IMG/VR virus record: IMGVR_UViG_2974720863_000001
Coordinates: 6,495 to 70,494 of that record
Source of the DNA: a virus
Taxonomy: Duplodnaviria > Caudoviricetes
Reading direction: 5' to 3' (one strand)
Length of the DNA: 64,000 bases
How positions within the stretch are numbered: the stretch's first letter is position 1; each line of letters begins with the position of its first letter. Below, in pieces: positions 1-64,000 of this stretch. The position numbers and the translations under genes are program-made. The notes under the pieces were generated by a model that saw only the letters and a list, made by a program, of their open reading frames with translations, did not search any database and was not told the DNA's origin.

Positions 1-152
1 TAAAAGAAAGTATTGTTCAGATGATTGCAGAAAGTCAAACTGAACTTAGACCCGTTACAGGTAAGAAGGTTAAGGCTGTGTCTGAACCAGTATATAACTT
101 TACCACAAGTACCCATACCTATTGCTTGGCTGATGATGTGGTAGTACACAAC
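1..152 (+). mobile_element. Intein C-terminal segment (splice junction His-Asn|Cys at 147-155)
   Basis: Codons CAC AAC TGT at 147-155, preceded by VYNFTTSTHTYCLADDVVV. Confidence 0.8.
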
Positions 153-299
153 TGTGATACCATCTCTATGCTGACTGTAATGAATGCTTGGATTCCAAGT
201 AAGAGCTCAGGTATGGAGAAGGTGGAAGGTAGTGACTTATGGGAAGATTCTCATTTCTCTGATGATGAAGGCAGTGGGTACAATTCATATGTAGTGTAA
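1..299 (+). CDS. terL: Terminase large subunit, C-terminal fragment (N4 gp68-like), including the C-terminal end of an intein; 5' part lies outside the window
   Basis: Frame is open upstream of the ATG at 21. PVYNFTT..HTY..VVVHN|C matches an intein block F/G end. It is followed by DTISML..W.PS, typical of N4-like terminase C-termini. The next gene is gp67-like. Confidence 0.8.
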   Translation, partial: KESIVQMIAESQTELRPVTGKKVKAVSEPVYNFTTSTHTYCLADDVVVHNCDTISMLTVMNAWIPSKSSGMEKVEGSDLWEDSHFSDDEGSGYNSYVV

Positions 300-331
300 G
301 ATATACTGAGGTTTACTAAGGAGCCTCAGTA

Positions 332-1042
332 ATGCAAATATCTGAAATATTTAATCAACTCGCTTATGGTGAGCTAAAGCAACACGGAATTGGTGGGCAA
401 GGAGATGGGATTCAACCTGAGAGTTATCCCGAACTCGTTGCCCATCTTAATTTCTCACTTCTTAATATCTACACTCGATTTCCTGTACTGGAGAAAGAGT
501 TAATCCTCAACCCATTACTCAACAAGACGCTGTATAAACTAGACCCTTCTAATGCCTTTAGTTCAGGTAATGAAGACTGGTTCATTGAAGACTCGATAGA
601 GTGTCCTTTCCTAGGGGACATCCTTCGCCTTAATGCAGTGTACAAAGAAGACGGTACGGAATTGATGTTTAATGATGAACATGCGGATGAGACGATATAC
701 ACTCCCTCATACAATATGGTTCAAATCCCATTGAGCATTACAGGCCCTCTTTACTTCATCTATCGAGGTAAACCTGAAAGGGTAGTAGCACCAGCAGATG
801 AAAGTGAGATAGATGATTTTCTGAACCAAGAAGTTACTATTCCTGATGTGTTAACGGAAGCATTGTTTGCCTATATAGAGTATCGTGTCTGTAAGGGTAT
901 TGGGGGAGAGCTTGGCCTAGCTCAAGCGAGTGTTGCGAAGCAACAGTACGAGCTGAGCTGTGTGGAAGTAGAGTCCCGTAACCTACTGAATACCTCAGCA
1001 CACGCCACAAGCATTAAACCAGAAAAAGGAGGATGGGTGTAA
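332..1042 (+). CDS. Head-tail adaptor / virion structural protein (N4 gp67-like)
   Basis: 236 aa directly after terminase; N-terminal LAYGEL motif and synteny with N4-like phages. Confidence 0.7.
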   Translation: MQISEIFNQLAYGELKQHGIGGQGDGIQPESYPELVAHLNFSLLNIYTRFPVLEKELILNPLLNKTLYKLDPSNAFSSGNEDWFIEDSIECPFLGDILRLNAVYKEDGTELMFNDEHADETIYTPSYNMVQIPLSITGPLYFIYRGKPERVVAPADESEIDDFLNQEVTIPDVLTEALFAYIEYRVCKGIGGELGLAQASVAKQQYELSCVEVESRNLLNTSAHATSIKPEKGGWV

Positions 1043-2268
1043 CTATGCGTATACCATCAAACGAAAGCACTGGAAGTACGAACCAATACAAGAGTGATAT
1101 CTCTAAAGTAGCAGATAACATTTCTCAAGTAGTGGACGTATCTAACAACATGGGGAACGTTCTTACCGTGGATGCTAATGAAGCAGACATCAAGACCGTT
1201 TCTACTAACATGCCTCAAGTTCTCTCTGTGGCATTAATCGACCAAGCAATCAAAACCTTGGCCAGTGATTTAAGCAACATTGATGCTGTGGCTGCTGAGC
1301 TAGGTAGTGTAGGTAATGTTAGTAATAACATGGCTACTATTCTACTCATCCACCAACGTATGGCTGACCTATTGAACATTACTGGTTCATTGGACAACAT
1401 TGATGCGGTAGCACTCAATGAGGCCAACATTAACTCAGTACAGGAACACATTCCTGAGATTACCACTGTGGTATCTCACATGGAGAGTATTGCTTATATT
1501 CATGAAAATGAAGCTGAGCTTGCACAAGTATTTGCTAACCTAACTGATATTGTATTAGTTGGTTCAGATATTGATTCAGTGAAGGTAGTAGCAGATAACA
1601 TCGATGCGGTGAAAGATGCCTCTACAGTAGCGGGCGATTTAGATGCACATCTGGTTCAGATGAAAGCTATTGAATCCAACGTTACTTCTCTAGAGCAACA
1701 ATCTGAAGACCACGCTACTGATGCCTTTAATAGCGCCACTGAAGCGGAAGCTAACAAAGATATTACAGTAATTGAAGCAACTAAGTCACAAGATGCTCGA
1801 CTGGCCTCTGAGAGCGCACAGGGAGCCTCTGAGATAGCATCAGGTGTTTCTCAAGCCAATGCCACTAAGACTGGCCAAGATGTGGTTCTAGCAGAAGCTG
1901 CAGCCACTCGTGCAGAACAGACAGAACAGACTGTAGTCACTCAAGGCGATGTTCAAATCAACCGTGTGAAAACGGAAGGTGATGCTCAAGTCTCTCGGGT
2001 AATAACTACTGGTTCAGAAGCTCTGGATGATATTGTTGTTCAAGTAGGCTATGCCAATACCGCAGCAAATACATCTGCCCTTAAGGCTACAGAAGCTTCT
2101 AATAGTGCTACAGCTTCTGGTGTGAAAGCTGACGAATCTGCTCAATATGCTCTTGATTCGCAAGCAAGTGCTGAGCTCTCAGCAGGGTATGCACCTTCAG
2201 CTATTAAATTAGCAACAGACTTAATTAGAACCCAAGAAATCATTGCGACACATCATCCGTTATCTTAG
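1033..2268 (+). CDS. Tail appendage / fibre-stem protein with coiled-coil repeats (N4 gp66 position)
   Basis: Heptad-like NIDAVA/DIKTV repeats, Ala-rich coiled coil, located after the adaptor gene. Confidence 0.6.
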   Translation: MGVTMRIPSNESTGSTNQYKSDISKVADNISQVVDVSNNMGNVLTVDANEADIKTVSTNMPQVLSVALIDQAIKTLASDLSNIDAVAAELGSVGNVSNNMATILLIHQRMADLLNITGSLDNIDAVALNEANINSVQEHIPEITTVVSHMESIAYIHENEAELAQVFANLTDIVLVGSDIDSVKVVADNIDAVKDASTVAGDLDAHLVQMKAIESNVTSLEQQSEDHATDAFNSATEAEANKDITVIEATKSQDARLASESAQGASEIASGVSQANATKTGQDVVLAEAAATRAEQTEQTVVTQGDVQINRVKTEGDAQVSRVITTGSEALDDIVVQVGYANTAANTSALKATEASNSATASGVKADESAQYALDSQASAELSAGYAPSAIKLATDLIRTQEIIATHHPLS

Positions 2269-2279
2269 GAGATAAATAC

Positions 2280-4943
2280 ATGGCAACAATAGAAGACTTG
2301 GCAAATCAGGTAGGGGAACTTACTGATGCCACAACAGACCTATTAACGGAAGTTAATGGACAAAAAGGAAGGCTAGAGAATTTAGCAGATGGTGCACAAG
2401 ATAGTGCTAATGACGCTCAATCCCACGCCAATGCCTCGGCAGGAAGTGCAATCGATTCTAGCAACTACGCTAATGATTCAGCAGGTAGCGCACAACAGTC
2501 TGCAACCAGTGCCGCAGAAGCTAAAACGTACCGTGACCAAGCAGAAGAAATCTCTGGTTTGGACACTGTAGAAGAAGCAGTTGATTTAGCACTAGATGCT
2601 CGACACTTTGGCGTATTGAGTGAAGCAGAGGCTGAGGCTATCCGCGCAGACAATAATGAACAGTTTGCGGCTAGCGGTTTTGTGCATATGGGCTTAGCCA
2701 GAGAGGATGGTGGCTCAATGATTCGCATTAACGAGGGGGCATGGTCAAGAATAAATGAAGATTTTCCAGATCAGCTCGCTTTAGGCTATTCACAAACTGA
2801 TACAGGTCGTGTAGGTAACTCTAAAACAGAGCAGGCAAGAACCATTATTGCAGGGTGTGTATCCACTATACAGACTAACGCTTATGGTGGATACGGGTAT
2901 CATACAGTCAAATTCCCCGAAGCACCAAACGGCACAGTAACCTATGACTCTGCCACAGGTGTTATCACTGACTTTACCAAGGATGTTGATCCTAAGTATG
3001 GCGATGTAGCTGCTGATGTTAATGAAGCTGTTGCAAGGGCTTTTGAAGGCGAAGTTAAGAATGGTGATTTTAGGTTTGGTGATAATGGGGATTGGAATGT
3101 TGGCGGAAACACTCCACCAACCTTGACTACTGATGGTGCATACTTCTCCGCAATAGACGGAACTATAGTTCCTGAGTTTAGCTCCATAATTGGAGAGGCT
3201 TATGAGGTTGAGGTTAATGTTGTACCGGATACCCCTACTGCGGGGAATCTTGGTTCACTGTCCTACAATAGTGGAGTAAGAATTGGCTATCTGGTGGAAG
3301 GTATAAACAAGATTACCTACACTCACGACGCATTACAAACGAGCACCGACCTATACCTACAATCTTGGGTAGCTGGTTTAACCATCTCAAACGTATCCAT
3401 CCGCAAAGTCACCAACGAAGTAGTAACAGAACGTGTAGACATGTGGGGATTTGAGCAATGGCATGAAGAAGTAACTGATGGTGAAGTATTTGATTGTGTC
3501 CAGTCATTAGCTACTACATTTGGTGATACCGATGTACCTACTGTTTTATCTAAACGTCCATTAAGTTACTTTCAAGTGTATGACGGTCAGTTTGAAGACC
3601 CTAGTGCCATCAATGACCAATACCGATGTGTTGATTGGAATACCATTACTGACGTACAGAAAGTGAAGGTAGCTGCTTACCTGAAAGAGAAACTGTTTGT
3701 AGGTGAGAATGGTAATCTGGTTAATGTGCGTATTCGTCAACGTACTATTGCAGGTGCAGGTAATGGGGATTGGTATTCTACAAATAGTACCGCAACTGGG
3801 AGAATGCAAGTAACTCCTCATATAGACTCTCGACTAGCCCCAAGAGGTGCAAGAGATGCTTCTAATGATTATCACATAGGATTTGCAAATGATTGTTTTG
3901 AAGGTGATACAACTTCTGTTGGTGTTTGGAAACTAGTGGTATCTACTCAAACAATCGATGTAGCATACAAAAGCGAATGCTACTTCCTAGTATGTGGTAC
4001 TGTTCCAAGATTGAACCAAGGTGCTTATCATCCTAGGTTTAATGAAATGGGTGCCGATGGCTTTACAACTGGTGATGGACAGAGGCGTGCATACTGGTAC
4101 GAGGCTGATCTGATGAATACACCTACGGCACCTCGGGACTGCTTTGTGGCAGGGTCTGGCGGATACCCAAGACCAGCAGATACGTTTCGATATGGACATG
4201 GGTTTATTTCAAGTGGTGGTTCAGGTAGACCAGACGGTCGTTTCTACGATGCCATTTACGCAGGTGGCGTAGGCGGTTGCATCGATATGCGCTTATCTGC
4301 TCATGATGCTTCTAGTACTGAGAAAGCTTCTGAGGTACGTGCTAGTGTTGAGAATGGTACTTATCGTGGTATAGAAGATCTGACTAAAACTTATGTATTA
4401 GGTTTGGGTGATGGTGCGTATTTCTATTGCTACGGGACCGGTACGCCTATCAGACCTAATGGTGATAACTCCCCTCAACTATCAGGAGGTGTGGCTAATT
4501 GGTTAGGTGCAACGTCTACTGACACTACTTACATGCTTCAGGGTGAAAACCGTACTACTCAAGACTGGTTAGCACAAGGGTTTCATTGTTACTTGAAAGG
4601 GACTGGCGGGAATGAAGCGGCAGATGCAACAGAAACTACTCAAACCACAGAGTATTTCTTCAGGATATCTGGGACAACTTCTGGCGATCTGATGCACCTT
4701 ACTCCAATGGAGGGCTACCCTGTTAGGGGTGGTACTAATGGAACTCGATTAATCCTCAATAACTGCACACTTACATTTACTGTGAATAGTTGGCAAGGGG
4801 ATTCTTACGGAATGGACACTAAGAAATCCGACATCTCAGTATCAGGTGAGTTCACTCAACAAACACTGTATGGAGATCCGTCAACTTTACTTCAAGCACT
4901 CCCTGATGGATGGTATGGAGACTGGGGTGGGTTAATTAGTTAA
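2280..4943 (+). CDS. Tail fibre / receptor-binding protein, N-terminal part
   Basis: 887 aa; N-terminal coiled-coil anchor then Gly/aromatic-rich beta domains; FPEAPNGTVTYD and VPRLNQGAYHP motifs recalled from marine vibriophage fibres. Confidence 0.6.
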   Translation: MATIEDLANQVGELTDATTDLLTEVNGQKGRLENLADGAQDSANDAQSHANASAGSAIDSSNYANDSAGSAQQSATSAAEAKTYRDQAEEISGLDTVEEAVDLALDARHFGVLSEAEAEAIRADNNEQFAASGFVHMGLAREDGGSMIRINEGAWSRINEDFPDQLALGYSQTDTGRVGNSKTEQARTIIAGCVSTIQTNAYGGYGYHTVKFPEAPNGTVTYDSATGVITDFTKDVDPKYGDVAADVNEAVARAFEGEVKNGDFRFGDNGDWNVGGNTPPTLTTDGAYFSAIDGTIVPEFSSIIGEAYEVEVNVVPDTPTAGNLGSLSYNSGVRIGYLVEGINKITYTHDALQTSTDLYLQSWVAGLTISNVSIRKVTNEVVTERVDMWGFEQWHEEVTDGEVFDCVQSLATTFGDTDVPTVLSKRPLSYFQVYDGQFEDPSAINDQYRCVDWNTITDVQKVKVAAYLKEKLFVGENGNLVNVRIRQRTIAGAGNGDWYSTNSTATGRMQVTPHIDSRLAPRGARDASNDYHIGFANDCFEGDTTSVGVWKLVVSTQTIDVAYKSECYFLVCGTVPRLNQGAYHPRFNEMGADGFTTGDGQRRAYWYEADLMNTPTAPRDCFVAGSGGYPRPADTFRYGHGFISSGGSGRPDGRFYDAIYAGGVGGCIDMRLSAHDASSTEKASEVRASVENGTYRGIEDLTKTYVLGLGDGAYFYCYGTGTPIRPNGDNSPQLSGGVANWLGATSTDTTYMLQGENRTTQDWLAQGFHCYLKGTGGNEAADATETTQTTEYFFRISGTTSGDLMHLTPMEGYPVRGGTNGTRLILNNCTLTFTVNSWQGDSYGMDTKKSDISVSGEFTQQTLYGDPSTLLQALPDGWYGDWGGLIS

Positions 4944-4969
4944 TAAAAGGATCGCCGTTTACAAAGTCG

Positions 4970-4978
4970 TGGTATAAT
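4970..4978 (+). promoter_or_regulatory. Extended -10 promoter (TGnTATAAT) upstream of the HNH gene
   Basis: TGGTATAAT at 4970-4978, 28 nt before the ATG at 5007; GGGAG RBS present. Confidence 0.5.
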
Positions 4979-5006
4979 TTAATTTTAATTTTAATGGGAG
5001 AAAGTT

Positions 5007-5657
5007 ATGCCACGCAAACCAAAAGATATAACAGGTAATGTGTACACCAGACTTACAGCGTTAAGCGATACAGGTAGAAAGACTTATGGGCAGGTATGGT
5101 TGTTTCGCTGTGAATGTGGAACGGTTAAAGAGATAGTTAAATCAGAAGTTACAGGTGGAAAGATACGCAGTTGTGGGTGCTTACCAAACGGGGGTCGCTT
5201 CAAAAAGACTCATGGAGGCACTCATGATTACACTTACGTTTCTTGGAGAAGTATGTTAGATAGGTGTTATAGGGAGAGCGCTGAAAACTACCCTATATAT
5301 GGCGGTAAAGGCATTACCGTTTGCCCTCAATGGAGAAGCTCTTACGAGACATTCTTAGCTGATATGGGTGAACGCCCTCAAGGATTCACAATAGACCGTA
5401 TTGATGGAGCCAAGGGGTATTACCCTGACAACTGTAGATGGGCTAGTGCAATCACTCAAGCAAACAACACCACTAAAAATGTACACCTGACTCTTGGTTC
5501 AGTTACCAGAACCATAAGGGAATGGGCTGATGAAACAGGATTACCTTTAACAGCATTGCGTTGTAGATTAAATAATGGTTGGACGGTAGAAGAAGTATTG
5601 ACCACCCCACGCTATAAGCATCGTGGGCACACAAAAAGATACGAGGATAAATCATAA
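5007..5657 (+). CDS. HNH homing endonuclease (free-standing)
   Basis: WLFRCECG..SCGC zinc module, W.SMLDRCY, YGGKGITVC..W, TIDRIDG..GY.PDNCRW..QANN. Confidence 0.9.
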   Translation: MPRKPKDITGNVYTRLTALSDTGRKTYGQVWLFRCECGTVKEIVKSEVTGGKIRSCGCLPNGGRFKKTHGGTHDYTYVSWRSMLDRCYRESAENYPIYGGKGITVCPQWRSSYETFLADMGERPQGFTIDRIDGAKGYYPDNCRWASAITQANNTTKNVHLTLGSVTRTIREWADETGLPLTALRCRLNNGWTVEEVLTTPRYKHRGHTKRYEDKS

Positions 5658-6328
5658 TGGCTACAGTTTATTTAGATATTCCTAGAAAATCTCTAGGGCA
5701 GTTACAAGTAATAAGATCGACAGATGCAGGGGAAACATGGGCAACTGTTACAGGCACGTTGGACAGCGTTAAGAATCAATTAGCAGTAGATGCGGAAGAC
5801 ACAGATATTGTAATGCTATCGAGCACAGCATTCGCCAAGCAAACCACAGAGTCTGTTAATAGCCCTGTATTGCATGGTGGAGCAGGCTTGGGGGGCGTGT
5901 ATTCTACTTCATTCCATGAACATGGATATGGTGCTTGTTTGCAGGAATCTCTAGTAGGGAAAGTCCCTACAGGGAATATTGCTTTAGCTTTCTGGGAAAA
6001 TATGTTGACAGGTTTCAAAATATACCCCGATTGGCGTATGCAGGGGTACTCCTCAGTGGCCCCTACACACACGCCTATTCAACTGGCGGGAGTCTCTTCA
6101 CCTGCTGTTAAGTCACTAAGTTACCAAGTGGCTAACAATAACCAAGCATCTATGAACTTCGCTTTCAATGAGTTGGTTTGGGATACGGATGTTGGTGATT
6201 GGGGTGATGATTCCAAAGTTTATATTGCTGATGGTGTAACTACAGGTACAGACTTAAACGGCAATACTCGTTTAATCGGTACACATACTCTTGCACTACC
6301 TTATGGTTGGGTGCGTAACACAATTTAA
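5657..6328 (+). CDS. Tail fibre C-terminal domain as a separate ORF (probably the distal half of 2280..4943)
   Basis: TAATG overlap with the HNH stop; beta-rich; ends ..GTHTLALPYGW, recalled as a typical ending of these fibres. Confidence 0.5.
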   Translation: MATVYLDIPRKSLGQLQVIRSTDAGETWATVTGTLDSVKNQLAVDAEDTDIVMLSSTAFAKQTTESVNSPVLHGGAGLGGVYSTSFHEHGYGACLQESLVGKVPTGNIALAFWENMLTGFKIYPDWRMQGYSSVAPTHTPIQLAGVSSPAVKSLSYQVANNNQASMNFAFNELVWDTDVGDWGDDSKVYIADGVTTGTDLNGNTRLIGTHTLALPYGWVRNTI

Positions 6329-7209
6329 TGGAGATTGGGGTGGTAACACCCCTCTATAAAAATATGTTTAAAGAAACACAAGGTTACGTGAAAGACTTGC
6401 CTGAAGTAATGCAACCTTTCTACCTAGACGAATTACGTTCTGAGCCTTTGCTTGATGACAATGGTGAGCAGGTACTGCAGGAAGAGGAATATGAATACTT
6501 AGATGAGAATGGAGACACTCAAACTGGTGTTCGTATGGTTCCTGTTTTCCATGATGTTAACTACGTAGTAGAGAAACCTCGCTATGATCTGAAGTCTTGG
6601 GACTATGTAGAAAAGGCTAAGAACTACGACGCTAAGATGTATGGTATCCACAAAGCCTGTGAAGCTGAGCAATGGGCTTACCATGATGAATACGTTGAGT
6701 GGTATTTCAGACCTGAACCAAAACGTGCTCAAGATGAGAATGGTCAGTTCATCGGTGATGATCCAGAGACCCCTGAGAATGAGGCATGGGAGAATGGTTT
6801 CACGCCTGAGATGTATGCTGCACAACCTGAACCAATTAATACCTCTACCGAACCTGAACCAATTAATACCTCTACCGAACCTGAACCAATTATTGAAGAA
6901 CTTCATCAAGAGTTAGCTAAACAGACTCGTGACGAGGCAGTAAAGGAGAACATTTCAATGTTTGGCGGAGAATGGCAGGTACGGGATAAGGATATGATTA
7001 ATGTCCAAGATGCCATTGATGAAGCTGAGTTCTTAGGGTTACCTCCTGAAGCTACTGAACCATGGATTCTTGCGGATAACTCTATCCGTCCTACGACTGC
7101 CCTAGAGCTAAAGCAAATCAAGTCTGCTCGTGCTCAACATAAGTCATCCGTATTTGCTGCCTATGCCATATGGAGGGAGGGGGATAAGCTCACTCCATTC
7201 ATTATATGA
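6328..7209 (+). CDS. Tail fibre assembly / DUF4376-like protein
   Basis: C-terminal WQVRDKD...WILADNS motif; follows the fibre genes; acidic. Confidence 0.5.
   Translation: MEIGVVTPLYKNMFKETQGYVKDLPEVMQPFYLDELRSEPLLDDNGEQVLQEEEYEYLDENGDTQTGVRMVPVFHDVNYVVEKPRYDLKSWDYVEKAKNYDAKMYGIHKACEAEQWAYHDEYVEWYFRPEPKRAQDENGQFIGDDPETPENEAWENGFTPEMYAAQPEPINTSTEPEPINTSTEPEPIIEELHQELAKQTRDEAVKENISMFGGEWQVRDKDMINVQDAIDEAEFLGLPPEATEPWILADNSIRPTTALELKQIKSARAQHKSSVFAAYAIWREGDKLTPFII
6824..6891 (+). repeat. In-frame 27-bp tandem repeat, about 2.5 copies (PEPINTSTE)
   Basis: AACCTGAACCAATTAATACCTCTACCG at 6824-6850 and 6851-6877, partial copy at 6878-6891. Confidence 0.95.
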
Positions 7210-7311
7210 AGTGGATAGTTATCGTAGGTTTAGTGTTAGGTTTCATCTTCTTAGGAGGATGGGCTTTCATAGAAGCCATCAGAGATGTACATTACACATG
7301 ATATAAACTAA

Positions 7312-7332
7312 GTGCCCTTCGGGGCACTATTT
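7312..7332 (+). terminator. Rho-independent terminator
   Basis: GTGCCC-TTCG-GGGCAC followed by TATTT. Confidence 0.7.
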
Positions 7333-7542
7333 AACTTCAGATAGTACTTTTTTGTATACCTTTTAAGGTGTTATAGTAATAACACCTTAACACGCTAGGT
7401 ATAACAATATGGAAATAAATGGCTTATTAACCTCTGCATTAGAGTGCGCAGTTACTGGCTTCTTTGCAGCTCTGTTCTTCATTATCTTTGATGTACTCAT
7501 CACACCCTCTGATGATTGTAAAGTTGTAGGAGGAGATGATTA

Positions 7543-8367
7543 ATGACTAAGAAAATTGATAAAACTCTAAGGCGTGAAAAACGCAGAGAGAAAAAACAAC
7601 GCCAACATCAAGATTCCACTCCTAAAGCACAAGCCCCTAAACCTAAGCAATTCGATGTTATTCAGACATCTACCCATAAAGCATATCAACACGCCTTATT
7701 CTCAAGAGACCGTGCACCTGTACTTTGTCTTGGTTCAGCAGGCACCGGTAAAACCTTTGGTGCTATCAAAGCAGCAATGGTTCAATTAGAAGCCAAGCAT
7801 ATTAAACGCATCATTGTCCTACGTCCCCAAGAAACTTTTGCAGCTAAAGCAGGTTATTTACCCGGCACTGAACGTGAGAAACTTGAACCATGGATTCGTC
7901 CTATTCACCAGAATCTGAAGAAGCTAGGCTACTCACAATCCGCTATTGAACTCATGGAGAAGAACGAAGTCCTCTGCTACTACGACCTTGGTATGGTTCA
8001 GGGTTTAACCTTTGACCAAGCCATGATTATTATTGATGAACCTCAGAACATGACATACGAACAAATCGAGGGTGTACTCACTCGTGAAGGTATGTGGTCA
8101 CGTACTGTGTTCTGTGGAGATGTCCGTCAGACTTCACCTAAATTCAATAACTCAGGGTTACCTAGATTTATAGACATGGTTCAGGTTATGAACTCAGACA
8201 TACATTACATAGAAATGACCCGTGATGACGTGGTACGCTCTCCTAGATGCAAACAGTGGATTGCAGACTTTGAAGATTACGAGGCAGGCATTCGTCCTAA
8301 CGATTATAAAGATATGATGGATGAACCAAAACCTGACCCGTTATCGTTGTACGATGAAGTGGCTTAG
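7543..8367 (+). CDS. phoH: PhoH-family ATPase
   Basis: GSAGTGKT Walker A, GYLPGT.REKL.PW, IIIDEPQN, CGDVRQ, DDVVRS. Confidence 0.9.
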   Translation: MTKKIDKTLRREKRREKKQRQHQDSTPKAQAPKPKQFDVIQTSTHKAYQHALFSRDRAPVLCLGSAGTGKTFGAIKAAMVQLEAKHIKRIIVLRPQETFAAKAGYLPGTEREKLEPWIRPIHQNLKKLGYSQSAIELMEKNEVLCYYDLGMVQGLTFDQAMIIIDEPQNMTYEQIEGVLTREGMWSRTVFCGDVRQTSPKFNNSGLPRFIDMVQVMNSDIHYIEMTRDDVVRSPRCKQWIADFEDYEAGIRPNDYKDMMDEPKPDPLSLYDEVA

Positions 8368-8376
8368 GAGAAAAAT

Positions 8377-8538
8377 ATGAACTGTGTATTCTGTGGGGGT
8401 GATTTGCTTATTCACAATGCCCATTGGATTGACCCATTCGTGGAGTGCTCATGCACTCCTCACTTAATGCGTAAGAGTGAAATGGATGCGCACATGTATG
8501 AAAAAGAGAAGGAACAAGGAGAAGTGCTCTGTGATTAA
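8377..8538 (+). CDS. Small zinc-finger-like protein (53 aa; not in ORF track)
   Basis: MNCVFCGG...ECSC; GGAG RBS; overlaps the endolysin start. Confidence 0.45.
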   Translation: MNCVFCGGDLLIHNAHWIDPFVECSCTPHLMRKSEMDAHMYEKEKEQGEVLCD

Positions 8539-8908
8539 GACTGATAACTTTAACCCGCAACAAGACCCCAAACTACTATGTACATGTAATCATCCTGATT
8601 GTGATGAACGCAGCGTGAACCAAGAAACCTTAGATAAACTTCAACTGGTTCGAGAATGGTTAAACTCCCCTATGTATGTTACCAGTGGTGGACGTTGCCC
8701 AAATCATAAAAATGAACAACATCGTTCTAAACCTGCTGACCACCAGAAATGTATTGGGGTAGATGTGTTCTATAAATCTGAAGAAGAGTGCAACCTCATC
8801 ATGCTCTATGGTGCTCGTGCAGGATTCACAGCAATCGCTAGAGGCAAGAACTTTGTTCATCTAGGCAACCGTCCTCAAAAACATTTCTCAACGTGGAGTT
8901 ACTCATGA
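8531..8908 (+). CDS. Endolysin, peptidase M15 family (probable GTG start at 8531)
   Basis: VTSGGRCPNH, H....GVD, FVHLG Zn-peptidase motifs; adjacent to the holin. Confidence 0.85.
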   Translation: MIKTDNFNPQQDPKLLCTCNHPDCDERSVNQETLDKLQLVREWLNSPMYVTSGGRCPNHKNEQHRSKPADHQKCIGVDVFYKSEEECNLIMLYGARAGFTAIARGKNFVHLGNRPQKHFSTWSYS

Positions 8909-9330
8909 GTTGGATTACATCCCTGTTTAGCAGTTCAGTCGGTACGGTAATTGAAAAGGCAGGTAATGCCATCGATAAGTTGGTCACTTCTGATGAAGAA
9001 CGTCTGGCTTTACGTAATGAGTTAGAGGCCATTGGCAAGGAAGCAGATAAAGAAGGTAACCGTCATATTGAATCAATGGAGCAGGAACTGAGTGCACGTC
9101 ATAAAGCAGATATGGCATCTGATTCATGGCTCAGCAAGAACGTCAGGCCTTTGACGTTAATCTTCCTGACAGCGGCTACAGTACTAATGGCATTCTGTAC
9201 GGTATTCTACACAGAAACACTTCCTAACCTTGACCCTTGGGTCAATCTACTTACTACCTTATTGGGTGTAGTGTACGTGTTCTATTTCGGTAGTCGTGGT
9301 ATCGAAAAGGTACAGAAACTGAAAAAGTAG
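8905..9330 (+). CDS. Holin (3TM holin family)
   Basis: SDSWLSKNVRPL, two hydrophobic helices, YFGSRG.EK end. Confidence 0.8.
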   Translation: MSWITSLFSSSVGTVIEKAGNAIDKLVTSDEERLALRNELEAIGKEADKEGNRHIESMEQELSARHKADMASDSWLSKNVRPLTLIFLTAATVLMAFCTVFYTETLPNLDPWVNLLTTLLGVVYVFYFGSRGIEKVQKLKK

Positions 9331-9351
9331 ATTTAATATTTGAACCAAAAT

Positions 9352-9376
9352 AAGGCTGTAGAAATACAGCCTTTTT
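9352..9376 (+). terminator. Rho-independent terminator after the holin
   Basis: AAGGCTGTA-GAAA-TACAGCCTT followed by a T tract. Confidence 0.75.
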
Positions 9377-9441
9377 GTTTATCCTTAAAAGAGAGCCTTA
9401 TCTAACATCGTCAGTTGGCACTCACGGAGTAAGGAGTAGGT

Positions 9442-9783
9442 ATGGGTACATTTAACCGAGGAATATGGGTGGATATGTTCAAACAGAATGCAATGGGTAT
9501 AGCCAGTGCAGTGATAGGGGTAGCGGTAGTATATGGAGCATTAAGCGCAGAAGTTAACGCAATGAAGGCTGAACAGGATAAAAGGGCAGTCTACATTTCA
9601 CAGTTCATTCAATTGAGAAGTGACTTTAGACACATCGAGAATGAACAAGAAAGAAATCGTGCAGTATGGGGTAAGTTAGATGGTACCCTGAATGCACTTA
9701 ATACAACACTATCAATCCAAGGAGTTGAAATCTCGCAACTAAAGCAAGATGTAGAGGAGATTAAGGAAGCTGTTGTTAGGTAA
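9442..9783 (+). CDS. Membrane-anchored coiled-coil protein (possible lysis accessory)
   Basis: N-terminal hydrophobic helix followed by heptad coiled coil. Confidence 0.45.
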   Translation: MGTFNRGIWVDMFKQNAMGIASAVIGVAVVYGALSAEVNAMKAEQDKRAVYISQFIQLRSDFRHIENEQERNRAVWGKLDGTLNALNTTLSIQGVEISQLKQDVEEIKEAVVR

Positions 9784-9827
9784 TAAGTCTGATATCATTC
9801 TAAAAGATAACAGAGAGGATATTTAGA

Positions 9828-12686
9828 ATGACCATAAGACTTCAAGGTATACTGCCTGACCCATTTGGAAATCCTTGTGGGAAGGCAGTTATTAGATTTA
9901 CCGCAGAAGCCACCGAAGGTGGTGTGCTTAAAGGAGTAGATGCTACTCACATAACTCTCGCAGACGGCAGTTATGATTTCCCCTTACATGAAGGCCGGTA
10001 CCTCCTAGAGATAAACTACACAGATGAGTTCCAAGAATCTGGTTCAGTAGTTGTTGATGAATTCACCCCAACAGACATCACCTTACAAGCCCTTATCTTA
10101 TATGCTACACCTTACACTCCACCATTAGTTGATGACCTCCCTACTCACTGGGAAACTTTATTCCAGAATGTTATTGGTTCAGATGAATGGGACAGACAGG
10201 CGGAGCAACAGGTACGTATCGAAGACAAGTTTGTCAACGAAGATAAAACCATTGCCAAAGCAGATGAGTCCTACCTCTCCAAAGAAACCCTTACTACATC
10301 TACTGGTTCGGCTTCTGCTGTTAACCAGACGTTAGCTTTTGAAGATAACTACGGACGAAGTGCATCTTACGACAAGAACGAAGTGTCAGCGACAGACGTA
10401 TCTATCAAATCTGGCCAAGAGGTCTACTCAGATAATGCCGAAGTCACTGCGGTTCAAACTACTCGACTGGACGCATCAGAGACAAGCTCAGAGACACGTA
10501 AGGAACTAACGAATCAATCTGTATCGACTACATCTCAAGACAGCGTAGGAGACGTTACAGAGGCTCTCAGTAAATCCCTCAATAACACGGAAGCTAAGTC
10601 CACCACCACAACCTCTATTGGTTCGGATGTTATCACCGAGAAGAAGTACATCGATGCCACAACGCTCGTAGAAGCTCTCCTAGAGCAGAATGTAGTGGTA
10701 GAGAACGTAGAAGCCTTTGATAGGCTTAAAGTCACTAAGGATTATTCTCAGAGAGATATACAGGTAGATACCTTTAATGTAGGCAGTACTTTATCTGTAG
10801 ATACCAAAACAGATGTGGTAACTGTGGCAGGTCAACTGAGGCTTACCAACGGAGATGACTACAAAGGTCCGGTAGGTGATTCAGCATTCTATGAATATGC
10901 CTATGCGAGCCAAGAAGAGAAAGACCAGAATATCTGGCACATAGACAGCATTGATAATCCTTATCCTATCCCTGAAGGCTCTGTGGTGTGGCGTAAGCAT
11001 CGTATGGTAACCATAGTGGATGGAGTACGTACTGAAGGGCAATGGAGTGAACCTTATCTGCTTACAGGAAAGGATGGAGAAGCAGGGGATACTTTGTATT
11101 GGGATTATAAATACAAGGCCGATAACGTACTGGACGACCCTGATGCAGATTACCCTGCAGGATGGGATGCTACCTTACTGGACGGACATTTGTACCGTAT
11201 AGAACGTCTGGTCAAAGATGGTGTGTACCAAGGCTCTTGGTCAACTCCTGCGAGAATAGCAGGTGCAGATGGTGATAATGGAGAGTTGGTGTATGAAGAA
11301 TACATGTACTCACCTCAAGGGGTAACCAAACCAGATACTGAACCTTCAGACTGGCATTATGATTTTGTGACCGGGGATTACTACCGAAGCTCGCGTTTAG
11401 TGAAATACCCTGCTGGTACTCCGTTACCTATCCCTGAAGACCTTGACCCAAGCTTAACTACTAACTGGACTAACCCTACCCTCATTACTCCCCGTAAAGG
11501 GTATGAGTATGTTGATGGCGAGCAAGGTACTCATGGGGCAGGAAGCTATGTTCTCGAGTGGGATGATGCGTACAACTCAGGGAATGGTTATCAGAATCTT
11601 GTTAAAACAATTGAACCAGTTTTAACTGAAGCACATGTGGAGTTTTGGTACTTTCAAGTTGTAGATAGGGATTCTCAATCAGGGGATGTACTGACTATAC
11701 AGCAGGGTAATACTTCTACCCCTATGCAATGGCTACGTGGAGATACAGGGTGGGAAGACTTTGTACAGGTAGTAGATGGTAATGCTTTGTTTAATGGTTC
11801 AGTGGTTGCTGAGAAGATTAAAGCAGATACTATTAATGGAGACCATATCAGTGCTACCGCTAAGATAATTGCAGGTACTGGTAATAACATTGGTGCCTTA
11901 GATGGGATCGACAGTACGTACCGTATCTATGCAGGCCATGTTACCCCTGCTTCAGCCCCATTCAGAGTCGATCAATCAGGTAAGATGTTCTCTACGTCTG
12001 GGCAGATAGGTGGATGGTCTATTGATGGAAATAGTATTTATGCCGGCACTAAAGACACGTCAGGTTATACCGCAGGAGGTATCACACTGTATGGAAATGG
12101 TGACAGTAGCTCGTTCCACTCCAAAGAGTTCTACATTGACACAGCAGGTAATGCCTATTTTAAAGGTTCGCTAAGTGCGGCTGACGGTACGTTCTCTGGT
12201 ACCATTTACGCCAATAAGATATCAGGGGATGTGGTAACAGCTAGACGATACTCAGCTAGTGATACGACATCCACCAGCACATCTTGGACTACGTTTGACA
12301 GGGTGAGGGTTTCAGGCGCAGAATCTAAGGATAGAACTCTGCTAATCAGTGTAATGCTTTCTGCTTACTCAAAAAGAGAAGGACCGTCTACAGGTAGTCA
12401 CTTTTGCGTAGCAGAGGCTAGGGTTACAGGCACGTGGGGCACTATCACCAGCAAGCAAGTTAGTTCAGGAGGAAACAACCAAAGCACAACTGGGTCAAAT
12501 AGTGATACCGATAGATCTATAGTGCAGTTTATAGTTCCTGTGGCCTCTAATGCCACAGGCTATATGGACATACAGGTACGTATGGTTTCTTATTCAGGAA
12601 GTGAGGCAACTGCCAGATTATCTGGCTCATCATCCACACACCATATCGCTCAGTTATTCCAAGCTGGGACGGATTTAGGCGATTAA
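9828..12686 (+). CDS. Large tail / host-specificity protein (mosaic, with a J-like tip segment)
   Basis: N-terminal GILPDP..G.Y.F.L.EG.Y fibre-attachment domain, GxDG linker repeats, ALFNGSVVAEKIKADTING segment, distal beta domain. Confidence 0.6.
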   Translation: MTIRLQGILPDPFGNPCGKAVIRFTAEATEGGVLKGVDATHITLADGSYDFPLHEGRYLLEINYTDEFQESGSVVVDEFTPTDITLQALILYATPYTPPLVDDLPTHWETLFQNVIGSDEWDRQAEQQVRIEDKFVNEDKTIAKADESYLSKETLTTSTGSASAVNQTLAFEDNYGRSASYDKNEVSATDVSIKSGQEVYSDNAEVTAVQTTRLDASETSSETRKELTNQSVSTTSQDSVGDVTEALSKSLNNTEAKSTTTTSIGSDVITEKKYIDATTLVEALLEQNVVVENVEAFDRLKVTKDYSQRDIQVDTFNVGSTLSVDTKTDVVTVAGQLRLTNGDDYKGPVGDSAFYEYAYASQEEKDQNIWHIDSIDNPYPIPEGSVVWRKHRMVTIVDGVRTEGQWSEPYLLTGKDGEAGDTLYWDYKYKADNVLDDPDADYPAGWDATLLDGHLYRIERLVKDGVYQGSWSTPARIAGADGDNGELVYEEYMYSPQGVTKPDTEPSDWHYDFVTGDYYRSSRLVKYPAGTPLPIPEDLDPSLTTNWTNPTLITPRKGYEYVDGEQGTHGAGSYVLEWDDAYNSGNGYQNLVKTIEPVLTEAHVEFWYFQVVDRDSQSGDVLTIQQGNTSTPMQWLRGDTGWEDFVQVVDGNALFNGSVVAEKIKADTINGDHISATAKIIAGTGNNIGALDGIDSTYRIYAGHVTPASAPFRVDQSGKMFSTSGQIGGWSIDGNSIYAGTKDTSGYTAGGITLYGNGDSSSFHSKEFYIDTAGNAYFKGSLSAADGTFSGTIYANKISGDVVTARRYSASDTTSTSTSWTTFDRVRVSGAESKDRTLLISVMLSAYSKREGPSTGSHFCVAEARVTGTWGTITSKQVSSGGNNQSTTGSNSDTDRSIVQFIVPVASNATGYMDIQVRMVSYSGSEATARLSGSSSTHHIAQLFQAGTDLGD

Positions 12687-12873
12687 TCGCAGAGGAAATA
12701 ACAATGCAAGAAATGCTAGACGAGTTAAAAGCTCATATCGAAGCAGGTACATTTTCAAACCTTGTGCCTGACCGCCACGAAAACATGACACTATATACAC
12801 TTCATTATTTTGCAGATGAAGCAAATGAAGAAGGCGTAATCATAAGTAAAGGTAAATCTAAGGTGTACGTTTT

Positions 12874-12990
12874 ATGAAAAAACTATTAATGGTACTTTGC
12901 GTGATGACATTGTCAGCTTGCGCATCAACAGTTACCCCTCACGGCCCAGTGGCGCACTCTGACGGACAGGCTGCCTCTGCGGGTAAGTAA
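12874..12990 (+). CDS. 38-aa lipoprotein (not in ORF track)
   Basis: MKKLLMVLCVMTLSAC: basic N-region, hydrophobic core, LSAC lipobox; ATGA overlap with an upstream 57-aa ORF (12704..12877). Confidence 0.6.
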   Translation: MKKLLMVLCVMTLSACASTVTPHGPVAHSDGQAASAGK

Positions 12991-13000
12991 CCTACTAAAC

Positions 13001-13025
13001 AAGCCCTCTTAATGAGGGCTTTTCT
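13001..13025. terminator. Terminator between convergent genes, possibly bidirectional
   Basis: AAGCCCTC-TTAAT-GAGGGCTT followed by TT. Confidence 0.7.
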
Positions 13026-13027
13026 TA

Positions 13028-13216
13028 TTACATCATTTGAACCATTTGGTCATAGGTTACCGGTACCCAAACCTTATCTTCATTAAGATGGCAGAGTATC
13101 TTTTTGCCTTGGTGATGTACTAAAGCAAAGTAGTACACAGCCCCTTCTAAAGCAGGTAAGGTATGCCCTTCCGCAGACTCTGCACTATTTACTATTTCAG
13201 GTGTTAGCCTTTGCAT
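13028..13216 (-). CDS. Hypothetical protein
   Basis: 62 aa, downstream of 13228..13842 on the same strand. Confidence 0.45.
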   Translation of the reverse strand: MQRLTPEIVNSAESAEGHTLPALEGAVYYFALVHHQGKKILCHLNEDKVWVPVTYDQMVQMM

Positions 13217-13227
13217 GGGTCACCCCT

Positions 13228-13842
13228 TCAAGCAGCCTGTGCTTGTCCTTGTAAAGCCCTAGCCAATACATTGATATCAATGTCATGGCCTCCACTTGAA
13301 CCATTACAGTTAGCTATGATTGTCTGAGTCTGCAGTGCATCCTGCAATCTGCGAATCTCAGCATCTTTAATTGCAGCTTGGTTCTCGCACAATTTATCCA
13401 ATATAGCCTGAGTGTTACTGGTTCCGGCTTGAAGTAACTGAGCAGTCTGCATAGCTACATCTGTTTTAATGGACTGCTGTCCTGTTTTAAGGTCACAGCA
13501 ACATGAAGCAAGTGATTGGGCCAAGGTGGTGAGCTGTCCTGTAGTCAGGTCTCGGCTGTCACGTGATTCAACGGATGCTGCACGTATCTCATTAGAGAGG
13601 TTATTGAATTGAGCAGATATATTATTATCTGCAGCTTGTGCTCGTAATACCTCTTGTCCTTGCTGTAAGCAGTCAAGTTTAGCCTGTGCCTCTCCTGCAA
13701 GAACTCCCCCTTGATTGTTATTTCCCCCTAATGTTCCATCCTTAAGGAAACCTAGGGTGATTAGCCATAAGAGAGGATTGTTACCAAACCCTCCTAAACC
13801 ACCCCCACCAATTGAATCAATGTCTGTGTTTAATGATTGCAT
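13228..13842 (-). CDS. Gly-rich, membrane-segment, coiled-coil protein with a CCC motif
   Basis: Strong GGAGGT RBS; GGGGLGGFG.NPLLWLITLG, then SCCCD and NTQAILD..C coiled coil. Confidence 0.75.
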   Translation of the reverse strand: MQSLNTDIDSIGGGGLGGFGNNPLLWLITLGFLKDGTLGGNNNQGGVLAGEAQAKLDCLQQGQEVLRAQAADNNISAQFNNLSNEIRAASVESRDSRDLTTGQLTTLAQSLASCCCDLKTGQQSIKTDVAMQTAQLLQAGTSNTQAILDKLCENQAAIKDAEIRRLQDALQTQTIIANCNGSSGGHDIDINVLARALQGQAQAA

Positions 13843-13859
13843 AATGCACCTCCTATAAT

Positions 13860-14081
13860 GTGCACATTAACCATAAGGAAAGTAGGGGCATTAAGGTGGA
13901 TAATGAGACAATTTTACTCACTGTTATGAGGGATATGATGTGGACAAGGGAAGTACTTGCAAACAGGTTAGGGATAACCAGAAGAACCCTAACTCGTTAT
14001 TTACGAGGGAATACTCCCGATAGAATAGCTTTTGCAGTACAATGGATTTACTTCTTAGAGATGGGTAAGGTATTAATATGA
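13860..14081 (+). CDS. Small XRE-like helix-turn-helix protein
   Basis: WTREVLANRLGITRRTLTRYLRG HTH signature. Confidence 0.7.
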   Translation: MHINHKESRGIKVDNETILLTVMRDMMWTREVLANRLGITRRTLTRYLRGNTPDRIAFAVQWIYFLEMGKVLI

Positions 14082-14377
14082 GCATTACAGTAGAAGGCAT
14101 TCTTCCAGACCCTATGGGATTGCCGATGACTAGTACCCCAATTAGAGTAGTTACTATAAATAGTGAGCACACTCCATTTGGTTCAGAAGCAACAAAAGTT
14201 ACAGACAAAACAACAGGAGCCTATTCTTTTATCTTACAAGAAGGGCAATACTTAATTGATATCAAACAAGATGATGAATTCACTGAAGGCACGGAAGTGT
14301 TGATTGATGGTACCCTTACTGGTTCAATTGACCTAGCAACATTGATTGCCAATCATAAGGTACAGGAGCAGGAATAA
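14078..14377 (+). CDS. Stand-alone tail-fibre N-terminal-like domain, paralogous to the N-terminus of 9828..12686
   Basis: GILPDP, G.Y.F.L.EG.YL..I...DEF.E shared with 9828..12686. Confidence 0.7.
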   Translation: MSITVEGILPDPMGLPMTSTPIRVVTINSEHTPFGSEATKVTDKTTGAYSFILQEGQYLIDIKQDDEFTEGTEVLIDGTLTGSIDLATLIANHKVQEQE

Positions 14378-16486
14378 ATGGCCACTACTAGCAACATACC
14401 TGAGGGGTGGAGCAAAGCTCCAACTCTTGCAGAATTAAACCAGAACTTCGAAGACTCGAAAGGTTCACATGATATCGCCATGAATGAACGTAGAGTCTCA
14501 CTAGATATATTGAATGCTACTGGTTCGGCTCGTAAGAAGACCCGTAAGGGCTTTAGTGACGTTCACCCACAGGTTGCACGTAAACATGCTGAATGGCGTT
14601 ATGCTGCCCTCTCAGAAGCGTTTCTAGCTAACCAAGACGTTTACCGTCTTAAACCAAGAACAGCTCAAGATAAAGAGTCTGCGCATCAGAATGAAGTCCT
14701 ATTGAATTATCAATGGAACAACCAAATCGATAAGGTAGGCTTTGTAGACGAGTTGGTACGTACCGGTGTAGATGAAGGTACTGCATTCATCCGAGTAGGA
14801 TGGGAGACCGTTGCTGGTGGTATGGAACCTAAGAATATCTATGACTATTTCCCTGCAACTTCTCAAGCTCAGGTAGAAGAGTTACAGAAAGCAGCAGTGG
14901 TTCAACAAAGTGACCCTTATGCTTATAAGGCACATGTCCCTGAACATATTCAAGAAGCCCTCAGACTTACGGTTCAATTACAAAAACCTGTTTATCCAGT
15001 ATTCAAAGAGACCATTGAGGTAGAAGCTCTTCCTCTAGTGAACCAACCTACATTGGAAGTATGTAACTCAGCCAACCTCTATATTGACCCTCTATGCCAA
15101 GGCGACTTAGACAAAGCTAATTTCGCTATCTACTCCTTTGAGACTTCTAAAGCTGACCTCAACCTACATGAACACTACTTCGATGTAGATAAGATTAAAG
15201 TAGATACTGGTTCAATTCTTAATGCTCCTGACCATGAAGTATCAGGGGATGAGTCATTCAACTTTAAAGACGATTCTCGAGTGAAGTTCGTGGCCTACGA
15301 ATACTGGGGATTCTGGGATGTTGATGGTTCAGGTGTTACTACCCCATTCGTAGCAACGTGGGTAAACGACACTCTTATCCGTATGGAAGAGAACCCATAC
15401 CCTGATAAAAAGATTCCTTTTGAAAGTGTTCAATACCTTCCTAGACGTAAGCAAGTGTACGGTACAGCAGACTCAGCATTACTGAAAGATAACCAAGCTA
15501 TCATTGGTGCAGTGACTCGTGGTGCTATTGACCTTATGGCTCGTTCTGCTAATGCACAGAAAGGTATTCGTGATGACTTGCTTGATACTACTAACCTTCG
15601 TAAATACGAAGCAGGTGAGAACTACACATTCAACCCTATGGTGAGTCCTGCCCAAGGTGTCATTGAACATAGTTACCCTGAGATTCCTAACTCAGTATCT
15701 CTCATGCTTAATATGCAAGAGATGGATGCTAACAACATGACTGGTGTACGTCCATTTGGTGCAACTGATTCTAGTGCCGGTACAGCGACTGCTGACCGTG
15801 GTGTACTGGATGCAGCGACCAAACGTGAGACAGGTATACTTCGCAGGTTCGGACGAGCTATGCAAAGGATTGGGGCCAAGATGATTGCCATGAATGGTGA
15901 ATTCTTGTCTGATGAAGAAATCATCCGAGTTACCGATGATGAGTTTGTGGCTATTCGTAGAGAAGAGCTGAAAGGTAACTACGATGTTGAAGTGACTATT
16001 GCGACTGCAGAAGAGGACGCTACGAAGGCTCAGGAGCTTTCCTTCATGCTTCAGACTCTAGGTAACACAATGCCCTTCGAGTTGAGCCAAATCGTGTTAG
16101 CGGACATTGCAAGGCTTCGTAAGATGCCTCAGTTAAGTGAACGTATCTCTGACTTCGCCCCACAACCTGACCCACATGCAGAGATGCTTAAACGCCTTGA
16201 AGTTGCAAAATTAGAGCTAGAATTAGCTGAATTACAAGCTAAAACGCAAAAACTGCAAACTTCTGCGCAATTAGACATGGCTAAAGCTGGCGAAGCAGGT
16301 GCGAAAACAGGTAACATACAATCAGACACTGACCAGAAAGACTTATCGTTCTTAGAACAGCAATCTGGTGTGGCTCATGCAAGGGACATGGAACAAGACC
16401 AATCTCAAGCCCGTGGCAACATGGCCTTAGAAATCTTGAAAGCTGACCTTGCTCAAGAAACCAATCAACCCCAACAAGTCTCTTAA
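14378..16486 (+). CDS. Portal protein (N4 gp59-like)
   Basis: 702 aa; AEWRYAALSEAFL, YEYWG.WD.DG.G, MEENPYPD; synteny. Confidence 0.9.
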   Translation: MATTSNIPEGWSKAPTLAELNQNFEDSKGSHDIAMNERRVSLDILNATGSARKKTRKGFSDVHPQVARKHAEWRYAALSEAFLANQDVYRLKPRTAQDKESAHQNEVLLNYQWNNQIDKVGFVDELVRTGVDEGTAFIRVGWETVAGGMEPKNIYDYFPATSQAQVEELQKAAVVQQSDPYAYKAHVPEHIQEALRLTVQLQKPVYPVFKETIEVEALPLVNQPTLEVCNSANLYIDPLCQGDLDKANFAIYSFETSKADLNLHEHYFDVDKIKVDTGSILNAPDHEVSGDESFNFKDDSRVKFVAYEYWGFWDVDGSGVTTPFVATWVNDTLIRMEENPYPDKKIPFESVQYLPRRKQVYGTADSALLKDNQAIIGAVTRGAIDLMARSANAQKGIRDDLLDTTNLRKYEAGENYTFNPMVSPAQGVIEHSYPEIPNSVSLMLNMQEMDANNMTGVRPFGATDSSAGTATADRGVLDAATKRETGILRRFGRAMQRIGAKMIAMNGEFLSDEEIIRVTDDEFVAIRREELKGNYDVEVTIATAEEDATKAQELSFMLQTLGNTMPFELSQIVLADIARLRKMPQLSERISDFAPQPDPHAEMLKRLEVAKLELELAELQAKTQKLQTSAQLDMAKAGEAGAKTGNIQSDTDQKDLSFLEQQSGVAHARDMEQDQSQARGNMALEILKADLAQETNQPQQVS

Positions 16487-16499
16487 AGAGGAAACTTAA

Positions 16500-16844
16500 A
16501 TGACAAACCAAGTACGTAACATTGATGCAGACATTCAGAAATACAAAGACGACATCTCTCTTCGTGATGCTCTAGTTCGCTTAGAGAAGAACCGTGATTT
16601 CAAAAAAGTATTCGAGACTGCATACTTCAAAGACTTTGCTCAGAACCTAGTAGCTCAACGTGCTCTTCCTGAGATGCGTTCTCGTGAAGAACTTATTGCA
16701 GCCAACACACGTAAGCTAGATGCAATCAGCGAAGCACAGCACTTCATTCGTGCAGTACATGCAATGGGTGGTCAAGCAGATGGCAAACTATCAAATGCTG
16801 AAGTTGAGCGTGATGTTATCCTAGCTGAACAAGACGAGGAGTAA
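16500..16844 (+). CDS. Conserved N4 gp58-like protein
   Basis: L.RL.KNRDFKKV...YF motif; synteny after portal. Confidence 0.6.
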   Translation: MTNQVRNIDADIQKYKDDISLRDALVRLEKNRDFKKVFETAYFKDFAQNLVAQRALPEMRSREELIAANTRKLDAISEAQHFIRAVHAMGGQADGKLSNAEVERDVILAEQDEE

Positions 16845-16848
16845 TGTT

Positions 16849-17925
16849 ATGTCAGATGTTTTGAATATGAGTGACGAAGCTTTCCTAGAGATGGGAGAGA
16901 ACTACGAGACTACTGAAGAAGCATCTGGTTCAACTGAAGAACTCCAAGAAGAAGCGACCTCCCCTACGGGGGAGGAAGTACTTGAAGAATCTTCTGAACC
17001 AGAGCATACTGAACCAGAAGAAGATGAAACTGAGACTGAGGGTACACCAGAGACTGAAGAAGTTGATGATGAAGAATCCGAGGCACCAGAATCAGATGAA
17101 GCAGATCAGGACGTATCAGATACTAATCCTTCTGGTTCAGATGAACTGGCTCGAGTCCTTCAGCCCTTCAAGGCGAATGGTAAAGAAATCCAAGTCCAAA
17201 ATGTTGATGAAGCTATCACGTTAATGCAGATGGGGGCGAACTTCACTAAGAAGATGCAAGCCCTACAGCCTAACTTGAAAATGCTCAAGACACTTGAGAA
17301 AGAAGGTTTACTAGATGAGGGCAAACTTAATTACCTTATCGACCTAAGCCATAAAGACCCTAAGGCGATTGCAAAGCTAGTTAAAGATGCTGAGCTTGAC
17401 CCATTGGATATTAATACAGATGAAGTGGAAGGCTATACTCCTAACAATCACCAAGTTTCACAGCAAGCAATGCAGGTTGAAGAGGTACTCGAAGCAATAT
17501 CGAGCACACCTACTTACGCTAAGTGTATTGATTTAGTAGGGAACCAATGGGATGCGAGTAGTCAAGAAGAACTCACTAAAAACCCACAACAGATAGCGGC
17601 AATTAACGAACAAATGCAATTAGGCATCTTCGATAAGATTAACGCTGAAGTAGAACGTGCTCGCATGTTTGGTGGTCTAAGTGGTAAATCTGATTTTGAA
17701 GCTTATAAGTTTGTAGGTGCTCGACTTATGCAGGAAGGCAGACTTGCCCCTGAACAACCTAAGCCAGTAGCTACTACGAAAGTTAAGCCCCAAGACACAG
17801 CACGTGCTAAGAAGCGCAAAGCTGTGGCTACCCCTAAGCCGACTCGCACAGCGAAGAAGCAAGAAGTAAACCCATTAGCGATGTCCGACGAGGACTTCCT
17901 AAAAATCAATAATCTTAATGTATAG
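16849..17925 (+). CDS. N4 gp57-like acidic protein (scaffold-like)
   Basis: MSDEAFL start, acidic tract, PFKANGK, LMQMGAN.TKKMQ. Confidence 0.75.
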   Translation: MSDVLNMSDEAFLEMGENYETTEEASGSTEELQEEATSPTGEEVLEESSEPEHTEPEEDETETEGTPETEEVDDEESEAPESDEADQDVSDTNPSGSDELARVLQPFKANGKEIQVQNVDEAITLMQMGANFTKKMQALQPNLKMLKTLEKEGLLDEGKLNYLIDLSHKDPKAIAKLVKDAELDPLDINTDEVEGYTPNNHQVSQQAMQVEEVLEAISSTPTYAKCIDLVGNQWDASSQEELTKNPQQIAAINEQMQLGIFDKINAEVERARMFGGLSGKSDFEAYKFVGARLMQEGRLAPEQPKPVATTKVKPQDTARAKKRKAVATPKPTRTAKKQEVNPLAMSDEDFLKINNLNV

Positions 17926-17937
17926 GAACAGATTACT

Positions 17938-19170
17938 ATGGCTCTAAATGATACTACTCAAATCCGTTATAACGACCCTGCAGGTGGTACCAATTCTGAT
18001 ATCGATGCTGGTTCAGGCGGTCGTCAGATTAACACTGAATACTGGCACAAGAAGGCGCTAGTTGAAGAAGCTAAAGAAACTTACTTCGGTCAGCTTTCAG
18101 ATACTAAGAACATGCCTAAGCACATGGGCAAGAAGCTGTCTATGTACCACTACCTTCCAATCCTGTCTGACGAGAACGTCAATGACCAAGGTATCGATGC
18201 ATCAGGCGCTACAATCACTGATGGTAACCTTTATGGTTCATCTAAAGACGTTACAACCATCTCTGGCAAAATCCCTCTACTAGGTGAAACTGGTGGTCGT
18301 GCTAACCGTATCGGTGCTTCTCGTAAAGTAATCGAAGCAGAGATGACTAAGATTGGTTTCTTCACTGAATTCTCTAAAGACGCTTTAGACTTCGATACTG
18401 ACAACGAGCTATACGGCCACTTGTCTGGTGAAGTAATCAAGGCTGCTAACGAGCTTCAAGAAGACCTTATCCAGATGGACCTATTGAACGGTGCAGGTGT
18501 TGTTAAGTTTGCAGGTGTTGCAACTCAGACCTCAGAGATCACTGGTGAAGGTTCAGAAGTCTCAGAAGTAACTTACGATGACCTACAGCGTCTTGCTAAA
18601 GACATGTTCGACAACCGTACTCCTAAGCAAACTAAAGTAATCGTTGGTTCACGTCTTGTAGATACGCGTGTAGTTAACTCTGCAATGTACATGTACGTTG
18701 GTTCAGATATGGTTGCTACTCTATCACGTATGACTGACCACCACGGTAACCCTGCGTTTGTAGGTGTTGAGCACTACGCACACTCTGGTGTTGCAGGTGT
18801 TAACTCTATCAATGGTGAAATTGGTAAAGTTGGTGAGTTCCGTATCGTTCAGGTTCCTGAGATGCAGAAGTGGGAAGGTGCAGGTGCGGCCGAGACTGGT
18901 GCTAACGCAGGCTACCAAGCAACTGGTGCTAAGTACGATGTATTCCCAATGCTAGTAGTTGGTGCTGGTTCGTTCTCAACTATCGGTTTCCAAACTGATG
19001 GTAAGTCTACGAAGTTCAAGATTAAGCACAGCTTCCCGGGCGATGATGTATCTTACGGTGCACATGACCCGTTTGGCGAGATTGGCTTCATGTCTATCAA
19101 GTTCTGGTACGGTACGCTAATCATGCGCCCAGAAAGATTAGGGCTTGTGAAGACCGTAGCCCGTGCTTAA
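17938..19170 (+). CDS. Major capsid protein (N4 gp56-like)
   Basis: 410 aa; YFGQLSD..NMPKH.GK, D.NVNDQGIDA.G, DPFGE.GF.SIKFWYG. Confidence 0.92.
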   Translation: MALNDTTQIRYNDPAGGTNSDIDAGSGGRQINTEYWHKKALVEEAKETYFGQLSDTKNMPKHMGKKLSMYHYLPILSDENVNDQGIDASGATITDGNLYGSSKDVTTISGKIPLLGETGGRANRIGASRKVIEAEMTKIGFFTEFSKDALDFDTDNELYGHLSGEVIKAANELQEDLIQMDLLNGAGVVKFAGVATQTSEITGEGSEVSEVTYDDLQRLAKDMFDNRTPKQTKVIVGSRLVDTRVVNSAMYMYVGSDMVATLSRMTDHHGNPAFVGVEHYAHSGVAGVNSINGEIGKVGEFRIVQVPEMQKWEGAGAAETGANAGYQATGAKYDVFPMLVVGAGSFSTIGFQTDGKSTKFKIKHSFPGDDVSYGAHDPFGEIGFMSIKFWYGTLIMRPERLGLVKTVARA

Positions 19171-19216
19171 TCAAAACTGTTTCATCTTGACTTAGTTCAA
19201 GACTTAACTTAATATT

Positions 19217-19246
19217 GCCCTTACTCTAACCAGTAAGGGCTTTTTT
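19217..19246 (+). terminator. Terminator after the capsid gene
   Basis: GCCCTTACT-CTAACC-AGTAAGGGC followed by TTTTTT. Confidence 0.75.
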
Positions 19247-19867
19247 ATGCTTGAGATATTAAAGGAAGAACGTAAAGAGAGCGGGGGTACCTATGCCTCA
19301 GGTAAACCTATATTCAAATATTACTACACGGTCAATTGTCCTATTTGTGAGGAAGACTTTGAAATACAAAAAGGGAACCATAGGACAGTTAGGCGTTGTT
19401 ATGGTTGTCGGAATAAGGCCCATAAACAGTCCCATACCAAGCATTACCATGTATGGGATGCTATGAACCAGAGATGTAACAATCCTAAAGCGTCTGGTTA
19501 CTGTCGTTATGGAGGTAAAGGAGTGCAGCAACTATTCCCTTCGTATGAAGAATTCTATGAGTGGTCGATTGCCAATGGATACACTCCTGATGAGGGGCTT
19601 ACCATTGATCGCATCGATTCATCGGGCAACTATGAACCAGACAACTGCAGATGGATACCTGCATCACTGAACTATTCACTCCCTAACCGCAAAGAAGTAT
19701 CACAGTACGACCTAGAGACAGATGAACTTATAAATACCTATGTTTCTGCTAAGGCTGCAGGAGATGCATTAGGGGTAGATTCATCAAGTATTCTTAAGGT
19801 ATGTAGGGGAACTCGTAATAAAGCAGGGAACTATTACTGGAGGTACACTCATGTATTAGATCAGTAA
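19247..19867 (+). CDS. HNH homing endonuclease with a C-terminal NUMOD1-like DNA-binding domain
   Basis: CPIC..CYGC, W..MNQRC.NP, YGGKG, TIDRIDS.GNYEPDNCRW, VSQYDL....I..Y.SA..A. Confidence 0.88.
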   Translation: MLEILKEERKESGGTYASGKPIFKYYYTVNCPICEEDFEIQKGNHRTVRRCYGCRNKAHKQSHTKHYHVWDAMNQRCNNPKASGYCRYGGKGVQQLFPSYEEFYEWSIANGYTPDEGLTIDRIDSSGNYEPDNCRWIPASLNYSLPNRKEVSQYDLETDELINTYVSAKAAGDALGVDSSSILKVCRGTRNKAGNYYWRYTHVLDQ

Positions 19868-19938
19868 CTTGCCTATACATATCGAACCAAGTAAACTCTT
19901 ACTGTTACTTAACGCCCCACGTATCCAAGGAACTAATA

Positions 19939-20451
19939 ATGACAGATACAATTGAAACAAATGAACTAGATTCACTGAAAGAACGTGCTGACCTAATGGG
20001 TATTAAATACTCACCTAACATTGGTGTTGAAAAGCTACGTGAAAAAGTGAATGCGAAGCTTGAAACCCCTACTGAAGCGGTAGCAGGTGGTCCGTCAAAC
20101 AAGCATCAAGAACTACGTAAGCAAGCTACTAAGCTTATTCGTTGTGTTATCACTAACCTGAACCCTTCTAAGAAGGACTCAGAAGGCGAATTCGTTCGTA
20201 CAGGTAACCGAGTGGTTAAAACCATCTCCCGCTTCGTACCATTCGAGCAAGAGACTCACGTAGAGAACGCTATCCTTAACCTACTTAAAGAACGTCAGTA
20301 CTGCGTTGTGGTGCATGAGAAAGGTATTGATGGCAAGAAGATTCCGGTGCGTAAGATGCGTAAAGAGTTTCAAATTGAAATGCTTGAACCACTAACTCCC
20401 CAAGAGTTGGCAGAATTGAAGGAATCTCAGATTAAGCGTAACAGTATTTAA
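19939..20451 (+). CDS. N4 gp55-like protein
   Basis: LK.RADLMGIKYSPNIG.EKLREKVNA; LEPLT.QEL.EL. Confidence 0.75.
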   Translation: MTDTIETNELDSLKERADLMGIKYSPNIGVEKLREKVNAKLETPTEAVAGGPSNKHQELRKQATKLIRCVITNLNPSKKDSEGEFVRTGNRVVKTISRFVPFEQETHVENAILNLLKERQYCVVVHEKGIDGKKIPVRKMRKEFQIEMLEPLTPQELAELKESQIKRNSI

Positions 20452-20474
20452 TCTGAATCAAATCAACGTATACT

Positions 20475-20499
20475 AAGGAGCTGAGAGGCTCCTTTTTTT
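20475..20499 (+). terminator. Rho-independent terminator
   Basis: AAGGAGC-TGAGAG-GCTCCTT followed by a T tract. Confidence 0.7.
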
Positions 20500-20512
20500 A
20501 TAGGTATAGAAT

Positions 20513-21337
20513 ATGGCAATAACGAAAAGACAGTTAACAGGCGGTGAGAAGACGGGGGCAGGACTCTATGATGAGCTAATGCGAACCAGTGAATCTCACC
20601 TCAAGCATGAATTCAAAGCAGGACGAATCGTTGGTAAGGAGTACACCAATGCCTATATGGGCATGATGCAGGCAAACCTGCAGACCGCACTTCAATTTGT
20701 ACTCTCCCGTGAACTTACTAATGAACAGGTCAAGCTCGCCAAAGACCAACTCCTTCAATCCAATAAACAGAATGAGTTATTGGAGCTACAGAAGGCTCAG
20801 TTGGAACTGGCGAACCAGACAGCACAATACAACCTTGATATCACCTTACCTAAGCAGACTGAGATACTGACCTCTCAGGTCACTCAGGCAGCCAAACAGA
20901 TTGAAGTACTTACTGCACAGATTTCACAAGTGAATGCTCAGACTGAATTGGTAGGTAAACAAGAGACTCTTGTGGATGAGCAAATCAAGTCGGAAGGTAC
21001 TAAGACTACCAATCCTACTGGTGGTACTGCTAAGGCTGCTTACGATAAGACTATGGCTGAGATTGATGTACTGGCTCAGAAGAAGATTACTGAACAGAAG
21101 CAAACCACAGGTACTCATACAGATACTGGTGGCCTAGTAGGTTACGAGATGAATCTTAAGTACACTCAGAAGGAATCTTTCCTACGTGATGCTGAGCAGA
21201 AAGCCTCTAAGATTTACTCAGATATCTTCTCTGTAATGTACTCAACAGAAGCTGAGGGCATGGATAATGATGCATGGGGATTCAGTTCTTCTAACTCTAA
21301 TGCAACGCTTAACAAGCTACTCAACGGAGTAGAATAA
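20513..21337 (+). CDS. Virion structural protein (N4 gp54-like)
   Basis: LTGG...G.G..D.LM, EFKAGRI.G.EY..AY, QKESF.RDAE.KA.K. Confidence 0.7.
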   Translation: MAITKRQLTGGEKTGAGLYDELMRTSESHLKHEFKAGRIVGKEYTNAYMGMMQANLQTALQFVLSRELTNEQVKLAKDQLLQSNKQNELLELQKAQLELANQTAQYNLDITLPKQTEILTSQVTQAAKQIEVLTAQISQVNAQTELVGKQETLVDEQIKSEGTKTTNPTGGTAKAAYDKTMAEIDVLAQKKITEQKQTTGTHTDTGGLVGYEMNLKYTQKESFLRDAEQKASKIYSDIFSVMYSTEAEGMDNDAWGFSSSNSNATLNKLLNGVE

Positions 21338-21353
21338 CCTTAGGAGGTATATC

Positions 21354-23228
21354 ATGGGATTGTTTAGTTCTAAGACAAAACACGTGTACAGTTGCTATGC
21401 AACACCGCTGTATGAAGATATGCCTCCGCTTACTAAACAGACCGTAGCGTCAGCAGTTATTAATAACAGGAATATTGGTTCAGACATCACCGCTAACATT
21501 GTTAATGGGATACTGTTCAAAGCAAACCAGTTCTATAACTATGCGAAGAATGGTAACTATCACTGGGGGCTTCCCGAAGGGGAGTCCTCACATACTTCTG
21601 CCATGGCCAAGTCTAATTGTAAGACGGTATTAGAAAGCGTCGAAGGTAAACCTGTCTATGTGAGCAGTGTCCTTATTGAACCAGATGGTATAGGTAACTA
21701 CGTGTACACGGTTAAGTACTATTTACTCGACTCCCGGCTTAACATTACTGGTTCAGAGCTTGAGTGGATTTATAATGAAGGCACAGGCACATACCCTACA
21801 TTGACGTTAGATAAGATAGAGCAAGTCTCTCCTTATTATCCTATCATCCCTGTCCGTCTGAATAATGTGAACCTTGCTGCCCAAGAAGGTTATGAGCATG
21901 CCTCAGACATCCGTAAGGCCTGCAGGTTCCTTGATTTAGATGTTGATACCTTATATGAGGATATCGATTCACAACAGGAGGAAGACTCCTCCAACCCTCC
22001 TGAGGACATGTATGTCGTCATGGGTACATCCATCAGTGCAAATACACAACGAACCAATGAATACCTGTTCCGATACTTTCAGCACATGTATGGGGAAACC
22101 AAAGGGAGTGAAGCAGACTACCTTTACTGGAAAGAGAACCAAGAAACTTCTGAGATGCCACCAAGTACTACAGTAACTATCAAGGACTCTCAGTACCATG
22201 CCACCGTTGCTTGGGATTACATCAACCATGAAGTCACTAATGAGACAGGAAAGAAAGGTACTTATCTGGTTCAGTATGTTTCTAACACTGGACGTATTGA
22301 CCATGGTGACTGGGTAGAGTCCACAAGTGGGGTTAAGGTGAGCTACCAGTTCTCATCTACCCAACGTTTAACTTATCTGGTTCGGGGTTTGGTGTACCGT
22401 AACTTAGTGACAGGTAATAACTGGGTATCTAAGGACTGCGATAATGCTTTCGGTGATCCTGATGACCCTGAGAATGGTGAAGTATTCATTATCCCTTTAC
22501 GTAGGGATATCTGTAAGCAAATGGGTGCCATACGCTCCCATGACCTCCTGTATGAGGCGATACGCTTGCATGTGAATGATGAGTACTCTTACAAGGTTAA
22601 ATGGTACCAGACAGGCTTTGGGAGGATATTTGCCTTAGTGGTAGCAGTAGCCATCTCGGTTATCTTCCAACAATGGCAAGCTGGTGCAGCGATTATGACT
22701 GCGGTGACTGCAGGTTTAATTATCCAGAATGTTATTGTGGCCATCCTCCTTCAACCTCTACTCACTGTATTAGTACAAGATGTATTTGGCGAAGAGTTGG
22801 CTTTATTGGTGACAGCTCTGGTAACTGTATTCGGCGTAGGTGTAGGCTTCTCTGATGGTGCTTTAGCAATAGCGGCAACAGCTCCAAACATATCCAGTAT
22901 TGCCAATGCAACAATGAATCTATATACCGGATTGAAGTCTTTGGACTTTGAGGCTGAACTGGCAAGCTTAACTGAACAACAAGAAGAGCTCACTGAGTTA
23001 TTAGATGCCCAGTATGAAGAGGAGATGCAACAAGCAATTGATGTTAATCTAGTGACTAACATGATTTCTAATGACCCGTTTAACATTATGTCTGCATCTA
23101 GCTTTGTTAGCCAGACTCGTTGGGAAATAGATAAACCTCTGTTATTGACCAAAACCACTGAGCATTTTACTAAAATGTCTCAGTACAATGATTTACCTAA
23201 CAGCACTATTCGCCTAGACGTTTACTAA
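21354..23228 (+). CDS. N4 gp53-like virion protein with a hydrophobic C-terminal region
   Basis: MGLFSSK start; KVKWYQTG followed by hydrophobic helices; synteny. Confidence 0.7.
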   Translation: MGLFSSKTKHVYSCYATPLYEDMPPLTKQTVASAVINNRNIGSDITANIVNGILFKANQFYNYAKNGNYHWGLPEGESSHTSAMAKSNCKTVLESVEGKPVYVSSVLIEPDGIGNYVYTVKYYLLDSRLNITGSELEWIYNEGTGTYPTLTLDKIEQVSPYYPIIPVRLNNVNLAAQEGYEHASDIRKACRFLDLDVDTLYEDIDSQQEEDSSNPPEDMYVVMGTSISANTQRTNEYLFRYFQHMYGETKGSEADYLYWKENQETSEMPPSTTVTIKDSQYHATVAWDYINHEVTNETGKKGTYLVQYVSNTGRIDHGDWVESTSGVKVSYQFSSTQRLTYLVRGLVYRNLVTGNNWVSKDCDNAFGDPDDPENGEVFIIPLRRDICKQMGAIRSHDLLYEAIRLHVNDEYSYKVKWYQTGFGRIFALVVAVAISVIFQQWQAGAAIMTAVTAGLIIQNVIVAILLQPLLTVLVQDVFGEELALLVTALVTVFGVGVGFSDGALAIAATAPNISSIANATMNLYTGLKSLDFEAELASLTEQQEELTELLDAQYEEEMQQAIDVNLVTNMISNDPFNIMSASSFVSQTRWEIDKPLLLTKTTEHFTKMSQYNDLPNSTIRLDVY

Positions 23229-23237
23229 GGAGTAACG

Positions 23238-24095
23238 ATGGTTAACAACATCTACAATACGTATGGGACTACCCCTACAGAGCATTGGCAAAGTATCTTT
23301 AAAGACTACAGTGCCCTACCTATGAACCAAGTAACAAGTGGGCCTACTCAGATGTTTAACGTAGCCCCTATGACGTTACAGAACCAACCTACCTTCTCTG
23401 GACAGCCTGATGTATTCAATGGCAACTTCAGTACGGTAGAGAACATGCCTTCTAATGTACGTAGCTCAGGTAAGGTATTTGACCCTCGCATGATGCAACA
23501 GAACTTGAACTTTGGTGACTCAAGTATGTCACTTGAAGAAGCCATTGGCAGACGTGCAGTACTGAATGGGGAGAATCCTCAAGAGTTAAGTGTGGATACA
23601 GTAACTGGTTCAGATGTCACTGCTCCAATGCTTACAGGCGTACCTGCAGTTCAGCCTTCGGTACAAACCCCTATGCAATCGCCCGTCTTGGAGATGCCTA
23701 CATTGAATCAACCTAATATAGCATTCGATATGTTTGCTCCTACCCAAAACACCGGTATAGGTTCAGGCATTAATTTGGATGCAGGTACTTCTATGGGTTC
23801 GGGAATTACTCTAGATGTTAATGGCGGTATTAGTAATATGCCTGTGAACCAGAATCCCTCTGGAGGCTCTTGGATGGATATGTTTGGCCTTGGTGATATG
23901 TCATCGAAAGATATCTACTCAGGCTTAGCAGCAACCGCTCAGCTTGGTCTAGGTGCCTATGGTATGTTCACCGGCCTCGACCAAATGGATACCCGTCTGG
24001 ACCAGAGCCAGCAATCTATTGACTTACAACGTGATGAGTACGAAGAGAACCTACGTCATCGTCGAGCAATCACTGAGCAGAATAAAAGGGCATAA
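23238..24095 (+). CDS. Probable ejection / internal virion protein (gp52 position)
   Basis: Low complexity, Cys-free, upstream of vRNAP. Confidence 0.5.
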   Translation: MVNNIYNTYGTTPTEHWQSIFKDYSALPMNQVTSGPTQMFNVAPMTLQNQPTFSGQPDVFNGNFSTVENMPSNVRSSGKVFDPRMMQQNLNFGDSSMSLEEAIGRRAVLNGENPQELSVDTVTGSDVTAPMLTGVPAVQPSVQTPMQSPVLEMPTLNQPNIAFDMFAPTQNTGIGSGINLDAGTSMGSGITLDVNGGISNMPVNQNPSGGSWMDMFGLGDMSSKDIYSGLAATAQLGLGAYGMFTGLDQMDTRLDQSQQSIDLQRDEYEENLRHRRAITEQNKRA

Positions 24096-24097
24096 CT

Positions 24098-25306
24098 ATG
24101 GCAGACTTAACGGATATCCTGATTAAACGTCAGGAGAATAAATACAACCGTGACCAGTTCGGTGCATGGCCTGATTTAATGACCGAAGGTAATTGGAATG
24201 CAGGTAACTACCAACAGATGATTAGCCAAGGGCTAGGGAATCTTCTTGGTTCAATTAATGCTCCTGCACAGCGTGAAGCAATGGCACGGCAGGAGGCCAT
24301 TCAAGCAGAGCAGACTCGGTATGATCGTGAGCAAGACAGTATTGCAAATAACTTAGCCTTGAAGAGTGAAACTCGTGCTCAGACTAAGTTTGATAATGCT
24401 CTAGCGGATAAAGCACTGACAAAAGTCAAAGACAATAATAGTAACTTGTTTGCGTTGAACTCCTTACAGGAAGTCCAAGGTGCCTTTGACCAATATCGTG
24501 GTGCTCAGCAAGGTATCCAAGCAGGCGTTCAAAACGGTATCTACTCAATGGATGAAGCAGGTAACTTGGTAGCAACAGAGAATGCAACCAAGGAACAGGC
24601 AGATGCTCTAACAGGCTTCCAGACGCTTCAGGAGAAGCAGAATGAGCTTAAGGCAAGCATTGAGCAACGTATCCTTAAACTGAACTCTGACAACGACTCT
24701 AGCAACGATGTGAATCCTTCTGCATTGGCAAACATCCAGAACAGCATTACTGCTATGGCTCAAGGTGTGGCTCCTACCCAATCACAAGTGACTGGCCTAG
24801 CTAACCGTGAACAAGCGCTGACTTCTAAGTATGAGTCTGAGCTTCAGAAGATAGTTGGAGGCACTTCCCAAGAGCTACTGAATAAGTATGAAGCGTACCA
24901 GAAAGACCCTAATGTAGCGGGGGCTAACGTTGTGAACCAAGCGTTGAAGAATGCAGGCTTTGAAGATGCAGAGAAGCAGCGTGAGGTACTCAGTGAAATC
25001 TCTAACTCTAAGGATAGTTTGCTTAAAGATGCAGGTCTTGAAGATGTATCTCCTCAGCATCAAGAGTTTTTATTAGCTCGTGCAATAGAACTTGGTGCCG
25101 TAGGCGAGGCATCTTTGTTCAGTGCTAAGTTTGGCCGCATTGATAATGTTAATATGGTTCGTGCCTTGAAGAAGGCATACAACGAATTTAACCAAATGAG
25201 TAGCAAAGTTGACAAGAAGCGTCAACTAGAGACTGAATATACAGCAGATATGATAAAAAACAGGGCTCTTTCTGGAATTGTTTCAGGTAAGATAGGCACA
25301 TACTAA
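24098..25306 (+). CDS. Probable ejection protein (gp51 position)
   Basis: Helical, Cys-free, immediately upstream of vRNAP. Confidence 0.55.
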   Translation: MADLTDILIKRQENKYNRDQFGAWPDLMTEGNWNAGNYQQMISQGLGNLLGSINAPAQREAMARQEAIQAEQTRYDREQDSIANNLALKSETRAQTKFDNALADKALTKVKDNNSNLFALNSLQEVQGAFDQYRGAQQGIQAGVQNGIYSMDEAGNLVATENATKEQADALTGFQTLQEKQNELKASIEQRILKLNSDNDSSNDVNPSALANIQNSITAMAQGVAPTQSQVTGLANREQALTSKYESELQKIVGGTSQELLNKYEAYQKDPNVAGANVVNQALKNAGFEDAEKQREVLSEISNSKDSLLKDAGLEDVSPQHQEFLLARAIELGAVGEASLFSAKFGRIDNVNMVRALKKAYNEFNQMSSKVDKKRQLETEYTADMIKNRALSGIVSGKIGTY

Positions 25307-25325
25307 TAAGCTAGGGAACAAACTT

Positions 25326-28300
25326 ATGGCAGTAAAAAACACACTTGGGATGTTTGAGGCAGTAGGACTTAACCCTACTACTGTTTCTAAAGCTGACTCT
25401 GTGGCTAAAGCAGCACAGAGCAAGCAAGCTAAATTCTCATCTCAAGAGTTAAGTCAAAGCTTTGACCAGTTCAAAGCCTTGTACCCTAATTCCTCTTTTG
25501 AAGAACGTCAGAACTTCTTGGTTCAGCAAAACGCTTTCCAACAAAGTCAGAATAACTCTTTTCTAGAGGATGTAGGAACTGACCTAGGTATTGCTTTCGG
25601 TGACCGACTCCCCCAAACAGGGGGAGCACTTCTTGGTCTCGCAGGTGATGCAATTGGTTCAGATACACTCTCACGAGTTGGTTGGGATTATGCCAAGCAA
25701 CAACAGCAAGAGATGCAAGCATCCCAAGAAACTTACTCCCCTGACCTAGCTTCAGCTAAAGCCAATATCTTAGCTCGAGCGGAAGCTCGTAAAGCTGAAG
25801 CGATGAGTGATGGTGATATGTCTGCCATGGACTCCCTGAATGAGTTCTTCGGTACAGTGGGCGATTACATAGTTAATCCTAGAGCAGCAGCTTCAGAGGC
25901 TGTACAGAGCTCAGAATCACTACTGACTATGGTAGCGTCTGGTGGTGTAGCAGGTGCTGTAGCTAAAGGTGCAGTGAAATCAGCGGCTAAGAAAAAGCTA
26001 GGCGATACCCTTAAGAAGAAGTATGTCCAAGAAGCTATAGAAGCTAAAGCAAACCAAGCAGCTCTAACTGCATCAAGTTCAGTAGGTACGGCTTACACAG
26101 GTGCTTCTGAGGGGGCTAACAACGCATTGCAAACCCGTGATGCTTTGAATGAAATCCCTGAAGAAACTCTACGTGAATCTCCAGACTTCCAAGAATACTT
26201 GAAAGAGAACGATGGTGACTTTGATAAAGCGAAGGATGAGTTCGTTAAGTCTGGTACTGCCGACACATTTCTTATCTCTGGTTCAGTGGCTGCCCTAGTA
26301 GGTAAAGCTTCTGGTGCATCAGATACCTTTGCCCAATCCCTAGTGAAGCAAGGTAAGAAATCGGTAGTGAAGGATGCAGTCAAAGCCGGTGTTACTGAGA
26401 CAGTAGAAGAAACAATTCAATCTGGTGCAGGTCAGCTTGTTAGCAACATCCAAGTAAAAGAGGGTGATGCTTCGCAGGACATCCTAGAAGACGTAGGTAC
26501 AAATGCAGGTGCCGGTGCAGTAGCAGGTGGTCTATCTGGTGCAGTGACCTCAGGTGCTGTAGGAGGCCTTCAAAAGGCAGGTGAGACAATCACTAAGGGA
26601 GCAGAGAAAGTTGTACAACAAAAGGCGATTAAAGAACAACAAGCTAAGGCAAAGGAGGAGGATGAGACGGTAGCTGAGTATGATAAGGCTAAAGAATCTC
26701 CTGAGTCTGTATTTGAAGAATTCGAGAATGCTTCAGACGAAGACCTAGTTAAGAATATGCCTAAGGTTGTAACCTCACTGGTTGCTCTACGTGAGAAGCA
26801 GAACTCAGGTGATTTAACTCCTGAAGAATCTGCAGAACTTGGAACCAAGATAGATGCCCTAAAAGCACGTGCTCAAAAGGCAAACGCTGAGGCAATCAAG
26901 AAGACGGCTGAGACTACTGCTAAAGTAGTAGCTGAACCAGAAAAGGCTAATTCAGCGGATACCCAAGGTGCTTTCGTTAATACCGTTGCTACAGGCAATG
27001 CAGATAATGCACAGGTGTTAAAAGGTTCAAAGCATCTTACTACGAACCAGAAGAAACTATTGGATGCTATTAGCAAACCAGAGTCTCCTATTGGTAAGCG
27101 CTTGAAGTCTGCAGAAGAAGTTCATGATGAAGTAGTAGGCGGCGGTGAAGGTTTCACTGGTTTAATGGAATATGTGGATGCCCTGAGTACTGTGGTTACT
27201 GAGAAAGACCCACAACGTGCTTCACGTCTACTGCGTCAACTTACTGGATTTGGTGCCTCACAGCAGAAGAAGATTCAGACAGGTAAGTTCGCTGATGGGA
27301 ATAAGATTCCTGATGCAACTATGGCCTTAATCAAAGATGAAGCGAATGCTATTAAACTGGTTCAAGATGCTTACACCGATACGTTAGAAAAGAGCCTACC
27401 TGAGTTTAAAGACTTCCAACAGTCTGCAACCTCTAAGGTTAAGCAGAAGCTGAATATTGATACCAATACTGCTCCTGATGTAGAAAGCCAAGTAACGCTT
27501 CCTAGAAAGCAACGTAAGGCGATTGTACAAGAAGTCCGTGCAACTCTATTCAATCTTAAAGAAAGCCCTGAGGGGATGGAACAGGTACGCTTCAAGCTAC
27601 GTAAAGCAGGTGTTACCAAGTCTAAGATTGATGCAGTGGAAGAAGCATTCAAAACAGTTGAAGCGATTGAAGGTAAGAAGAACCTTACCCCTGAAGTCCG
27701 TAAAGAACTGAATGATGCAAATACCCTGATTGATGATACCTTCGTTGAGTTAACCTCTGCCTTAGGTGCTGATGGTCTGCGTGAGACTCTGGATAAGTTC
27801 GGAGTTAAAGAGAACGTAGAGAGTGCTTACTCTGTTAAAGAGAATGAGCTAGATGCCTCTAAAGTAGAAGCTACTGAAGGCCATATCCCTGAGCAACCTT
27901 CACAGAAGGAGCTTAGTAGTGAAGCACAGTTCAAGAAGTACAATGAACTGGTTCAGTCTATTAAAGATTATGTTAGCCAGACTCCTGATGCTTTGGATGA
28001 TGCTGACATTAATGCTCAATACAATACCGTGGTTGATACAGAACTGAATGCATTCTCTGAAGGCACTCAAGGCACGTATAACAACGCTGTAGAGTTATTC
28101 AATACACTGGGAGTCACTAATGCTCAAGTCACCACAGCGAATTCTGAGACGAAAGCAGTAACTACTACGCCATCTAACCGTACTTATCAGAATGTGATTG
28201 AAAGGTCTCCTTTCCTGTCTAAGTCATTCCGATTCGTTAAGCGTCAGATTGGCCTACTCCATACTGAGAATTCACTGGTTCAGAAGTTGTCTAATGAAAA

Positions 28301-31300
28301 GACAGATATCTACACTCACCTAACCCGTAACCTGAGCCAGACCGATAAGGATGATTTAAATGCGTTCGCTACTTACTTAGGTAAGTTTGAAAACCACTTA
28401 AACCATACTTTGAAAGCACGTGAAAAGGCTAAAGCAGAAGGCGAGAAGTTTAACCGTGAATACATCAATGACTACCTAGATGAGTTCATTGTGGATGGTA
28501 AGTTTATCCCTAGCGTAGCCTCTGCGATTGCAACAGGTTTTGCTGATTGGATGGCTACCTCTGCGCATAAGACTTTCAGGAATGATGACCGTGGTGTTGC
28601 CAAGTTAATTGGGGAGAACCCTGAGTCATATAATGTGGTTGGTGCGGATGAGAACTTACGTGAAGCAGGTATTGCCCGTACTTATGTGATTGAGCAAGTA
28701 GGTCGTCATATCATGGCTACCATGGGGTTAACACCTAAAGGTACAGCTAACGAGAACATCACTAAGCAAATGGCCTCTAACTTAGGTATTGCAGCCTTAT
28801 CTTCTGCTATGGAGAAGTCAGGTCCAATCCTAGAGCAACACTATGCTCACCGTATGGTGGATGCTAAAGGCAACACTGTGTTTTCGTTTGTGTCTGATTC
28901 AAGTAATCCTGATGAGGCTAAGAAAGCGGCCAAAGAGAAAGGTATTGTAGGCGAGTTTAATACTGCAATTCCTACTGTGAAGATGAAGCTGAATAAGACT
29001 CAACCAGAGGATGGTACCCGTAGGCTGACTACTCTTGCTGACAATGGTATCCGCGGTGCACGTAATGTTTCCTTGATTCGTGACTTCTTTGGTGCTGAGT
29101 CTGCAATCGTTCCTCCTGTCTTTGATGGACAAGAGATGAAAGACCATACCGAAGACCCTAACATGTCTTCTACTCAAGCTGAGGCTATGAATAAGAACCA
29201 GAACCTTGAGTACGAGCTAGATAATGCAGGATGGGATTTATTCTCTCAGTTTGATGAAGAAGCTCAATTAGCCTTAGTAGATACTGTTACTCCTGATGAG
29301 GAAGCTCACGTTAATAATCGTGACCGTAATACCTCTATCCGCGAGAACATCAAACGTGAAGTTGATGGCCTTAAAGAGCTGGTGCGTCAGATGAATGAAG
29401 CTGGTTCAAAGTATGTACGTTTCCCTATGCAAGCATCTAAGCGAAACAAACGTATGACCATGTTGGGTACACTAGGCAATGTACAGAACTCTAAACTGGT
29501 TCGTCACTTGTTTAAGCTGAAAGGTGCTGAGGTTGAGATTGATAGCCCTGCACTACGTACTGCTTACATGAAGGCTGTAATGGAAGCATTGGATGAGGAT
29601 TCTACACAAGGTAAAGGTGTGGATAAATCTTCTGACGTAGCGGTTACTCAGGCGTTCAATGAGCTAGTGAAGTCTGGTAAGTACGCTAAAGCGGTTGAAG
29701 CGATCAAGTCAGGCAAACTAGAGGGTGAAGGTAAAGAAGCTGTACAGGGCTTTGCAAGCTCAATGCACAAGCTTGAAGGTTTGATTGCATTGAGTAAATA
29801 CGATGCAGACAAAGCATTCACAGTAAACCTAGTTAAAGAGAACGATGGTATTACCAATGGTATTGCAATTGCACTACTTCAGTATGCCGGTGCTGACTCT
29901 TTCGATGATTACCGTGAACGTCTAGCGCGTGTTGGTGTATTCGTGAATGGTAACTTCGATACCTTTGGCCAGTTCTCTAATACCGATGGCAACAAAGATT
30001 CCTATGTGGACTTTGGCGATGCTGTAACGAACCGTCTTAAGAAACCTGAAGATTACCCTGCATCAGAGGATAACATTCTTCCTGAACTGAACTTCTTCAC
30101 TACCATTACTAACTTGAACCAGAAAGGATTAGTGAAAGGTTTAGGTGGAGCTAAGGTAGAGGTAGTTACTGCTGATTTCGAAGTGAAGCAGGAACCAGTA
30201 ATTAATGGGTATAAGAACAAGCAGGGCAAGTATGTTACCAAGGGACTTCGTATCCCTCGTGAGTTACATACTCAAGCAGCCAAAGGCTTGCAGTTCTTCC
30301 TAGGTAAAGGCTTCATTAAGAATGGTGAGTTCGTCACTCTTAATGATGAAATCCTTGCCCTTATCCGTGATTTCTCTAAAGACCCATTGATGATTGCTAA
30401 CTATGGTTCATCTATTAAGTCTATCAAGACGTCTATTGCCAGTAAGATTACCGGAGCTGTCACTACTGCACTCGAGGAAGCAAACCGACTGGAAGGTAAG
30501 GCTAGAGAGGTTGCTCTCAAAGATATTGAGTCTGCAGTGAACCTAACCAACATCTTTGGTGTTGAGTCATTTGTAGAGGGTGAGTTGAAACCATGGGAAT
30601 TCAAGTTAGCAGATGATGTGCTTGAGACTACTGTGGATGATACGACTTGGGATGTAATCGCTGCTGCTGTGGATGTGACTTATGGCGCTGCTGTAGATGG
30701 AGCCTTTACAGAGAAGTATGGCAACCAACGTGACACAGTGGATGTCGTTATCCAAGCAACCCGTATCGCTACTGACATCTATGCTCAACAGCTTGAGACA
30801 GCCCGTCAAGCTAAGATGAAAGAACTAGGTAAAGACTGGCTATCGGTAGACGAAGCGAAAGAGGTGAAAGAATCCTTATCAGCTAAATCTCCTATGGTCC
30901 GTCATGCATTAGGTGATGACCGTCTGAAGGATGGTATCTGGATAGCAAAAGGTGAGAAGTCTAAAGACACTACTAAGAACAAATCTGACCAAGTAAAACT
31001 GGCTATGCCTATGGGTGAAACTGGTTCAGTAGAGACTGCAACTTACTCTGATAAGGTAAAAGACCCGGGAGTTTCTGCTGGTGCCATTATGGTTCAATCT
31101 CTGGATGCTTCTGTTCAGGCATTGTTAATGCGTATTGCTGAAATGGTTAACATACATGATGCGAGTATCTTTAAGCTAGCCCAGATGAACGGTAACACTG
31201 AAGAGTACAACCGTATCTTCATGGAGCTGATGTCTGACTACTCAATCATGGATGCAGTCCTTGAGATGCTGAAAGCTTCTCTAGAAGGTGCTACCCCTGA

Positions 31301-34300
31301 GATGCAAGCAAACACTGTGAAGATGCTGAACGAGAAGAATAGCCTTGAGAAGCACTTAGGTGAAAATGCAACTCTTGAGCAATTTGTTAAGTACATGGAA
31401 GGTGTTGCTAAGCAGTCTAATGGGCGTGTGAAGATTATCACTGACCATACTAATACTGTAACGACTCAGTACAACAATGGTGATGTTGGCCAATACACTC
31501 GTGAGAACACTGACCTTTACACAGAGGCAGAGTTAGCTAAAGAGTTTGATAACCCAACGGATGAGTTTGTCTTGGTTCCGCCTGTGGCTCCTGCTCCTGT
31601 GCCGAGTACCAATGATGAGGTCATTACTCCTGTCGACCCTAACCAATTATCTTTGTTTGGTTCAACTTCAAACAAGCTGACCCGTGAAGAAGCATCTGCG
31701 ATTCAAGCCGAGATTGCACCTAAGCTGAACGGTTCTAAAGAACTGGGCCAAGAGTGGCTAAAGCTGAAGAACACTACCTTTGATTCTGCTGAGGCAAAAG
31801 ATGAAGCACTTGATGCATTCATGAAGAAGCTAGGTGTTACTGAATCCACTCCTAAACCTGAAGTTAAGGATGATTGGGCAACTACCCTTGATAACTCACC
31901 TAGTGAAGGTGAAAAAGGATTCTTCCTATCCATTGGTGAGAAACTCAAGAAGCACTACGGCTCTACGGAAGAAGGTACTGTCATCGACATGGTGATGAAG
32001 AAACTTGAGCATAACCCTCCTAAGTTCAGAAACTACATGCAGGAAAGCTATATTCCTGACGAACTGAAAGAGACAGCTAAGAACTTCCGTGGGATGTATG
32101 ACCCTGAAACTCACACTGTGCATATCTTTGTGAATGCATCCAATAACCCTTCTGACGAGATGTACTACGACACCTTGTTCCATGAGCTTGACCATGCAGC
32201 GAATGTGTATGCTCTTGAGCAAGATGCCCTAAGCGGGAATCCTTCAAGAGAGTATCGTCAGTTAGAAGACCTTTGGTTAAGTCTTAAGAACAACAGAAAG
32301 ACTACAATCATCCAAGCGATTGGTCAGGACAACTATGACTACATCTTTGGGACTGAGCACTCTACCCATAGAAACATTGGTGAGATGTTAGCCTTCGCTA
32401 AAGGGGATAAGAACTTCAAGGCATTGCTGAGCCAGACAAACATTAAGATGCCTAGAGGGGATGCTTCTGCACGTAATGCTTGGGAGCATATGCTTCGATT
32501 AGCTCTACGTATTCTGAATAAGACCATGGACTTCGATATGTTGAATGCATATCAGGCAATGATTGGTTTATCTGCTAAGTACTATGGTATTGACCATGCG
32601 AACGTTCAGACCCAAGAGGCACACCTAGTGAGCACTCTAGGTAAGAACAAAGATGGTTCAAACAGTAAGCGTAGAAGTGAAGCTTTCCATAAGACCCGTG
32701 ATGCTCTGCTATATCGCATGAATAAGGGCATGTCTTACGCTGAAGCAAAAGAAGCTATGACTAACCCTAAGTATGCTAAGGAACAGAAGCAAGTATTCAC
32801 TGCCTATGAGAAACGCTCTCGTGAGATTAATGCGGATGACCAATATGGAGCTCCTATCTCAACTGAGACTGCACAGTTCATTAAAGACATGGAGCTGAAC
32901 CGAGGAACCTTAGGGCACATCTTTACTGCATTAGCAGGTAAAGGTCCTGTACAGGCTTCTAAGGAACACATGAAGCGTCTAGAGAGAATGGTGACACTGA
33001 TTCAGCCTACCATCGATAAGCTAACCCTGAGCCTATACAAGGACAATCAGGAAGCATCTGGTGAGTTAACTGAGAGTGGCATTAACCTGACTATCAATAC
33101 TGGTGCCAAGGCGAATAACATTGAGATGTCTACTGGTGAAGTTCTGGTTCACGAATTAAGCCACACCTTATTCCAAGGTATGGATAAGAAATCCCCTGAG
33201 TACAAGGAGATTGTTCGTGAGTACAAGAAGGCACGTAAAGAACTTAAACCAGAGGATTTCCTTACTGGCATAGTGAACCCTACCGATGTAGATAAGAAAG
33301 CAGCGTTAGACCGTTATAACCATACAATCCATAACCGTGTAGAAGGGGGCAAAGGTTACACTACTTATCTTGGTTTAGATGGACAGGTGCGTAATGCTGA
33401 CCCTGTGGAAGAGTTTGCAGTAATGGCCATGACAAATGAACCACTTATCCTAGCTCTACAGGCAAGAGATAAACGTCTGTCACAAGATGGTGAAACTCAA
33501 TCAATGATTGAACGTATCCGTTCATTGTTCCAGCATTTACTGAACGTAATGGAAAGTAAGGTAGATACTCGTGGGCTAGGTACTGACGCTAAGATGGTAC
33601 GTTTAGTTGAACATCTACAAGGTTCAATGAACAATAAGAAGTCCTTGGTTTACCGTGGTATTCAGAAAGCTGATTCAGTACTACATACTGCTGATGAATG
33701 GGTGAAGGATAAAGTGAATCCTTTCCGTCAGGTACCGAAAGAAATCATGGGTAAAATCTCTGAAGATATGGGCATCCCTGAAATGCGAGCTAAATTGAAG
33801 TCTGCTATCGAGGCTCAAAGCTTTGCTCAAAATAAAACAGTGATTGGTATATACAATGAGTTCACCACTGGTCGAGCTTCGTTAGCTAATCTGGCTCGAT
33901 TGATTTCTAAGAACTCACATACCATTGAGCAGGAATCTCAATTCTATACAGAGACTATCACTAAGGAGCTTCAGGCTGTCTATGAGGGCATTACTGAGCA
34001 AGAGAGTGCTGACATCTATTCATTACTTGAAACCGATGCACAGAGCCTTCTAGGAACGCACAGCATTGCTGAGGTACTGGAACTGGTCACTAAGCAAGAT
34101 GTTCGTGATGCTCGCATCAAAGCATTGAAAGCTGAGTTGAAGAAGGTAGCTCCGTCTGCATTCCGATACATGAGCGTTCATGCTGAAGACTTAGGGTACC
34201 ACCTAACTACAGGTGAGCGATTGATTGCTGATGGTAAATACACTAATGCGTATCAGATTGCGAACATGTGGGGTTACGATGGCAAAGCGGGAACCATTGA

Positions 34301-36266
34301 TGCTCAGCAAGCACAGGTGATAGTAGATGAGTTGGCAACATTGCACTCACTGAACTATGCAGACCTAGATGTGACTAATGCTTCTTTGTTTGATGATTCT
34401 AAGTTTGGTACTCGTGGTTTGGAAGTGGCTCTGGCCTACCACCAAGAGATTATGGAAGCAGGTCTTGAGACTACCTTTAAAGATAACGAATACAACATGC
34501 GTAAGGGTTATCTGAAAGAGGAGTATGAGAACAATGTGGATATCACTATTGGCACTAAAGCTGACCATGTTCGTCTAACTAACTTGGGTTACACCCAAGG
34601 TGAACCAGTAAGAGGCGATGACTTAACTTCGAATAGAGGCGAGTTCTATTACATCAAAGAGAATGGTGAGATGGCTGCCTATGTAACAGGTGCATTGTCT
34701 ACTGCGTCTCCTAGCCGTAGAGGTACTGACTTGTTTAAGATTTCCCCATCTGACTCTGAACTACAGAGATTGCGTGTGGTACTTCAAGAACAAGAGCTCA
34801 ATAAAGGTAAGAAGGCATTGGCTAAGCAAGCATTCAGTGGATACGCTCCATATCTGAAAGCAGAGAAACGTAGTCAAGTAGCTCAACCTATCTTTGATGC
34901 ACGTGGTTCAGTTACTGGGTACCGATATGTGTCTACTAACACTGCCAAGGATACTGTCCATGGTCGTAAGAAAGACTTCACCCGTGCACTGGGTAGAACG
35001 TTCTCTAACATCTCTCGTCAGAACAACACTGTTGCACTGAACCAAGAGTTGATGGAAACATTTCACCAGACGTATGTAGATAGCTACCATAAAGAGCCAG
35101 ACCTGTTCATTGATATCAGTACTGACCCTGAATACAAAGACCAGTACAATCTGATTCCTGAAGCAGCGAAACGTCACGCTAAGACGTTGTATGGTTCAAG
35201 TGCTATTTATGTACGTAGAACAGAAGCAACCGTTGCATTAGGTTATCGTAAGTTCTCTGTGGCCCAATTGCAGTACGACAGAGACCCTAAGGCTACTGCA
35301 TACCGTGAATCACTACGTCACTTGAATAACTTGGCTACAGTAATGTTTAACAACCAAGTAGGTATCAGTGTGGAAAACTACTGGCAGGCTTTCGTATCAA
35401 CCGGTAAGGATACGCTAGTCATTAAGTCAGGAATGGTTACTGCAGCTAACATTGGCTCAAATTTGGCATTGTTATGGATGTGTGGCGTCAACCCTGTACA
35501 GGCGATTAAGGACCATGCAGAAGCGTATACGTCTACGTGGAAATGGCTTAAAGATAAAGAGAGGGAATTTGCTATCGGGCTAGAGCTGAATCGTCCAGAA
35601 TTGACAAAACAACAGAAGATAGAATTGGAAGGTGAAAGAGCCATGCTTCGTCAGGAGATGTATAACAACCCTGTACGTGAAATGATGGAAGCAGGTCTTT
35701 ACTCAGCTATCGTGGATGATGTTGAAGTAGGTGAGCACGTGGCTCCTACGAAGGATTTGATTGAGCAGAAGTTTGAACCAGTACTAAATAAAACACCGGA
35801 AGCTGTGAAGACTGTGGCTAAGAACTTCATGCTAACGCATGACACTAAGGCCTATAAGGTAATGAGAGATATTGCTCAGATATCTGACTTTGCAGCGAAG
35901 TACTCACTGCATAAGCATAACGTGAAGAACGGAATGAAATTCCAAGACTCTATCAATGATGTTCGTACCACATTTGTGGATTACGATATTCCTCAGATGA
36001 AGTCACTTCAATATGCGAATGACATGGGTTTGCTTGGCTTTACTAAGTACATGTTCCGTACTCAACAAGTCCTGATTAAACGTTTGGGTGAGAGGCCATC
36101 TAGAGTTCTAGGGTTCCTAATGCTGAATAACTTCCTAGGTTTGGGTATCCCTACTCCTTATGATGCTATATTCAGTTTGGATGCTTTAGGTAATAGGGTT
36201 TACACTCCTGCGGATTGGGCATCGTTCCACACGCAATCAGCCCCTATTAACTTAACAGTGGGGTAA
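25326..36266 (+). CDS. Virion-encapsidated RNA polymerase (N4 gp50-like)
   Basis: 3646 aa; motif A ENDGITNG, motif B KDPLMIANYGS, motif C NIHDA; only one Cys; synteny. Confidence 0.93.
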   Translation: MAVKNTLGMFEAVGLNPTTVSKADSVAKAAQSKQAKFSSQELSQSFDQFKALYPNSSFEERQNFLVQQNAFQQSQNNSFLEDVGTDLGIAFGDRLPQTGGALLGLAGDAIGSDTLSRVGWDYAKQQQQEMQASQETYSPDLASAKANILARAEARKAEAMSDGDMSAMDSLNEFFGTVGDYIVNPRAAASEAVQSSESLLTMVASGGVAGAVAKGAVKSAAKKKLGDTLKKKYVQEAIEAKANQAALTASSSVGTAYTGASEGANNALQTRDALNEIPEETLRESPDFQEYLKENDGDFDKAKDEFVKSGTADTFLISGSVAALVGKASGASDTFAQSLVKQGKKSVVKDAVKAGVTETVEETIQSGAGQLVSNIQVKEGDASQDILEDVGTNAGAGAVAGGLSGAVTSGAVGGLQKAGETITKGAEKVVQQKAIKEQQAKAKEEDETVAEYDKAKESPESVFEEFENASDEDLVKNMPKVVTSLVALREKQNSGDLTPEESAELGTKIDALKARAQKANAEAIKKTAETTAKVVAEPEKANSADTQGAFVNTVATGNADNAQVLKGSKHLTTNQKKLLDAISKPESPIGKRLKSAEEVHDEVVGGGEGFTGLMEYVDALSTVVTEKDPQRASRLLRQLTGFGASQQKKIQTGKFADGNKIPDATMALIKDEANAIKLVQDAYTDTLEKSLPEFKDFQQSATSKVKQKLNIDTNTAPDVESQVTLPRKQRKAIVQEVRATLFNLKESPEGMEQVRFKLRKAGVTKSKIDAVEEAFKTVEAIEGKKNLTPEVRKELNDANTLIDDTFVELTSALGADGLRETLDKFGVKENVESAYSVKENELDASKVEATEGHIPEQPSQKELSSEAQFKKYNELVQSIKDYVSQTPDALDDADINAQYNTVVDTELNAFSEGTQGTYNNAVELFNTLGVTNAQVTTANSETKAVTTTPSNRTYQNVIERSPFLSKSFRFVKRQIGLLHTENSLVQKLSNEKTDIYTHLTRNLSQTDKDDLNAFATYLGKFENHLNHTLKAREKAKAEGEKFNREYINDYLDEFIVDGKFIPSVASAIATGFADWMATSAHKTFRNDDRGVAKLIGENPESYNVVGADENLREAGIARTYVIEQVGRHIMATMGLTPKGTANENITKQMASNLGIAALSSAMEKSGPILEQHYAHRMVDAKGNTVFSFVSDSSNPDEAKKAAKEKGIVGEFNTAIPTVKMKLNKTQPEDGTRRLTTLADNGIRGARNVSLIRDFFGAESAIVPPVFDGQEMKDHTEDPNMSSTQAEAMNKNQNLEYELDNAGWDLFSQFDEEAQLALVDTVTPDEEAHVNNRDRNTSIRENIKREVDGLKELVRQMNEAGSKYVRFPMQASKRNKRMTMLGTLGNVQNSKLVRHLFKLKGAEVEIDSPALRTAYMKAVMEALDEDSTQGKGVDKSSDVAVTQAFNELVKSGKYAKAVEAIKSGKLEGEGKEAVQGFASSMHKLEGLIALSKYDADKAFTVNLVKENDGITNGIAIALLQYAGADSFDDYRERLARVGVFVNGNFDTFGQFSNTDGNKDSYVDFGDAVTNRLKKPEDYPASEDNILPELNFFTTITNLNQKGLVKGLGGAKVEVVTADFEVKQEPVINGYKNKQGKYVTKGLRIPRELHTQAAKGLQFFLGKGFIKNGEFVTLNDEILALIRDFSKDPLMIANYGSSIKSIKTSIASKITGAVTTALEEANRLEGKAREVALKDIESAVNLTNIFGVESFVEGELKPWEFKLADDVLETTVDDTTWDVIAAAVDVTYGAAVDGAFTEKYGNQRDTVDVVIQATRIATDIYAQQLETARQAKMKELGKDWLSVDEAKEVKESLSAKSPMVRHALGDDRLKDGIWIAKGEKSKDTTKNKSDQVKLAMPMGETGSVETATYSDKVKDPGVSAGAIMVQSLDASVQALLMRIAEMVNIHDASIFKLAQMNGNTEEYNRIFMELMSDYSIMDAVLEMLKASLEGATPEMQANTVKMLNEKNSLEKHLGENATLEQFVKYMEGVAKQSNGRVKIITDHTNTVTTQYNNGDVGQYTRENTDLYTEAELAKEFDNPTDEFVLVPPVAPAPVPSTNDEVITPVDPNQLSLFGSTSNKLTREEASAIQAEIAPKLNGSKELGQEWLKLKNTTFDSAEAKDEALDAFMKKLGVTESTPKPEVKDDWATTLDNSPSEGEKGFFLSIGEKLKKHYGSTEEGTVIDMVMKKLEHNPPKFRNYMQESYIPDELKETAKNFRGMYDPETHTVHIFVNASNNPSDEMYYDTLFHELDHAANVYALEQDALSGNPSREYRQLEDLWLSLKNNRKTTIIQAIGQDNYDYIFGTEHSTHRNIGEMLAFAKGDKNFKALLSQTNIKMPRGDASARNAWEHMLRLALRILNKTMDFDMLNAYQAMIGLSAKYYGIDHANVQTQEAHLVSTLGKNKDGSNSKRRSEAFHKTRDALLYRMNKGMSYAEAKEAMTNPKYAKEQKQVFTAYEKRSREINADDQYGAPISTETAQFIKDMELNRGTLGHIFTALAGKGPVQASKEHMKRLERMVTLIQPTIDKLTLSLYKDNQEASGELTESGINLTINTGAKANNIEMSTGEVLVHELSHTLFQGMDKKSPEYKEIVREYKKARKELKPEDFLTGIVNPTDVDKKAALDRYNHTIHNRVEGGKGYTTYLGLDGQVRNADPVEEFAVMAMTNEPLILALQARDKRLSQDGETQSMIERIRSLFQHLLNVMESKVDTRGLGTDAKMVRLVEHLQGSMNNKKSLVYRGIQKADSVLHTADEWVKDKVNPFRQVPKEIMGKISEDMGIPEMRAKLKSAIEAQSFAQNKTVIGIYNEFTTGRASLANLARLISKNSHTIEQESQFYTETITKELQAVYEGITEQESADIYSLLETDAQSLLGTHSIAEVLELVTKQDVRDARIKALKAELKKVAPSAFRYMSVHAEDLGYHLTTGERLIADGKYTNAYQIANMWGYDGKAGTIDAQQAQVIVDELATLHSLNYADLDVTNASLFDDSKFGTRGLEVALAYHQEIMEAGLETTFKDNEYNMRKGYLKEEYENNVDITIGTKADHVRLTNLGYTQGEPVRGDDLTSNRGEFYYIKENGEMAAYVTGALSTASPSRRGTDLFKISPSDSELQRLRVVLQEQELNKGKKALAKQAFSGYAPYLKAEKRSQVAQPIFDARGSVTGYRYVSTNTAKDTVHGRKKDFTRALGRTFSNISRQNNTVALNQELMETFHQTYVDSYHKEPDLFIDISTDPEYKDQYNLIPEAAKRHAKTLYGSSAIYVRRTEATVALGYRKFSVAQLQYDRDPKATAYRESLRHLNNLATVMFNNQVGISVENYWQAFVSTGKDTLVIKSGMVTAANIGSNLALLWMCGVNPVQAIKDHAEAYTSTWKWLKDKEREFAIGLELNRPELTKQQKIELEGERAMLRQEMYNNPVREMMEAGLYSAIVDDVEVGEHVAPTKDLIEQKFEPVLNKTPEAVKTVAKNFMLTHDTKAYKVMRDIAQISDFAAKYSLHKHNVKNGMKFQDSINDVRTTFVDYDIPQMKSLQYANDMGLLGFTKYMFRTQQVLIKRLGERPSRVLGFLMLNNFLGLGIPTPYDAIFSLDALGNRVYTPADWASFHTQSAPINLTVG

Positions 36267-36271
36267 TTAAG

Positions 36272-36302
36272 AAAGGGAGCTATTAGCTCCCTTTTTCTTT
36301 TT
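36272..36302. terminator. Bidirectional terminator where the late and middle regions converge
   Basis: AAAGGGAGCT-ATT-AGCTCCCTTT followed by a T-rich tract. Confidence 0.8.
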
Positions 36303-36446
36303 GACGCTTCTTATCGTCTAAGTAGCAATACCCTAGTACATAGATTACTGCTATTGAAATCCCTACCCAAGGGATTGCAAATATCAATAGTACTATGGGG
36401 AAAACTAACAGCCCTAGAAGTATGACCATTAGCTTTCTGAACCACA

Positions 36447-36923
36447 TTACATGTCCTTGAACATGTCGGCCAATGACTTAGCACCTGTAGCTTCTACCGC
36501 TTTATCTGAAGGTAATGGAGAGTCTTCTTCAGTCTCAGGGTCTTCTGCCAATACTTCATCAATCAATGAAGCACGTTCAGCTTCAAAAGATGGTTCAATA
36601 TTAGGTACACCATCACGGTCTAAAGCTACCTCTTCTTCAGGCAACTCTGGAATTGCTACTGGTTCAGGTTTAGCTTCTTCTACCTTCTTCACCGGCTTCT
36701 TAGCTTTTACTGGTTCCGCTTCTTCTTCGTCTGCGTCAGCAAACTGGGCATCCACATCTAGCACGATTTCCTGTTTACCCTTACGAGTAGCAGTGAAGTT
36801 CACATCGTTAACGATAACATCAAGAGGGAGTCGTTTAGTGATAGCTTCAATCAGCATCTCTTTTAGAGTTGCTTCTGAAATGGTAGGGATGTCTACTTTT
36901 TTAATTACTTTATATTCAAACAT
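36447..36923 (-). CDS. Hypothetical acidic protein
   Basis: 158 aa with RBS; last large gene of the middle operon. Confidence 0.65.
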   Translation of the reverse strand: MFEYKVIKKVDIPTISEATLKEMLIEAITKRLPLDVIVNDVNFTATRKGKQEIVLDVDAQFADADEEEAEPVKAKKPVKKVEEAKPEPVAIPELPEEEVALDRDGVPNIEPSFEAERASLIDEVLAEDPETEEDSPLPSDKAVEATGAKSLADMFKDM

Positions 36924-36931
36924 GGTGTTCC

Positions 36932-37477
36932 TTAGTCAAGTTCGTTATGAAGTACCCATTGGGATAGCCAGTATGCGTCTGCAAGGTCATAACGTCCCTT
37001 GGACTTAGGTATGGCTATCAGGCCTTCATAGTATTCAGTGTCGTGTTCACGAATGGCTTCCACCATCGCATCTTTATCACAGTTACCTTTTCCTGTAGCA
37101 AACTTCTTAAGGCTCGTAGGAGGCACTGTGAGGAGTTTTACATCTTCTTTCGCCAGATAGTCTTTCATTTGTGCTAACAAGCTACCAAGGAGCATAGGGA
37201 GAGTCCTAGTGGCATTCCCCTTGCTTGCCAAGCTTGGTGTCTCAAAGACAATGAAGTCAGGCTTAGTCATCTCAATTATCTCTACCAGACGTTTCCCAAT
37301 AAAAGAAGCACGGGCATGGGTATCGAGTACGAAGTCATCTAAAACCTTACTGGTTCGGATAACCTCTATATGGGTGATTTCTGATGGGCCAATCCCTCCT
37401 CCTGCATGAGGCATATGCTCAAGAACACAGACACCCGAGCCAGTCATTGATTGGTCTATGGCTAGAATGGTAATCAT
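36932..37477 (-). CDS. ruvC: RuvC-like Holliday junction resolvase
   Basis: ILAIDQS.T.SG, FETPS, LKKFATGKGN.DK..M, D.ADAY. Confidence 0.85.
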   Translation of the reverse strand: MITILAIDQSMTGSGVCVLEHMPHAGGGIGPSEITHIEVIRTSKVLDDFVLDTHARASFIGKRLVEIIEMTKPDFIVFETPSLASKGNATRTLPMLLGSLLAQMKDYLAKEDVKLLTVPPTSLKKFATGKGNCDKDAMVEAIREHDTEYYEGLIAIPKSKGRYDLADAYWLSQWVLHNELD

Positions 37478-37619
37478 GGTTACCCTTAAAATAATGCCCT
37501 CCGTAGAGGGCAATAATATTACTTAGCTTCTAATGTCTTGAGTCGTTTGTGTAGTGTAATCAACAAAACAATCATAGACACGTCTGCAAGGACGGATACT
37601 ACTTCTCGAAGCAACTCCA

Positions 37620-38357
37620 TTAGTCGTCAAACTTCAGTGTAGGAGCCGGAGATGTCGCTGCACCACCTGCAATTGGAGCGCCTGCTTTAGGGGCGTTCTT
37701 CGCACGTTTATCACGTACTTTATCTTTATGGGCAGTCAGCCATAGCTCTTTGAATGAAGCTTCGTCACCAGAGGCAACTTCTTCAATAGTACGACCATCA
37801 GCAGTGAACCACTTTTCAAAAGTATTCAGGGTACGTTCTTCAGCAGTAGGTACGGTGTAGTTACCATTACCATCTTTAGCCATTTTAGTTTCTACTTGAT
37901 TGTAGATAGCAGCTTGGATTGCTTTACCAGTAAAGTCTGTGATGACTTTCTTTTCTTGAGGAAGTTCTTTCTTCGCATCGTAGTCATACAGCTTAAGAAT
38001 CTTTGGTTCAGCAGTTAGACCAGATAGGTCTTTAACTTGGATACCCATAGCATGAGCTAGGTGCAACAGTTTAGTGTAGCCCGGTAATGGTTTCTCTTTG
38101 CCTGAACGCTTGTCAGTGTAAGTCGTTTTGAATGTACCTGACTTTTTAGAGCCAAGGCATTCAGAGAAACGAACAGAACGACCAGTCTCAGTCTCGAATT
38201 CACCATAAGCCATCAATGCACCTTTTTCAGTTTTATCTAGGTACATGTACTTTGCAGTCAACGGGTAAACGTTTGTTGTAAGAGGGCCGCCTGTACTTAG
38301 TACATCTGTGTCTTTCTCTAATTCAACACCCGCATCCATCTTTAAAATATCTATCAT
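37620..38357 (-). CDS. ssb: Single-stranded DNA-binding protein (N4 gp45-like)
   Basis: KGA, SGKEKPLPG, YDYDAKKE.P, acidic/aromatic end LKFDD; synteny. Confidence 0.8.
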   Translation of the reverse strand: MIDILKMDAGVELEKDTDVLSTGGPLTTNVYPLTAKYMYLDKTEKGALMAYGEFETETGRSVRFSECLGSKKSGTFKTTYTDKRSGKEKPLPGYTKLLHLAHAMGIQVKDLSGLTAEPKILKLYDYDAKKELPQEKKVITDFTGKAIQAAIYNQVETKMAKDGNGNYTVPTAEERTLNTFEKWFTADGRTIEEVASGDEASFKELWLTAHKDKVRDKRAKNAPKAGAPIAGGAATSPAPTLKFDD

Positions 38358-38416
38358 CGTTTTTCCTTTATTTAATTAATTTGATTGTTCACAAAAGGGA
38401 GCAAAGCGCCCCTCAA

Positions 38417-39136
38417 TTACTCTCCGTAGAACTCGTCCCAACGGTCAAGTACGATTTGAATGTCATTATCAATGTAATGCTCATTGTCGTCCCAGAACCC
38501 AAATGGCGCACGAGTACGGTCACCAATGGTATTCTCGTTTAACTGAACACTGAACACATACTTCATACCTGATGCTTCTTCGGCAGCAGTGTACGTTAAT
38601 AACGGAGTATCGAACTTCTTAAGCTTAGCCACAGGCATTTGCTTAGTGGTTACTACAACGGTATGGTCGGCTTCAACGCCAATCTTACCTACAGCACCTT
38701 TGACCAGAATCTTAGACTCCATCTGCATAGACTGTTCATTCAGCAATGACTCTGTGTGAGCCATGATGATGTGTGTCTTAGTAGAGTCTTTAACTAGGTC
38801 ATTGAACTCTTTGTAGTAGATACCGTAGTTCTTCCACCCTTCCATAGTATTCGCTGCAGGGTTCACTATTTTACGTTCATATTGAGCCATAAGATAGGTC
38901 AGCGTATCTAATATAACGCCTTCACAACCGTCATACGCCTCAAACTGAGGATAGTAAGCAGGAACCTCCATAGGGTCTTTAATACGGATGTTCTTAAGAA
39001 ATGCATTCGCACCACGAATAGGTAATGCTTTATCATCTGCGTTAAGGTATGCGTACTTCTCACGGTTCTTAAGGTTACGCAGGGACGTAGATTTACCTGT
39101 GTTTGATTGACCTGCAATCACGATAGTGCGGTTCAT
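38417..39136 (-). CDS. AAA / Sak4-like ATPase (N4 gp44-like)
   Basis: GQSNTGKSTSL Walker A, ILDTLTY, MAH, GVEA. Confidence 0.8.
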   Translation of the reverse strand: MNRTIVIAGQSNTGKSTSLRNLKNREKYAYLNADDKALPIRGANAFLKNIRIKDPMEVPAYYPQFEAYDGCEGVILDTLTYLMAQYERKIVNPAANTMEGWKNYGIYYKEFNDLVKDSTKTHIIMAHTESLLNEQSMQMESKILVKGAVGKIGVEADHTVVVTTKQMPVAKLKKFDTPLLTYTAAEEASGMKYVFSVQLNENTIGDRTRAPFGFWDDNEHYIDNDIQIVLDRWDEFYGE

Positions 39137-39501
39137 TATTCACCTGTGTATTGTAACGATGGTTTACCTTCTGTCTCTTCAATGAATCGACCATATACTT
39201 CTTTGGCTTCATCTTTGTCGAACTCAGCATTGATTAATTTATCCAGTGCAGAGACACCTTTGATTTTCACATCATAGATGTCTGCCTTGGATACCCCTTT
39301 ACCTAGCAGTCGCTGAACCAGTTTAGATTCATCCACTACCTTGCGAGACTTACGTCCTTTCTTCAACTTGAATCCGGCTACTTCACCACCTTTCTGAAGG
39401 GTGTCAAAGACACCTCCTTCATAGTCAGCGATAGCATTGATTACTGGTTCAAGTTGTTTGTTGATTTCCATACGTAGCTCTAGGAGCTCACGGTATGTCA
39501 T
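39136..39501 (-). CDS. Hypothetical protein resembling the C-terminal part of DUF2800 proteins
   Basis: GFKLKKGRKSRK...Y..K..G.SALDKL...GKPSL. Confidence 0.45.
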   Translation of the reverse strand: MTYRELLELRMEINKQLEPVINAIADYEGGVFDTLQKGGEVAGFKLKKGRKSRKVVDESKLVQRLLGKGVSKADIYDVKIKGVSALDKLINAEFDKDEAKEVYGRFIEETEGKPSLQYTGE

Positions 39502-39502
39502 G

Positions 39503-41695
39503 TTAGATACGTCCTTCACTAGCAGCTTTCCCCCATAGTGATTTGATGACTGTAGATTTAAGCTCATCCTTACTTAAAGGATTCTTCAACTTATCGTTGA
39601 ACTTAATCACCGCATCCTCTACGTCAGCAGGAGCAAGCCCTGAATCATAAAGCATGAATGAGAAACGAGCCAATGTATTGTTACGGTTACCTTCTCCAAT
39701 GCTACGAGCGAACCAAGATTCAATCTTGTCCATATCTCCAAGGTCTTGAACCTCTTTGACATACTTCTCGTTCTTAGCAGTCTTAGGAATAAACTGAGTA
39801 GGGTCTAGTACAGTTCCGTGTTGGTACTCGTGTGAACCATTAAAAGCTTCCCATTTACGAGCACGTTGACCGGTTACATCATCTACCTTGAATGGAAGCC
39901 AATCAAAGATATTACCCATGAACTCTTTGAACTCTTCATCATTCATCTTCAAGTGATACTTGATAGGTAATACGACACGGAAGCGGTCACAGACAACACC
40001 GTTCTTATCTATCTGGTGACTCTTAGTGGTGTAGAACAAGGCTTCATAGTCCTTCAACAGCAGTTGGGCTGTCTCTAGGCTTACACCATCATCTACATCC
40101 AATACCACCATATTGAACTCAGGAATCGCATTCTCTTTACAGCGGTGCTTTTCCATGAAGTTATGGTTACACCAGTGCACACCTTTGTGAGTGACCAAGC
40201 GATGGAAGTTATCCCATGCGCGTACCTTAATCAACCCTTCTGAATCAGAAGGCATGTAGTGGTAGGCCACATCATTCGATGCAGAGAAGATTAACTTATC
40301 AAGGTCTGTTTCAGTAAGAGTCTCGCCTTTAAGAATCTCAAAGCCATCATCTAGGTACTTCTTAATAACAATGTTATTTCGATGTGCCCAAGCTCGTGCC
40401 AGAGATACCATGTCATCTTTCGCAGACTTTGAACCAGTAAAGAACGGTAAGTCTTCTACCAAATCAGCATAGGTACATTCCTTGTCTACAGCAGCGATGT
40501 ATTTAGCTAGACGAACATAGTTCTTGTCTTGGCTCAGGATTTGCTCACAGGCCACACCAGAGTCTTCTACTAACTTAATAGCGGAGTACATCTGTTCTTC
40601 AGTGACTTCAGGAGTCTGGTCCACAAATGCATAAGCTCCTGCTAACTTCATAGCTTTGAAATATCGATGCTGGAGCTCAGCCTTACGGATAGGTTCAAAG
40701 TCAGAAATCTTAGATGCTTTCTGTTCACAGTTGAGTTGATACTGAAGGTTAATCAAAGCGACTGCTTTAGGTACCTCAATTATCTTATCGTGGTTCACAG
40801 CATCCGCTAGGGACTTAAAGTATGTGTGTAGTTGGCCAATGTCCTTGTCATTGCTTGTGTGCGTTAGAAGCTCATACAGGTCTTCTGCGTTGATTTCAGT
40901 AGCCGTGGTTTTGTTGCCCCAACCATACAAGAAACGTCTGCCGTAGCCTGTCTCCAGTAAGGAACGGAACTCCCTTTCTTCCATGCCACCATTGAATAAC
41001 TTAGAAGGAGTACCGAATACCATCATGTTACTTGGTACTGGGTCATGCCTTTCTTCGCTACGTTTGTTCTCAGTAGAGTTCTTGGTAATCTTTTGCTTAA
41101 TAAGACCTAAGTCATACGCTTCAAGGCTTACTGCAAAAAGCTCAGCATTGGAAAGTAGATTGGTGCCTATCTCATCAATGATTAGGTTCAATGAACCAGA
41201 TTTAGCTATCTGCGCTTTAGTACGAATCTGCTTATAAGCAGGGGCAGTACCACTGTCGAATGAGTAAGGCATAGCTCCCAGTGACTTGAACTCTGTATTG
41301 AGTGCTTCCGTCTCTTCAGCTTCATCAGTGGCATTACGAATAGCTTTCTTACGAGCTTCGTTGGCAATGCTTTGTTCAGCGATGAAAGGGAAAGTCTCTT
41401 TACGGTAAGTCTCAGAGAAACCATTAACTAACTCACGCTCCATGATGTTCATGGAGAAGCCTTTACCGGCACCTGAAGACATCAAACCACATACAAACAT
41501 ATTGATAGGGAGTTTGCCTCGGTGAGGGGTATTCACGTGTGCTCGCACGGACGAAGCCATTTGAGCCAGATAAAACGCAATAATACCTCGAAAGTAAGTA
41601 TCACTTTCTAGGTTTTGTGTTTTGGTTCGGAGGATAGCCAATATCTTTTCCTGAGTAGGGTGATACTGCATATCCTCATAAGGACGGAGTTCCAT
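39503..41695 (-). CDS. DNA primase (N4 gp43-like) with a C-terminal PriCT domain
   Basis: SGAGKG, FDSGT.PA.KQ, LDVDDG, YTTKSH, GEGNRNNTL. Confidence 0.85.
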   Translation of the reverse strand: MELRPYEDMQYHPTQEKILAILRTKTQNLESDTYFRGIIAFYLAQMASSVRAHVNTPHRGKLPINMFVCGLMSSGAGKGFSMNIMERELVNGFSETYRKETFPFIAEQSIANEARKKAIRNATDEAEETEALNTEFKSLGAMPYSFDSGTAPAYKQIRTKAQIAKSGSLNLIIDEIGTNLLSNAELFAVSLEAYDLGLIKQKITKNSTENKRSEERHDPVPSNMMVFGTPSKLFNGGMEEREFRSLLETGYGRRFLYGWGNKTTATEINAEDLYELLTHTSNDKDIGQLHTYFKSLADAVNHDKIIEVPKAVALINLQYQLNCEQKASKISDFEPIRKAELQHRYFKAMKLAGAYAFVDQTPEVTEEQMYSAIKLVEDSGVACEQILSQDKNYVRLAKYIAAVDKECTYADLVEDLPFFTGSKSAKDDMVSLARAWAHRNNIVIKKYLDDGFEILKGETLTETDLDKLIFSASNDVAYHYMPSDSEGLIKVRAWDNFHRLVTHKGVHWCNHNFMEKHRCKENAIPEFNMVVLDVDDGVSLETAQLLLKDYEALFYTTKSHQIDKNGVVCDRFRVVLPIKYHLKMNDEEFKEFMGNIFDWLPFKVDDVTGQRARKWEAFNGSHEYQHGTVLDPTQFIPKTAKNEKYVKEVQDLGDMDKIESWFARSIGEGNRNNTLARFSFMLYDSGLAPADVEDAVIKFNDKLKNPLSKDELKSTVIKSLWGKAASEGRI

Positions 41696-41741
41696 AGTTT
41701 CCTCTAGGTTAGTTAATTCATGAAAGGAGCCAAAGGCTCCC

Positions 41742-42698
41742 TTACTTGATGATGCCTTGTTGAACCATAGATGCGTACTGAGAGCATTTGAATCGAGCGT
41801 TACAATACCCACATTTAGTAGGGGACTGCTTGATTTCACGAACTTCGCCTTTACCTTTACTCAGCATATAAGTGTGTGCCTCATGGGTATTGTCGAACTT
41901 CTTAGAAGCACGTTGTGAAGTTGCACTCGAGTAGTACTTAAACTCAGAAGGTGCTTGCCACATTTCCTCAGGGGTACACAAAGGTAACTCTGATTCAGGG
42001 GTATTCCAGTATAAGTCTATTTGGTTCAGTTTCTGCGATACCCAATGCTCGGTATGTGCAGGGGACAGTAGGTTAATGGTTTTTTCAGCAATAGTGAAGG
42101 GAGGATAACCATCTCCTTTCTTTGCATACTCAGACCAATTCTTGAACCAGAACATTATTTTACCTAAGTCCTTAGAGGTAATGTCTGGATTCAGCCAACG
42201 GTACATTGATAACTGCATTTTGTAGTCATCTGAGGATTTGCCCCATGAATACACAGAGGTATTCTTTAGGTCCATTGGCATCTCTTCCATGATGAAGTCA
42301 AACTTGCCTGAAACAGTCCACTTACCAATCTTTTTACTGGTTCGTCTTTCTAGATGTACATCTAGGTTAGTCTTACCTTCGGTGGGATTGACTCGAACTT
42401 TATCCGCTACCCTTGCAGGTAGTCCAAGTGACTTGAGTACTTCAGGGAGTTTAGGATTGAGCCAAGCTCTCTCCATAGCATCATGGAGCGCAGTACCTTG
42501 TGTCGACGCAATGAGGTCACTGATATCAATCTCAACTTCCTCAGCGCTTACACGGCTCTCTAGCACTATCTGACGAACACTCCCTAATAACTTAGTGGCA
42601 CTGATAGTCCATGGTTCATCGTTGTGGTCGTACTCGTCCGTGGCTAGAAGCACTGCTAAAGGTAAAGGGATGTTGTGTTTATTGGTGTACTTTGGCAT
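41742..42698 (-). CDS. PD-(D/E)XK exonuclease (N4 gp42-like)
   Basis: ISATKLL, GTALHDA.E, SGKFDFI...DLK.TS, Q.S.Y.WL, C...C..CSQ. Confidence 0.8.
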   Translation of the reverse strand: MPKYTNKHNIPLPLAVLLATDEYDHNDEPWTISATKLLGSVRQIVLESRVSAEEVEIDISDLIASTQGTALHDAMERAWLNPKLPEVLKSLGLPARVADKVRVNPTEGKTNLDVHLERRTSKKIGKWTVSGKFDFIMEEMPMDLKNTSVYSWGKSSDDYKMQLSMYRWLNPDITSKDLGKIMFWFKNWSEYAKKGDGYPPFTIAEKTINLLSPAHTEHWVSQKLNQIDLYWNTPESELPLCTPEEMWQAPSEFKYYSSATSQRASKKFDNTHEAHTYMLSKGKGEVREIKQSPTKCGYCNARFKCSQYASMVQQGIIK

Positions 42699-43164
42699 GA
42701 CATTCTCCTGCTAAAGCTGAGTATGATGCCATATCTTCGTAGTCATCTAAACGGAAGTCCCCACCTTTGGCTCTGGAAGCCTTCAGGAAGACCATAAACA
42801 TCCAACCTTGGGTTTCGGTTAGTTCGGTACCGTACATCGCATTGAAGGCTTTCACAGTGGTTGCCATGCTACGTTCAGCATCGGTATCTCTTTCACTGGC
42901 TCGGTCACCTATGTGGCCTATACCTGCCGTCAAGATACTCACTGCGGTGACTTCATCAGACGCAGATACGGTGAAGGCTATTCTTACACATTCTTTTAAA
43001 ACTGAAGGTGGGGCCGTAGAGAGTAACCATTTTTTATTCCCTGCTGGGTCAAAGAACTCTAAGCCTCCTATAGCATCACGGTAGTAGAGTCTAGCTTCCT
43101 TGTGGTAATGGGTTGCCCCTTCGGGGACACTTACAATGTGTTCCATGTTTACTCCTTTTCCCAT
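42679..43164 (-). CDS. DUF6378-like protein (related to dATP/dGTP diphosphohydrolases)
   Basis: ERSM..TV.AFN...G..LTE..GW.FM..LK..R.......D.YED...Y.AL.GE. Confidence 0.65.
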   Translation of the reverse strand: MGKGVNMEHIVSVPEGATHYHKEARLYYRDAIGGLEFFDPAGNKKWLLSTAPPSVLKECVRIAFTVSASDEVTAVSILTAGIGHIGDRASERDTDAERSMATTVKAFNAMYGTELTETQGWMFMVFLKASRAKGGDFRLDDYEDMASYSALAGECHAKVHQ

Positions 43165-43568
43165 ATCCCTGTTTCAGGGTTAAGACTTCCCTGACGGGCA
43201 TTGATAATCTCATAAGCATGCTGAGCAGCTTCAGAGAGATTAACGTCAGATAGGTTAGCTACAGAAGTAATGCACTTCAGAGAGTCTCCTACTGCGTCTA
43301 CGAGATGTTCACGAGGGTCATCATTGACAGGGATGCCTTTGATTTTACCTTTACGGTGAAGTTCGTGTACTAAATCAATGACACAGAACTTTACACCATC
43401 TGAGGATTTCTCAGGATGAAGGGAAGCATAAAGCTCAATCACCTCTTCAAATAACTTTACCCATTGAGCCTGAGCCGTTGAACCAGAAGTGATTCCTCGG
43501 TCATCGTCCCAACGGACATAGTTTTCAATTATCTGGGGTAAAGCTTGGTTTTCAGATTTGTTATTCAT
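43149..43568 (-). CDS. MazG-like nucleotide pyrophosphohydrolase
   Basis: QWVKLFEEV.EL, DAVGD, AY..I..R.G...GIWEKE. Confidence 0.7.
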   Translation of the reverse strand: MNNKSENQALPQIIENYVRWDDDRGITSGSTAQAQWVKLFEEVIELYASLHPEKSSDGVKFCVIDLVHELHRKGKIKGIPVNDDPREHLVDAVGDSLKCITSVANLSDVNLSEAAQHAYEIINARQGSLNPETGIWEKE

Positions 43569-43723
43569 GTAAGTGCTACTCGTTTGGTTTTTGCTACGAA
43601 GGAATGATTTACTACTTTCTTCTTAGCATTGTTGCGTTTAGCCATTGCATTAATATCAGAGGCACGGTCAGGTGACGCTAATCCGTGTTTACTAAATACT
43701 GGTTCAAAGAATGTTGCCATTAA

Positions 43724-43930
43724 TTAAGTCCTTATTAAGCCATGATTCCATAGCCCTTGAGAAAGGGTCTTGTCAGAATCGAAAGGGGTGAAAGATAACA
43801 CATCTTTGGTCGAAAGTTCGAACCAATAAAGGTTTTCATACTCTTGGTCAAATCCTGACTGAGAGACAAAAAATTGACCTCGTGAGAGGTCATTAATCGC
43901 TACAGCCATTTCATGTCTGGTTCGTTCCAT
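43724..43930 (-). CDS. Hypothetical protein
   Basis: 68 aa in the operon. Confidence 0.45.
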   Translation of the reverse strand: MERTRHEMAVAINDLSRGQFFVSQSGFDQEYENLYWFELSTKDVLSFTPFDSDKTLSQGLWNHGLIRT

Positions 43931-43938
43931 AAGGAGCC

Positions 43939-44175
43939 TTACATCAAGTCGTAGTTAAGCACCAATACAGTCTCACCGTCTTCATCGTCAGATACACGGT
44001 AACCTGAGTCAGAGTAACCAGACTGCCCTACCTGAGATGTTTCCACCTCAGAGATAGCAATGGCCTGCATGGTATGCGAACGGTCGCCATAGTCGCTTAC
44101 AGCGACCACAGGCATATCATCAGGGAATTGTTCAAGAGCATTGATAAGCTCACTTACAGTTAATGTTTCAATCAT
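43939..44175 (-). CDS. Hypothetical protein
   Basis: 78 aa; ATGA overlap with the DNA polymerase stop. Confidence 0.55.
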   Translation of the reverse strand: MIETLTVSELINALEQFPDDMPVVAVSDYGDRSHTMQAIAISEVETSQVGQSGYSDSGYRVSDDEDGETVLVLNYDLM

Positions 44176-46823
44176 AATGCGTCCTTTCGTTTGAGTACTT
44201 CTTTATGAACCACTTCTTTAAGTGTGTCCACGCAGTCGGTACGAGGTAAAGTAAAGTCGTTTGCCCAAGATGGGTAGAACACATCTAAGTCACCCCCAAG
44301 CTTAACTTCGTCATGCCAGATTTCAGGTAACTCTTGCCACTCCATTGCCTGTGTCATGGTTTTATTGACGAAGGCCAATGCTTCCCAATCATCACGTACA
44401 TAGCCATAAATGGCATCATGAATCAAAGCACAAGGTCTAAAGGCGTACTTATAGGCCGAGCTGCGTACCTTCTCAATGAACTCGCCAAAGGCGCGATTAT
44501 TAAGTAAGCCATAGCTCTGGCCCATAGCATTACCTACCGTTCTACTTTCGGCTGCTGCCTGAGAGGTAGTTACACTGGTTCCCATCAATGAACGCTTCAG
44601 TAATGGTGTTCTCACACGTAGTCCGAACGCTACAGTGGCATAGCCCTCGTTAGAGGCATGTATAAGCCTGTCAGTCTTCCATTGCTTAGACACGGCATAC
44701 ATCTTCAGATAGTTAGATTCAACCATCTTAGATTTGTCCTCAGACCATCCTAAGTTAGTTACCATGGTTCGCCATGTACCATCATAGGTTAAGGCAAAGG
44801 TTGGAGCTTTACTGTCCTGACGTAACCCCTTATAAGTGACTTGAATAGAGTTAATGGATTCTGCTGATTCAGGGTCAATGCCCGTCATCTCATCCCCAAA
44901 ATAGTAGTACGCTCGGTATGAGTGTCCATCAAAGCCCATGGTATAGACTTTAATCTTATTGGGGTCTTTGGTAAGCAGGGCATCAATTCTATCTTCTAGA
45001 GAAGCAAAGTCAGCGCCTACAAAGATGTGGTTAGGTGGGGCAACAAAGCATGCCTTAATAACCTTGGCATAATCCGAACCAGAAGGTATCTGTTGTAAAT
45101 TAGGATTCTTACTACTCAGTCTTCCTGAGACGGTGCCACCTAGTTTGAATGAACCAAATAGGTAGTGCATACCATCGGGGGCAAGAGGAGCTTCCTTAAA
45201 CACAGGAATGAATGCAGAGAGTATCTTCGCTACACCTGCATAGTCTCTTAGATGGTTCAGTATCTTAATACTTTCTTCATCTTGAATGACTTTGGTTAGC
45301 TTCTTGAGTGTCTTGCCTCCAGTAGCCGGAGCACCTGTCTTAGTTTTATCTACTACAGGTAAGCCCATGTCCTCGTACAGTAGCTTCTGAAGTTGCACAC
45401 CACTGTTAGGATTAAAGCGTTCTTCATCAAATACTGAGGTGTCTTTGGCTTTGATATTCTCAGGGTTAACTGCCTTCTTCTTCCTATCGTCCCAATCCTT
45501 CTGCCACATTGCTTTACGCATATTGGACTCAAAGGCTTGAATGATAGGATGGTTCAGTAATGCATTCTTGTGAGTATCAAAGATGGCCTGTAGCTTATGT
45601 TCAGCCTCCAGCACCTTAGGCATGCTTAAACACATACCAGTCAGTTGAATCTGAATGATGTCCTTCTGCCATACCTTGAATTTTTGATATAAATCAAATT
45701 GTTCATCAAGCACCATAGTGTCATAGTGTTTATCCATGACGAACCATGTAGCCATACAGTCCACGTTGTTATAGCGAAGTAAGTTGGGCATCGGTATTAA
45801 CTGAATGTCGTTGATATCCGACTCAGCGTAGTTACCGGTGAACTCATGAGCTTGGTCCTTCAAACCTAATTTATTACCGGTACAGCTATTAGTAGCTAAA
45901 TAGGCAATCAACAAGGTATCTTCATAACTGCGAGTCATGACTTCCAGACCTTCCAGTAACCCTTCTTGGTCAAGGAGGTTACCCATCCATAACTGATAGA
46001 TGAGCACGGTTATATCATAACCAGAATTATGGTAAATAAGTGTTCCTTGGTACTTCTCAAAGAAGTCCTTCAATAGAGCTCTTAGTGGTTCATTTCTGAC
46101 TTGTTTATTGTGTGCTATCCGTTTCTTGTATTTTTTATCTTTCTTATCCCAGACTCGTACTTCCGTAGGCTCACAGGCAACAGAGTCCACAGCAAACGAT
46201 ATACCATTGTGGCAATCCCAAGCAAAGCCCACGCTACCAATCCCAGAGAGATAGTGCTTAAGCGAATAAGCTTCAATATCGCAAGTAAGGGCAGGCATAA
46301 GAAGAAGAGTATCCAGCCACTGCTTGATTGCATCATAGTCACTCGGGTAGTCCTCTGAATGGATGACATTGGTCCCCAGTTCAACATGGGTACCTTGTTT
46401 ATGGTTCACCATGGTATCAAGAGAGAATTCTATCTTATCAATCATGGTAGGGTTATAGAGTAATGACGCATGGTTAGGGCAGAGCACAGCATTCATGTGC
46501 TCATAGCCTTTGATAGCGACAGGGAGTACTGCCCCATAGTGTGGGTCAGCTTTTTGAACCTTACACAGTTTTTTAAAGTACTCACCATCACAGACAAGTA
46601 AATCTTTAATCCCTAGGGAGTCCAGTGATGGAAGTAACTGGCCAAGGTATTCATGTATGGTACTGGCCGAAGGTTTCTTCTTCCCTGCATAATCCAGAGA
46701 AAATGAGATTGCCTTCAATCCAGTTGGATTCAAGTAGATTTCATTGATTCGGGATTTTACTAAGGAGGCTTGTTTTATTAGGATGGCAGTATCATATTCA
46801 TCGTGATGAATGATGTGTTGCAT
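44172..46823 (-). CDS. DNA polymerase, family A (N4 gp39-like)
   Basis: CDIEAYSL exonuclease motif, GRLSS.NPNLQQIP, GADFASLEDR, SKAPTFAL.Y, IHDA.Y. Confidence 0.93.
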   Translation of the reverse strand: MQHIIHHDEYDTAILIKQASLVKSRINEIYLNPTGLKAISFSLDYAGKKKPSASTIHEYLGQLLPSLDSLGIKDLLVCDGEYFKKLCKVQKADPHYGAVLPVAIKGYEHMNAVLCPNHASLLYNPTMIDKIEFSLDTMVNHKQGTHVELGTNVIHSEDYPSDYDAIKQWLDTLLLMPALTCDIEAYSLKHYLSGIGSVGFAWDCHNGISFAVDSVACEPTEVRVWDKKDKKYKKRIAHNKQVRNEPLRALLKDFFEKYQGTLIYHNSGYDITVLIYQLWMGNLLDQEGLLEGLEVMTRSYEDTLLIAYLATNSCTGNKLGLKDQAHEFTGNYAESDINDIQLIPMPNLLRYNNVDCMATWFVMDKHYDTMVLDEQFDLYQKFKVWQKDIIQIQLTGMCLSMPKVLEAEHKLQAIFDTHKNALLNHPIIQAFESNMRKAMWQKDWDDRKKKAVNPENIKAKDTSVFDEERFNPNSGVQLQKLLYEDMGLPVVDKTKTGAPATGGKTLKKLTKVIQDEESIKILNHLRDYAGVAKILSAFIPVFKEAPLAPDGMHYLFGSFKLGGTVSGRLSSKNPNLQQIPSGSDYAKVIKACFVAPPNHIFVGADFASLEDRIDALLTKDPNKIKVYTMGFDGHSYRAYYYFGDEMTGIDPESAESINSIQVTYKGLRQDSKAPTFALTYDGTWRTMVTNLGWSEDKSKMVESNYLKMYAVSKQWKTDRLIHASNEGYATVAFGLRVRTPLLKRSLMGTSVTTSQAAAESRTVGNAMGQSYGLLNNRAFGEFIEKVRSSAYKYAFRPCALIHDAIYGYVRDDWEALAFVNKTMTQAMEWQELPEIWHDEVKLGGDLDVFYPSWANDFTLPRTDCVDTLKEVVHKEVLKRKDAL

Positions 46824-46825
46824 GC

Positions 46826-47278
46826 TTACTCCGTAATGAGGTTAAAACTGATGAGCGATTCTAACAGAGTGAACTCAGGGGTACAGGTAATACTTTCAAT
46901 GAATTCAGGGTTCACTTCAGTACTCTCGGAATAACCTTTATCTAAGTAGAGTTGTTTTGGTTCATCGGGAAGCCAAGCTAACGCTTCTTCAGTCGACTCA
47001 CATAAATTGAGCCAGTAAATCACTTTGGTTCGGATTGACTGCCAAGCTGTGAGGGATTCTAAGGTGAAGTCTAACTTAGTCTTATTCTCCTTAATGAACT
47101 CCTCAGTAGCAGGAGGTGCAACCCCACTGCATAAGGCATTCTCAAAGGTGTATCCCTTGTACACAAATCCGGTATAAATAGTACCGGATTCCCATATTAA
47201 GTCTGTCTTGGCTTGAGCTGCTTTACTGATAGCACTGTGCTCAATTATCGTGAGCATGGTCGCTTTAAAGTTGGACAT
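46826..47278 (-). CDS. Hypothetical protein
   Basis: 150 aa between helicase and polymerase. Confidence 0.55.
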   Translation of the reverse strand: MSNFKATMLTIIEHSAISKAAQAKTDLIWESGTIYTGFVYKGYTFENALCSGVAPPATEEFIKENKTKLDFTLESLTAWQSIRTKVIYWLNLCESTEEALAWLPDEPKQLYLDKGYSESTEVNPEFIESITCTPEFTLLESLISFNLITE

Positions 47279-47286
47279 GGTAACTC

Positions 47287-48501
47287 CTAGATAGGTGTGC
47301 CATATAGGTACACATTACCTTTGGCACGAGAGACTGCTACGTAGAGCATACGCAGGTAAGTATTCTTGTCTTGCCAGTACACTTTCTTGAGGTCATTAAG
47401 GCTAATGAAGATATCCTCATAAGTAGACCCTTGCGCCTTGTGTACCGTACAGGCCCATGAACCTCGTAGGTCAGGCACCGTTTCCTTCATAGCATAAAAG
47501 GAATACCAATCTTTAAGTTTGGCAGTAGCCTTTAATTTAGAGGCCAACTCTCCTTGATTGAGAGGAACCAGTAAACAACCATGTTGGGTGTAAACTCGGT
47601 GGCAATCCATATCGAAGTCATTCTTAACGATTTCACTATCCACATCCATGATGAGAGTAGATTCTTCATTCTTCATGATGGTGTCACCGTGGTCATCCTT
47701 GAGGACACCATTAGAAACCAGCATCTCACCTTCTTTCCAGAAGCCGGTAATGCCTTTGTACTCACGTACACTCTGGTTCAGTTTTATGGCACGGGTGTTG
47801 GTATAACAAAGCACCTTATCTTTCTCAGTCATCGTAGTAAAGAACTGTTCAGCCTGAGCATCAGTGATATACATCACTTGGTCAGAAGGGAGTAGAGGTA
47901 CTATTTCTTGGTTCATTACACCTTCACGTAGTGAGGTGCATTGTGCATACAGAGGACTGATAGCATCTTGACGTACTGGTGTAGTCATCTCAATGACAGG
48001 GATACCAGAAGTAAAGATAGGTGACTCAGCTTCCCCTACAGGAGGGAGCTGATAGCGGTCACAGACAAGAATAATCTTACACTTGTCTGTTAGCTCAGCT
48101 AAATGCTTAAGACCGTCAGAATCGAGCATAGAGGCTTCATCAATGACAATAACTTGACCATGTTGAGGAGACCCTTTTCCACCTCTTTTGGTTCGTCTTT
48201 GTTTGCCTGTCTTAAAGCAGGGCTTAGGGAATAGCCCAAACAAGCTATCAAAGGTACTGCCATTGATAACCTTGGCTGCTTTGTTAGACATGGCTGACAT
48301 CTTCACACCTCTGATTTGAGGTACGTCTAGGATACGGGCAAACTCATTGAGTTCTTTCATGTCCCCAAACATATGCTCAAGCAGGAAGGATTTCCCACAA
48401 CCTGCAGGGGCAGACAAGATGATGACATCTGAATCAACCCCTAACAGGAACATTTCTAACTCTTTCTTAGCCTTTTCCTGACAAGAGGTTAATTGAACCA
48501 T
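47287..48501 (-). CDS. Dda/RecD-like SF1 DNA helicase (N4 gp37-like)
   Basis: APAGCGKS, VIDEASM, D.YQLPPV, TVHKAQGSTY, YVAVSRA. Confidence 0.9.
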   Translation of the reverse strand: MVQLTSCQEKAKKELEMFLLGVDSDVIILSAPAGCGKSFLLEHMFGDMKELNEFARILDVPQIRGVKMSAMSNKAAKVINGSTFDSLFGLFPKPCFKTGKQRRTKRGGKGSPQHGQVIVIDEASMLDSDGLKHLAELTDKCKIILVCDRYQLPPVGEAESPIFTSGIPVIEMTTPVRQDAISPLYAQCTSLREGVMNQEIVPLLPSDQVMYITDAQAEQFFTTMTEKDKVLCYTNTRAIKLNQSVREYKGITGFWKEGEMLVSNGVLKDDHGDTIMKNEESTLIMDVDSEIVKNDFDMDCHRVYTQHGCLLVPLNQGELASKLKATAKLKDWYSFYAMKETVPDLRGSWACTVHKAQGSTYEDIFISLNDLKKVYWQDKNTYLRMLYVAVSRAKGNVYLYGTPI

Positions 48502-48502
48502 T

Positions 48503-48763
48503 TTAATTTCCTTCGTTTTCTAAATATTGGCTTAGTGGCATATCTAATACTGCCGCTTTTTGGATGGCCTCTTCCAGAGTGAACCCATAAGGTTTAATGG
48601 TCATATCAGGAGGACCGTAGGTATGTTGTTGATATACTCCGTCTCGATACTCACGGAAGTCCAGTTTCTTGGCCTTAAGTAATGCCGTCATTACTTCTGG
48701 TAAATCGTCTTCCGATACTACTAAGTCGAGTGAGTATCCTAAGTTTATCTTTACGTCATTCAT
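48503..48763 (-). CDS. Hypothetical protein
   Basis: 86 aa in the operon. Confidence 0.5.
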   Translation of the reverse strand: MNDVKINLGYSLDLVVSEDDLPEVMTALLKAKKLDFREYRDGVYQQHTYGPPDMTIKPYGFTLEEAIQKAAVLDMPLSQYLENEGN

Positions 48764-49886
48764 GCTTGATTTCCATATGGATTACAGTACAGTCTGGATG
48801 CGTCCACTCTTTGTTATTAACAATAACGAAGACAACATCGCAGGATAATTCATCCAAGGGCGGAACGCTCACATAACCATCCGTAAAGATAACTGCAACT
48901 TCAGTCTCTTCATTGGCCTTAAGGTCACGCCATACAGGAGCGAGGTCAGTACCTCCTTGAGCATTCGCAGGAATATCACAAGTGGTAATCTCGTCTGCAC
49001 GTTCAAACTCTCTTGGTTCACCTAGGTAGTGAGAGAAGTCTGTAATGGTCATCAGTGAAGGATTCACTGTTTCTTTAATATACAGAATCTCTGCAGTCTC
49101 TAGACATAGCTCTCTGTGAGAGATTGAACCAGAAGCATCACGATAACAGCGGATCTCACCCATGCCTTCACTCCATAGAGAAGGAAGGTAGACATCAGGA
49201 TAACGTCTATTTCTACGTGACCATGAGTACTCATCCTTTACACGCTCATGCATGTAGTGCTCAAGTACTTGGTGCCACTTGAGCTTAGGATTAAGAACTT
49301 CTTCTACAAAGCGGTTGATTTCATCAGGGATGCTGTCACCTTGGCCCGCCATCTTAGCTTGAGTAGCAGCTTTGACAATAGCTTCCTGTATCTTGGTTTG
49401 AGTCTCTTTCTGCTCTTCAGGAGTACCTTCAGCCGGCTTAATATCTGACCCCATAGAGTTAGACTGGTTCTGCTTACCAGATTTGATGAGGTCATCATAA
49501 ATTTGCATGACCGTCCAACCTCCGTACTTGGTGTCTTTAAGACCACCTTCTACAAAAGTGAATCCTTCTTTAATCAACTGATTGTTGATGTAGTAGTCTT
49601 GGGCATCATTCATGGTTTTAGGATCATACTGCTTATCCAAAGGAACACAGTGGTCATAAGCTACGTGCCATGTCTCATGAAGCATCAGAAACACCCTACG
49701 AGGTAAGTCCAGAGAACTGAACCAAGTAGGGTTATATTTAATACTTAGGCCATTGGTTTGAGCCGTAGGGACTGACTCATCTGCTGACTGCTCAAGGGCA
49801 AGCATCAAAGCACTGATAAAGCCTGTCTTAGGACTCATCATTACCTTAACTTTGGTTTGGCTAATTAGCGTATTTACATCAGTCAT
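48756..49886 (-). CDS. Metallopeptidase-like + vWA-like protein (N4 gp25-like, DUF2201)
   Basis: LHETWHVA HExxH, N.AQDY.IN, RDASGSIS, GGTD, FTDGY. Confidence 0.85.
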   Translation of the reverse strand: MTDVNTLISQTKVKVMMSPKTGFISALMLALEQSADESVPTAQTNGLSIKYNPTWFSSLDLPRRVFLMLHETWHVAYDHCVPLDKQYDPKTMNDAQDYYINNQLIKEGFTFVEGGLKDTKYGGWTVMQIYDDLIKSGKQNQSNSMGSDIKPAEGTPEEQKETQTKIQEAIVKAATQAKMAGQGDSIPDEINRFVEEVLNPKLKWHQVLEHYMHERVKDEYSWSRRNRRYPDVYLPSLWSEGMGEIRCYRDASGSISHRELCLETAEILYIKETVNPSLMTITDFSHYLGEPREFERADEITTCDIPANAQGGTDLAPVWRDLKANEETEVAVIFTDGYVSVPPLDELSCDVVFVIVNNKEWTHPDCTVIHMEIKHE

Positions 49887-49896
49887 TCTGGTTCAC

Positions 49897-50928
49897 CTAT
49901 GCGTAAGATTTAAGTTCTTTGTTGAACTTAGTTAGGAGTTTCTGGAAGTTAGGTACACGAAGTGCGCCCATGAATGCCTTAGAGGTCATTCGCAGGAAGG
50001 TCAGTTGTAGCTCTGGGCCCATACGCATAATGTATTCCACAGCCGGAGCTAGGGTATCTGCATCTACTTTAGATGCCAACATACCTACCATTGCGTAGTT
50101 CGTTGCAGCATTGGAGCTAAGCTTAGCGGTATCAGGGTGTGCTACCACATCTTTGAACTCAGCTAACTCTTGCCAAATTTGACAGAAGTTACGGTACTCA
50201 GCACCTGCACCTTCACCAACTGTACCCGTGATTAGAGGCACCAAGTCTGCAGTCAGGTCTGTGTCATGCTTAGTCATGATGCTTAGCTTGTGCCAAGTAC
50301 GTGAACACGCATACGTGTTACCTGTATGTAGGGGGTCGAAGTTATTCAACAACTCATTCTTGAAGTTCAGCAGTGCAGTGATTCGAGGGTCACCTCCAAT
50401 ACTCATGAAGTAGGGTAGGAAGTCGTCAATGCTCACAGCAAGCTCAAGGTGAGTCAAACGTGATTGCAGTGAGGTAATCAGTCCATTAGACCCTGCACGG
50501 TCTTGTGTGCGGTTACCGGCTGCTACAACGAAGGCGAACTTGTTCAAGTGTTCTTGGCCAACCATGCGGTCAAGTGAAATTTTATGAAAAGCCCCTTGCA
50601 CGTCACGCTTAGCTTGAGTTAATTCATCACAGAAGATGAGCCAACCATTGTATCCATCAGGCACTGGGGTCTTCTCTGTAGGGAATTCATCAAACTGCTT
50701 GTAGGTAGCGTATTCACCCGAAAGGTCGGGCATACCACCTAGGTCAACAGATTCTTTCTGAGCCAGACGAACATCAATCAGCTTTAGCTTCATTTCTTTA
50801 GCAATGGATTTGATGATGTCTGATTTACCCATTCCCGGGGCTGAAGTAAGAAGAGGCACTTGGTGATGCTTCATGCACTTCATGATTAGTTTCTTAGCGT
50901 TTGCAGGGTTTACTGTAAAATTGCTCAT
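49897..50928 (-). CDS. MoxR-like AAA+ ATPase (N4 gp24-like)
   Basis: SAPGMGKS, IDVRLAQ, FCDEL, AAGNR, SRTW. Confidence 0.85.
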   Translation of the reverse strand: MSNFTVNPANAKKLIMKCMKHHQVPLLTSAPGMGKSDIIKSIAKEMKLKLIDVRLAQKESVDLGGMPDLSGEYATYKQFDEFPTEKTPVPDGYNGWLIFCDELTQAKRDVQGAFHKISLDRMVGQEHLNKFAFVVAAGNRTQDRAGSNGLITSLQSRLTHLELAVSIDDFLPYFMSIGGDPRITALLNFKNELLNNFDPLHTGNTYACSRTWHKLSIMTKHDTDLTADLVPLITGTVGEGAGAEYRNFCQIWQELAEFKDVVAHPDTAKLSSNAATNYAMVGMLASKVDADTLAPAVEYIMRMGPELQLTFLRMTSKAFMGALRVPNFQKLLTKFNKELKSYA

Positions 50929-51185
50929 TGGTTTACTCCTTGGTTTAGGATGTTATTAATGTTCCTTCTGGGAACATCTGAAGAAAAAAAAACCCTCATA
51001 CCAATAACGGTACAAGGGTCATGTCAAAATAGTCTAGGTTACGATGAGGTAGGAAAACCCCTGATGAGAACCTCATCGAATCGTAGCCCCCTAGTAGGCT
51101 ATTAACCAATCCCATCAGGATTTAAGTTAAGTGTACGTCTAAACAATAAATAGTAAAGCCTCCTTGGTTCAAAGAGACTTTGTGT

Positions 51186-51431
51186 TTACTTTCTAGCTTG
51201 AATAATCTTGACTAGTTGAGAGACGGGAGCATTCATAGGTGTTACCTCTAAGGCTTCATCTACAGACTTCTTCCATTTTCTCAACTGAACCAATTCATAC
51301 TCATCTATGTACCGGTAAACCATACGTTCTGATAAACCCATACCTTTAGCGATATCAGCTATCTTGGTTCCCTGCCTATATTGAACATAGGCATCTCTCT
51401 TTTTAAGCAGAGTTTCTTCTCTGGTAGCCAT
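51186..51431 (-). CDS. HTH DNA-binding protein
   Basis: G.KIADIAKGMGLSERMVYRYI. Confidence 0.65.
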   Translation of the reverse strand: MATREETLLKKRDAYVQYRQGTKIADIAKGMGLSERMVYRYIDEYELVQLRKWKKSVDEALEVTPMNAPVSQLVKIIQARK

Positions 51432-51452
51432 ATCAATTTCCTCTACGGTTAA

Positions 51453-51475
51453 CCAAAAAAGGAGCCGAAGGCTCC
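51453..51475 (-). promoter_or_regulatory. Candidate N4-type vRNAP hairpin promoter (may also act as a terminator)
   Basis: The + (template) strand reads CC-AAAAAA-GGAGCC-GAA-GGCTCC. Confidence 0.45.
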
Positions 51476-51820
51476 TCTTTGAATAGGTACAAGGCATCTC
51501 ACCTTGATTGACACATCATGTTTGGTTCCAGTGTTCGGAACCCTTCTGGGCTGTGTAGCACCATCAGGACACTTTTATATGTAATGATAGACAACGATTT
51601 GTCTACTGGGCATACGAGATACACTCAGTCCCTTGAATCAAGGCATTATTCTTTGGTTCAAGAAAGTATATCTCGATATACCTCCTGTTCTTATAGGAAC
51701 GAATCGACCATCTGTTAATCAATTAATTACTCAGGAGGTATATCTTGTAAGTACCCTCTCCTCCAATGGAAACCACTCACAAAAGGAAAGAAAATGGAAA
51801 GGATACTTACAGGATAAAAA

Positions 51821-51906
51821 GGTGGAAGGGAGAGGACTCGAACCTCTCGACGCTTGCAAGCTAAAGGCAGAGTTGCGCATCTATACCTTGTCACACCTGT
51901 CCTTCC
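51821..51906 (-). tRNA. tRNA-like element, non-canonical; anticodon cannot be assigned
   Basis: Acceptor GGAAGG/CCTTCC plus ACC end; T-arm AGAGG-TTCGAGT-CCTCT; D and anticodon arms irregular. Confidence 0.5.
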
Positions 51907-51919
51907 AGTAATGGCTCGT

Positions 51920-52400
51920 TCTATGGAGGTGAGCCCGACCTCCCGCGCTTATTTTTACGTGTAGGTGGCAAACACGACAATAAGAAGTTTTTTACATGGG
52001 TCATCTAATGTTCTTTCCACGGAAGAACTTTACAGTGTCCTTCATTCATCTCGGATTAGCGATTCCAAGCCGTATATTTTACATGTCTTACGTAGCAACA
52101 TGTGCTCTAGGTAGCTTTTACATCCGTTGAATACCCTAGTTGTGGATGGGGTCTGTGTGAACCAAGACCTGTTGAGCCAGTGGGTTGATAGGCCTTAACT
52201 TGGTTCAAATGGGGACTTCCACCCCTGTCCTGATTGTGCTTATTACGAGGAACTAACTCAGGCATTCCCCTCGGCTGATTATCTGGTCCAGCTCCAGTTA
52301 ATACATTTCACAGAGTTGGTAGGTCTTTCTAGATAGTATCATCAGTTTCACCTTTTGCAGGGACCCTTACATTAAAGGGTGTGCTATCTTAACAGCGAGC
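51920..52400 (-). ncRNA. Putative structured non-coding RNA
   Basis: No ORF of 60 aa or more; repeated short hairpins followed by TAAAA on the - strand. Confidence 0.4.
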
Positions 52401-52418
52401 TAAGATTCGATAGGATAC

Positions 52419-52805
52419 CTACTCATCTTCAAAGAGTAAATACCGACATTCTTCATTGGTTCCCAACGAGTAGATAGGAATACCTAAACTTCTCATATAG
52501 GTAATTCGAGAAGCTACTTTGCTTCTGGTAGACCGTGTAAGCTTCACAAGCTCATCCAGATACACAGGCTTCCCTTTCTCAAGCTGAGCCAGAACTTCAT
52601 GGTAATAGGTCTCATAGCCTCGTTTACCATCATTGAGAGAGTACAGGCCATATCCTGCACGTTTAATCATACCATCACAGGTCATACGCCATAGGGCAGT
52701 CCTGATAGTATTCTGGTTCAAGTCAGGGAAGTGTTTACGGATAGTAGGAACACGAACTTCACCACATTCTTCAATTAAAGCTTTTATTTTGTTTGGAACA
52801 GACAT
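52419..52805 (-). CDS. Protein with two winged-helix-like domains
   Basis: TIRTALWRM...G.I.R...G.Y.L and RSKVASRITYMRSLG..I. Confidence 0.55.
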   Translation of the reverse strand: MSVPNKIKALIEECGEVRVPTIRKHFPDLNQNTIRTALWRMTCDGMIKRAGYGLYSLNDGKRGYETYYHEVLAQLEKGKPVYLDELVKLTRSTRSKVASRITYMRSLGIPIYSLGTNEECRYLLFEDE

Positions 52806-52819
52806 ATTAACTCCTTTCA

Positions 52820-52839
52820 CAAAAGGAGCCGAAGGCTCC
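52820..52839 (-). promoter_or_regulatory. Candidate N4-type vRNAP hairpin promoter
   Basis: Template strand C-AAAA-GGAGCC-GAA-GGCTCC with a C-GNA-G triloop, upstream of the RBS of 52419..52805. Confidence 0.55.
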
Positions 52840-53085
52840 TTATACATAGTACTCAAGAGCTTCCATATCCAACGCATGAAGGAACATTGCATTTATTTGT
52901 GGGGTAGGGTCTTTAAGCTTAATCCACGTCATCAGAAGCTTTCTGATAGATGCATGGGTTACTTTCTTGCGTAACTTCTTGCAGGTGGTTTGCACCTTCT
53001 TGATGTCCCCATCATTGAACCAATAGCTAAGCCATACAGTCCTCATGACAGAGGCCATCTCATAATTAAACTCATATTCATTCAT
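52840..53085 (-). CDS. Hypothetical protein
   Basis: 81 aa. Confidence 0.5.
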   Translation of the reverse strand: MNEYEFNYEMASVMRTVWLSYWFNDGDIKKVQTTCKKLRKKVTHASIRKLLMTWIKLKDPTPQINAMFLHALDMEALEYYV

Positions 53086-53244
53086 TGATTCAAAACTCGT
53101 ATTTAACTAAGGACGTAAGTGCCGCACCGGTGAACATCATCACAGAATGTAGTGAACTGTGCATCGTCAGGTCGTTATGTAGTGTTTGGATGACGAATCA
53201 CGTGTCATCCACAAAGGCCACTCTTTGAATGACCTTTAAGGATG

Positions 53245-53529
53245 TTATTTGTGCTTGTCGAGCATAGTATTAGCTAAACGGAAGCAATTGATACCACCCG
53301 CAGCTACTGCATCAAGGGCTACAAGAGACAGTGTTTCCAACAACTCCGCCTTATCCGCTTCTAGCTGTGCTATTCGCTCAACCATTGAGTCGTGGCTGTT
53401 GATTGCCTCGAAAACATACGCTGGATAAAGAACATCAGCACTAAACGCGATTTCTGAGATGCTTCTAATCTCACACACATCAATATGTTGACTTACTGGT
53501 AAATCAAACACATCACTCATTTTCATCAC
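53245..53529 (-). CDS. Hypothetical protein
   Basis: 94 aa with RBS. Confidence 0.55.
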   Translation of the reverse strand: MMKMSDVFDLPVSQHIDVCEIRSISEIAFSADVLYPAYVFEAINSHDSMVERIAQLEADKAELLETLSLVALDAVAAGGINCFRLANTMLDKHK

Positions 53530-53719
53530 ATCACTCCTTCAATATTTTTGTCATTACCAAAATCCTCTTGGTATTTACCGGTAGTTTCACCAGTGATTGG
53601 GTCAATGTATAGGAACTTACGTACCGTATGATGGTGACGTTTCTGCTTATCAATCTTCTTTCTTGGTTTCTTAGATTTAGGCACTAGATTCTAGTCTCTC
53701 AAATTCAGTAGCAATGTGT

Positions 53720-54124
53720 TTATTTAACTAAATCCGCTGCGTATTCCATGAGCCAGATTTTAGGTGCTATCCATATCTGAATGGATGTCATTATGTTATC
53801 TACCATGAACAAGCTGAAAAATGCAGGGATGATTAAAAAAAGTGCGATAGGGGATGCTTCCCCAAGCTCATAGGTATCTCTATGGCTGTCATAATCCCAC
53901 ACCAATGTTGACTTACCCGCTTTAGGTTTCTTAACTAACCGGTAGCATCCGTAAAGTATAAGTGCCCCAGTTAAGGCAGTAATTACCCCTTGTACCGCAT
54001 ACCAAAGTAGCAGTTGATGAATGACATCAGGTAACTCTGCTTGCATGAAATCCACACTCGCATCAATACCGCTGATTGCTCGGTTCAGTATTTCTGCTAC
54101 CGCTGTTTGTAGTTGTTCGTTCAT
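53720..54124 (-). CDS. Membrane protein, two transmembrane helices
   Basis: Hydrophobic helices; WIAPKIWL.EYAA end. Confidence 0.6.
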   Translation of the reverse strand: MNEQLQTAVAEILNRAISGIDASVDFMQAELPDVIHQLLLWYAVQGVITALTGALILYGCYRLVKKPKAGKSTLVWDYDSHRDTYELGEASPIALFLIIPAFFSLFMVDNIMTSIQIWIAPKIWLMEYAADLVK

Positions 54125-54125
54125 A

Positions 54126-54332
54126 TTATTCCACCTCTGTTTCCTTGGCTTTGATGTGATAGTGTTCGGTTTCTACCTTATCCGCTCCATAGCTATGAGC
54201 CATAAGGTCAAATGCCATTGCTACACCGCCAACTAAATCCTCAGGTGAATACTCACCCTCATCAGCGAAAACCAAGAAGTCCTCTTTGATAGAGTTAAGA
54301 ATATGGTCCATTAACTGCTGTTGTTTGTTCAT
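54126..54332 (-). CDS. Hypothetical protein
   Basis: 68 aa, coupled to the upstream gene. Confidence 0.5.
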   Translation of the reverse strand: MNKQQQLMDHILNSIKEDFLVFADEGEYSPEDLVGGVAMAFDLMAHSYGADKVETEHYHIKAKETEVE

Positions 54333-54703
54333 CTCACTTCCTCTTTTTCAATGTCCCAGTTTTCGCAGTCTTCGAAAAATGTGCAACCTTTGCAACCTTC
54401 ACAACCTTCACAGAAGTTGCAGTCAGCGCAACCTTCGCAGTTTTCGCAGAATGAGCAATCTTCACAGTCTTTGCAATCCCAGCAGACTTTACATTCTTTA
54501 CATTCTTTACACCCTTTACAGTCCCAGCAATCAGCGCAGTCTTTGCAGTCTTCGCAGAATGAGCAGTTCCAGCAGCCTTTGTTTGTTTTGTTTGTCTCTC
54601 CAAAATCAGGGTTTTCCTTAGCAAACTCAGGGCTAACACCATTAACTGACTTGTCTTCTCTTTTTAGGAATTCTGCGTGGCTTTTGAATATTTGTGTTTT
54701 CAT
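54329..54703 (-). CDS. Cys-x-x repeat protein
   Basis: 22 consecutive CxX tripeptides; ATGA coupling at both ends. Confidence 0.75.
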   Translation of the reverse strand: MKTQIFKSHAEFLKREDKSVNGVSPEFAKENPDFGETNKTNKGCWNCSFCEDCKDCADCWDCKGCKECKECKVCWDCKDCEDCSFCENCEGCADCNFCEGCEGCKGCTFFEDCENWDIEKEEVR

Positions 54704-55233
54704 TTCACCTCTTCCTTTTCAATATCCCAGTAGTCGCTACATGAGTCAGTAAACTTCGCATCAACCACTTCCTTGGCTTTCTCGTAGGTAGAGAATACCC
54801 CAATCACTTGATTACCTTCGTAATGTACACCGAAGGTTAAAACGTATACGTAGGTGTTATCTGATACGTCTTCCTGTACTAGTGATTCTTTTAGTTTTAC
54901 TCTGCTTGGTTCCTGATATAGCGAGGGCAAGTGAGGTCGCCAAAAGTATTCACCTTCTTCCTCCCAGTCGATTTCACCGCAGGGAGATATCTCAGTGTAT
55001 TTCTGTAGCGCATGATAATAGGTAATCTCAACCATAATGTCATCAGGGTAGGGTTGTTTATAGTCCCCATCTCGCCATGCAAAACTATGCACACTCAAGT
55101 CACCATGACAATTTTGGTTTAGTACCGTAACATCAATACCATCGCCTACCTTGTACCCACCAAAGTCACCGACTAGCTCATCTCCCTTCATAAAGACAAT
55201 GCCTAGGTCTCTCGCTTGCTTAACGGTAATCAT
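54700..55233 (-). CDS. Hypothetical two-domain protein
   Basis: 177 aa; C-terminal YVLT.G..YEG..VIGVFST.EKA module. Confidence 0.55.
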   Translation of the reverse strand: MITVKQARDLGIVFMKGDELVGDFGGYKVGDGIDVTVLNQNCHGDLSVHSFAWRDGDYKQPYPDDIMVEITYYHALQKYTEISPCGEIDWEEEGEYFWRPHLPSLYQEPSRVKLKESLVQEDVSDNTYVYVLTFGVHYEGNQVIGVFSTYEKAKEVVDAKFTDSCSDYWDIEKEEVK

Positions 55234-55405
55234 CTCTCAACATCCTTCATCTTTAAGAAGCAAATAGCTATCGCTCGGTACGGGTTTTTGTCTTTAACTA
55301 GAATCGTGTTGAACTCTTCCGCTTGGTGTTGAAGTGTAATGGCTTTATACCCCTCGTACATTACTTTATTAATTTTGTCCCAAACTCTAAATTTAATTTC
55401 TCTAC

Positions 55406-55855
55406 TCATACCTCTACCTCGATTTCGATGAGTTGATCGCCTTTATTCATGGCGTCAGGCTTTTCTGTGTAGGCGCGTGCAAAGTCTCCTTTTGAAGTAA
55501 ACCTAATCCAGCGCTTCTCTTTCTTTGGTTTGATTCGGAGATTTATCTCGGCATCCATAAAGAGGTGGTCAGCAACCCAAGGGTAATCCTCTAGTGGCTC
55601 CATTTCCCCGTAGTTACCACTACCATTGGGCAGGAACTCAAACTCAGCATCACCACCATTCAGCCAGCGCAAACATTGTCCGTCCTCATTGTGTTGAGGT
55701 AGGCAGAGGAAGTACTTAACGTTGTCGTAAAACACCGCACCCCTCTCATCGGGGCTAACCAAGTACCATGCCCCTAAGCTTTTGTAAAATTTAACTAAAT
55801 CCCTATTCTCAGCCTTGGCGATAATCATATCTGCGTGTACGTGTCTATTGCTCAT
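55406..55855 (-). CDS. Hypothetical protein
   Basis: HVHADMI.AKAEN...YFLCLP.H motif. Confidence 0.55.
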   Translation of the reverse strand: MSNRHVHADMIIAKAENRDLVKFYKSLGAWYLVSPDERGAVFYDNVKYFLCLPQHNEDGQCLRWLNGGDAEFEFLPNGSGNYGEMEPLEDYPWVADHLFMDAEINLRIKPKKEKRWIRFTSKGDFARAYTEKPDAMNKGDQLIEIEVEV

Positions 55856-56208
55856 AACTTTAATATTCCTTTCTCTATTGCACGTCTGATGCGGTGCCTC
55901 CACATCTTGCGTTCATCAAAGGTGTCCACATCACACATGGCCAAAGCTGTCTCTTCAATAGAGTTAGTTTGGTTCAATAGTATCTGTGCTAATTCAAGGT
56001 GCTCATCCCACTTATAGGTGTGACGTATAGCATCCTCAAAGGTGCCTTTTACTGGTTCAACATTAAGGTACACATGGCCATTATAAATAATAAAACCTAC
56101 CTTGAGCCAAGCCACCATACGTCTGTAGCTGATGCCCACATAGCGAGCTGCAGCAGCCTTATTGCCATTGCATCGTTCAAGCAACTCTAAGTCGGTCATG
56201 ATGTCCAT
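55852..56208 (-). CDS. Putative HTH protein
   Basis: GNKAAAARYVGISYRRMVAW. Confidence 0.55.
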   Translation of the reverse strand: MDIMTDLELLERCNGNKAAAARYVGISYRRMVAWLKVGFIIYNGHVYLNVEPVKGTFEDAIRHTYKWDEHLELAQILLNQTNSIEETALAMCDVDTFDERKMWRHRIRRAIEKGILKL

Positions 56209-56212
56209 GAGG

Positions 56213-56452
56213 TTACCCCTGCATTAAATGGAACATTGCTTCACGCAACGTATGAAAGAACGGGAACTGACGGCCTACAGGCTTGTAGAAGCGTCCTTGT
56301 TTATAAATGGTATATCGTTGCCCATTATGGTCCATGATGTACTCACGGCCTCTAGGAGTCGTTATATGCTTAACTTTAAATGTTCTATCTAAAACTTTCA
56401 TGGTTCTTCCTTTAATTAAAAAAGGGAGCCTATCGACTCCCTTATATCGCAC
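56213..56452 (-). CDS. Hypothetical protein (probable start MKVLDR)
   Basis: Basic small ORF preceded by a hairpin. Confidence 0.45.
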   Translation of the reverse strand: MRYKGVDRLPFLIKGRTMKVLDRTFKVKHITTPRGREYIMDHNGQRYTIYKQGRFYKPVGRQFPFFHTLREAMFHLMQG

Positions 56453-56463
56453 TGGTTAAATGC

Positions 56464-56970
56464 TTAGTTTATTTTCATGAACAGGCTGTTTTCTTCGAAA
56501 GCAGTCAGCAACTCTGACATACCATTTACTGGTTCAAAATCACCTTCAGCAATTTCCATGAAGTACTCTGCGCCATTCTCATAGTGTGTAGCAAAGCCGC
56601 TGAATTTAGCATCGCCTTCAGTCAGGCACTTAGACACTTGAATATCTTTAGGGCGAACTAGAGTAGTTACTGGTTCAGTAAAGACATCTTTGTCTTCAGA
56701 TACAAGCACACCAATCATTGCATTTTGAGGCAAGTGCCCTAGGAAGTAGTAACGTTCACCGTGCGGATCACCTAGACATACCATATCCCCCTGTACAAAT
56801 TCTTCAGTTTGTTGAGGATGCTCTTCCGTTGTTTCTTCTGCTAATACAAAAATGTGCATATCATTCTCTTGTTGTTTTGATAAATCATTGAATGCTTCTT
56901 CTTCTTCTGAAGAGTAAGCGAGTGAATCACAGTTCATTAGTTCCCCTATTTTGCGTAGTGAGTGCCCCAA
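56464..56970 (-). CDS. Hypothetical acidic protein
   Basis: 168 aa. Confidence 0.5.
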   Translation of the reverse strand: MGHSLRKIGELMNCDSLAYSSEEEEAFNDLSKQQENDMHIFVLAEETTEEHPQQTEEFVQGDMVCLGDPHGERYYFLGHLPQNAMIGVLVSEDKDVFTEPVTTLVRPKDIQVSKCLTEGDAKFSGFATHYENGAEYFMEIAEGDFEPVNGMSELLTAFEENSLFMKIN

Positions 56971-57185
56971 CCATCCGTGAACTCTTGAGCTAACTCAAGT
57001 TCCTTTACACGAAGCTCAGCTATCTTAGCCTCAGCTTCAATTTTACGAACCATAAGATTTTGATGAAGTTCATCTCTTATGGTTCGGTCTTGCATCGTAG
57101 CCACTTCCACATACGCATATGTGGCATTAGTAACTACTACACCTATCACCACAGCAATAAGGACTACGGCCAATTCTTTCCACAT
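56946..57185 (-). CDS. Small membrane-anchored protein
   Basis: N-terminal hydrophobic helix plus coil. Confidence 0.5.
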   Translation of the reverse strand: MWKELAVVLIAVVIGVVVTNATYAYVEVATMQDRTIRDELHQNLMVRKIEAEAKIAELRVKELELAQEFTDGWGTHYAK

Positions 57186-57441
57186 AACGTCACCATGTGT
57201 AAGTTACGGTTAAGAGGGCATCGCTTAATCATGGGCTTAGCCTCAAGATTTCTGCGAGCAAATGATACAGCTAATTTGAAGTCTTTAAATAGAAGTTGCA
57301 TCTATAATTCCTCGAAGCATTGAACCAATGTAGAAAGAGAGATATTGATTACCTCTCCCTCGTCATTGACCAGTCTGTTTTTGTTACACCGATAGATGCA
57401 CCCGATGGTGCATCCATCTACCCATTCAACACATTGGTATC

Positions 57442-57705
57442 TCACTCAATCACCTTAATGGGGATTTGGCCTAACGAGGTCTCTGCTAGACCGGTCAGGA
57501 TATTATCCCCGCCCATTTGCTCAAGGATTTCTTCAGGCTTCACCTGAAGCGTTAGAGCGTTATCAATGATGGTGTACAGGCGATGCATACGAAGGTCTTC
57601 GTGGTCATCATCTTCAGGAGGCATAGCTTCCAGAAGCAGGTACAGCGCATACAAAGGAGAGTCCTTACAGAACTCAGGGATTACGATATCTTTTTTAGCA
57701 GTCAT
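57442..57705 (-). CDS. Hypothetical protein
   Basis: 87 aa, coupled to the upstream gene. Confidence 0.5.
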   Translation of the reverse strand: MTAKKDIVIPEFCKDSPLYALYLLLEAMPPEDDDHEDLRMHRLYTIIDNALTLQVKPEEILEQMGGDNILTGLAETSLGQIPIKVIE

Positions 57706-57907
57706 GGTTTGTTCCTTTCAGTTTATTGGTTATTTCAGTTAATCTGGTATTCAGTGGACAAGTCCCACATACTTGGCAGGGGTATGCTTCAATACCATCT
57801 GTGCAGTCACCTTCTACCCGTACCCGTATGTAGTAGGTACATAAATCCTGTTGCCTTCCCTTAGGAATAGTAGGAGTGTATTTATCCAAGGAGGTTAATC
57901 TACTCAT
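57695..57907 (-). CDS. MSR-array small protein with a CxxC motif
   Basis: MSRLTSL...CQVCGTCPL. Confidence 0.65.
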   Translation of the reverse strand: MSRLTSLDKYTPTIPKGRQQDLCTYYIRVRVEGDCTDGIEAYPCQVCGTCPLNTRLTEITNKLKGTNHDC

Positions 57908-58112
57908 GGTTCAGTACCTCCTTGACCAGTTCCTTTAGGTTATCTTCGTAGTAGATACACCGGAAGCATGCTGCCTCACCACTATCTTGAATTATACGCA
58001 TACACACAGGTTTAAATACATCTGCATCAAGATTCAGTCCCTTGAGTGTACTGGGCGTACAAAGGAACTCTATTGGTGTAGGGTATTTCATTACGGTAGA
58101 TAATCTGCTCAT
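57900..58112 (-). CDS. MSR-array small protein with a CxxC motif
   Basis: Internal start MSRLSTV...ACFRCIY. Confidence 0.6.
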   Translation of the reverse strand: MSRLSTVMKYPTPIEFLCTPSTLKGLNLDADVFKPVCMRIIQDSGEAACFRCIYYEDNLKELVKEVLNHE

Positions 58113-58148
58113 TAGTAAGCCTTTTAGTGTCTTGCTCAGGACGAGCAT

Positions 58149-58397
58149 TCAATCAAAGAGTTCAGCTATGATTTTGGGGAGTTTCACTTTCAATTCAAAT
58201 GTGAGAGTCAGGAATCCCTCCTCCACCTTAGCATCCCCATCTATCTCTATGTGCTCCTTTAGGCCATAAAGAATTGGGTATTTAACAGGATTAATAATCA
58301 TGCCAATGAGTCTCCTTGATTGGTTGCAGAAACTCATGGAAGCCTCCGAAGGAGGCTCTACTCTAGAGACCGAACCAAGGAAATACCTAGATGCCAA
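58149..58397 (-). CDS. Hypothetical protein inside the array, without the MSR start
   Basis: ORF track; true start uncertain. Confidence 0.4.
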   Translation of the reverse strand: MASRYFLGSVSRVEPPSEASMSFCNQSRRLIGMIINPVKYPILYGLKEHIEIDGDAKVEEGFLTLTFELKVKLPKIIAELFD

Positions 58398-58567
58398 TCC
58401 CTCATAGGGCAGGATTTACAGAAGACTGACCTACATGCCCATCCGAAGTAACGGAAAGCTTTGATGTTGGTAAAGGTGTAATATCGGTTCACTGAACAAT
58501 ATTCTACTGAACCAAACCTAGTAATAAGGAAGTTAGTAGAGTTCTTGTATGTTCTTAATCGAGACAT
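58358..58567 (-). CDS. MSR-array small protein with a CxxC motif
   Basis: MSRLRTY...CRSVFCKSCPM. Confidence 0.65.
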   Translation of the reverse strand: MSRLRTYKNSTNFLITRFGSVEYCSVNRYYTFTNIKAFRYFGWACRSVFCKSCPMRDWHLGISLVRSLE

Positions 58568-58752
58568 TTATTATCCCCTCTGACTATCTCCACAAGACGT
58601 ACCCCACTCCAATCTTTTATCCCAAGGGCGGAATACACCTGCCATGGTGTTAGGTTAACGCCGGAGGTACGTATCAAGGTGTAAACGTGGGATTCCATCC
58701 TCCTACCATCTAAGCGAAGGTACTCCTTATGTAAGGTATTTAATCGAGACAT
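58555..58752 (-). CDS. MSR-array small protein
   Basis: Internal start MSRLNTL; ends CLD inside the next start motif. Confidence 0.6.
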   Translation of the reverse strand: MSRLNTLHKEYLRLDGRRMESHVYTLIRTSGVNLTPWQVYSALGIKDWSGVRLVEIVRGDNKCLD

Positions 58753-58952
58753 CGAATTACCCTTATCGGTTGGTTGGTGATATGTTGCATAAGGAATATC
58801 TTCCCTTTTCCAAATAGGCATACAAAGTCATATAAGGAGTCCGTACAAGGAGGGTATCCTATAAGGTATAATGCTTTTCTGGAGATGGTGTACGATGAGG
58901 CAAACGTAGGCATTTTTTCTGCATTTTTTACTATGATGTCTAATCGAGACAT
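58740..58952 (-). CDS. MSR-array small protein
   Basis: MSRLDII...LYLIG.P; paralog of 58940..59152. Confidence 0.65.
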   Translation of the reverse strand: MSRLDIIVKNAEKMPTFASSYTISRKALYLIGYPPCTDSLYDFVCLFGKGKIFLMQHITNQPIRVIRCLD

Positions 58953-59152
58953 TGAAGTATCTCCACATGTCTTTTTAGGAATAGGTCAAAGGTACGTAAT
59001 CGGCTTGAACCAAATACCTTGGTGAATACTATTAAAGGCACTCCCTCATTAGGCCGCCCAATAAGGTAGAGGGATTTCTTAGGAATGTTATGTCCTGCCA
59101 CACGATAAGAAAGCTTCTTAGCCCTCTTACTTAAAGTATTTAGTCTACTCAT
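58940..59152 (-). CDS. MSR-array small protein
   Basis: MSRLNTL...LYLIG.P. Confidence 0.65.
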   Translation of the reverse strand: MSRLNTLSKRAKKLSYRVAGHNIPKKSLYLIGRPNEGVPLIVFTKVFGSSRLRTFDLFLKRHVEILQCLD

Positions 59153-59233
59153 TGGTTCAATTTCCTTTGGTTTTAGGTATGGGTCTTATATGGTAGGGAT
59201 TTAGGTGATTTTTAACTTTTAGTATATGAGTAG

Positions 59234-59437
59234 TTAACTTTCCAAGTTAACTTTAGTTGGTTCAAGTTTAGCAGCAGAATAAGGGCAATAATCACAAGAG
59301 GTGTGTATACATACGTATGCAATTATATCAGACATAGCAGTTAACTTTATTGCGTTTAAATCTCCCATCATAGGAACACCACAAGTATCCTCTACCTGAG
59401 CATTTGTTAACTGGTTCAGCTTATCTATTCTACTCAT
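59234..59437 (-). CDS. MSR-array small protein with a CxxC motif
   Basis: MSRIDKL...CIHTSCDYCPY. Confidence 0.6.
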   Translation of the reverse strand: MSRIDKLNQLTNAQVEDTCGVPMMGDLNAIKLTAMSDIIAYVCIHTSCDYCPYSAAKLEPTKVNLES

Positions 59438-59630
59438 CAGAATCCTCACTTAACTTATTGTCGTATTCAGTAGAGCTAAGCAGAAGGCAAGTTGCACATT
59501 GTCGGGATAAGCGGCATATGATATCTACAGTATCTTTAATAACGTTAGGTAGGTTCTTGGGATAATCCACCCCATACCCATCACACCCTTTCTTTCCCCT
59601 AAAGGATTTCAATGTACCGTATCTACTCAT
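59430..59630 (-). CDS. MSR-array small protein with a CxxC motif
   Basis: MSRYGTL...CRLSRQCATCLL. Confidence 0.6.
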   Translation of the reverse strand: MSRYGTLKSFRGKKGCDGYGVDYPKNLPNVIKDTVDIICRLSRQCATCLLLSSTEYDNKLSEDSDE

Positions 59631-59823
59631 GCTCAAGTCCCTCAAGGATGTTCTTAATGTTAGGGGTATTGTGTTGGTTACCTAAGCAACAGTCAGTACA
59701 GTACCTATGCTTTGCTCCTGACACTGCACTACATATATTATGTACCCCTGTGGCCTTACCCACTCGCTCACAGTGATAAGACTTCCTCTGGGTAGCTCTA
59801 TCTATCTTACTTAATCTACTCAT
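59623..59823 (-). CDS. MSR-array small protein with a CxxC motif
   Basis: MSRLSKI...YCTDCCLG. Confidence 0.65.
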   Translation of the reverse strand: MSRLSKIDRATQRKSYHCERVGKATGVHNICSAVSGAKHRYCTDCCLGNQHNTPNIKNILEGLEHE

Positions 59824-59833
59824 TGGTTACTCC

Positions 59834-59867
59834 AAAGAAAAAAGAAAGAGACTCCCGAAGGAGCCTC
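59834..59867 (-). terminator. Terminator after the RNAP subunit 2 gene
   Basis: - strand GAGGCTCC-TTCG-GGAGTCTC followed by a T-rich tract. Confidence 0.65.
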
Positions 59868-59873
59868 ACAGGG

Positions 59874-61100
59874 TTAACAGATTTGGTAGTTAGATTGTTG
59901 AATCAACTCAATGATGGCAGGGTCTGTAGGAACATCCCATTCATACTCATCGCCTGTCAACTTCTTAATCACATTCAGGAGCCAAGGGCTCTGATACATT
60001 TCAGCCATAATCTGGTTGTAGTGCATACGCATGTCTTCCACATTCACTGGCGGACACTTGAACTCATCATGTACCGATAACGTCTCAAATGAAGGTAGGG
60101 TCAGTAACCATTCCAGCTTAGCTTTTAACTGGTTCAGGTATTCATCCTTAGCCCCATCTAACGTATCCCAACGTACATTCTCAAGGTTAGCTACAGAGAT
60201 GAAGTTGTTCTCTAGAGCACACTCTTGCAAGCGTAGGAACTCATCATCGTAGTAGTCTGAACCATGTTCCTGATGGTACTCAATCGCTTCCAGAGCACGT
60301 CTCACTTGACCTTCGTCATAGTTGCAACGGTTATCCAGTTCACGTACTACAGTACCATCCCCGCAGTGAGTAACGTTCGCTACCAATGACTTAGTACCTT
60401 CGTCTTTCATTGGAATCAGTGGACGATTCACCTTGTTCATATACGTATACGTATAACCTGATAGAGTCCCCTTAGTCTTCTGGATGCCTTGGCACTCTAA
60501 GTGAGCAACCAGTCCATCCATGGCAGTGAACTCGTGGAATAGTGCCTTTGAGTCCCATGCATTGATGAGTACCTTACGTACCCAATATGCTTCAGGGAAG
60601 GTCTTCTCATACGCTCTCTCGAACTCATCAGATAGTTCTTCACCAAAGACTTGTGTAGGCTTGCTGTCACTACCATAGACATAAGGTACTGTAGCGTTCT
60701 TCACTTCCTTACGCTCTACATCAGAGTCCATGTATTCTTTGATTACAGTGTATCCATCAGGCCTTACACCGGTATCAATAACACCAGTGTTACGCATACC
60801 TGTCTCACAGTGCAACAACACAGACAGCAATGCAGGACCTGAGTTACAAGCATCTAGGCCAATCATATGCCCAGTTGCTACGCCATCTAGGATGTCACGT
60901 ACAGCACAGATAGCCTTAGTGAACAGGGCAGGTGCTTCAGCCTTAGCAATCCATTGGCTCATGTCGTTCTCTTGCTTAATCTCTTCTAGCATTTCACGTC
61001 CAAATGCTAGACGTACAGGGTAAGTTTCTTTGTCTAATCCATACTGTGAAGCCATATCGATTAGGCACCATTGCGCTGGAGAAAAATGTAACATTGTCAT
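59874..61100 (-). CDS. RNA polymerase II subunit 2 (N4 gp16-like, T7-family C-terminal half)
   Basis: IGLDACNSG (motif A), RKEVK.ATVPYVYGS (B), SVHDEF (C). Confidence 0.9.
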   Translation of the reverse strand: MTMLHFSPAQWCLIDMASQYGLDKETYPVRLAFGREMLEEIKQENDMSQWIAKAEAPALFTKAICAVRDILDGVATGHMIGLDACNSGPALLSVLLHCETGMRNTGVIDTGVRPDGYTVIKEYMDSDVERKEVKNATVPYVYGSDSKPTQVFGEELSDEFERAYEKTFPEAYWVRKVLINAWDSKALFHEFTAMDGLVAHLECQGIQKTKGTLSGYTYTYMNKVNRPLIPMKDEGTKSLVANVTHCGDGTVVRELDNRCNYDEGQVRRALEAIEYHQEHGSDYYDDEFLRLQECALENNFISVANLENVRWDTLDGAKDEYLNQLKAKLEWLLTLPSFETLSVHDEFKCPPVNVEDMRMHYNQIMAEMYQSPWLLNVIKKLTGDEYEWDVPTDPAIIELIQQSNYQIC

Positions 61101-61120
61101 AGTGGTTTCCTTTGGTTTGG

Positions 61121-61294
61121 TTAGTATTTTACTGGTCTGCCTCGCACGAGGGACTGATACACAAGCTGTCTTAAGCGCTTGGTACAGCTTCTAGGCCATT
61201 GCCCTCCGTAAGGGAAGGCTTCTTCATCTTCTTGCTTAGGGCATAATTCGTAGTGGTCTTTGGTGTTATTTAGGTAGGTGGTAAGACGGCTCAT
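61121..61294 (-). CDS. 57-aa MSRL protein between the two RNAP genes (not in ORF track)
   Basis: ATGAGCCGTCTT start 9 nt after the RNAP1 stop; MSRLTTYL...PVKY. Confidence 0.55.
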   Translation of the reverse strand: MSRLTTYLNNTKDHYELCPKQEDEEAFPYGGQWPRSCTKRLRQLVYQSLVRGRPVKY

Positions 61295-61303
61295 GAGTAC
61301 CCC

Positions 61304-62266
61304 TTAGAACTCTGGTTCAATTACAATAACTTTAGCGAAGTCCACCATAGCCTTCTGGTAGTCCCTTCCTTGATAATTCAAGTGGTATGCCTCCACATAG
61401 GTACGGCCGCGGTTGTCTCTACGGTGAGCAAAGTAGAACGGAACATCACCAATAGCATGAAGCTTCTCAGCCATATCTGCATGTAGTGCAAGCCATTCAT
61501 TCTTACGTTCTTGTACCTCGTTCTTGGTTTCTGTCTTAGCAGTCTTCTTGTTGTACTTAGGCGTTGCATCGAAGGCACCTAGCTTACCAGCCAGTACCTG
61601 TCCTGCTATCTCCTTATCCAGCTTGAAAGCAACACGGTTTCTCTTATTCAAGTGAGGTAGGCAGATGTCCTTGTCATGGTGCTTACCCCCCATCAATACT
61701 GACTTCTTGAAGGTACGATACCCAATGCTTGAGTTATTTCTCAGGCGCTTCAGTGGCACTACAGACGGCAAGCTTACTGACTGTACATTCAGTGCCTCAA
61801 GCTCTTCTGGTTCAAGCTCTATCAAGCTATGTAGGTAACTGAACTCTTCACCTTTGTGTATCTCCACTTCAATTAGAGGACAGTACTCTATCACTAGGTT
61901 AACTGCCTTGAGTTGTCGTGAGGTCGTAGAGATGCCTGAGAAGCTCCCTATGACACTTCCTACACCTTGTTGTAGGGTAACTTGGTTTCTGCCTACAACC
62001 GTGGTTAGAAGCTTATACATGAGCTCTGAGACATTACATTGACGTAGATGTGAGTACACTTCTTTCAGATCTTCACGAACTTTGACTTCCCCTAACTTGG
62101 TTTGGTACTCAAAGTCATCGAACATATGTGCATGAAGCTCTAGGTTGGTGGCTGCTTCTTGGATGAGGTTATCGAAGTCTCTTAGGAAGACTTTCATTAG
62201 CTCAACTTGGTTGCGTTTACTGTGTTTAAGCTCTAAAGCTATCTGACGTTTAATCAATTCTTTCAT
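61304..62266 (-). CDS. RNA polymerase II subunit 1 (N4 gp15-like)
   Basis: HRRDNRGRTY...YHLNYQG.DYQKA C-terminal motif. Confidence 0.88.
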   Translation of the reverse strand: MKELIKRQIALELKHSKRNQVELMKVFLRDFDNLIQEAATNLELHAHMFDDFEYQTKLGEVKVREDLKEVYSHLRQCNVSELMYKLLTTVVGRNQVTLQQGVGSVIGSFSGISTTSRQLKAVNLVIEYCPLIEVEIHKGEEFSYLHSLIELEPEELEALNVQSVSLPSVVPLKRLRNNSSIGYRTFKKSVLMGGKHHDKDICLPHLNKRNRVAFKLDKEIAGQVLAGKLGAFDATPKYNKKTAKTETKNEVQERKNEWLALHADMAEKLHAIGDVPFYFAHRRDNRGRTYVEAYHLNYQGRDYQKAMVDFAKVIVIEPEF

Positions 62267-62399
62267 TACTATCTTCCTTTTATTGGTTCACAAAAGAGCC
62301 ACCGATGGTGGCTTTATGCGATAAGAGAGCCTGCCAGTTTCCATACAGTCACTAGGAACAGGCTTAATAGTGCCAAGGCGCAAGGCCATAGGATGTATT

Positions 62400-62588
62400 T
62401 CATCGGTGTGCCCACTCACATAGGTTGTAGAGTGCGAAGGCTGTCACACCCCATAGGCTTGCACCCAATAGGTGTAGTAGTTTGCTTTCAGATTCAAATG
62501 CCATTAGTGCGTGTAGTAGCTCAATCATGTTATTTCTCCTTAGAGGTAAGTGCACAGTAGATGATGACACCAACGTAGATAACTCCAC
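62400..62588 (-). CDS. Small membrane protein (probable start MIELLH)
   Basis: Hydrophobic C-terminal helix. Confidence 0.4.
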   Translation of the reverse strand: MELSTLVSSSTVHLPLRRNNMIELLHALMAFESESKLLHLLGASLWGVTAFALYNLCEWAHR

Positions 62589-62636
62589 CGATGGTTGCGA
62601 ATGCTCCGATTGTTCCTGCGATGACTGCTGCCATGA

Positions 62637-62819
62637 TTATTTCTCTCCTTCAGGGAATAGGATTGGGACCAATACATCCCAATAGGTTTCTCTACTCACA
62701 GAGATAGTGTCTCCTCCAATATGTACATTGAAGTGCCTATCTTTATCGAGTATCCAATCAATACGAGCAGTGTTGATATCAACGCTTGCACCAGTACTTG
62801 TTGCTATAGAAATGAACAT
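62637..62819 (-). CDS. Hypothetical early protein
   Basis: 60 aa, 2 nt after the upstream stop. Confidence 0.5.
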   Translation of the reverse strand: MFISIATSTGASVDINTARIDWILDKDRHFNVHIGGDTISVSRETYWDVLVPILFPEGEK

Positions 62820-62821
62820 GA

Positions 62822-63016
62822 TTAATCCTTCAGTTGGTCTAGTTGTTGGGTTAGGAAGTCGATAAGTTCTTGTACTTCACTTTGGTTCAATTCTGCTTGG
62901 AGATAGTCATCACAATTCTCTATTACTTGTAGCTTTCCATCTTGTGCCCACATAGTGACAACTTCTCTATCTGCATCCGTAGTGATAGTGATTGCATTAG
63001 CTTCTTCAGTTAACAT
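62822..63016 (-). CDS. Small acidic early protein
   Basis: 64 aa, 15 D/E vs 3 K/R; AAGGA RBS. Confidence 0.55.
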   Translation of the reverse strand: MLTEEANAITITTDADREVVTMWAQDGKLQVIENCDDYLQAELNQSEVQELIDFLTQQLDQLKD

Positions 63017-63077
63017 AGTTTATTCCTTCTGGTTCAATTTTGAGGTAATCAAGAGGCACTTACAGTGCCCCTAAATC

Positions 63078-63242
63078 TTATTCTTCGTCAGTGAAATCCC
63101 ATTCACCTAAACGTGTATCCAAGTGATTGTGGAATGCTTCTTCTGAATCGAAGTCGTATTCACGGTCAGCTCCTGATTCACTTGCTAGGATGCTGAGCTC
63201 TTCATACATTGCGTCATAAATACTTTCAGTGAGGATGTGCAT
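63078..63242 (-). CDS. 54-aa highly acidic early protein (not in ORF track)
   Basis: MHILTESIYDAMYEEL...GEWDFTDEE; AGGA RBS. Confidence 0.55.
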   Translation of the reverse strand: MHILTESIYDAMYEELSILASESGADREYDFDSEEAFHNHLDTRLGEWDFTDEE

Positions 63243-63319
63243 AGTGGTTTCCTATCTATCTAGTTAATTGAATTAAGATGAATATTTAAGGACACTCCAT
63301 AACTGGAATGCCCTTGATA

Positions 63320-63640
63320 TTAACCTTTAAGTGCTTTAATTAGGTCATCCATAGTTGCTTTTGGTTTAGGACGATTCATAGAAACTTCAATTTCTACGAT
63401 GTCTTTATTACCAACGAACAATGACTCGAACAATTCTTTAAGCTCTTCAGGATCGTTTAAAGCAAGCTCGTTAATTTCAGCGAACAATTCTACTTCAGAG
63501 GTTGATTCTGCCCAAATTGGACGACTGAATATATTAACACCAAGCATCGTAACGTTTACATAACCAACAGGCTTACCGTTAGTTGAATCAGTAGTGTTTG
63601 CTTTTGCGTTTGCTTTTGCGATATTTTTTAAAACAGCCAT
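63320..63640 (-). CDS. Hypothetical early protein upstream of the RNAP genes
   Basis: 106 aa with AAGGA RBS. Confidence 0.6.
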   Translation of the reverse strand: MAVLKNIAKANAKANTTDSTNGKPVGYVNVTMLGVNIFSRPIWAESTSEVELFAEINELALNDPEELKELFESLFVGNKDIVEIEVSMNRPKPKATMDDLIKALKG

Positions 63641-64000
63641 AGGATTTTCCTTTTAAGTTAATGGAGACAATTCTCCAAATAAAAGGCGCTCTTAGGCTGA
63701 CTGTAAGGAAGCCCTGTGCTCGACTGTAAGGAGAGAAGGAAGGAGATAGATAGGCTATGGGTAGGATATGAGGTTGTCTATCTCCTTGTGCGTGTTGTGA
63801 GTGAGTTTAATAATCTTTAAAGATAAACTAAAGATAAATAAAATAAGTAAGGAACTCCGAAGAGTTCCCTATAGGTTAGATGTCATCAAGAAGTTTGCTT
63901 AGGTCACTGAGAGCCTTGATGTCTTTAGCGTCAAGCTTGGTAGATTTCATTTCATCAGCTACTGCTTTAGCTGATTTGACTACAGCTACTTGAGACTGAA

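What the first reader, a model, noticed from the sequence alone, without database searches (positions are those of the whole stretch)
83..63036. Heptamer TGGTTCA/TGAACCA enriched about 15-fold across the whole window
Reading line by line I found about 130 exact copies, roughly 80 as TGGTTCA and 50 as TGAACCA on the + strand. Examples start at 83, 578, 717, 822, 1383, 7731, 18009, 25519, 36591, 45253, 52201, 59153 and 63030. About 8 are expected for both strands at an assumed ~43% GC. The motif occurs in + and - genes and in different codon phases (Trp-Phe at 578, Met-Val-Gln at 717, Gly-Ser at 1383, Leu-Asn-Gln at 822, Glu-Pro at 83). It also occurs between genes (9341, 51165, 52201, 62284, 63030) and immediately before start codons (57907, 59153). 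Codon usage therefore cannot easily explain it. Inference: this is a DNA-level signal under positive selection, about one copy per 500 bp. It could be a binding site for a phage or host protein that coats or protects the genome, a self-mark, or a nicking, packaging or ejection signal. I do not recall such a motif being described for N4-like phages.
Basis: partly seen in the sequence, partly recalled or inferred. Interest (0 to 1): 0.88.

Follow-up and report, generated by a model that had tools for sequence, protein, structure and literature searches.

The report
Genome-wide TGGTTCA word in N4-like phages
This Vibrio phage carries about 140 copies of the 7-base word TGGTTCA, scattered through genes and gaps on both strands; the same word or a one-letter variant fills the genomes of many N4-type phages, including coliphage N4, but not their hosts, so it looks like an undescribed signal read by the phage's own DNA machinery.

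Summary
The window holds 134 exact copies (82 TGGTTCA, 52 TGAACCA). Dinucleotide shuffles give 10.6 and a synonymous-codon shuffle gives 34.5. All five usable reading frames and the non-coding DNA (13 copies against 0.6 expected) are enriched. No unrelated heptamer comes close.

The window is a Vibrio breoganii N4-like phage, 99% identical to 1.245.O. Sites are under purifying selection: 50% are kept in phage D456, against 9% of flanking same-phase 7-mers. They still turn over with distance, and none of 33 aligned sites is kept in N4.

Vibrio genomes and E. coli hold the word at 10-40 times lower density than their phages; in Vibrio it is no more common than a reversed control word. The signal is family-wide with variants:
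- CTGGTTC in coliphage N4 (110 copies, z 17)
- TGGTTCA in PG11 and D456
- TGGTTT(G) in Pseudomonas phage LUZ7
- CTTGGTTA in 1.188.B, which infects the same host species
- nothing in 1.097.O

The word favours the late-gene coding strand 1.6-2.4:1, whatever the local gene direction. Copies avoid each other below 50 bp, and the word is missing from a recently acquired gene block.

The function is not shown. My best guess (0.35) is a recognition or priming site for the phage helicase-AEP-primase, the homologue of N4 gp43. I found no publication describing it.

The parts
83..63036 (.). 134 dispersed copies of the heptamer (82 as TGGTTCA, 52 as TGAACCA on the + strand). Extended consensus W-C/T-TGGTTCA-R. 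Mean spacing 473 bp.
   Evidence: About 12.7-fold over dinucleotide shuffles and z about 25 over the synonymous-codon shuffle. Found in coding DNA (all frames, both gene orientations) and in non-coding DNA.
39503..41695 (-). Helicase-primase gene, homologue of N4 gp43 ('dns'): best candidate reader of the motif (inferred, not shown).
   Evidence: Pfam DUF3987 at the N-terminus plus PriCT_1 at residues 663-716 (33.7 bits against a cut-off of 21.1). PHROG 'DNA primase', with residues 512-716 matching a primase-polymerase family. AF2 model of the C-terminal 301 aa has pLDDT 86; residues 35-217 have an AEP fold (S-2L PrimPol Z 8.6, RepB' Z 6.2) followed by a helical bundle. Kazlauskas et al. 2016 (PMC4889955) describe N4 dns as an SF6 helicase with a C-terminal AEP domain, essential for replication. 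It is the best-conserved protein between the window and motif-rich PG11 (68%).
59874..62266 (-). The two RNAP II subunit genes (59874-61100 and 61304-62266): rival candidate reader.
   Evidence: Their identity to relatives follows the same pattern as the primase (D456 72/65%, PG11 57/57%, G001 37/34%, N4 28/32%). In LUZ7 and LIT1, middle transcripts run through the late region in antisense (PMC9163698).
51186..51497 (-). Homeodomain-like HTH gene: considered as reader and largely rejected.
   Evidence: Only sub-threshold HTH matches in Pfam. Homologues in D456 (63%) and PG11 (59%). No match in N4, G001 or G002, which also carry the motif.
53245..55903 (-). Motif-free block of eight small accessory genes, inside the largest gap between sites (53016-55970).
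   Evidence: 0 sites where about 5.6 are expected at 2.1 per kb. None of these genes has a homologue in D456, PG11, G001, N4 or 1.097.O, and several are absent even from 1.245.O.
6824..6892 (+). 27-bp tandem repeat (2.6 copies) that accounts for three of the 134 copies.
   Evidence: These are the only copies that arose by duplication.

Best explanation
TGGTTCA (consensus W-C/T-TGGTTCA-R) is a cis-acting DNA word kept at high density by selection and read by a protein that the phage itself encodes.

Shown:
- The enrichment is real and acts at the DNA level.
- Sites are under purifying selection yet turn over with distance.
- The word belongs to the phage lineage, not to the host.
- It is strand-polar independently of gene direction.
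- Copies are dispersed rather than clustered.
- Newly acquired DNA lacks it.
- Related words (TGGTTC, TGGTTT, TGGTTA) fill other N4-like genomes, including N4 and LUZ7.

Inferred: the most likely reader is the replisome helicase-primase, the homologue of N4 gp43/dns (window 39503-41695, - strand). It joins an MCM-like DUF3987 helicase to a C-terminal AEP primase and a PriCT_1 helical bundle. In characterised AEP primases this kind of bundle, or the adjoining DNA-binding domain, picks the template sequence; examples from prior knowledge are pRN1 ORF904 (GTG), ColE2 Rep (origin) and RepB' (ssi sites).

Proposed mechanism. While the helicase unwinds, the tethered primase docks on 5'-CTGGTTCA-3' in the displaced strand and starts a primer there, or the enzyme loads there. 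A 7-10-nt requirement would be met by chance only about once per 16 kb per strand. Selection has therefore raised the density to one site per 0.8-1.2 kb per strand, which is on the scale of Okazaki fragments. The strand excess of 1.6-2.4:1 would mark the commoner fork direction, from the late-gene end towards the early-gene end. Host DNA carries roughly a tenth of this site density, so it would be primed poorly, giving replication a built-in preference for phage DNA.
For: - Real DNA-level signal.
- Purifying selection on sites. In DNA alignment with D456, 28/56 sites are kept against 9.3% of same-phase flanks (p 7.5e-15). In codon-guided alignment the figures are 37% for D456, 27% for PG11 and 12% for G001, against 3-6% for controls.
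- Not a host word. Five Vibrio genomes hold 0.2 per kb, equal to the reversed-word control. In 26 Vibrionaceae, CTGGTTCA is at 0.02-0.07 per kb against 0.8 per kb in the phage. E. coli K-12 has CTGGTTC at 0.155 per kb against 1.57 per kb in N4.
- Family-wide, with lineage variants that survive synonymous shuffling. N4: CTGGTTC 110 against 36.8. PG11: 207 against 56.5. D456: 181 against 50. A 22-kb stretch of LUZ7: TGGTTTG 25 against 5.0. Whole LUZ7: AAACCA 157 against 38.6. 1.188.B, from the same host species: CTTGGTTA 16 against 2.5, with TGGTTCA at background.
Among these, gp43 has a domain type known to read template sequence.
- Motif strength follows the replication/transcription module, not the virion module. 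PG11 has capsid identity 54%, primase 68% and 2.9 sites per kb. G001 has capsid 79%, primase 44-46% and 0.86 sites per kb.
- Motif type is clustered on the helicase-primase tree.
- The strand bias has the same polarity in six phages and is independent of gene orientation. With the coding-strand effect factored out it is 1.6-1.8:1 in the window, D456 and N4 and about 1.95:1 in LUZ7; the raw counts are 148:59 in PG11 and 42:17 in G001.
- Copies are dispersed. Gaps under 50 bp number 28 against 69 expected, pooled over the window, D456, PG11 and N4, and neighbours show no orientation pairing or helical phasing.
- The recently acquired block 53245-55903 has no site.
Against: - No experiment links gp43 to the word.
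- 1.097.O has a homologous helicase-primase. Its C-terminal region is 47-49% identical to the window's, the highest among the 23 uncultured relatives compared, yet it shows no enriched word.
- Known primases read 3-5 nt; 7-10 nt would be unprecedented for a lagging-strand primase.
- In T7 the known primase pentamers are only mildly enriched (GACCC z 4.8) and show no clear strand bias, so there is no precedent for enrichment.
- RNAP II, the DNA polymerase and SSB follow the same similarity pattern as gp43, and clustering on a tree is expected for any vertically inherited gene.
- The strand polarity could instead come from genome-wide one-way middle transcription or from packaging or ejection.
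- Copies avoid each other only below about 75 bp, not over hundreds of bp as strict Okazaki-scale spacing might predict.
- The third variant, TGGTTA, puts a purine where a pyrimidine would suit a purine-initiated primer.
- The structural match of the helical bundle to ColE2 Rep (Z 5.9) is within the noise range for helical bundles.
Confidence: 0.35

Rival explanations
1. The word is a signal for the phage single-subunit RNA polymerase II, or its ssDNA-binding cofactor, during one-way transcription that runs across the whole genome and helps pull the DNA into the cell. It might act as a pause, anti-pause or re-loading site, or as a site where transcripts are turned into replication primers.
For: In LUZ7 and LIT1, middle transcripts extend through the late genes in antisense (PMC9163698), and N4 genome entry needs early and middle transcription (PMC4496689). 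This supplies a genome-wide directional process that fits a strand bias independent of gene direction. RNAP II similarity tracks motif strength as well as the primase does. T7-type polymerases do read short sequence-specific pause signals (prior knowledge: the T7 class II signal).
Against: 35-40% of copies lie in the other orientation. The known N4 middle promoters are AT-rich, spanning -7 to +2, and the LUZ7 ones are GC-rich hairpins; neither resembles the word. N4 gp2 and RNAP II bound ssDNA without sequence specificity in vitro, and the Drc paper reports none for LUZ7 Drc. The sites show no association with hairpins. Filling a genome with over 100 pause sites has no obvious benefit.
Confidence: 0.15
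2. The word is a binding site for another phage DNA-handling protein that acts directionally or coats the genome, such as the packaging motor or terminase, an ejection or condensation protein, or a small fast-evolving early protein that BLAST cannot trace.
For: The word is phage-specific and dispersed, and copies exclude each other below about 50-75 bp, which is compatible with a protein footprint. Packaging and ejection are strictly one-way and could produce a polarity. Early genes evolve too fast for homologues to be traced.
Against: A strictly one-way process would be expected to give a stronger bias than 1.6-2.4:1. No terminase or ejection protein is known to need dispersed sequence words. 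The only HTH gene shared by the three richest phages is absent from N4, G001 and G002. Neighbouring sites show no helical phasing or orientation pairing.
Confidence: 0.15
3. The word is a Chi-like protective or recombination signal. A translocating nuclease-helicase, host RecBCD or a phage enzyme, is switched off or redirected when it meets the word from one side, which protects the linear genome end that enters the cell first.
For: The word is over-represented and polar, like Chi. The commoner orientation is the one an enzyme entering at the early-gene (first-injected) end would read (plus geometric inference). CTGGT is shared with E. coli Chi, GCTGGTGG. The phage encodes an exonuclease, a Sak4-like annealase, SSB, RuvC and a Dda-like helicase.
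Against: Hosts do not enrich the word. True Chi occurs only twice in the window and not at all in D456. The same core occurs in phages of hosts with different recombination enzymes, while two phages of one host species differ. There is no polarity switch along N4, whose record starts at its left physical end. PG11 has the highest density but lacks the Dda-like helicase.
Confidence: 0.1
4. The word is the target of a sequence-specific DNA modification or nick made by a phage enzyme, serving as a self-mark.
For: It is a sharp, asymmetric 7-mer of the kind read by Type IIG, Type III and BREX-type methyltransferases. Some relatives carry nucleotide-modification genes; PG11 has an Nmad5-family gene. 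Nicked phage genomes are known (T5; Pseudomonas phages tf and phiKMV; prior knowledge).
Against: A mark does not explain why the target should be enriched 13-fold and conserved; targets of restriction-type enzymes are usually avoided. No methyltransferase or nickase is conserved across the phages that carry the motif. The Nmad5 gene has no homologue in the window.
Confidence: 0.1
5. The word has no function. It is a by-product of a biased mutation, repair or gene-conversion process, or of codon or dipeptide preference.
For: Repair biases such as very-short-patch repair are known to shift oligonucleotide frequencies (prior knowledge). Same-phase spacing (gaps mod 3 = 0 in 204 of 465) shows that coding constraints shape where sites can sit.
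Against: Enrichment survives codon and synonymous shuffles in every frame and is strongest in non-coding DNA. All seven positions are sharply required. Hosts that share the same repair systems are not enriched. Base composition predicts a slight bias the other way (0.95:1, worked out by hand from the base counts). Known repair biases give effects under 2-fold, not 13-fold.
Confidence: 0.05

Closest known systems
Chi sites (GCTGGTGG, read by E. coli RecBCD) and other polar chromosome words such as KOPS
   Same: A short asymmetric oligomer, strongly over-represented, found inside genes in all frames, with a strand polarity tied to a directional DNA process. It shares the pentamer CTGGT with Chi.
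   Different: Here the word is enriched in the virus and not in the host. Density is about 10 times higher, at one per 0.5 kb. The polarity is weaker. The word changes between phage lineages that infect one host species.
Primase recognition sites: T7 gp4 (5'-GTC-3' core; TGGTC, GGGTC and GTGTC giving ACCA, ACCC and ACAC primers), pRN1 ORF904 (GTG), and the origin sites of the initiator primases ColE2 Rep and RSF1010 RepB'
   Same: The phage encodes an AEP primase with a PriCT_1 helical bundle fused to its replicative helicase. The complement of the word, TGAACCA, contains the ACCA primer sequence of T7. The word occurs on both strands with an excess on one.
   Different: Known lagging-strand primases read 3-5 nt and their sites need no enrichment; T7 shows only mild enrichment. 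ColE2 Rep and RepB' act at one or two origin sites, not about 140. No priming at the word has been shown.
Stoperators of cluster A mycobacteriophages (L5 gp71 repressor sites)
   Same: Many copies of an asymmetric protein-binding word spread over a phage genome.
   Different: Stoperators number about 20-35, are 13 bp long, lie mostly between genes and are oriented with transcription (prior knowledge). Here about 90% of 134 sites lie inside genes and orientation ignores gene direction. No repressor-like protein co-occurs with the word.
DNA uptake sequences (Neisseria DUS, Haemophilus USS)
   Same: A genome-wide enriched 9-12-mer at about one per kb, in both orientations, that acts as a 'self' tag for a DNA-handling machine.
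   Different: Uptake sequences mark the bacterial chromosome. The Vibrio hosts carry no excess of this word.

Membership tests
Codon-usage or dipeptide artefact | Enrichment disappears under codon- or amino-acid-preserving shuffles, is confined to one frame, and is absent from non-coding DNA | tested here: not met
   The synonymous shuffle gives 34.5 +/- 4 against 134 observed. All five usable frames are enriched 2-8-fold, and non-coding DNA has 13 sites against 0.58 expected.
Host Chi site | Over-represented in the host chromosome | tested here: not met
   Five Vibrio genomes hold 0.2 per kb, equal to the reversed-word control. The 26 Vibrionaceae show at most about a 3-fold excess of CTGGTTCA over control, and most show none. 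E. coli K-12 holds a tenth of the N4 density.
Host Chi site | Sequence equals the Chi of the host (GCTGGTGG in enteric bacteria; reported active in marine vibrios, from prior knowledge) | tested here: not met
   GCTGGTGG occurs twice in the window and never in D456. The word shares only CTGGT with it.
Host Chi site | Recognised by RecBCD or AddAB from one side | not testable with these tools
   Needs nuclease assays. A polarity exists, but its meaning is open.
Primase recognition / initiation site | The genome encodes a primase with a sequence-reading module | tested here: met
   PriCT_1 scores above the Pfam cut-off. The fold is AEP (Z 8.6 to S-2L PrimPol) followed by a helical bundle. N4 dns is described in the same way in PMC4889955.
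Primase recognition / initiation site | Sites are enriched on the lagging-strand template | tested here: inconclusive
   A consistent strand excess of 1.6-2.4:1 is found in six phages, but the direction of N4-type replication forks is not known to me. Skews at four-fold degenerate sites on the + strand are weak (GC +0.025, TA +0.030).
Primase recognition / initiation site | Primers start at the site | not testable with these tools
   Needs a primase assay or mapping of primer 5' ends.
Primase recognition / initiation site | Recognition word of 3-5 nt, as in all characterised replicative primases | tested here: not met
   All seven positions are required and the flanks add more. If this is a primase site it is of a new, long kind.
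DNA uptake sequence | Enriched in the genome of the competent host | tested here: not met
Restriction-modification / BREX target | A cognate methyltransferase is encoded, and targets are avoided or neutral in phage DNA | tested here: not met
   The word is enriched, not avoided. No methyltransferase appears in the annotation of 1.245.O, D456, PG11 or N4. Modification itself could not be tested.
Stoperator-type repressor sites | Mostly intergenic, oriented with transcription, with a cognate repressor present | tested here: not met
   About 90% of sites lie inside genes and orientation is independent of gene strand. The HTH gene 51186-51497 is absent from N4, G001 and G002.

The most novel reading that the evidence does not exclude
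N4-like phages (Schitoviridae) write a virus-specific, strand-polar word (TGGTTC, TGGTTT or TGGTTA, depending on lineage) 100-200 times into their genomes. Their fused helicase-AEP-primase can start primers, or load, only at that 7-10-nt word. This would be the first long-specificity replicative primase. It would also be a replication-level way of telling self from non-self: phage DNA is primed every kilobase or so, and host DNA hardly at all.
Probability: 0.3. Interest if true: 0.9.

Novelty: new variant of a known kind. Interest (0 to 1): 0.8.

Why it matters
Coliphage N4 has been studied for 50 years and LUZ7 has a full transcription map. Even so, their most over-represented DNA word seems never to have been reported (N4: CTGGTTC, 110 copies, 11 times the reversed control; LUZ7: AAACCA, 157 against 39).

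A selected, polar, host-independent word that changes by one letter between lineages implies an unrecognised sequence-specific step in the life cycle of a whole phage family of about 470 sequenced members. That step could be replication priming or helicase loading, transcription-driven entry, packaging, or protection.

The question is directly testable with purified gp43, primer-end mapping and synonymous recoding. The outcome bears on several practical matters:
- how these phages replicate, since the origin and the priming mechanism of N4 remain, to my knowledge, undefined;
- engineering and recoding of therapeutic N4-like phages, where erasing the word may be costly;
- assigning metagenomic contigs to lineages by their word variant;
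- spotting recently acquired genes, which lack the word.

Tried and rejected
- Host mimicry, Chi or uptake sequence: rejected. Hosts are not enriched and true Chi is nearly absent.
- Codon or dipeptide artefact: rejected.
- Repeat family or mobile element: rejected. The flanks carry no information and only three copies come from a tandem repeat.
- Hairpin or ssDNA-structure association: none. Mean MFE of 87-nt windows is -16.9 at sites and -16.8 at controls, and the word is not predicted to be less paired.
- Regular spacing, helical phasing or head-to-head pairing as in Type III restriction: none. Only short-range avoidance was found.
- HTH gene 51186-51497 as reader: no homologue in N4, G001 or G002.
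- Gene presence or absence that separates motif-bearing phages from 1.097.O: none found.
- T7 as precedent for enriched primase sites: weak.
- An unrelated siphovirus with a small AEP-PriCT_1 protein (MW202458): no TGGTT enrichment, which is uninformative at 30% identity.
- Replication-type skew at four-fold degenerate sites: too weak to call.
- PDB by sequence for gp43 and for the C-terminal profile: nothing meaningful. Foldseek gave only weak AEP hits.
- The search for related loci with the single primase found nothing. The run with an alignment found only relatives at 40-47% identity.
- A scan of public collections for clusters of three motif copies was not run, because a local test showed it would miss even the richest genomes.
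- Literature: no paper links the word to N4-like phages.
- Earlier notes of this scan: none on this motif.

Full report
**What the window is**

The window is 99.3% identical to Vibrio phage 1.245.O (Schitoviridae, Pariacacavirus; host Vibrio breoganii). It covers bases 6495-70494 of a 70.5-kb viral record. Late (virion) genes lie on the + strand up to about 36.3 kb. Early and middle genes lie on the - strand beyond that.

| Null model | Expected copies | Source |
|---|---|---|
| Dinucleotide-preserving shuffles | 10.6 (maximum 16) | |
| Permuting codons within genes | 25.7 | |
| Shuffling only synonymous codons | 34.5 +/- 4 | |
| Observed | 134 | |

The synonymous shuffle is a conservative null, because it keeps the motif-inflated codon usage and the fixed non-coding copies.

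- The whole record has 146 copies, against 23 for the reversed word.
- Each of the five reading phases that can hold the word is enriched 2-8-fold. Non-coding DNA holds 13 copies against 0.58 expected.
- All seven positions matter: every single-base variant occurs 1-29 times.
- The flanks add a weak preference, W-C/T-TGGTTCA-R, with G avoided upstream.
- No unrelated heptamer is comparably enriched.
- Only three copies come from a tandem repeat.

**The sites are under selection but turn over**

I aligned the window with phage D456, whose capsid protein is 89.5% identical and whose aligned DNA is 72% identical. Of the aligned sites, 28 of 56 are identical in D456, against 9.3% of flanking 7-mers in the same codon phase (p 7.5e-15). 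Codon-guided alignments give this series:

| Relative | Window sites kept | Flank control |
|---|---|---|
| D456 | 37% | 6.3% |
| PG11 | 27% | 2.9% |
| G001 | 12% | 5.1% |
| N4 | 0 of 33 | 1.9% |
| 1.097.O | 0 of 48 | 2.4% |

Individual sites are therefore protected in the short term. Over long distances it is the density, not the position, that is maintained.

A block of eight accessory genes (53245-55903) has no homologue in relatives and carries no copy. Core genes carry 2.11 copies per kb and accessory genes 1.35 per kb. The pattern looks like amelioration: resident DNA accumulates the word and newly acquired DNA lacks it.

**It is a phage word, not a host word**

- Five Vibrio genomes were checked, including two of V. 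breoganii's clade (by my recollection of Vibrio taxonomy) and one isolate from the same collection. They hold the word at 0.2 per kb, the same as the reversed control.
- In 26 Vibrionaceae, CTGGTTCA runs at 0.02-0.07 per kb, against 0.8 per kb in the phage.
- E. coli K-12 holds CTGGTTC at a tenth of the N4 density.

Among relatives the picture is family-wide. The table lists total copies on both strands, with the expectation shown where one was computed.

| Phage (host) | Enriched word | Copies | Null or control |
|---|---|---|---|
| D456 (Vibrio) | TGGTTCA, mostly as CTGGTTCAG | 181 | 50 (synonymous shuffle) |
| PG11 (V. hangzhouensis), capsid only 54% identical | TGGTTCA | 207 | 56.5 (synonymous shuffle) |
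| Uncultured relative G001 | TGGTTCA | 59 | 17 (reversed word) |
| Uncultured relative G002 | TGGTTCA; also CTGGTTC(C) | 27 | 5 (reversed word) |
| Coliphage N4 (E. coli) | CTGGTTC | 110 | 36.8 (synonymous shuffle, z 17); 10 (reversed word) |
| LUZ7 (P. aeruginosa) | TGGTTT / AAACCA | 157 | 38.6 (Markov model, z 19) |
| 22-kb stretch of LUZ7 | TGGTTTG | 25 | 5.0 (synonymous shuffle) |
| 1.188.B (V. breoganii, the same host species) | CTTGGTTA; TGGTTCA at background | 16 | 2.5 (Markov model) |
| 1.097.O (Vibrio) | none | 19 TGGTTCA | 15.8 (synonymous shuffle) |

In N4, GAACCA, CTGGTTC and ACTGGTTC are the most over-represented 6-, 7- and 8-mers. Many uncultured N4-like contigs share the TGGTTT type.

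The constant core is TGGTT and the sixth base differs by lineage.

**Strand polarity and spacing**

The word prefers the strand that codes for the late genes, both in the late region and in the oppositely transcribed early region.

| Phage | Late region (forward:reverse) | Early region (forward:reverse) |
|---|---|---|
| Window | 47:31 | 35:21 |
| D456 | 67:34 | 49:31 |
| N4 | 38:23 | 31:18 |

- With the coding-strand effect factored out, the genome-wide bias is 1.6-1.8:1 in these three phages.
- PG11 has 148:59 and G001 has 42:17.
- LUZ7 has 102:55 with the same polarity.
- Base composition predicts 0.95:1, worked out by hand from the base counts, so the bias is not compositional.
- There is no polarity switch along N4, whose record I take to begin at the phage's left physical end.
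- Copies avoid each other at short range. Pooled over the window, D456, PG11 and N4, gaps under 50 bp number 28 against 69 expected, and gaps of 100-175 bp show a mild excess.
- Neighbouring copies show no preferred relative orientation and no helical phasing.
- The sites are not associated with predicted hairpins.

**Who reads it**

A reader common to all the motif-bearing phages examined should be among the roughly 20 proteins shared from the window to N4.

Motif strength follows the replication/transcription module rather than the virion module:

| Relative | Primase identity | DNA polymerase identity | RNAP II identity | Capsid identity | Sites per kb |
|---|---|---|---|---|---|
| PG11 | 68% | 61% | 57% | 54% | 2.9 |
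| G001 | 44-46% | 45% | 34-37% | 79% | 0.86 |

The primase is really a helicase-primase:
- Pfam finds DUF3987 and PriCT_1.
- PHROGs finds a primase-polymerase segment at residues 512-716.
- An AlphaFold model of the last 301 residues (pLDDT 86) has an AEP fold, with S-2L PrimPol at Z 8.6 and RepB' at Z 6.2. A helical bundle follows it. The bundle's best matches include the ColE2 Rep DNA-binding domain (Z 5.9) and PriX (Z 5.1), which are weak values for helical bundles.
- Kazlauskas et al. 2016 (PMC4889955) describe N4 dns/gp43 in the same way and note that it is essential for replication.

From prior knowledge, helical-bundle or adjoining domains of AEP primases select the template sequence. 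pRN1 ORF904 needs GTG, and ColE2 Rep and RepB' bind specific origin DNA and start a primer at a fixed base.

On the helicase-primase tree the TGGTTC-type phages form two basal groups (window+D456+PG11+G001, and N4+G002). All TGGTTT-type phages fall inside one large clade. Any vertically inherited gene would show the same clustering.

**Most likely mechanism (confidence 0.35)**

The word is the docking and initiation site of this helicase-primase on the displaced strand, or its loading site. A specificity of 7-10 nt would leave a random genome with one site per 16 kb per strand. Selection has instead raised the density to one per 0.8-1.2 kb per strand. The strand excess would mark the predominant fork direction. 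Host DNA has about a tenth of this density and would be primed poorly.

The steps shown are the signal, its selection, its phage specificity, its polarity, and the domain make-up of the candidate reader. The link between the two is inferred.

**Weaknesses of that reading**

- 1.097.O has the same enzyme but no enriched word.
- Known primases read 3-5 nt, and T7 shows no comparable enrichment of its primase sites.
- RNAP II, the DNA polymerase and SSB track the motif equally well.
- In LUZ7 and LIT1, middle transcription runs one way across the late region (PMC9163698). This gives an alternative source of polarity, although the known N4 and LUZ7 middle promoters do not resemble the word.
- Packaging or ejection, a Chi-like anti-nuclease role, and a modification or nick target remain possible and are scored as rivals.

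**Novelty**

Searches for the word together with N4, N4-like phages, primase recognition and LUZ7 promoters found no description of it. Earlier notes of this scan hold nothing on it.

Over-represented polar words are a known kind of genome feature (Chi, KOPS, uptake sequences). A virus-specific word that is conserved across a phage family, with one-letter lineage variants, appears to be new. I file it as a new variant of a known kind, with high interest because it is directly testable in N4 and LUZ7.

Noticed in passing
window 53245-55903: Eight small - strand genes have no homologue in D456, PG11, G001, N4 or 1.097.O, and several are missing even from the 99%-identical phage 1.245.O, which has a thymidylate synthase gene in this area. 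The block holds no motif copy, so it is probably a recent acquisition.
   Followed up: partly
window 6824-6892: A perfect 27-bp tandem repeat (2.6 copies) lies inside gene 6328-7209. Each unit contains TGAACCA.
   Followed up: yes
window 34601 (vRNAP gene) against D456: At one aligned position the window has TGAACCA and D456 has TGGTTCA. The word is kept but its orientation is flipped, which needs three substitutions.
   Followed up: no
whole window; also N4 (L226+L227), 1.097.O (L142), Alteromonas phage PT15-A5 (L143), T7 (L240): CTAAAG(C) / (G)CTTTAG is the next most over-represented word in several N4-like genomes: 33 against 18 in the window, 86 against 37 in N4, and it is also enriched in 1.097.O, which lacks the main motif. 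T7 shows it too (47 against 18), so it is probably a general coding or translation effect rather than an N4-specific signal.
   Followed up: partly
N4, L226+L227: Besides CTGGTTC, N4 over-represents CTGGGTC(A)/TGACCCA (43 against 11.8; the 8-mer 19 against 3.7) and CTGGCTC (31 against 10). This suggests a looser N4 consensus, CTGGNTC.
   Followed up: no
LUZ7, L241+L242: Besides AAACCA, LUZ7 over-represents AAGCCA (TGGCTT), 169 against 72 (z 11).
   Followed up: no
PG11, L141 27990-28622: PG11 encodes a protein annotated as an Nmad5-family nucleotide-modification protein, between its RusA and SSB genes. The window has no homologue.
   Followed up: partly
window, all sites: Gaps between neighbouring sites are multiples of three more often than chance (204 of 465 gaps under 400 bp, pooled over five phages). 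This reflects the favoured codon phases nnT-GGT-TCA (Gly-Ser) and nnT-GAA-CCA (Glu-Pro).
   Followed up: yes
window, whole: The tetramers GATG/CATC (790 against 602) and GATA/TATC (660 against 494) are the most over-represented 4-mers under a maximal-order Markov model.
   Followed up: no

Follow-up and report, generated by a model that had tools for sequence, protein, structure and literature searches.

A lineage-specific family of small, fast-evolving proteins with a shared Met-Ser-Arg start in N4-like Vibrio phages

Results

An array of MSR genes follows the RNAP II genes

The window, the whole 64,000-nucleotide stretch of DNA analyzed here (positions 6,495 to 70,494 of IMG/VR record IMGVR_UViG_2974720863_000001), belongs to an N4-like Vibrio phage to which phage 1.245.O is 98.5% identical. 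The features of the window described in this section lie on the minus strand; the coordinates that a sequence-only reading of this DNA had listed as starts are the high ends of minus-strand genes. The genes for the N4-type RNA polymerase II (RNAP II) lie within 59874 to 62266, with the large subunit at 59874 to 61100 and the small subunit at 61304 to 62266. A terminator-like hairpin at 59848 to 59867, with an 8-bp stem, a UUCG loop and a T-run, separates the large-subunit stop from the first gene of an array of nine small genes whose products begin with MSR followed by L, I or Y. All nine open reading frames were present, encoded 65 to 70 aa and had exactly the N-termini proposed for them; their location right after RNA polymerase genes also held, the polymerase being RNAP II.

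The first gene of the array is MSR gene 9 (59623 to 59823; 66 aa, MSRLSKI, with CxxCC), followed by MSR gene 8 (59430 to 59630; 66 aa, MSRYGTL, with CxxC) and MSR gene 7 (59234 to 59437; 67 aa, MSRIDKL, with C..C-x4-CxxC-P). MSR gene 6 (58940 to 59152; 70 aa, MSRLNTL) and MSR gene 5 (58740 to 58952; 70 aa, MSRLDII) share an LYLIG.P motif and are paralogues (31% identity, E = 3e-11), as the earlier reading had suspected. MSR gene 4 (58555 to 58752; 65 aa, MSRLNTL) has no Cys motif, and its C-terminus, CLD followed by the stop, lies inside the start of the following gene. MSR gene 3 (58358 to 58567; 69 aa, MSRLRTY) again carries C..C-x4-CxxC-P. It is followed by a gene without the MSR start (58149 to 58301; 50 aa), which is identical in 1.245.O and has a counterpart of 53% identity in phage D445, and then by MSR gene 2 (57900 to 58112; 70 aa, MSRLSTV, with CxxC) and MSR gene 1 (57695 to 57907; 70 aa, MSRLTSL), a Cys-rich product with CxxCxxC-P at its end and the final gene of this middle-region array. 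A late CxxC is present in six of the nine, in agreement with the earlier count. The 3' end of MSR gene 1 overlaps the gene directly downstream of the array, which encodes an acidic protein of 87 aa (57442 to 57705). In each of the four lineages with MSR genes this conserved neighbor sits at the same place, and it was not found in the three MSR-free relatives. The two RNAP II subunit genes flank a tenth MSR gene (61121 to 61294; 57 aa, MSRLTTY, codons ATG AGC CGT CTT), and MSR genes were found at the same place in D445 (38% identity) and in phage PG11. The array also exposed annotation gaps: RefSeq omits four of the nine array genes from its record of the sister phage; among those without annotation are MSR gene 3 (in NC_055736) and MSR gene 9.

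Extent of the family

The ten genes in the window cannot be attributed to chance, because open reading frames of at least 45 aa beginning with MSR and then L, I, F, Y, M or W numbered ten in the window as compared to 0.3 (maximum 2) in 200 shuffles. A purine-rich peak at −8 to −12 upstream of the MSR starts corresponds to a Shine-Dalgarno sequence. Ten further MSR genes were found at the left end of the genome, in 6.5 kb outside the window, where a hairpin of the vRNAP type precedes the first of them on its 5' side, at the end of the genome. The family therefore spans the early and middle regions and, with 20 members, makes up about one-fifth of the roughly 95 genes of this phage. D445 has 23 members, PG11 has 29, and metagenome contig NPIF01000926.1 also has 29. 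In total, 101 members from four phage lineages were gathered by their M-S-R pattern, and the invariance of M-S-R among them is in part a product of that selection. Near-miss starts outside the pattern (MSKL, MSKI and MGRL) were rare and conservative, indicating that the true motif is slightly looser than M-S-R.

There were no MSR genes in the early and middle regions fetched for the next relatives, D497, 1.261.O and pVa5, and no additional lineages emerged when relatives of the RNAP II large subunit were sought in IMG/VR. A DNA pattern spanning two starts gave no matches in IMG/VR and 30 loci in metagenomes, of which one was a true array; the remainder were DNA repeats or chance matches. Searches of the literature on PG11, Pariacacavirus, Schitoviridae that infect vibrios and early proteins of N4-like phages turned up no description of the family. 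The annotated genes of PG11 (complete genome) and of 1.245.O and D445 (early and middle regions of both) comprise only replication, transcription and structural genes and hypothetical proteins.

The start motif is conserved as a peptide

In every member gene the start module reads ATG-Ser-Arg-(Leu/Ile/aromatic)-polar-polar-hydrophobic, and across the 101 proteins it takes the form of M-S-R-(L/I/aromatic) followed by a biased p-p-h-h pattern, a motif of 4 to 8 residues. The earlier reading had suggested that the peptide rather than the DNA was conserved, citing alternation among AGT, AGC and TCT for Ser and between AGA and CGA for Arg in the nine array genes. Those codons were confirmed, and the larger collection bore out the conclusion: Ser2 was encoded by TCN in 39 members and by AGY in 33, Arg3 used six codons divided between AGR and CGN, and Leu4 used five.

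The same module also carries information for the gene upstream. In the array, where neighbors had been said to overlap, the upstream stop is contained in the start at six of the nine genes, in 8-nt overlaps of the type ATGAGTAG, as where the TAG of MSR gene 2 falls within the start of MSR gene 1, or in 13-nt overlaps of the type ATGTCTCGATTAR. The upstream stop lies within codons 1 to 5 in 55 of 101 members and at +1, +5 or +10 in 34 of 72. A stop within or next to the start, together with the purine peak at −8 to −12, is the layout of translational coupling. The nucleotide bias of the motif, which strongly favors NGA-YTA-R and thereby produces out-of-frame TAG and TAA, is in part due to these stop codons.

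These features raise the alternative that the conserved element is a nucleic acid module, in which out-of-frame upstream stops serve translational coupling or re-initiation and microhomology is spread by recombination, the peptide being a by-product. In its favor, the third position of the Arg codon is A in 70% of members without overlaps, as compared to about 28% genome-wide; therefore, some selection or homogenization at the nucleic acid level exists. Selection on nucleotides would nevertheless have to account for an approximately 1:1 division of Ser between the TCN and AGY boxes, which are unconnected. In the 46 members without upstream overlap, synonymous sites vary almost freely while S and R are always kept within this pattern-selected set, and three members in PG11 that start with TTG have retained SRL. 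Moreover, the same stops could be obtained from many other sequences, ATG-AAT-AAA among them, and starts of the ATGTCTCGA type are missing one of the out-of-frame stops. We therefore consider it distinctly unlikely that the peptide is a by-product, and favor conservation of the peptide itself, with a superimposed contribution from the nucleotides. A specific tie of the starts to the heptamer TGAACCA was rejected; the heptamer lies close to some starts, yet is distributed genome-wide on both strands.

The residues at positions 3 and 4 could also constitute a hidden N-degron. In the bacterial N-end rule, Arg and Lys are secondary and Leu, Phe, Tyr and Trp primary destabilizing residues. Trimming of MS-R-L would expose either Arg or Lys, a substrate for Leu/Phe-tRNA-protein transferase (Aat), or Leu, Phe, Tyr or Trp, which ClpS binds, and ClpAP, or ClpXP acting through an N-terminal signal, would then clear all members jointly. 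Arg occupies position 3, replaced by Lys in near-miss members, and position 4 is L, F, Y or W in 89 of the 101 members and I or M in the remainder, so that the chemistry of the two positions appears to resemble that of ClpS and Aat substrates. Against this, a basic residue followed by hydrophobic ones would begin any amphipathic helix, Ile (n = 11) is a poor ClpS ligand, and the scheme would require a protease that trims the peptide. We regard a degron of this kind as highly improbable.

The bodies are diverse

The earlier reading described the protein bodies as strongly divergent, and once the first 8 residues were cut off there was indeed no detectable homology among most of them, with 65 of 72 members being singletons at E < 1e-3. 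Profile-profile comparisons between classes gave probabilities of at most 21%, with truncated, shallow profiles of short proteins; because the profiles are shallow and the proteins short, these values would also be compatible with extreme divergence from a single ancestor. Outside the family, none of the genome's 20 members had a significant match in Pfam or PHROG, and a profile search of 1.84 billion protein representatives returned only proteins of this phage and one spurious match of 573 aa. A word-indexed search with the family alignment gave five matches, all to these phages or a close Logan contig, and a look-alike search of the ESM Atlas gave no usable match.

The proteins have a median length of 66 aa (interquartile range, 59 to 70 aa) and a Cys content of 4.6%, as compared to 0.9% for the genome. 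CxxC together with at least four Cys was found in 32 of 72 members (about 44%), as compared to 9.8 ± 2.6 in shuffles. Members with four Cys, nearly half of the family, align in register and are probably zinc-binding; they gave no match to a Pfam zinc finger, and the models obtained for them were of low confidence. The remainder include 14 Cys-free members, an aromatic-rich class and proteins with membrane-like segments. AlphaFold2 models built from two subfamily alignments were of low confidence (pLDDT 51 and 62) and contained a short N-terminal helix; this helix may just as well belong to the normal architecture of each fold. Two other ideas were discarded: the proposal that the genes are junk spacers needing only to be translated, because of the Cys-motif enrichment, the narrow lengths and the 20 to 30 copies kept; and resemblance of the N-termini to ribbon-helix-helix or Rrf2-like proteins, for which there was no profile support.

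The shared start might simply be the best-conserved structural or functional piece of a common fold, such as a surface in contact with one common target, in an ordinary family of fast-diverging paralogues, rather than a separable tag. The Cys-rich members are in register from residue 1 through CxxC, lengths vary little, the tandem layout and local paralogue pairs suggest duplication, and in the low-confidence AlphaFold models the N-terminal helix and a C-terminal helix pack around a Cys knot. This explanation has difficulty with the range of proteins that share the start, since the same N-terminus is found on Cys-free classes, on a member of 109 aa with membrane-like segments and on one of 174 aa, and the truncated profiles give no relation between classes. 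Total conservation of residues 1 to 3 beside a near-neutral remainder would also be unusual for a structural element. We consider an ordinary paralogue family rather unlikely, and prefer the view that the start is separable from the bodies.

The bodies change rapidly and whole cassettes come and go

Comparison with 1.245.O showed 39 non-synonymous and 8 synonymous changes in the MSR genes (pN/pS 1.36), whereas the RNAP II genes and the non-MSR gene had 2 and 9, respectively (ratio 0.06), a difference that was significant (Fisher p = 9e-5). The MSR ratio is based on 47 substitutions and is statistically indistinguishable from 1 (binomial p = 0.27), and the substitutions may have arrived through recombination instead of point mutation. 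The bodies undergo near-neutral or faster change between sister phages. There were no changes in the first four codons. Divergence was distributed by cassette, with 0% adjoining 7%: MSR gene 1 differed at 3.6% of nucleotides, and MSR gene 4, the most diverged cassette, at 7.0%, with every change in its body.

The array had been described as expandable, and we found two precise gains or losses of whole genes between close relatives, each with its breakpoints in the start motif. In one of them, the whole cassette of MSR gene 8 (window 59429 to 59621, 193 bp) is missing from 1.245.O, with its breakpoint in a shared ATGAGTAGA. The start module is therefore a crossover point for whole-gene gain or loss. 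Crossover inside the motif is also what the nucleic acid module described above would predict.

Discussion

The MSR genes encode small proteins of a family that is lineage-specific and evolves very fast, and their invariant MSRL start looks like a common label on swappable early proteins, one for which our searches turned up no earlier description. The best explanation, for which we consider the case evenly balanced, is that they form a swappable accessory repertoire of the early and middle regions whose N-terminal peptide is a handle independent of the body. The proteins would be first made after infection, a timing suggested by the location of the blocks behind a vRNAP-type hairpin and at the head of the middle genes, and would probably act on the host in takeover or counter-defense. 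The case for such a role, which the earlier reading had also proposed, is circumstantial: the early position, the fast evolution, the differences in presence and absence and the lack of homologues all fit it. The handle would work whatever body it was attached to, and one host or phage factor might read it and thereby dock, process or time the destruction of all members alike; the earlier reading had likewise proposed a common N-terminal tag, for docking, targeting or degradation.

A more specific version is that Ser-Arg-Leu is a transferable address label by which one host or phage factor grips over 20 unrelated early proteins in each phage, handling them as a group by, for example, timed destruction or docking on a shared machine, and that the start/stop word doubles as a built-in recombination site for swapping effectors. 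We put this version forward tentatively and think it somewhat doubtful.

If one factor does read the peptide, phages would have a new means of managing a large and changeable set of early proteins, and Vibrio biology would gain a short portable tag. The position and evolutionary behavior of the genes are as expected for counter-defense or host-takeover factors, and more than 100 natural, unrelated small proteins, many of them probably zinc-binding, make up a repertoire for screening; large host panels are available for the phages that carry them, which belong to the Nahant and oyster collections. That a single short dual-coded word serves as start, stop and recombination site bears on how the accessory regions of phages diversify.

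Several known systems share parts of this organization. The early region of N4 and the early clusters of T4 and T7 contain small, packed, coupled genes without homologues that turn over quickly and are dispensable or host-specific. The MSR genes resemble them in size, packing, coupling and turnover, but we know of no such cluster with an invariant N-terminal peptide or with one dual-coded start/stop word at which recombination recurs. Prochlorosin-type lanthipeptide precursors and conotoxins are encoded by many genes per genome and combine a conserved N-terminal part with a hypervariable, Cys-rich remainder under accelerated evolution. Their leaders run to tens of residues and are recognized either by a dedicated modifying enzyme or by the secretory pathway, whereas the MSR motif is short, only about 44% of its bearers have the Cys motif, and no RiPP-type modifying enzyme is annotated in the complete PG11 genome or in the early and middle parts of 1.245.O and D445. 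The oomycete RxLR motif and the Plasmodium PEXEL motif (RxLxE/Q/D) are very short N-proximal motifs with Arg and Leu, found on hundreds of fast-evolving, unrelated effectors; they follow a signal peptide and direct export from a eukaryotic cell, so that the likeness to MSR is one of logic only.

The close conceptual precedent is the set of T4 internal proteins (IPI, IPII, IPIII and Alt). These diverse, defense-countering proteins have only a conserved N-terminal capsid-targeting sequence (CTS) in common, and their locus, too, varies among related phages (PMC3012670). The formal resemblance of layout suggests that the MSR motif might itself be a virion-targeting signal, taking the proteins into the capsid, from which they would be injected along with the DNA. 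The T4 CTS consists of about 10 residues followed by a prohead-protease site, whereas the MSR motif has 4 to 8 residues and no (L/I)-x-E site after it; at positions 4 to 12 there was no conserved Glu two residues past a Leu or Ile. The two motifs have no sequence similarity. The T4 proteins are packed into the head, whereas the MSR genes of this N4-like podovirus lie among early and middle genes, not late ones, and T4-type phages have 3 to 5 such proteins per genome as compared to 20 to 30 MSR proteins, an implausible cargo for a podovirus whose reported cargo consists of the vRNAP and two ejection proteins (PMC13434306). Virion targeting therefore seems to us scarcely credible, and what the T4 proteins and the MSR family would have in common is the principle of a short N-terminal peptide shared by a diverse and changeable set of proteins.

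Organization of the MSR genes

The window, bases 6495-70494 of a 70,494-bp assembly, matched Vibrio phage 1.245.O._10N.261.54.C7 (98.5% identity; Schitoviridae, Pariacacavirus; host Vibrio breoganii). The nine ORFs of 65-70 aa described in the sequence-only reading, starting with MSRL, MSRI or MSRY, were present exactly as described (57695-59823, −), and the "RNAP genes" that it had placed before them encode the N4-type RNA polymerase II subunits, small at 61304-62266 and large at 59874-61100, both on the minus strand; the large subunit matched 460 N4-like records. A tenth MSR ORF lies between the subunit genes (61121-61294, −), and ten further MSR genes, outside the window at assembly bases 210-2279 (−), adjoin divergent late genes. 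All MSR-related genes discussed here are on the minus strand. MSR genes account for 20 of the phage's approximately 95 genes and occupy three places: an immediate-early block, the single position between the two RNAP II genes, and the block that opens the middle genes. The window contained 10 MSR ORFs of at least 45 aa, compared with 0.3 in shuffles. Four of the nine array genes are unannotated in the sister RefSeq record NC_055736 (3353-3947 and 4425-4625, corresponding to window 58358-58952 and 59623-59823).

The left-end block starts about 30 nt behind a hairpin, GGGAAC-GTT-GTTCCC (6-bp stem, 3-nt loop; assembly bases 2300-2330, minus strand), which is preceded by TGAACCA and in its stem and loop sizes resembles an N4 virion-RNAP early promoter. 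The middle block is separated from RNAP II by a strong terminator-like hairpin (59867-59848, −; 8-bp stem, TTCG loop, T-run) located after the large-subunit stop and only 25 nt before the ATG of the first array gene. In the related phage vB_VhaP_PG11, a similar hairpin with a T7 run directly abuts an MSR start (L006, about 4347-4371). Copies of the heptamer TGAACCA/TGGTTCA number 146 over 70.5 kb, shared between the two strands (53 + 93), for example at window 57907-57913 and 59154-59160; inside genes it falls in different reading frames, it is often just 5' of starts, and it is not MSR-specific.

Constraint on the start motif

As first noted, the upstream gene's stop codon commonly lies inside the start motif, and it did so in six of the nine array starts. 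With the start word ATGAGTAG the upstream protein ends in x-Glu, and with ATGTCTCGATTAR in Cys-Leu-Asp. Among 101 members gathered with the pattern MSR[LIFYMW], 83 had Leu at position 4, 11 had Ile, and 7 had an aromatic residue or Met; residues 5-6 were polar (T/D/N/S, then T/K/S/R) and 7-8 hydrophobic. Such a polar-polar-hydrophobic pattern is that of the beginning of an amphipathic helix, and residues 3-9 or 3-12 were helical in both AlphaFold models, with low confidence.

Codons were counted in the 72 members of three isolate genomes. The Ser codon was TCN in 39 and AGY in 33, two boxes that cannot be interconverted without an intermediate amino acid other than Ser; all six Arg codons and five Leu codons were in use. 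Ser-Arg-Leu was kept after a TTG start in three PG11 members, and the rare motif variants were conservative (Arg to Lys, Ser to Gly). Taken together, these codon and variant patterns are strong evidence for selection on the start peptide itself, in keeping with the original view that the peptide rather than the DNA is conserved. At the same time, AGA and CGA made up 78% of Arg3 codons, although the genome prefers CGT; Leu4 was encoded by YTA in 81%, and a purine followed in 92%, a bias that creates TAG and TAA in both alternative frames. It was much stronger in the 55 members that overlap the upstream gene, with its stop in codons 1-5, than in the other 46, in which the Ser and Arg codon boxes were split about evenly and the amino acids never changed. 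Because the bias was concentrated in the overlapping members while the peptide was constant in both groups, the start module is dual-coded, specifying the constant peptide of the downstream gene and terminating the upstream gene, and the peptide constraint is independent of overlap. A purely nucleic-acid explanation of the motif, for which the codon bias remaining without overlaps speaks, is weakened by the codon data, and we regard it as improbable.

Divergence of the bodies and turnover of cassettes

The strong divergence reported for the bodies, the remainder of each protein after its start, was borne out: once the first eight residues were cut off, 65 of 72 proteins were singletons (BLASTP E <1e-3), and truncated subfamily profiles, although shallow, gave no match to each other (hhalign probability at most 21%). 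MSR proteins matched no Pfam or PHROG family, and a profile search of 1.84 billion proteins returned nothing beyond the phage's own genes. Cys content was 4.6%, compared with 0.9% in the long ORFs of this phage; a CxxC with at least four Cys, often as CxxC-Pro, occurred in 32 of 72 members (9.8 ± 2.6 in shuffles), and two Cys layouts aligned in register, suggesting small zinc-binding domains. Other members had no Cys or were Trp/Tyr-rich, and one of 109 aa had hydrophobic membrane-like segments. The main rival to the overall reading proposed below is that all members form one rapidly diverging family in which the first helix is just the part under most constraint, which we consider possible but rather unlikely.

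Relative to 1.245.O, the nine MSR genes in common had 39 non-synonymous and 8 synonymous changes (pN/pS 1.36), whereas RNAP II and the embedded non-MSR gene had 2 and 9 (pN/pS 0.06; Fisher p = 9e-5); the MSR excess above 1 was not significant (p = 0.27). The first four codons of the shared MSR genes were unchanged. Divergence went by cassette, 0.0% for 58358-58567, 7.0% for the next gene and 0.0% for the one after, a pattern that could reflect selection on individual cassettes or their complete replacement by other alleles. A 50-aa non-MSR gene inside the array (58149-58301, −), identical in 1.245.O and 53% identical in the related phage D445 and a Logan contig, is an island of purifying selection amid fast-changing neighbours.

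The gene at 59430-59630 is missing from 1.245.O, in which its upstream flank is followed by ATGAGTAGA and then by sequence after the next gene's start. In an independent case, a Logan contig near D445 lacks two adjacent D445 genes, and at its junction the start motifs from either side are joined into a hybrid. Since both gain/loss junctions fall in start motifs, the start word is the crossover point, and arrays can thereby grow or shrink by whole genes; these two whole-gene differences support the earlier description of the array as expandable. Another mosaic patch of the middle region is window 55000-55900, where replacement or strong divergence from 1.245.O (6-28% mismatch, with indels) contrasts with >99% identity in the flanking genes; a 59-aa ORF there starting MSRE was placed outside the MSR family.

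Distribution among relatives

MSR genes were found in relatives with RNAP II large subunits 71% (D445 group, oyster-associated Vibrio phages), 57% (PG11) and 58% identical (NPIF01000926.1, a 74-kb metagenome contig). The D445 group had 23 members plus MSKL and MSKI variants; PG11 had 29, a further three starting with TTG, and MSKL and MGRL variants; and NPIF01000926.1 had 29 in the 13.9 kb examined. None was found in the early and middle regions of the next relatives, D497 (43% identical), 1.261.O and pVa5, or in a search of IMG/VR. In MSR-bearing phages the motif is on about half of all small early/middle-region genes.

Directly downstream of the middle block is an acidic 87-aa protein (57442-57705, −) with no Pfam or PHROG match, which each of the four MSR-bearing lineages has at the same position (68%, 52% and 42% identity) and which was not found in D497, 1.261.O or pVa5. 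By this co-occurrence and its location it is a candidate reader or partner of the MSR family, at present only a lead.

Between the RNAP II subunits of NPIF01000926.1, one gene (L041 3429-3707, −) carries the motif (..H-S-R-L-Q-T-L-I..) in its interior, after an N-terminal extension of 19 codons, and may be a member that no longer has its ATG. The D445 large-subunit gene (L002 6197-8304) is interrupted by an HNH endonuclease gene (6614-7129), so that the conserved C-terminus is encoded by a 44-codon piece (6197-6331) apart from the main part (7264-8304); similar splits occur in 1.261.O and pVco-5. The PG11 early region has, close to its beginning, a gene for a 148-aa HslV-like protein ('proteasome subunit beta') starting MTTIV (L006 20097-20543); the genome of the window showed no counterpart.

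Interpretation and relation to known systems

The MSR genes combine dual-coded start/stop modules, an N-terminus invariant as a peptide, unrelated fast-changing bodies, motif-based cassette turnover and an early/middle position. We propose that their products are accessory host-interaction factors and that the N-terminus is a handle working independently of the body; we judge this composite to be evenly balanced between right and wrong. An attractive specific version of the handle is a hidden N-degron, with Arg/Lys at position 3 and Leu/Phe/Tyr/Trp at position 4, which is suggested only by the chemistry of the bacterial N-end rule and which we think quite unlikely. Targeting to the virion, in the manner of the T4 capsid-targeting sequence (CTS, the N-terminal peptide common to T4 internal proteins), is very unlikely in view of where the genes lie and of the absence of a protease site after the motif.

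The MSR family is a real and striking feature, and its function is directly testable. No published description of it was found in the literature searched. It is not part of the T4 internal-protein/CTS system, since it is without that system's protease-site feature and the position of its genes points to a different expression class. Its likeness to leader-plus-variable-core peptide families, and to the effector motifs RxLR and PEXEL, is one of logic only.
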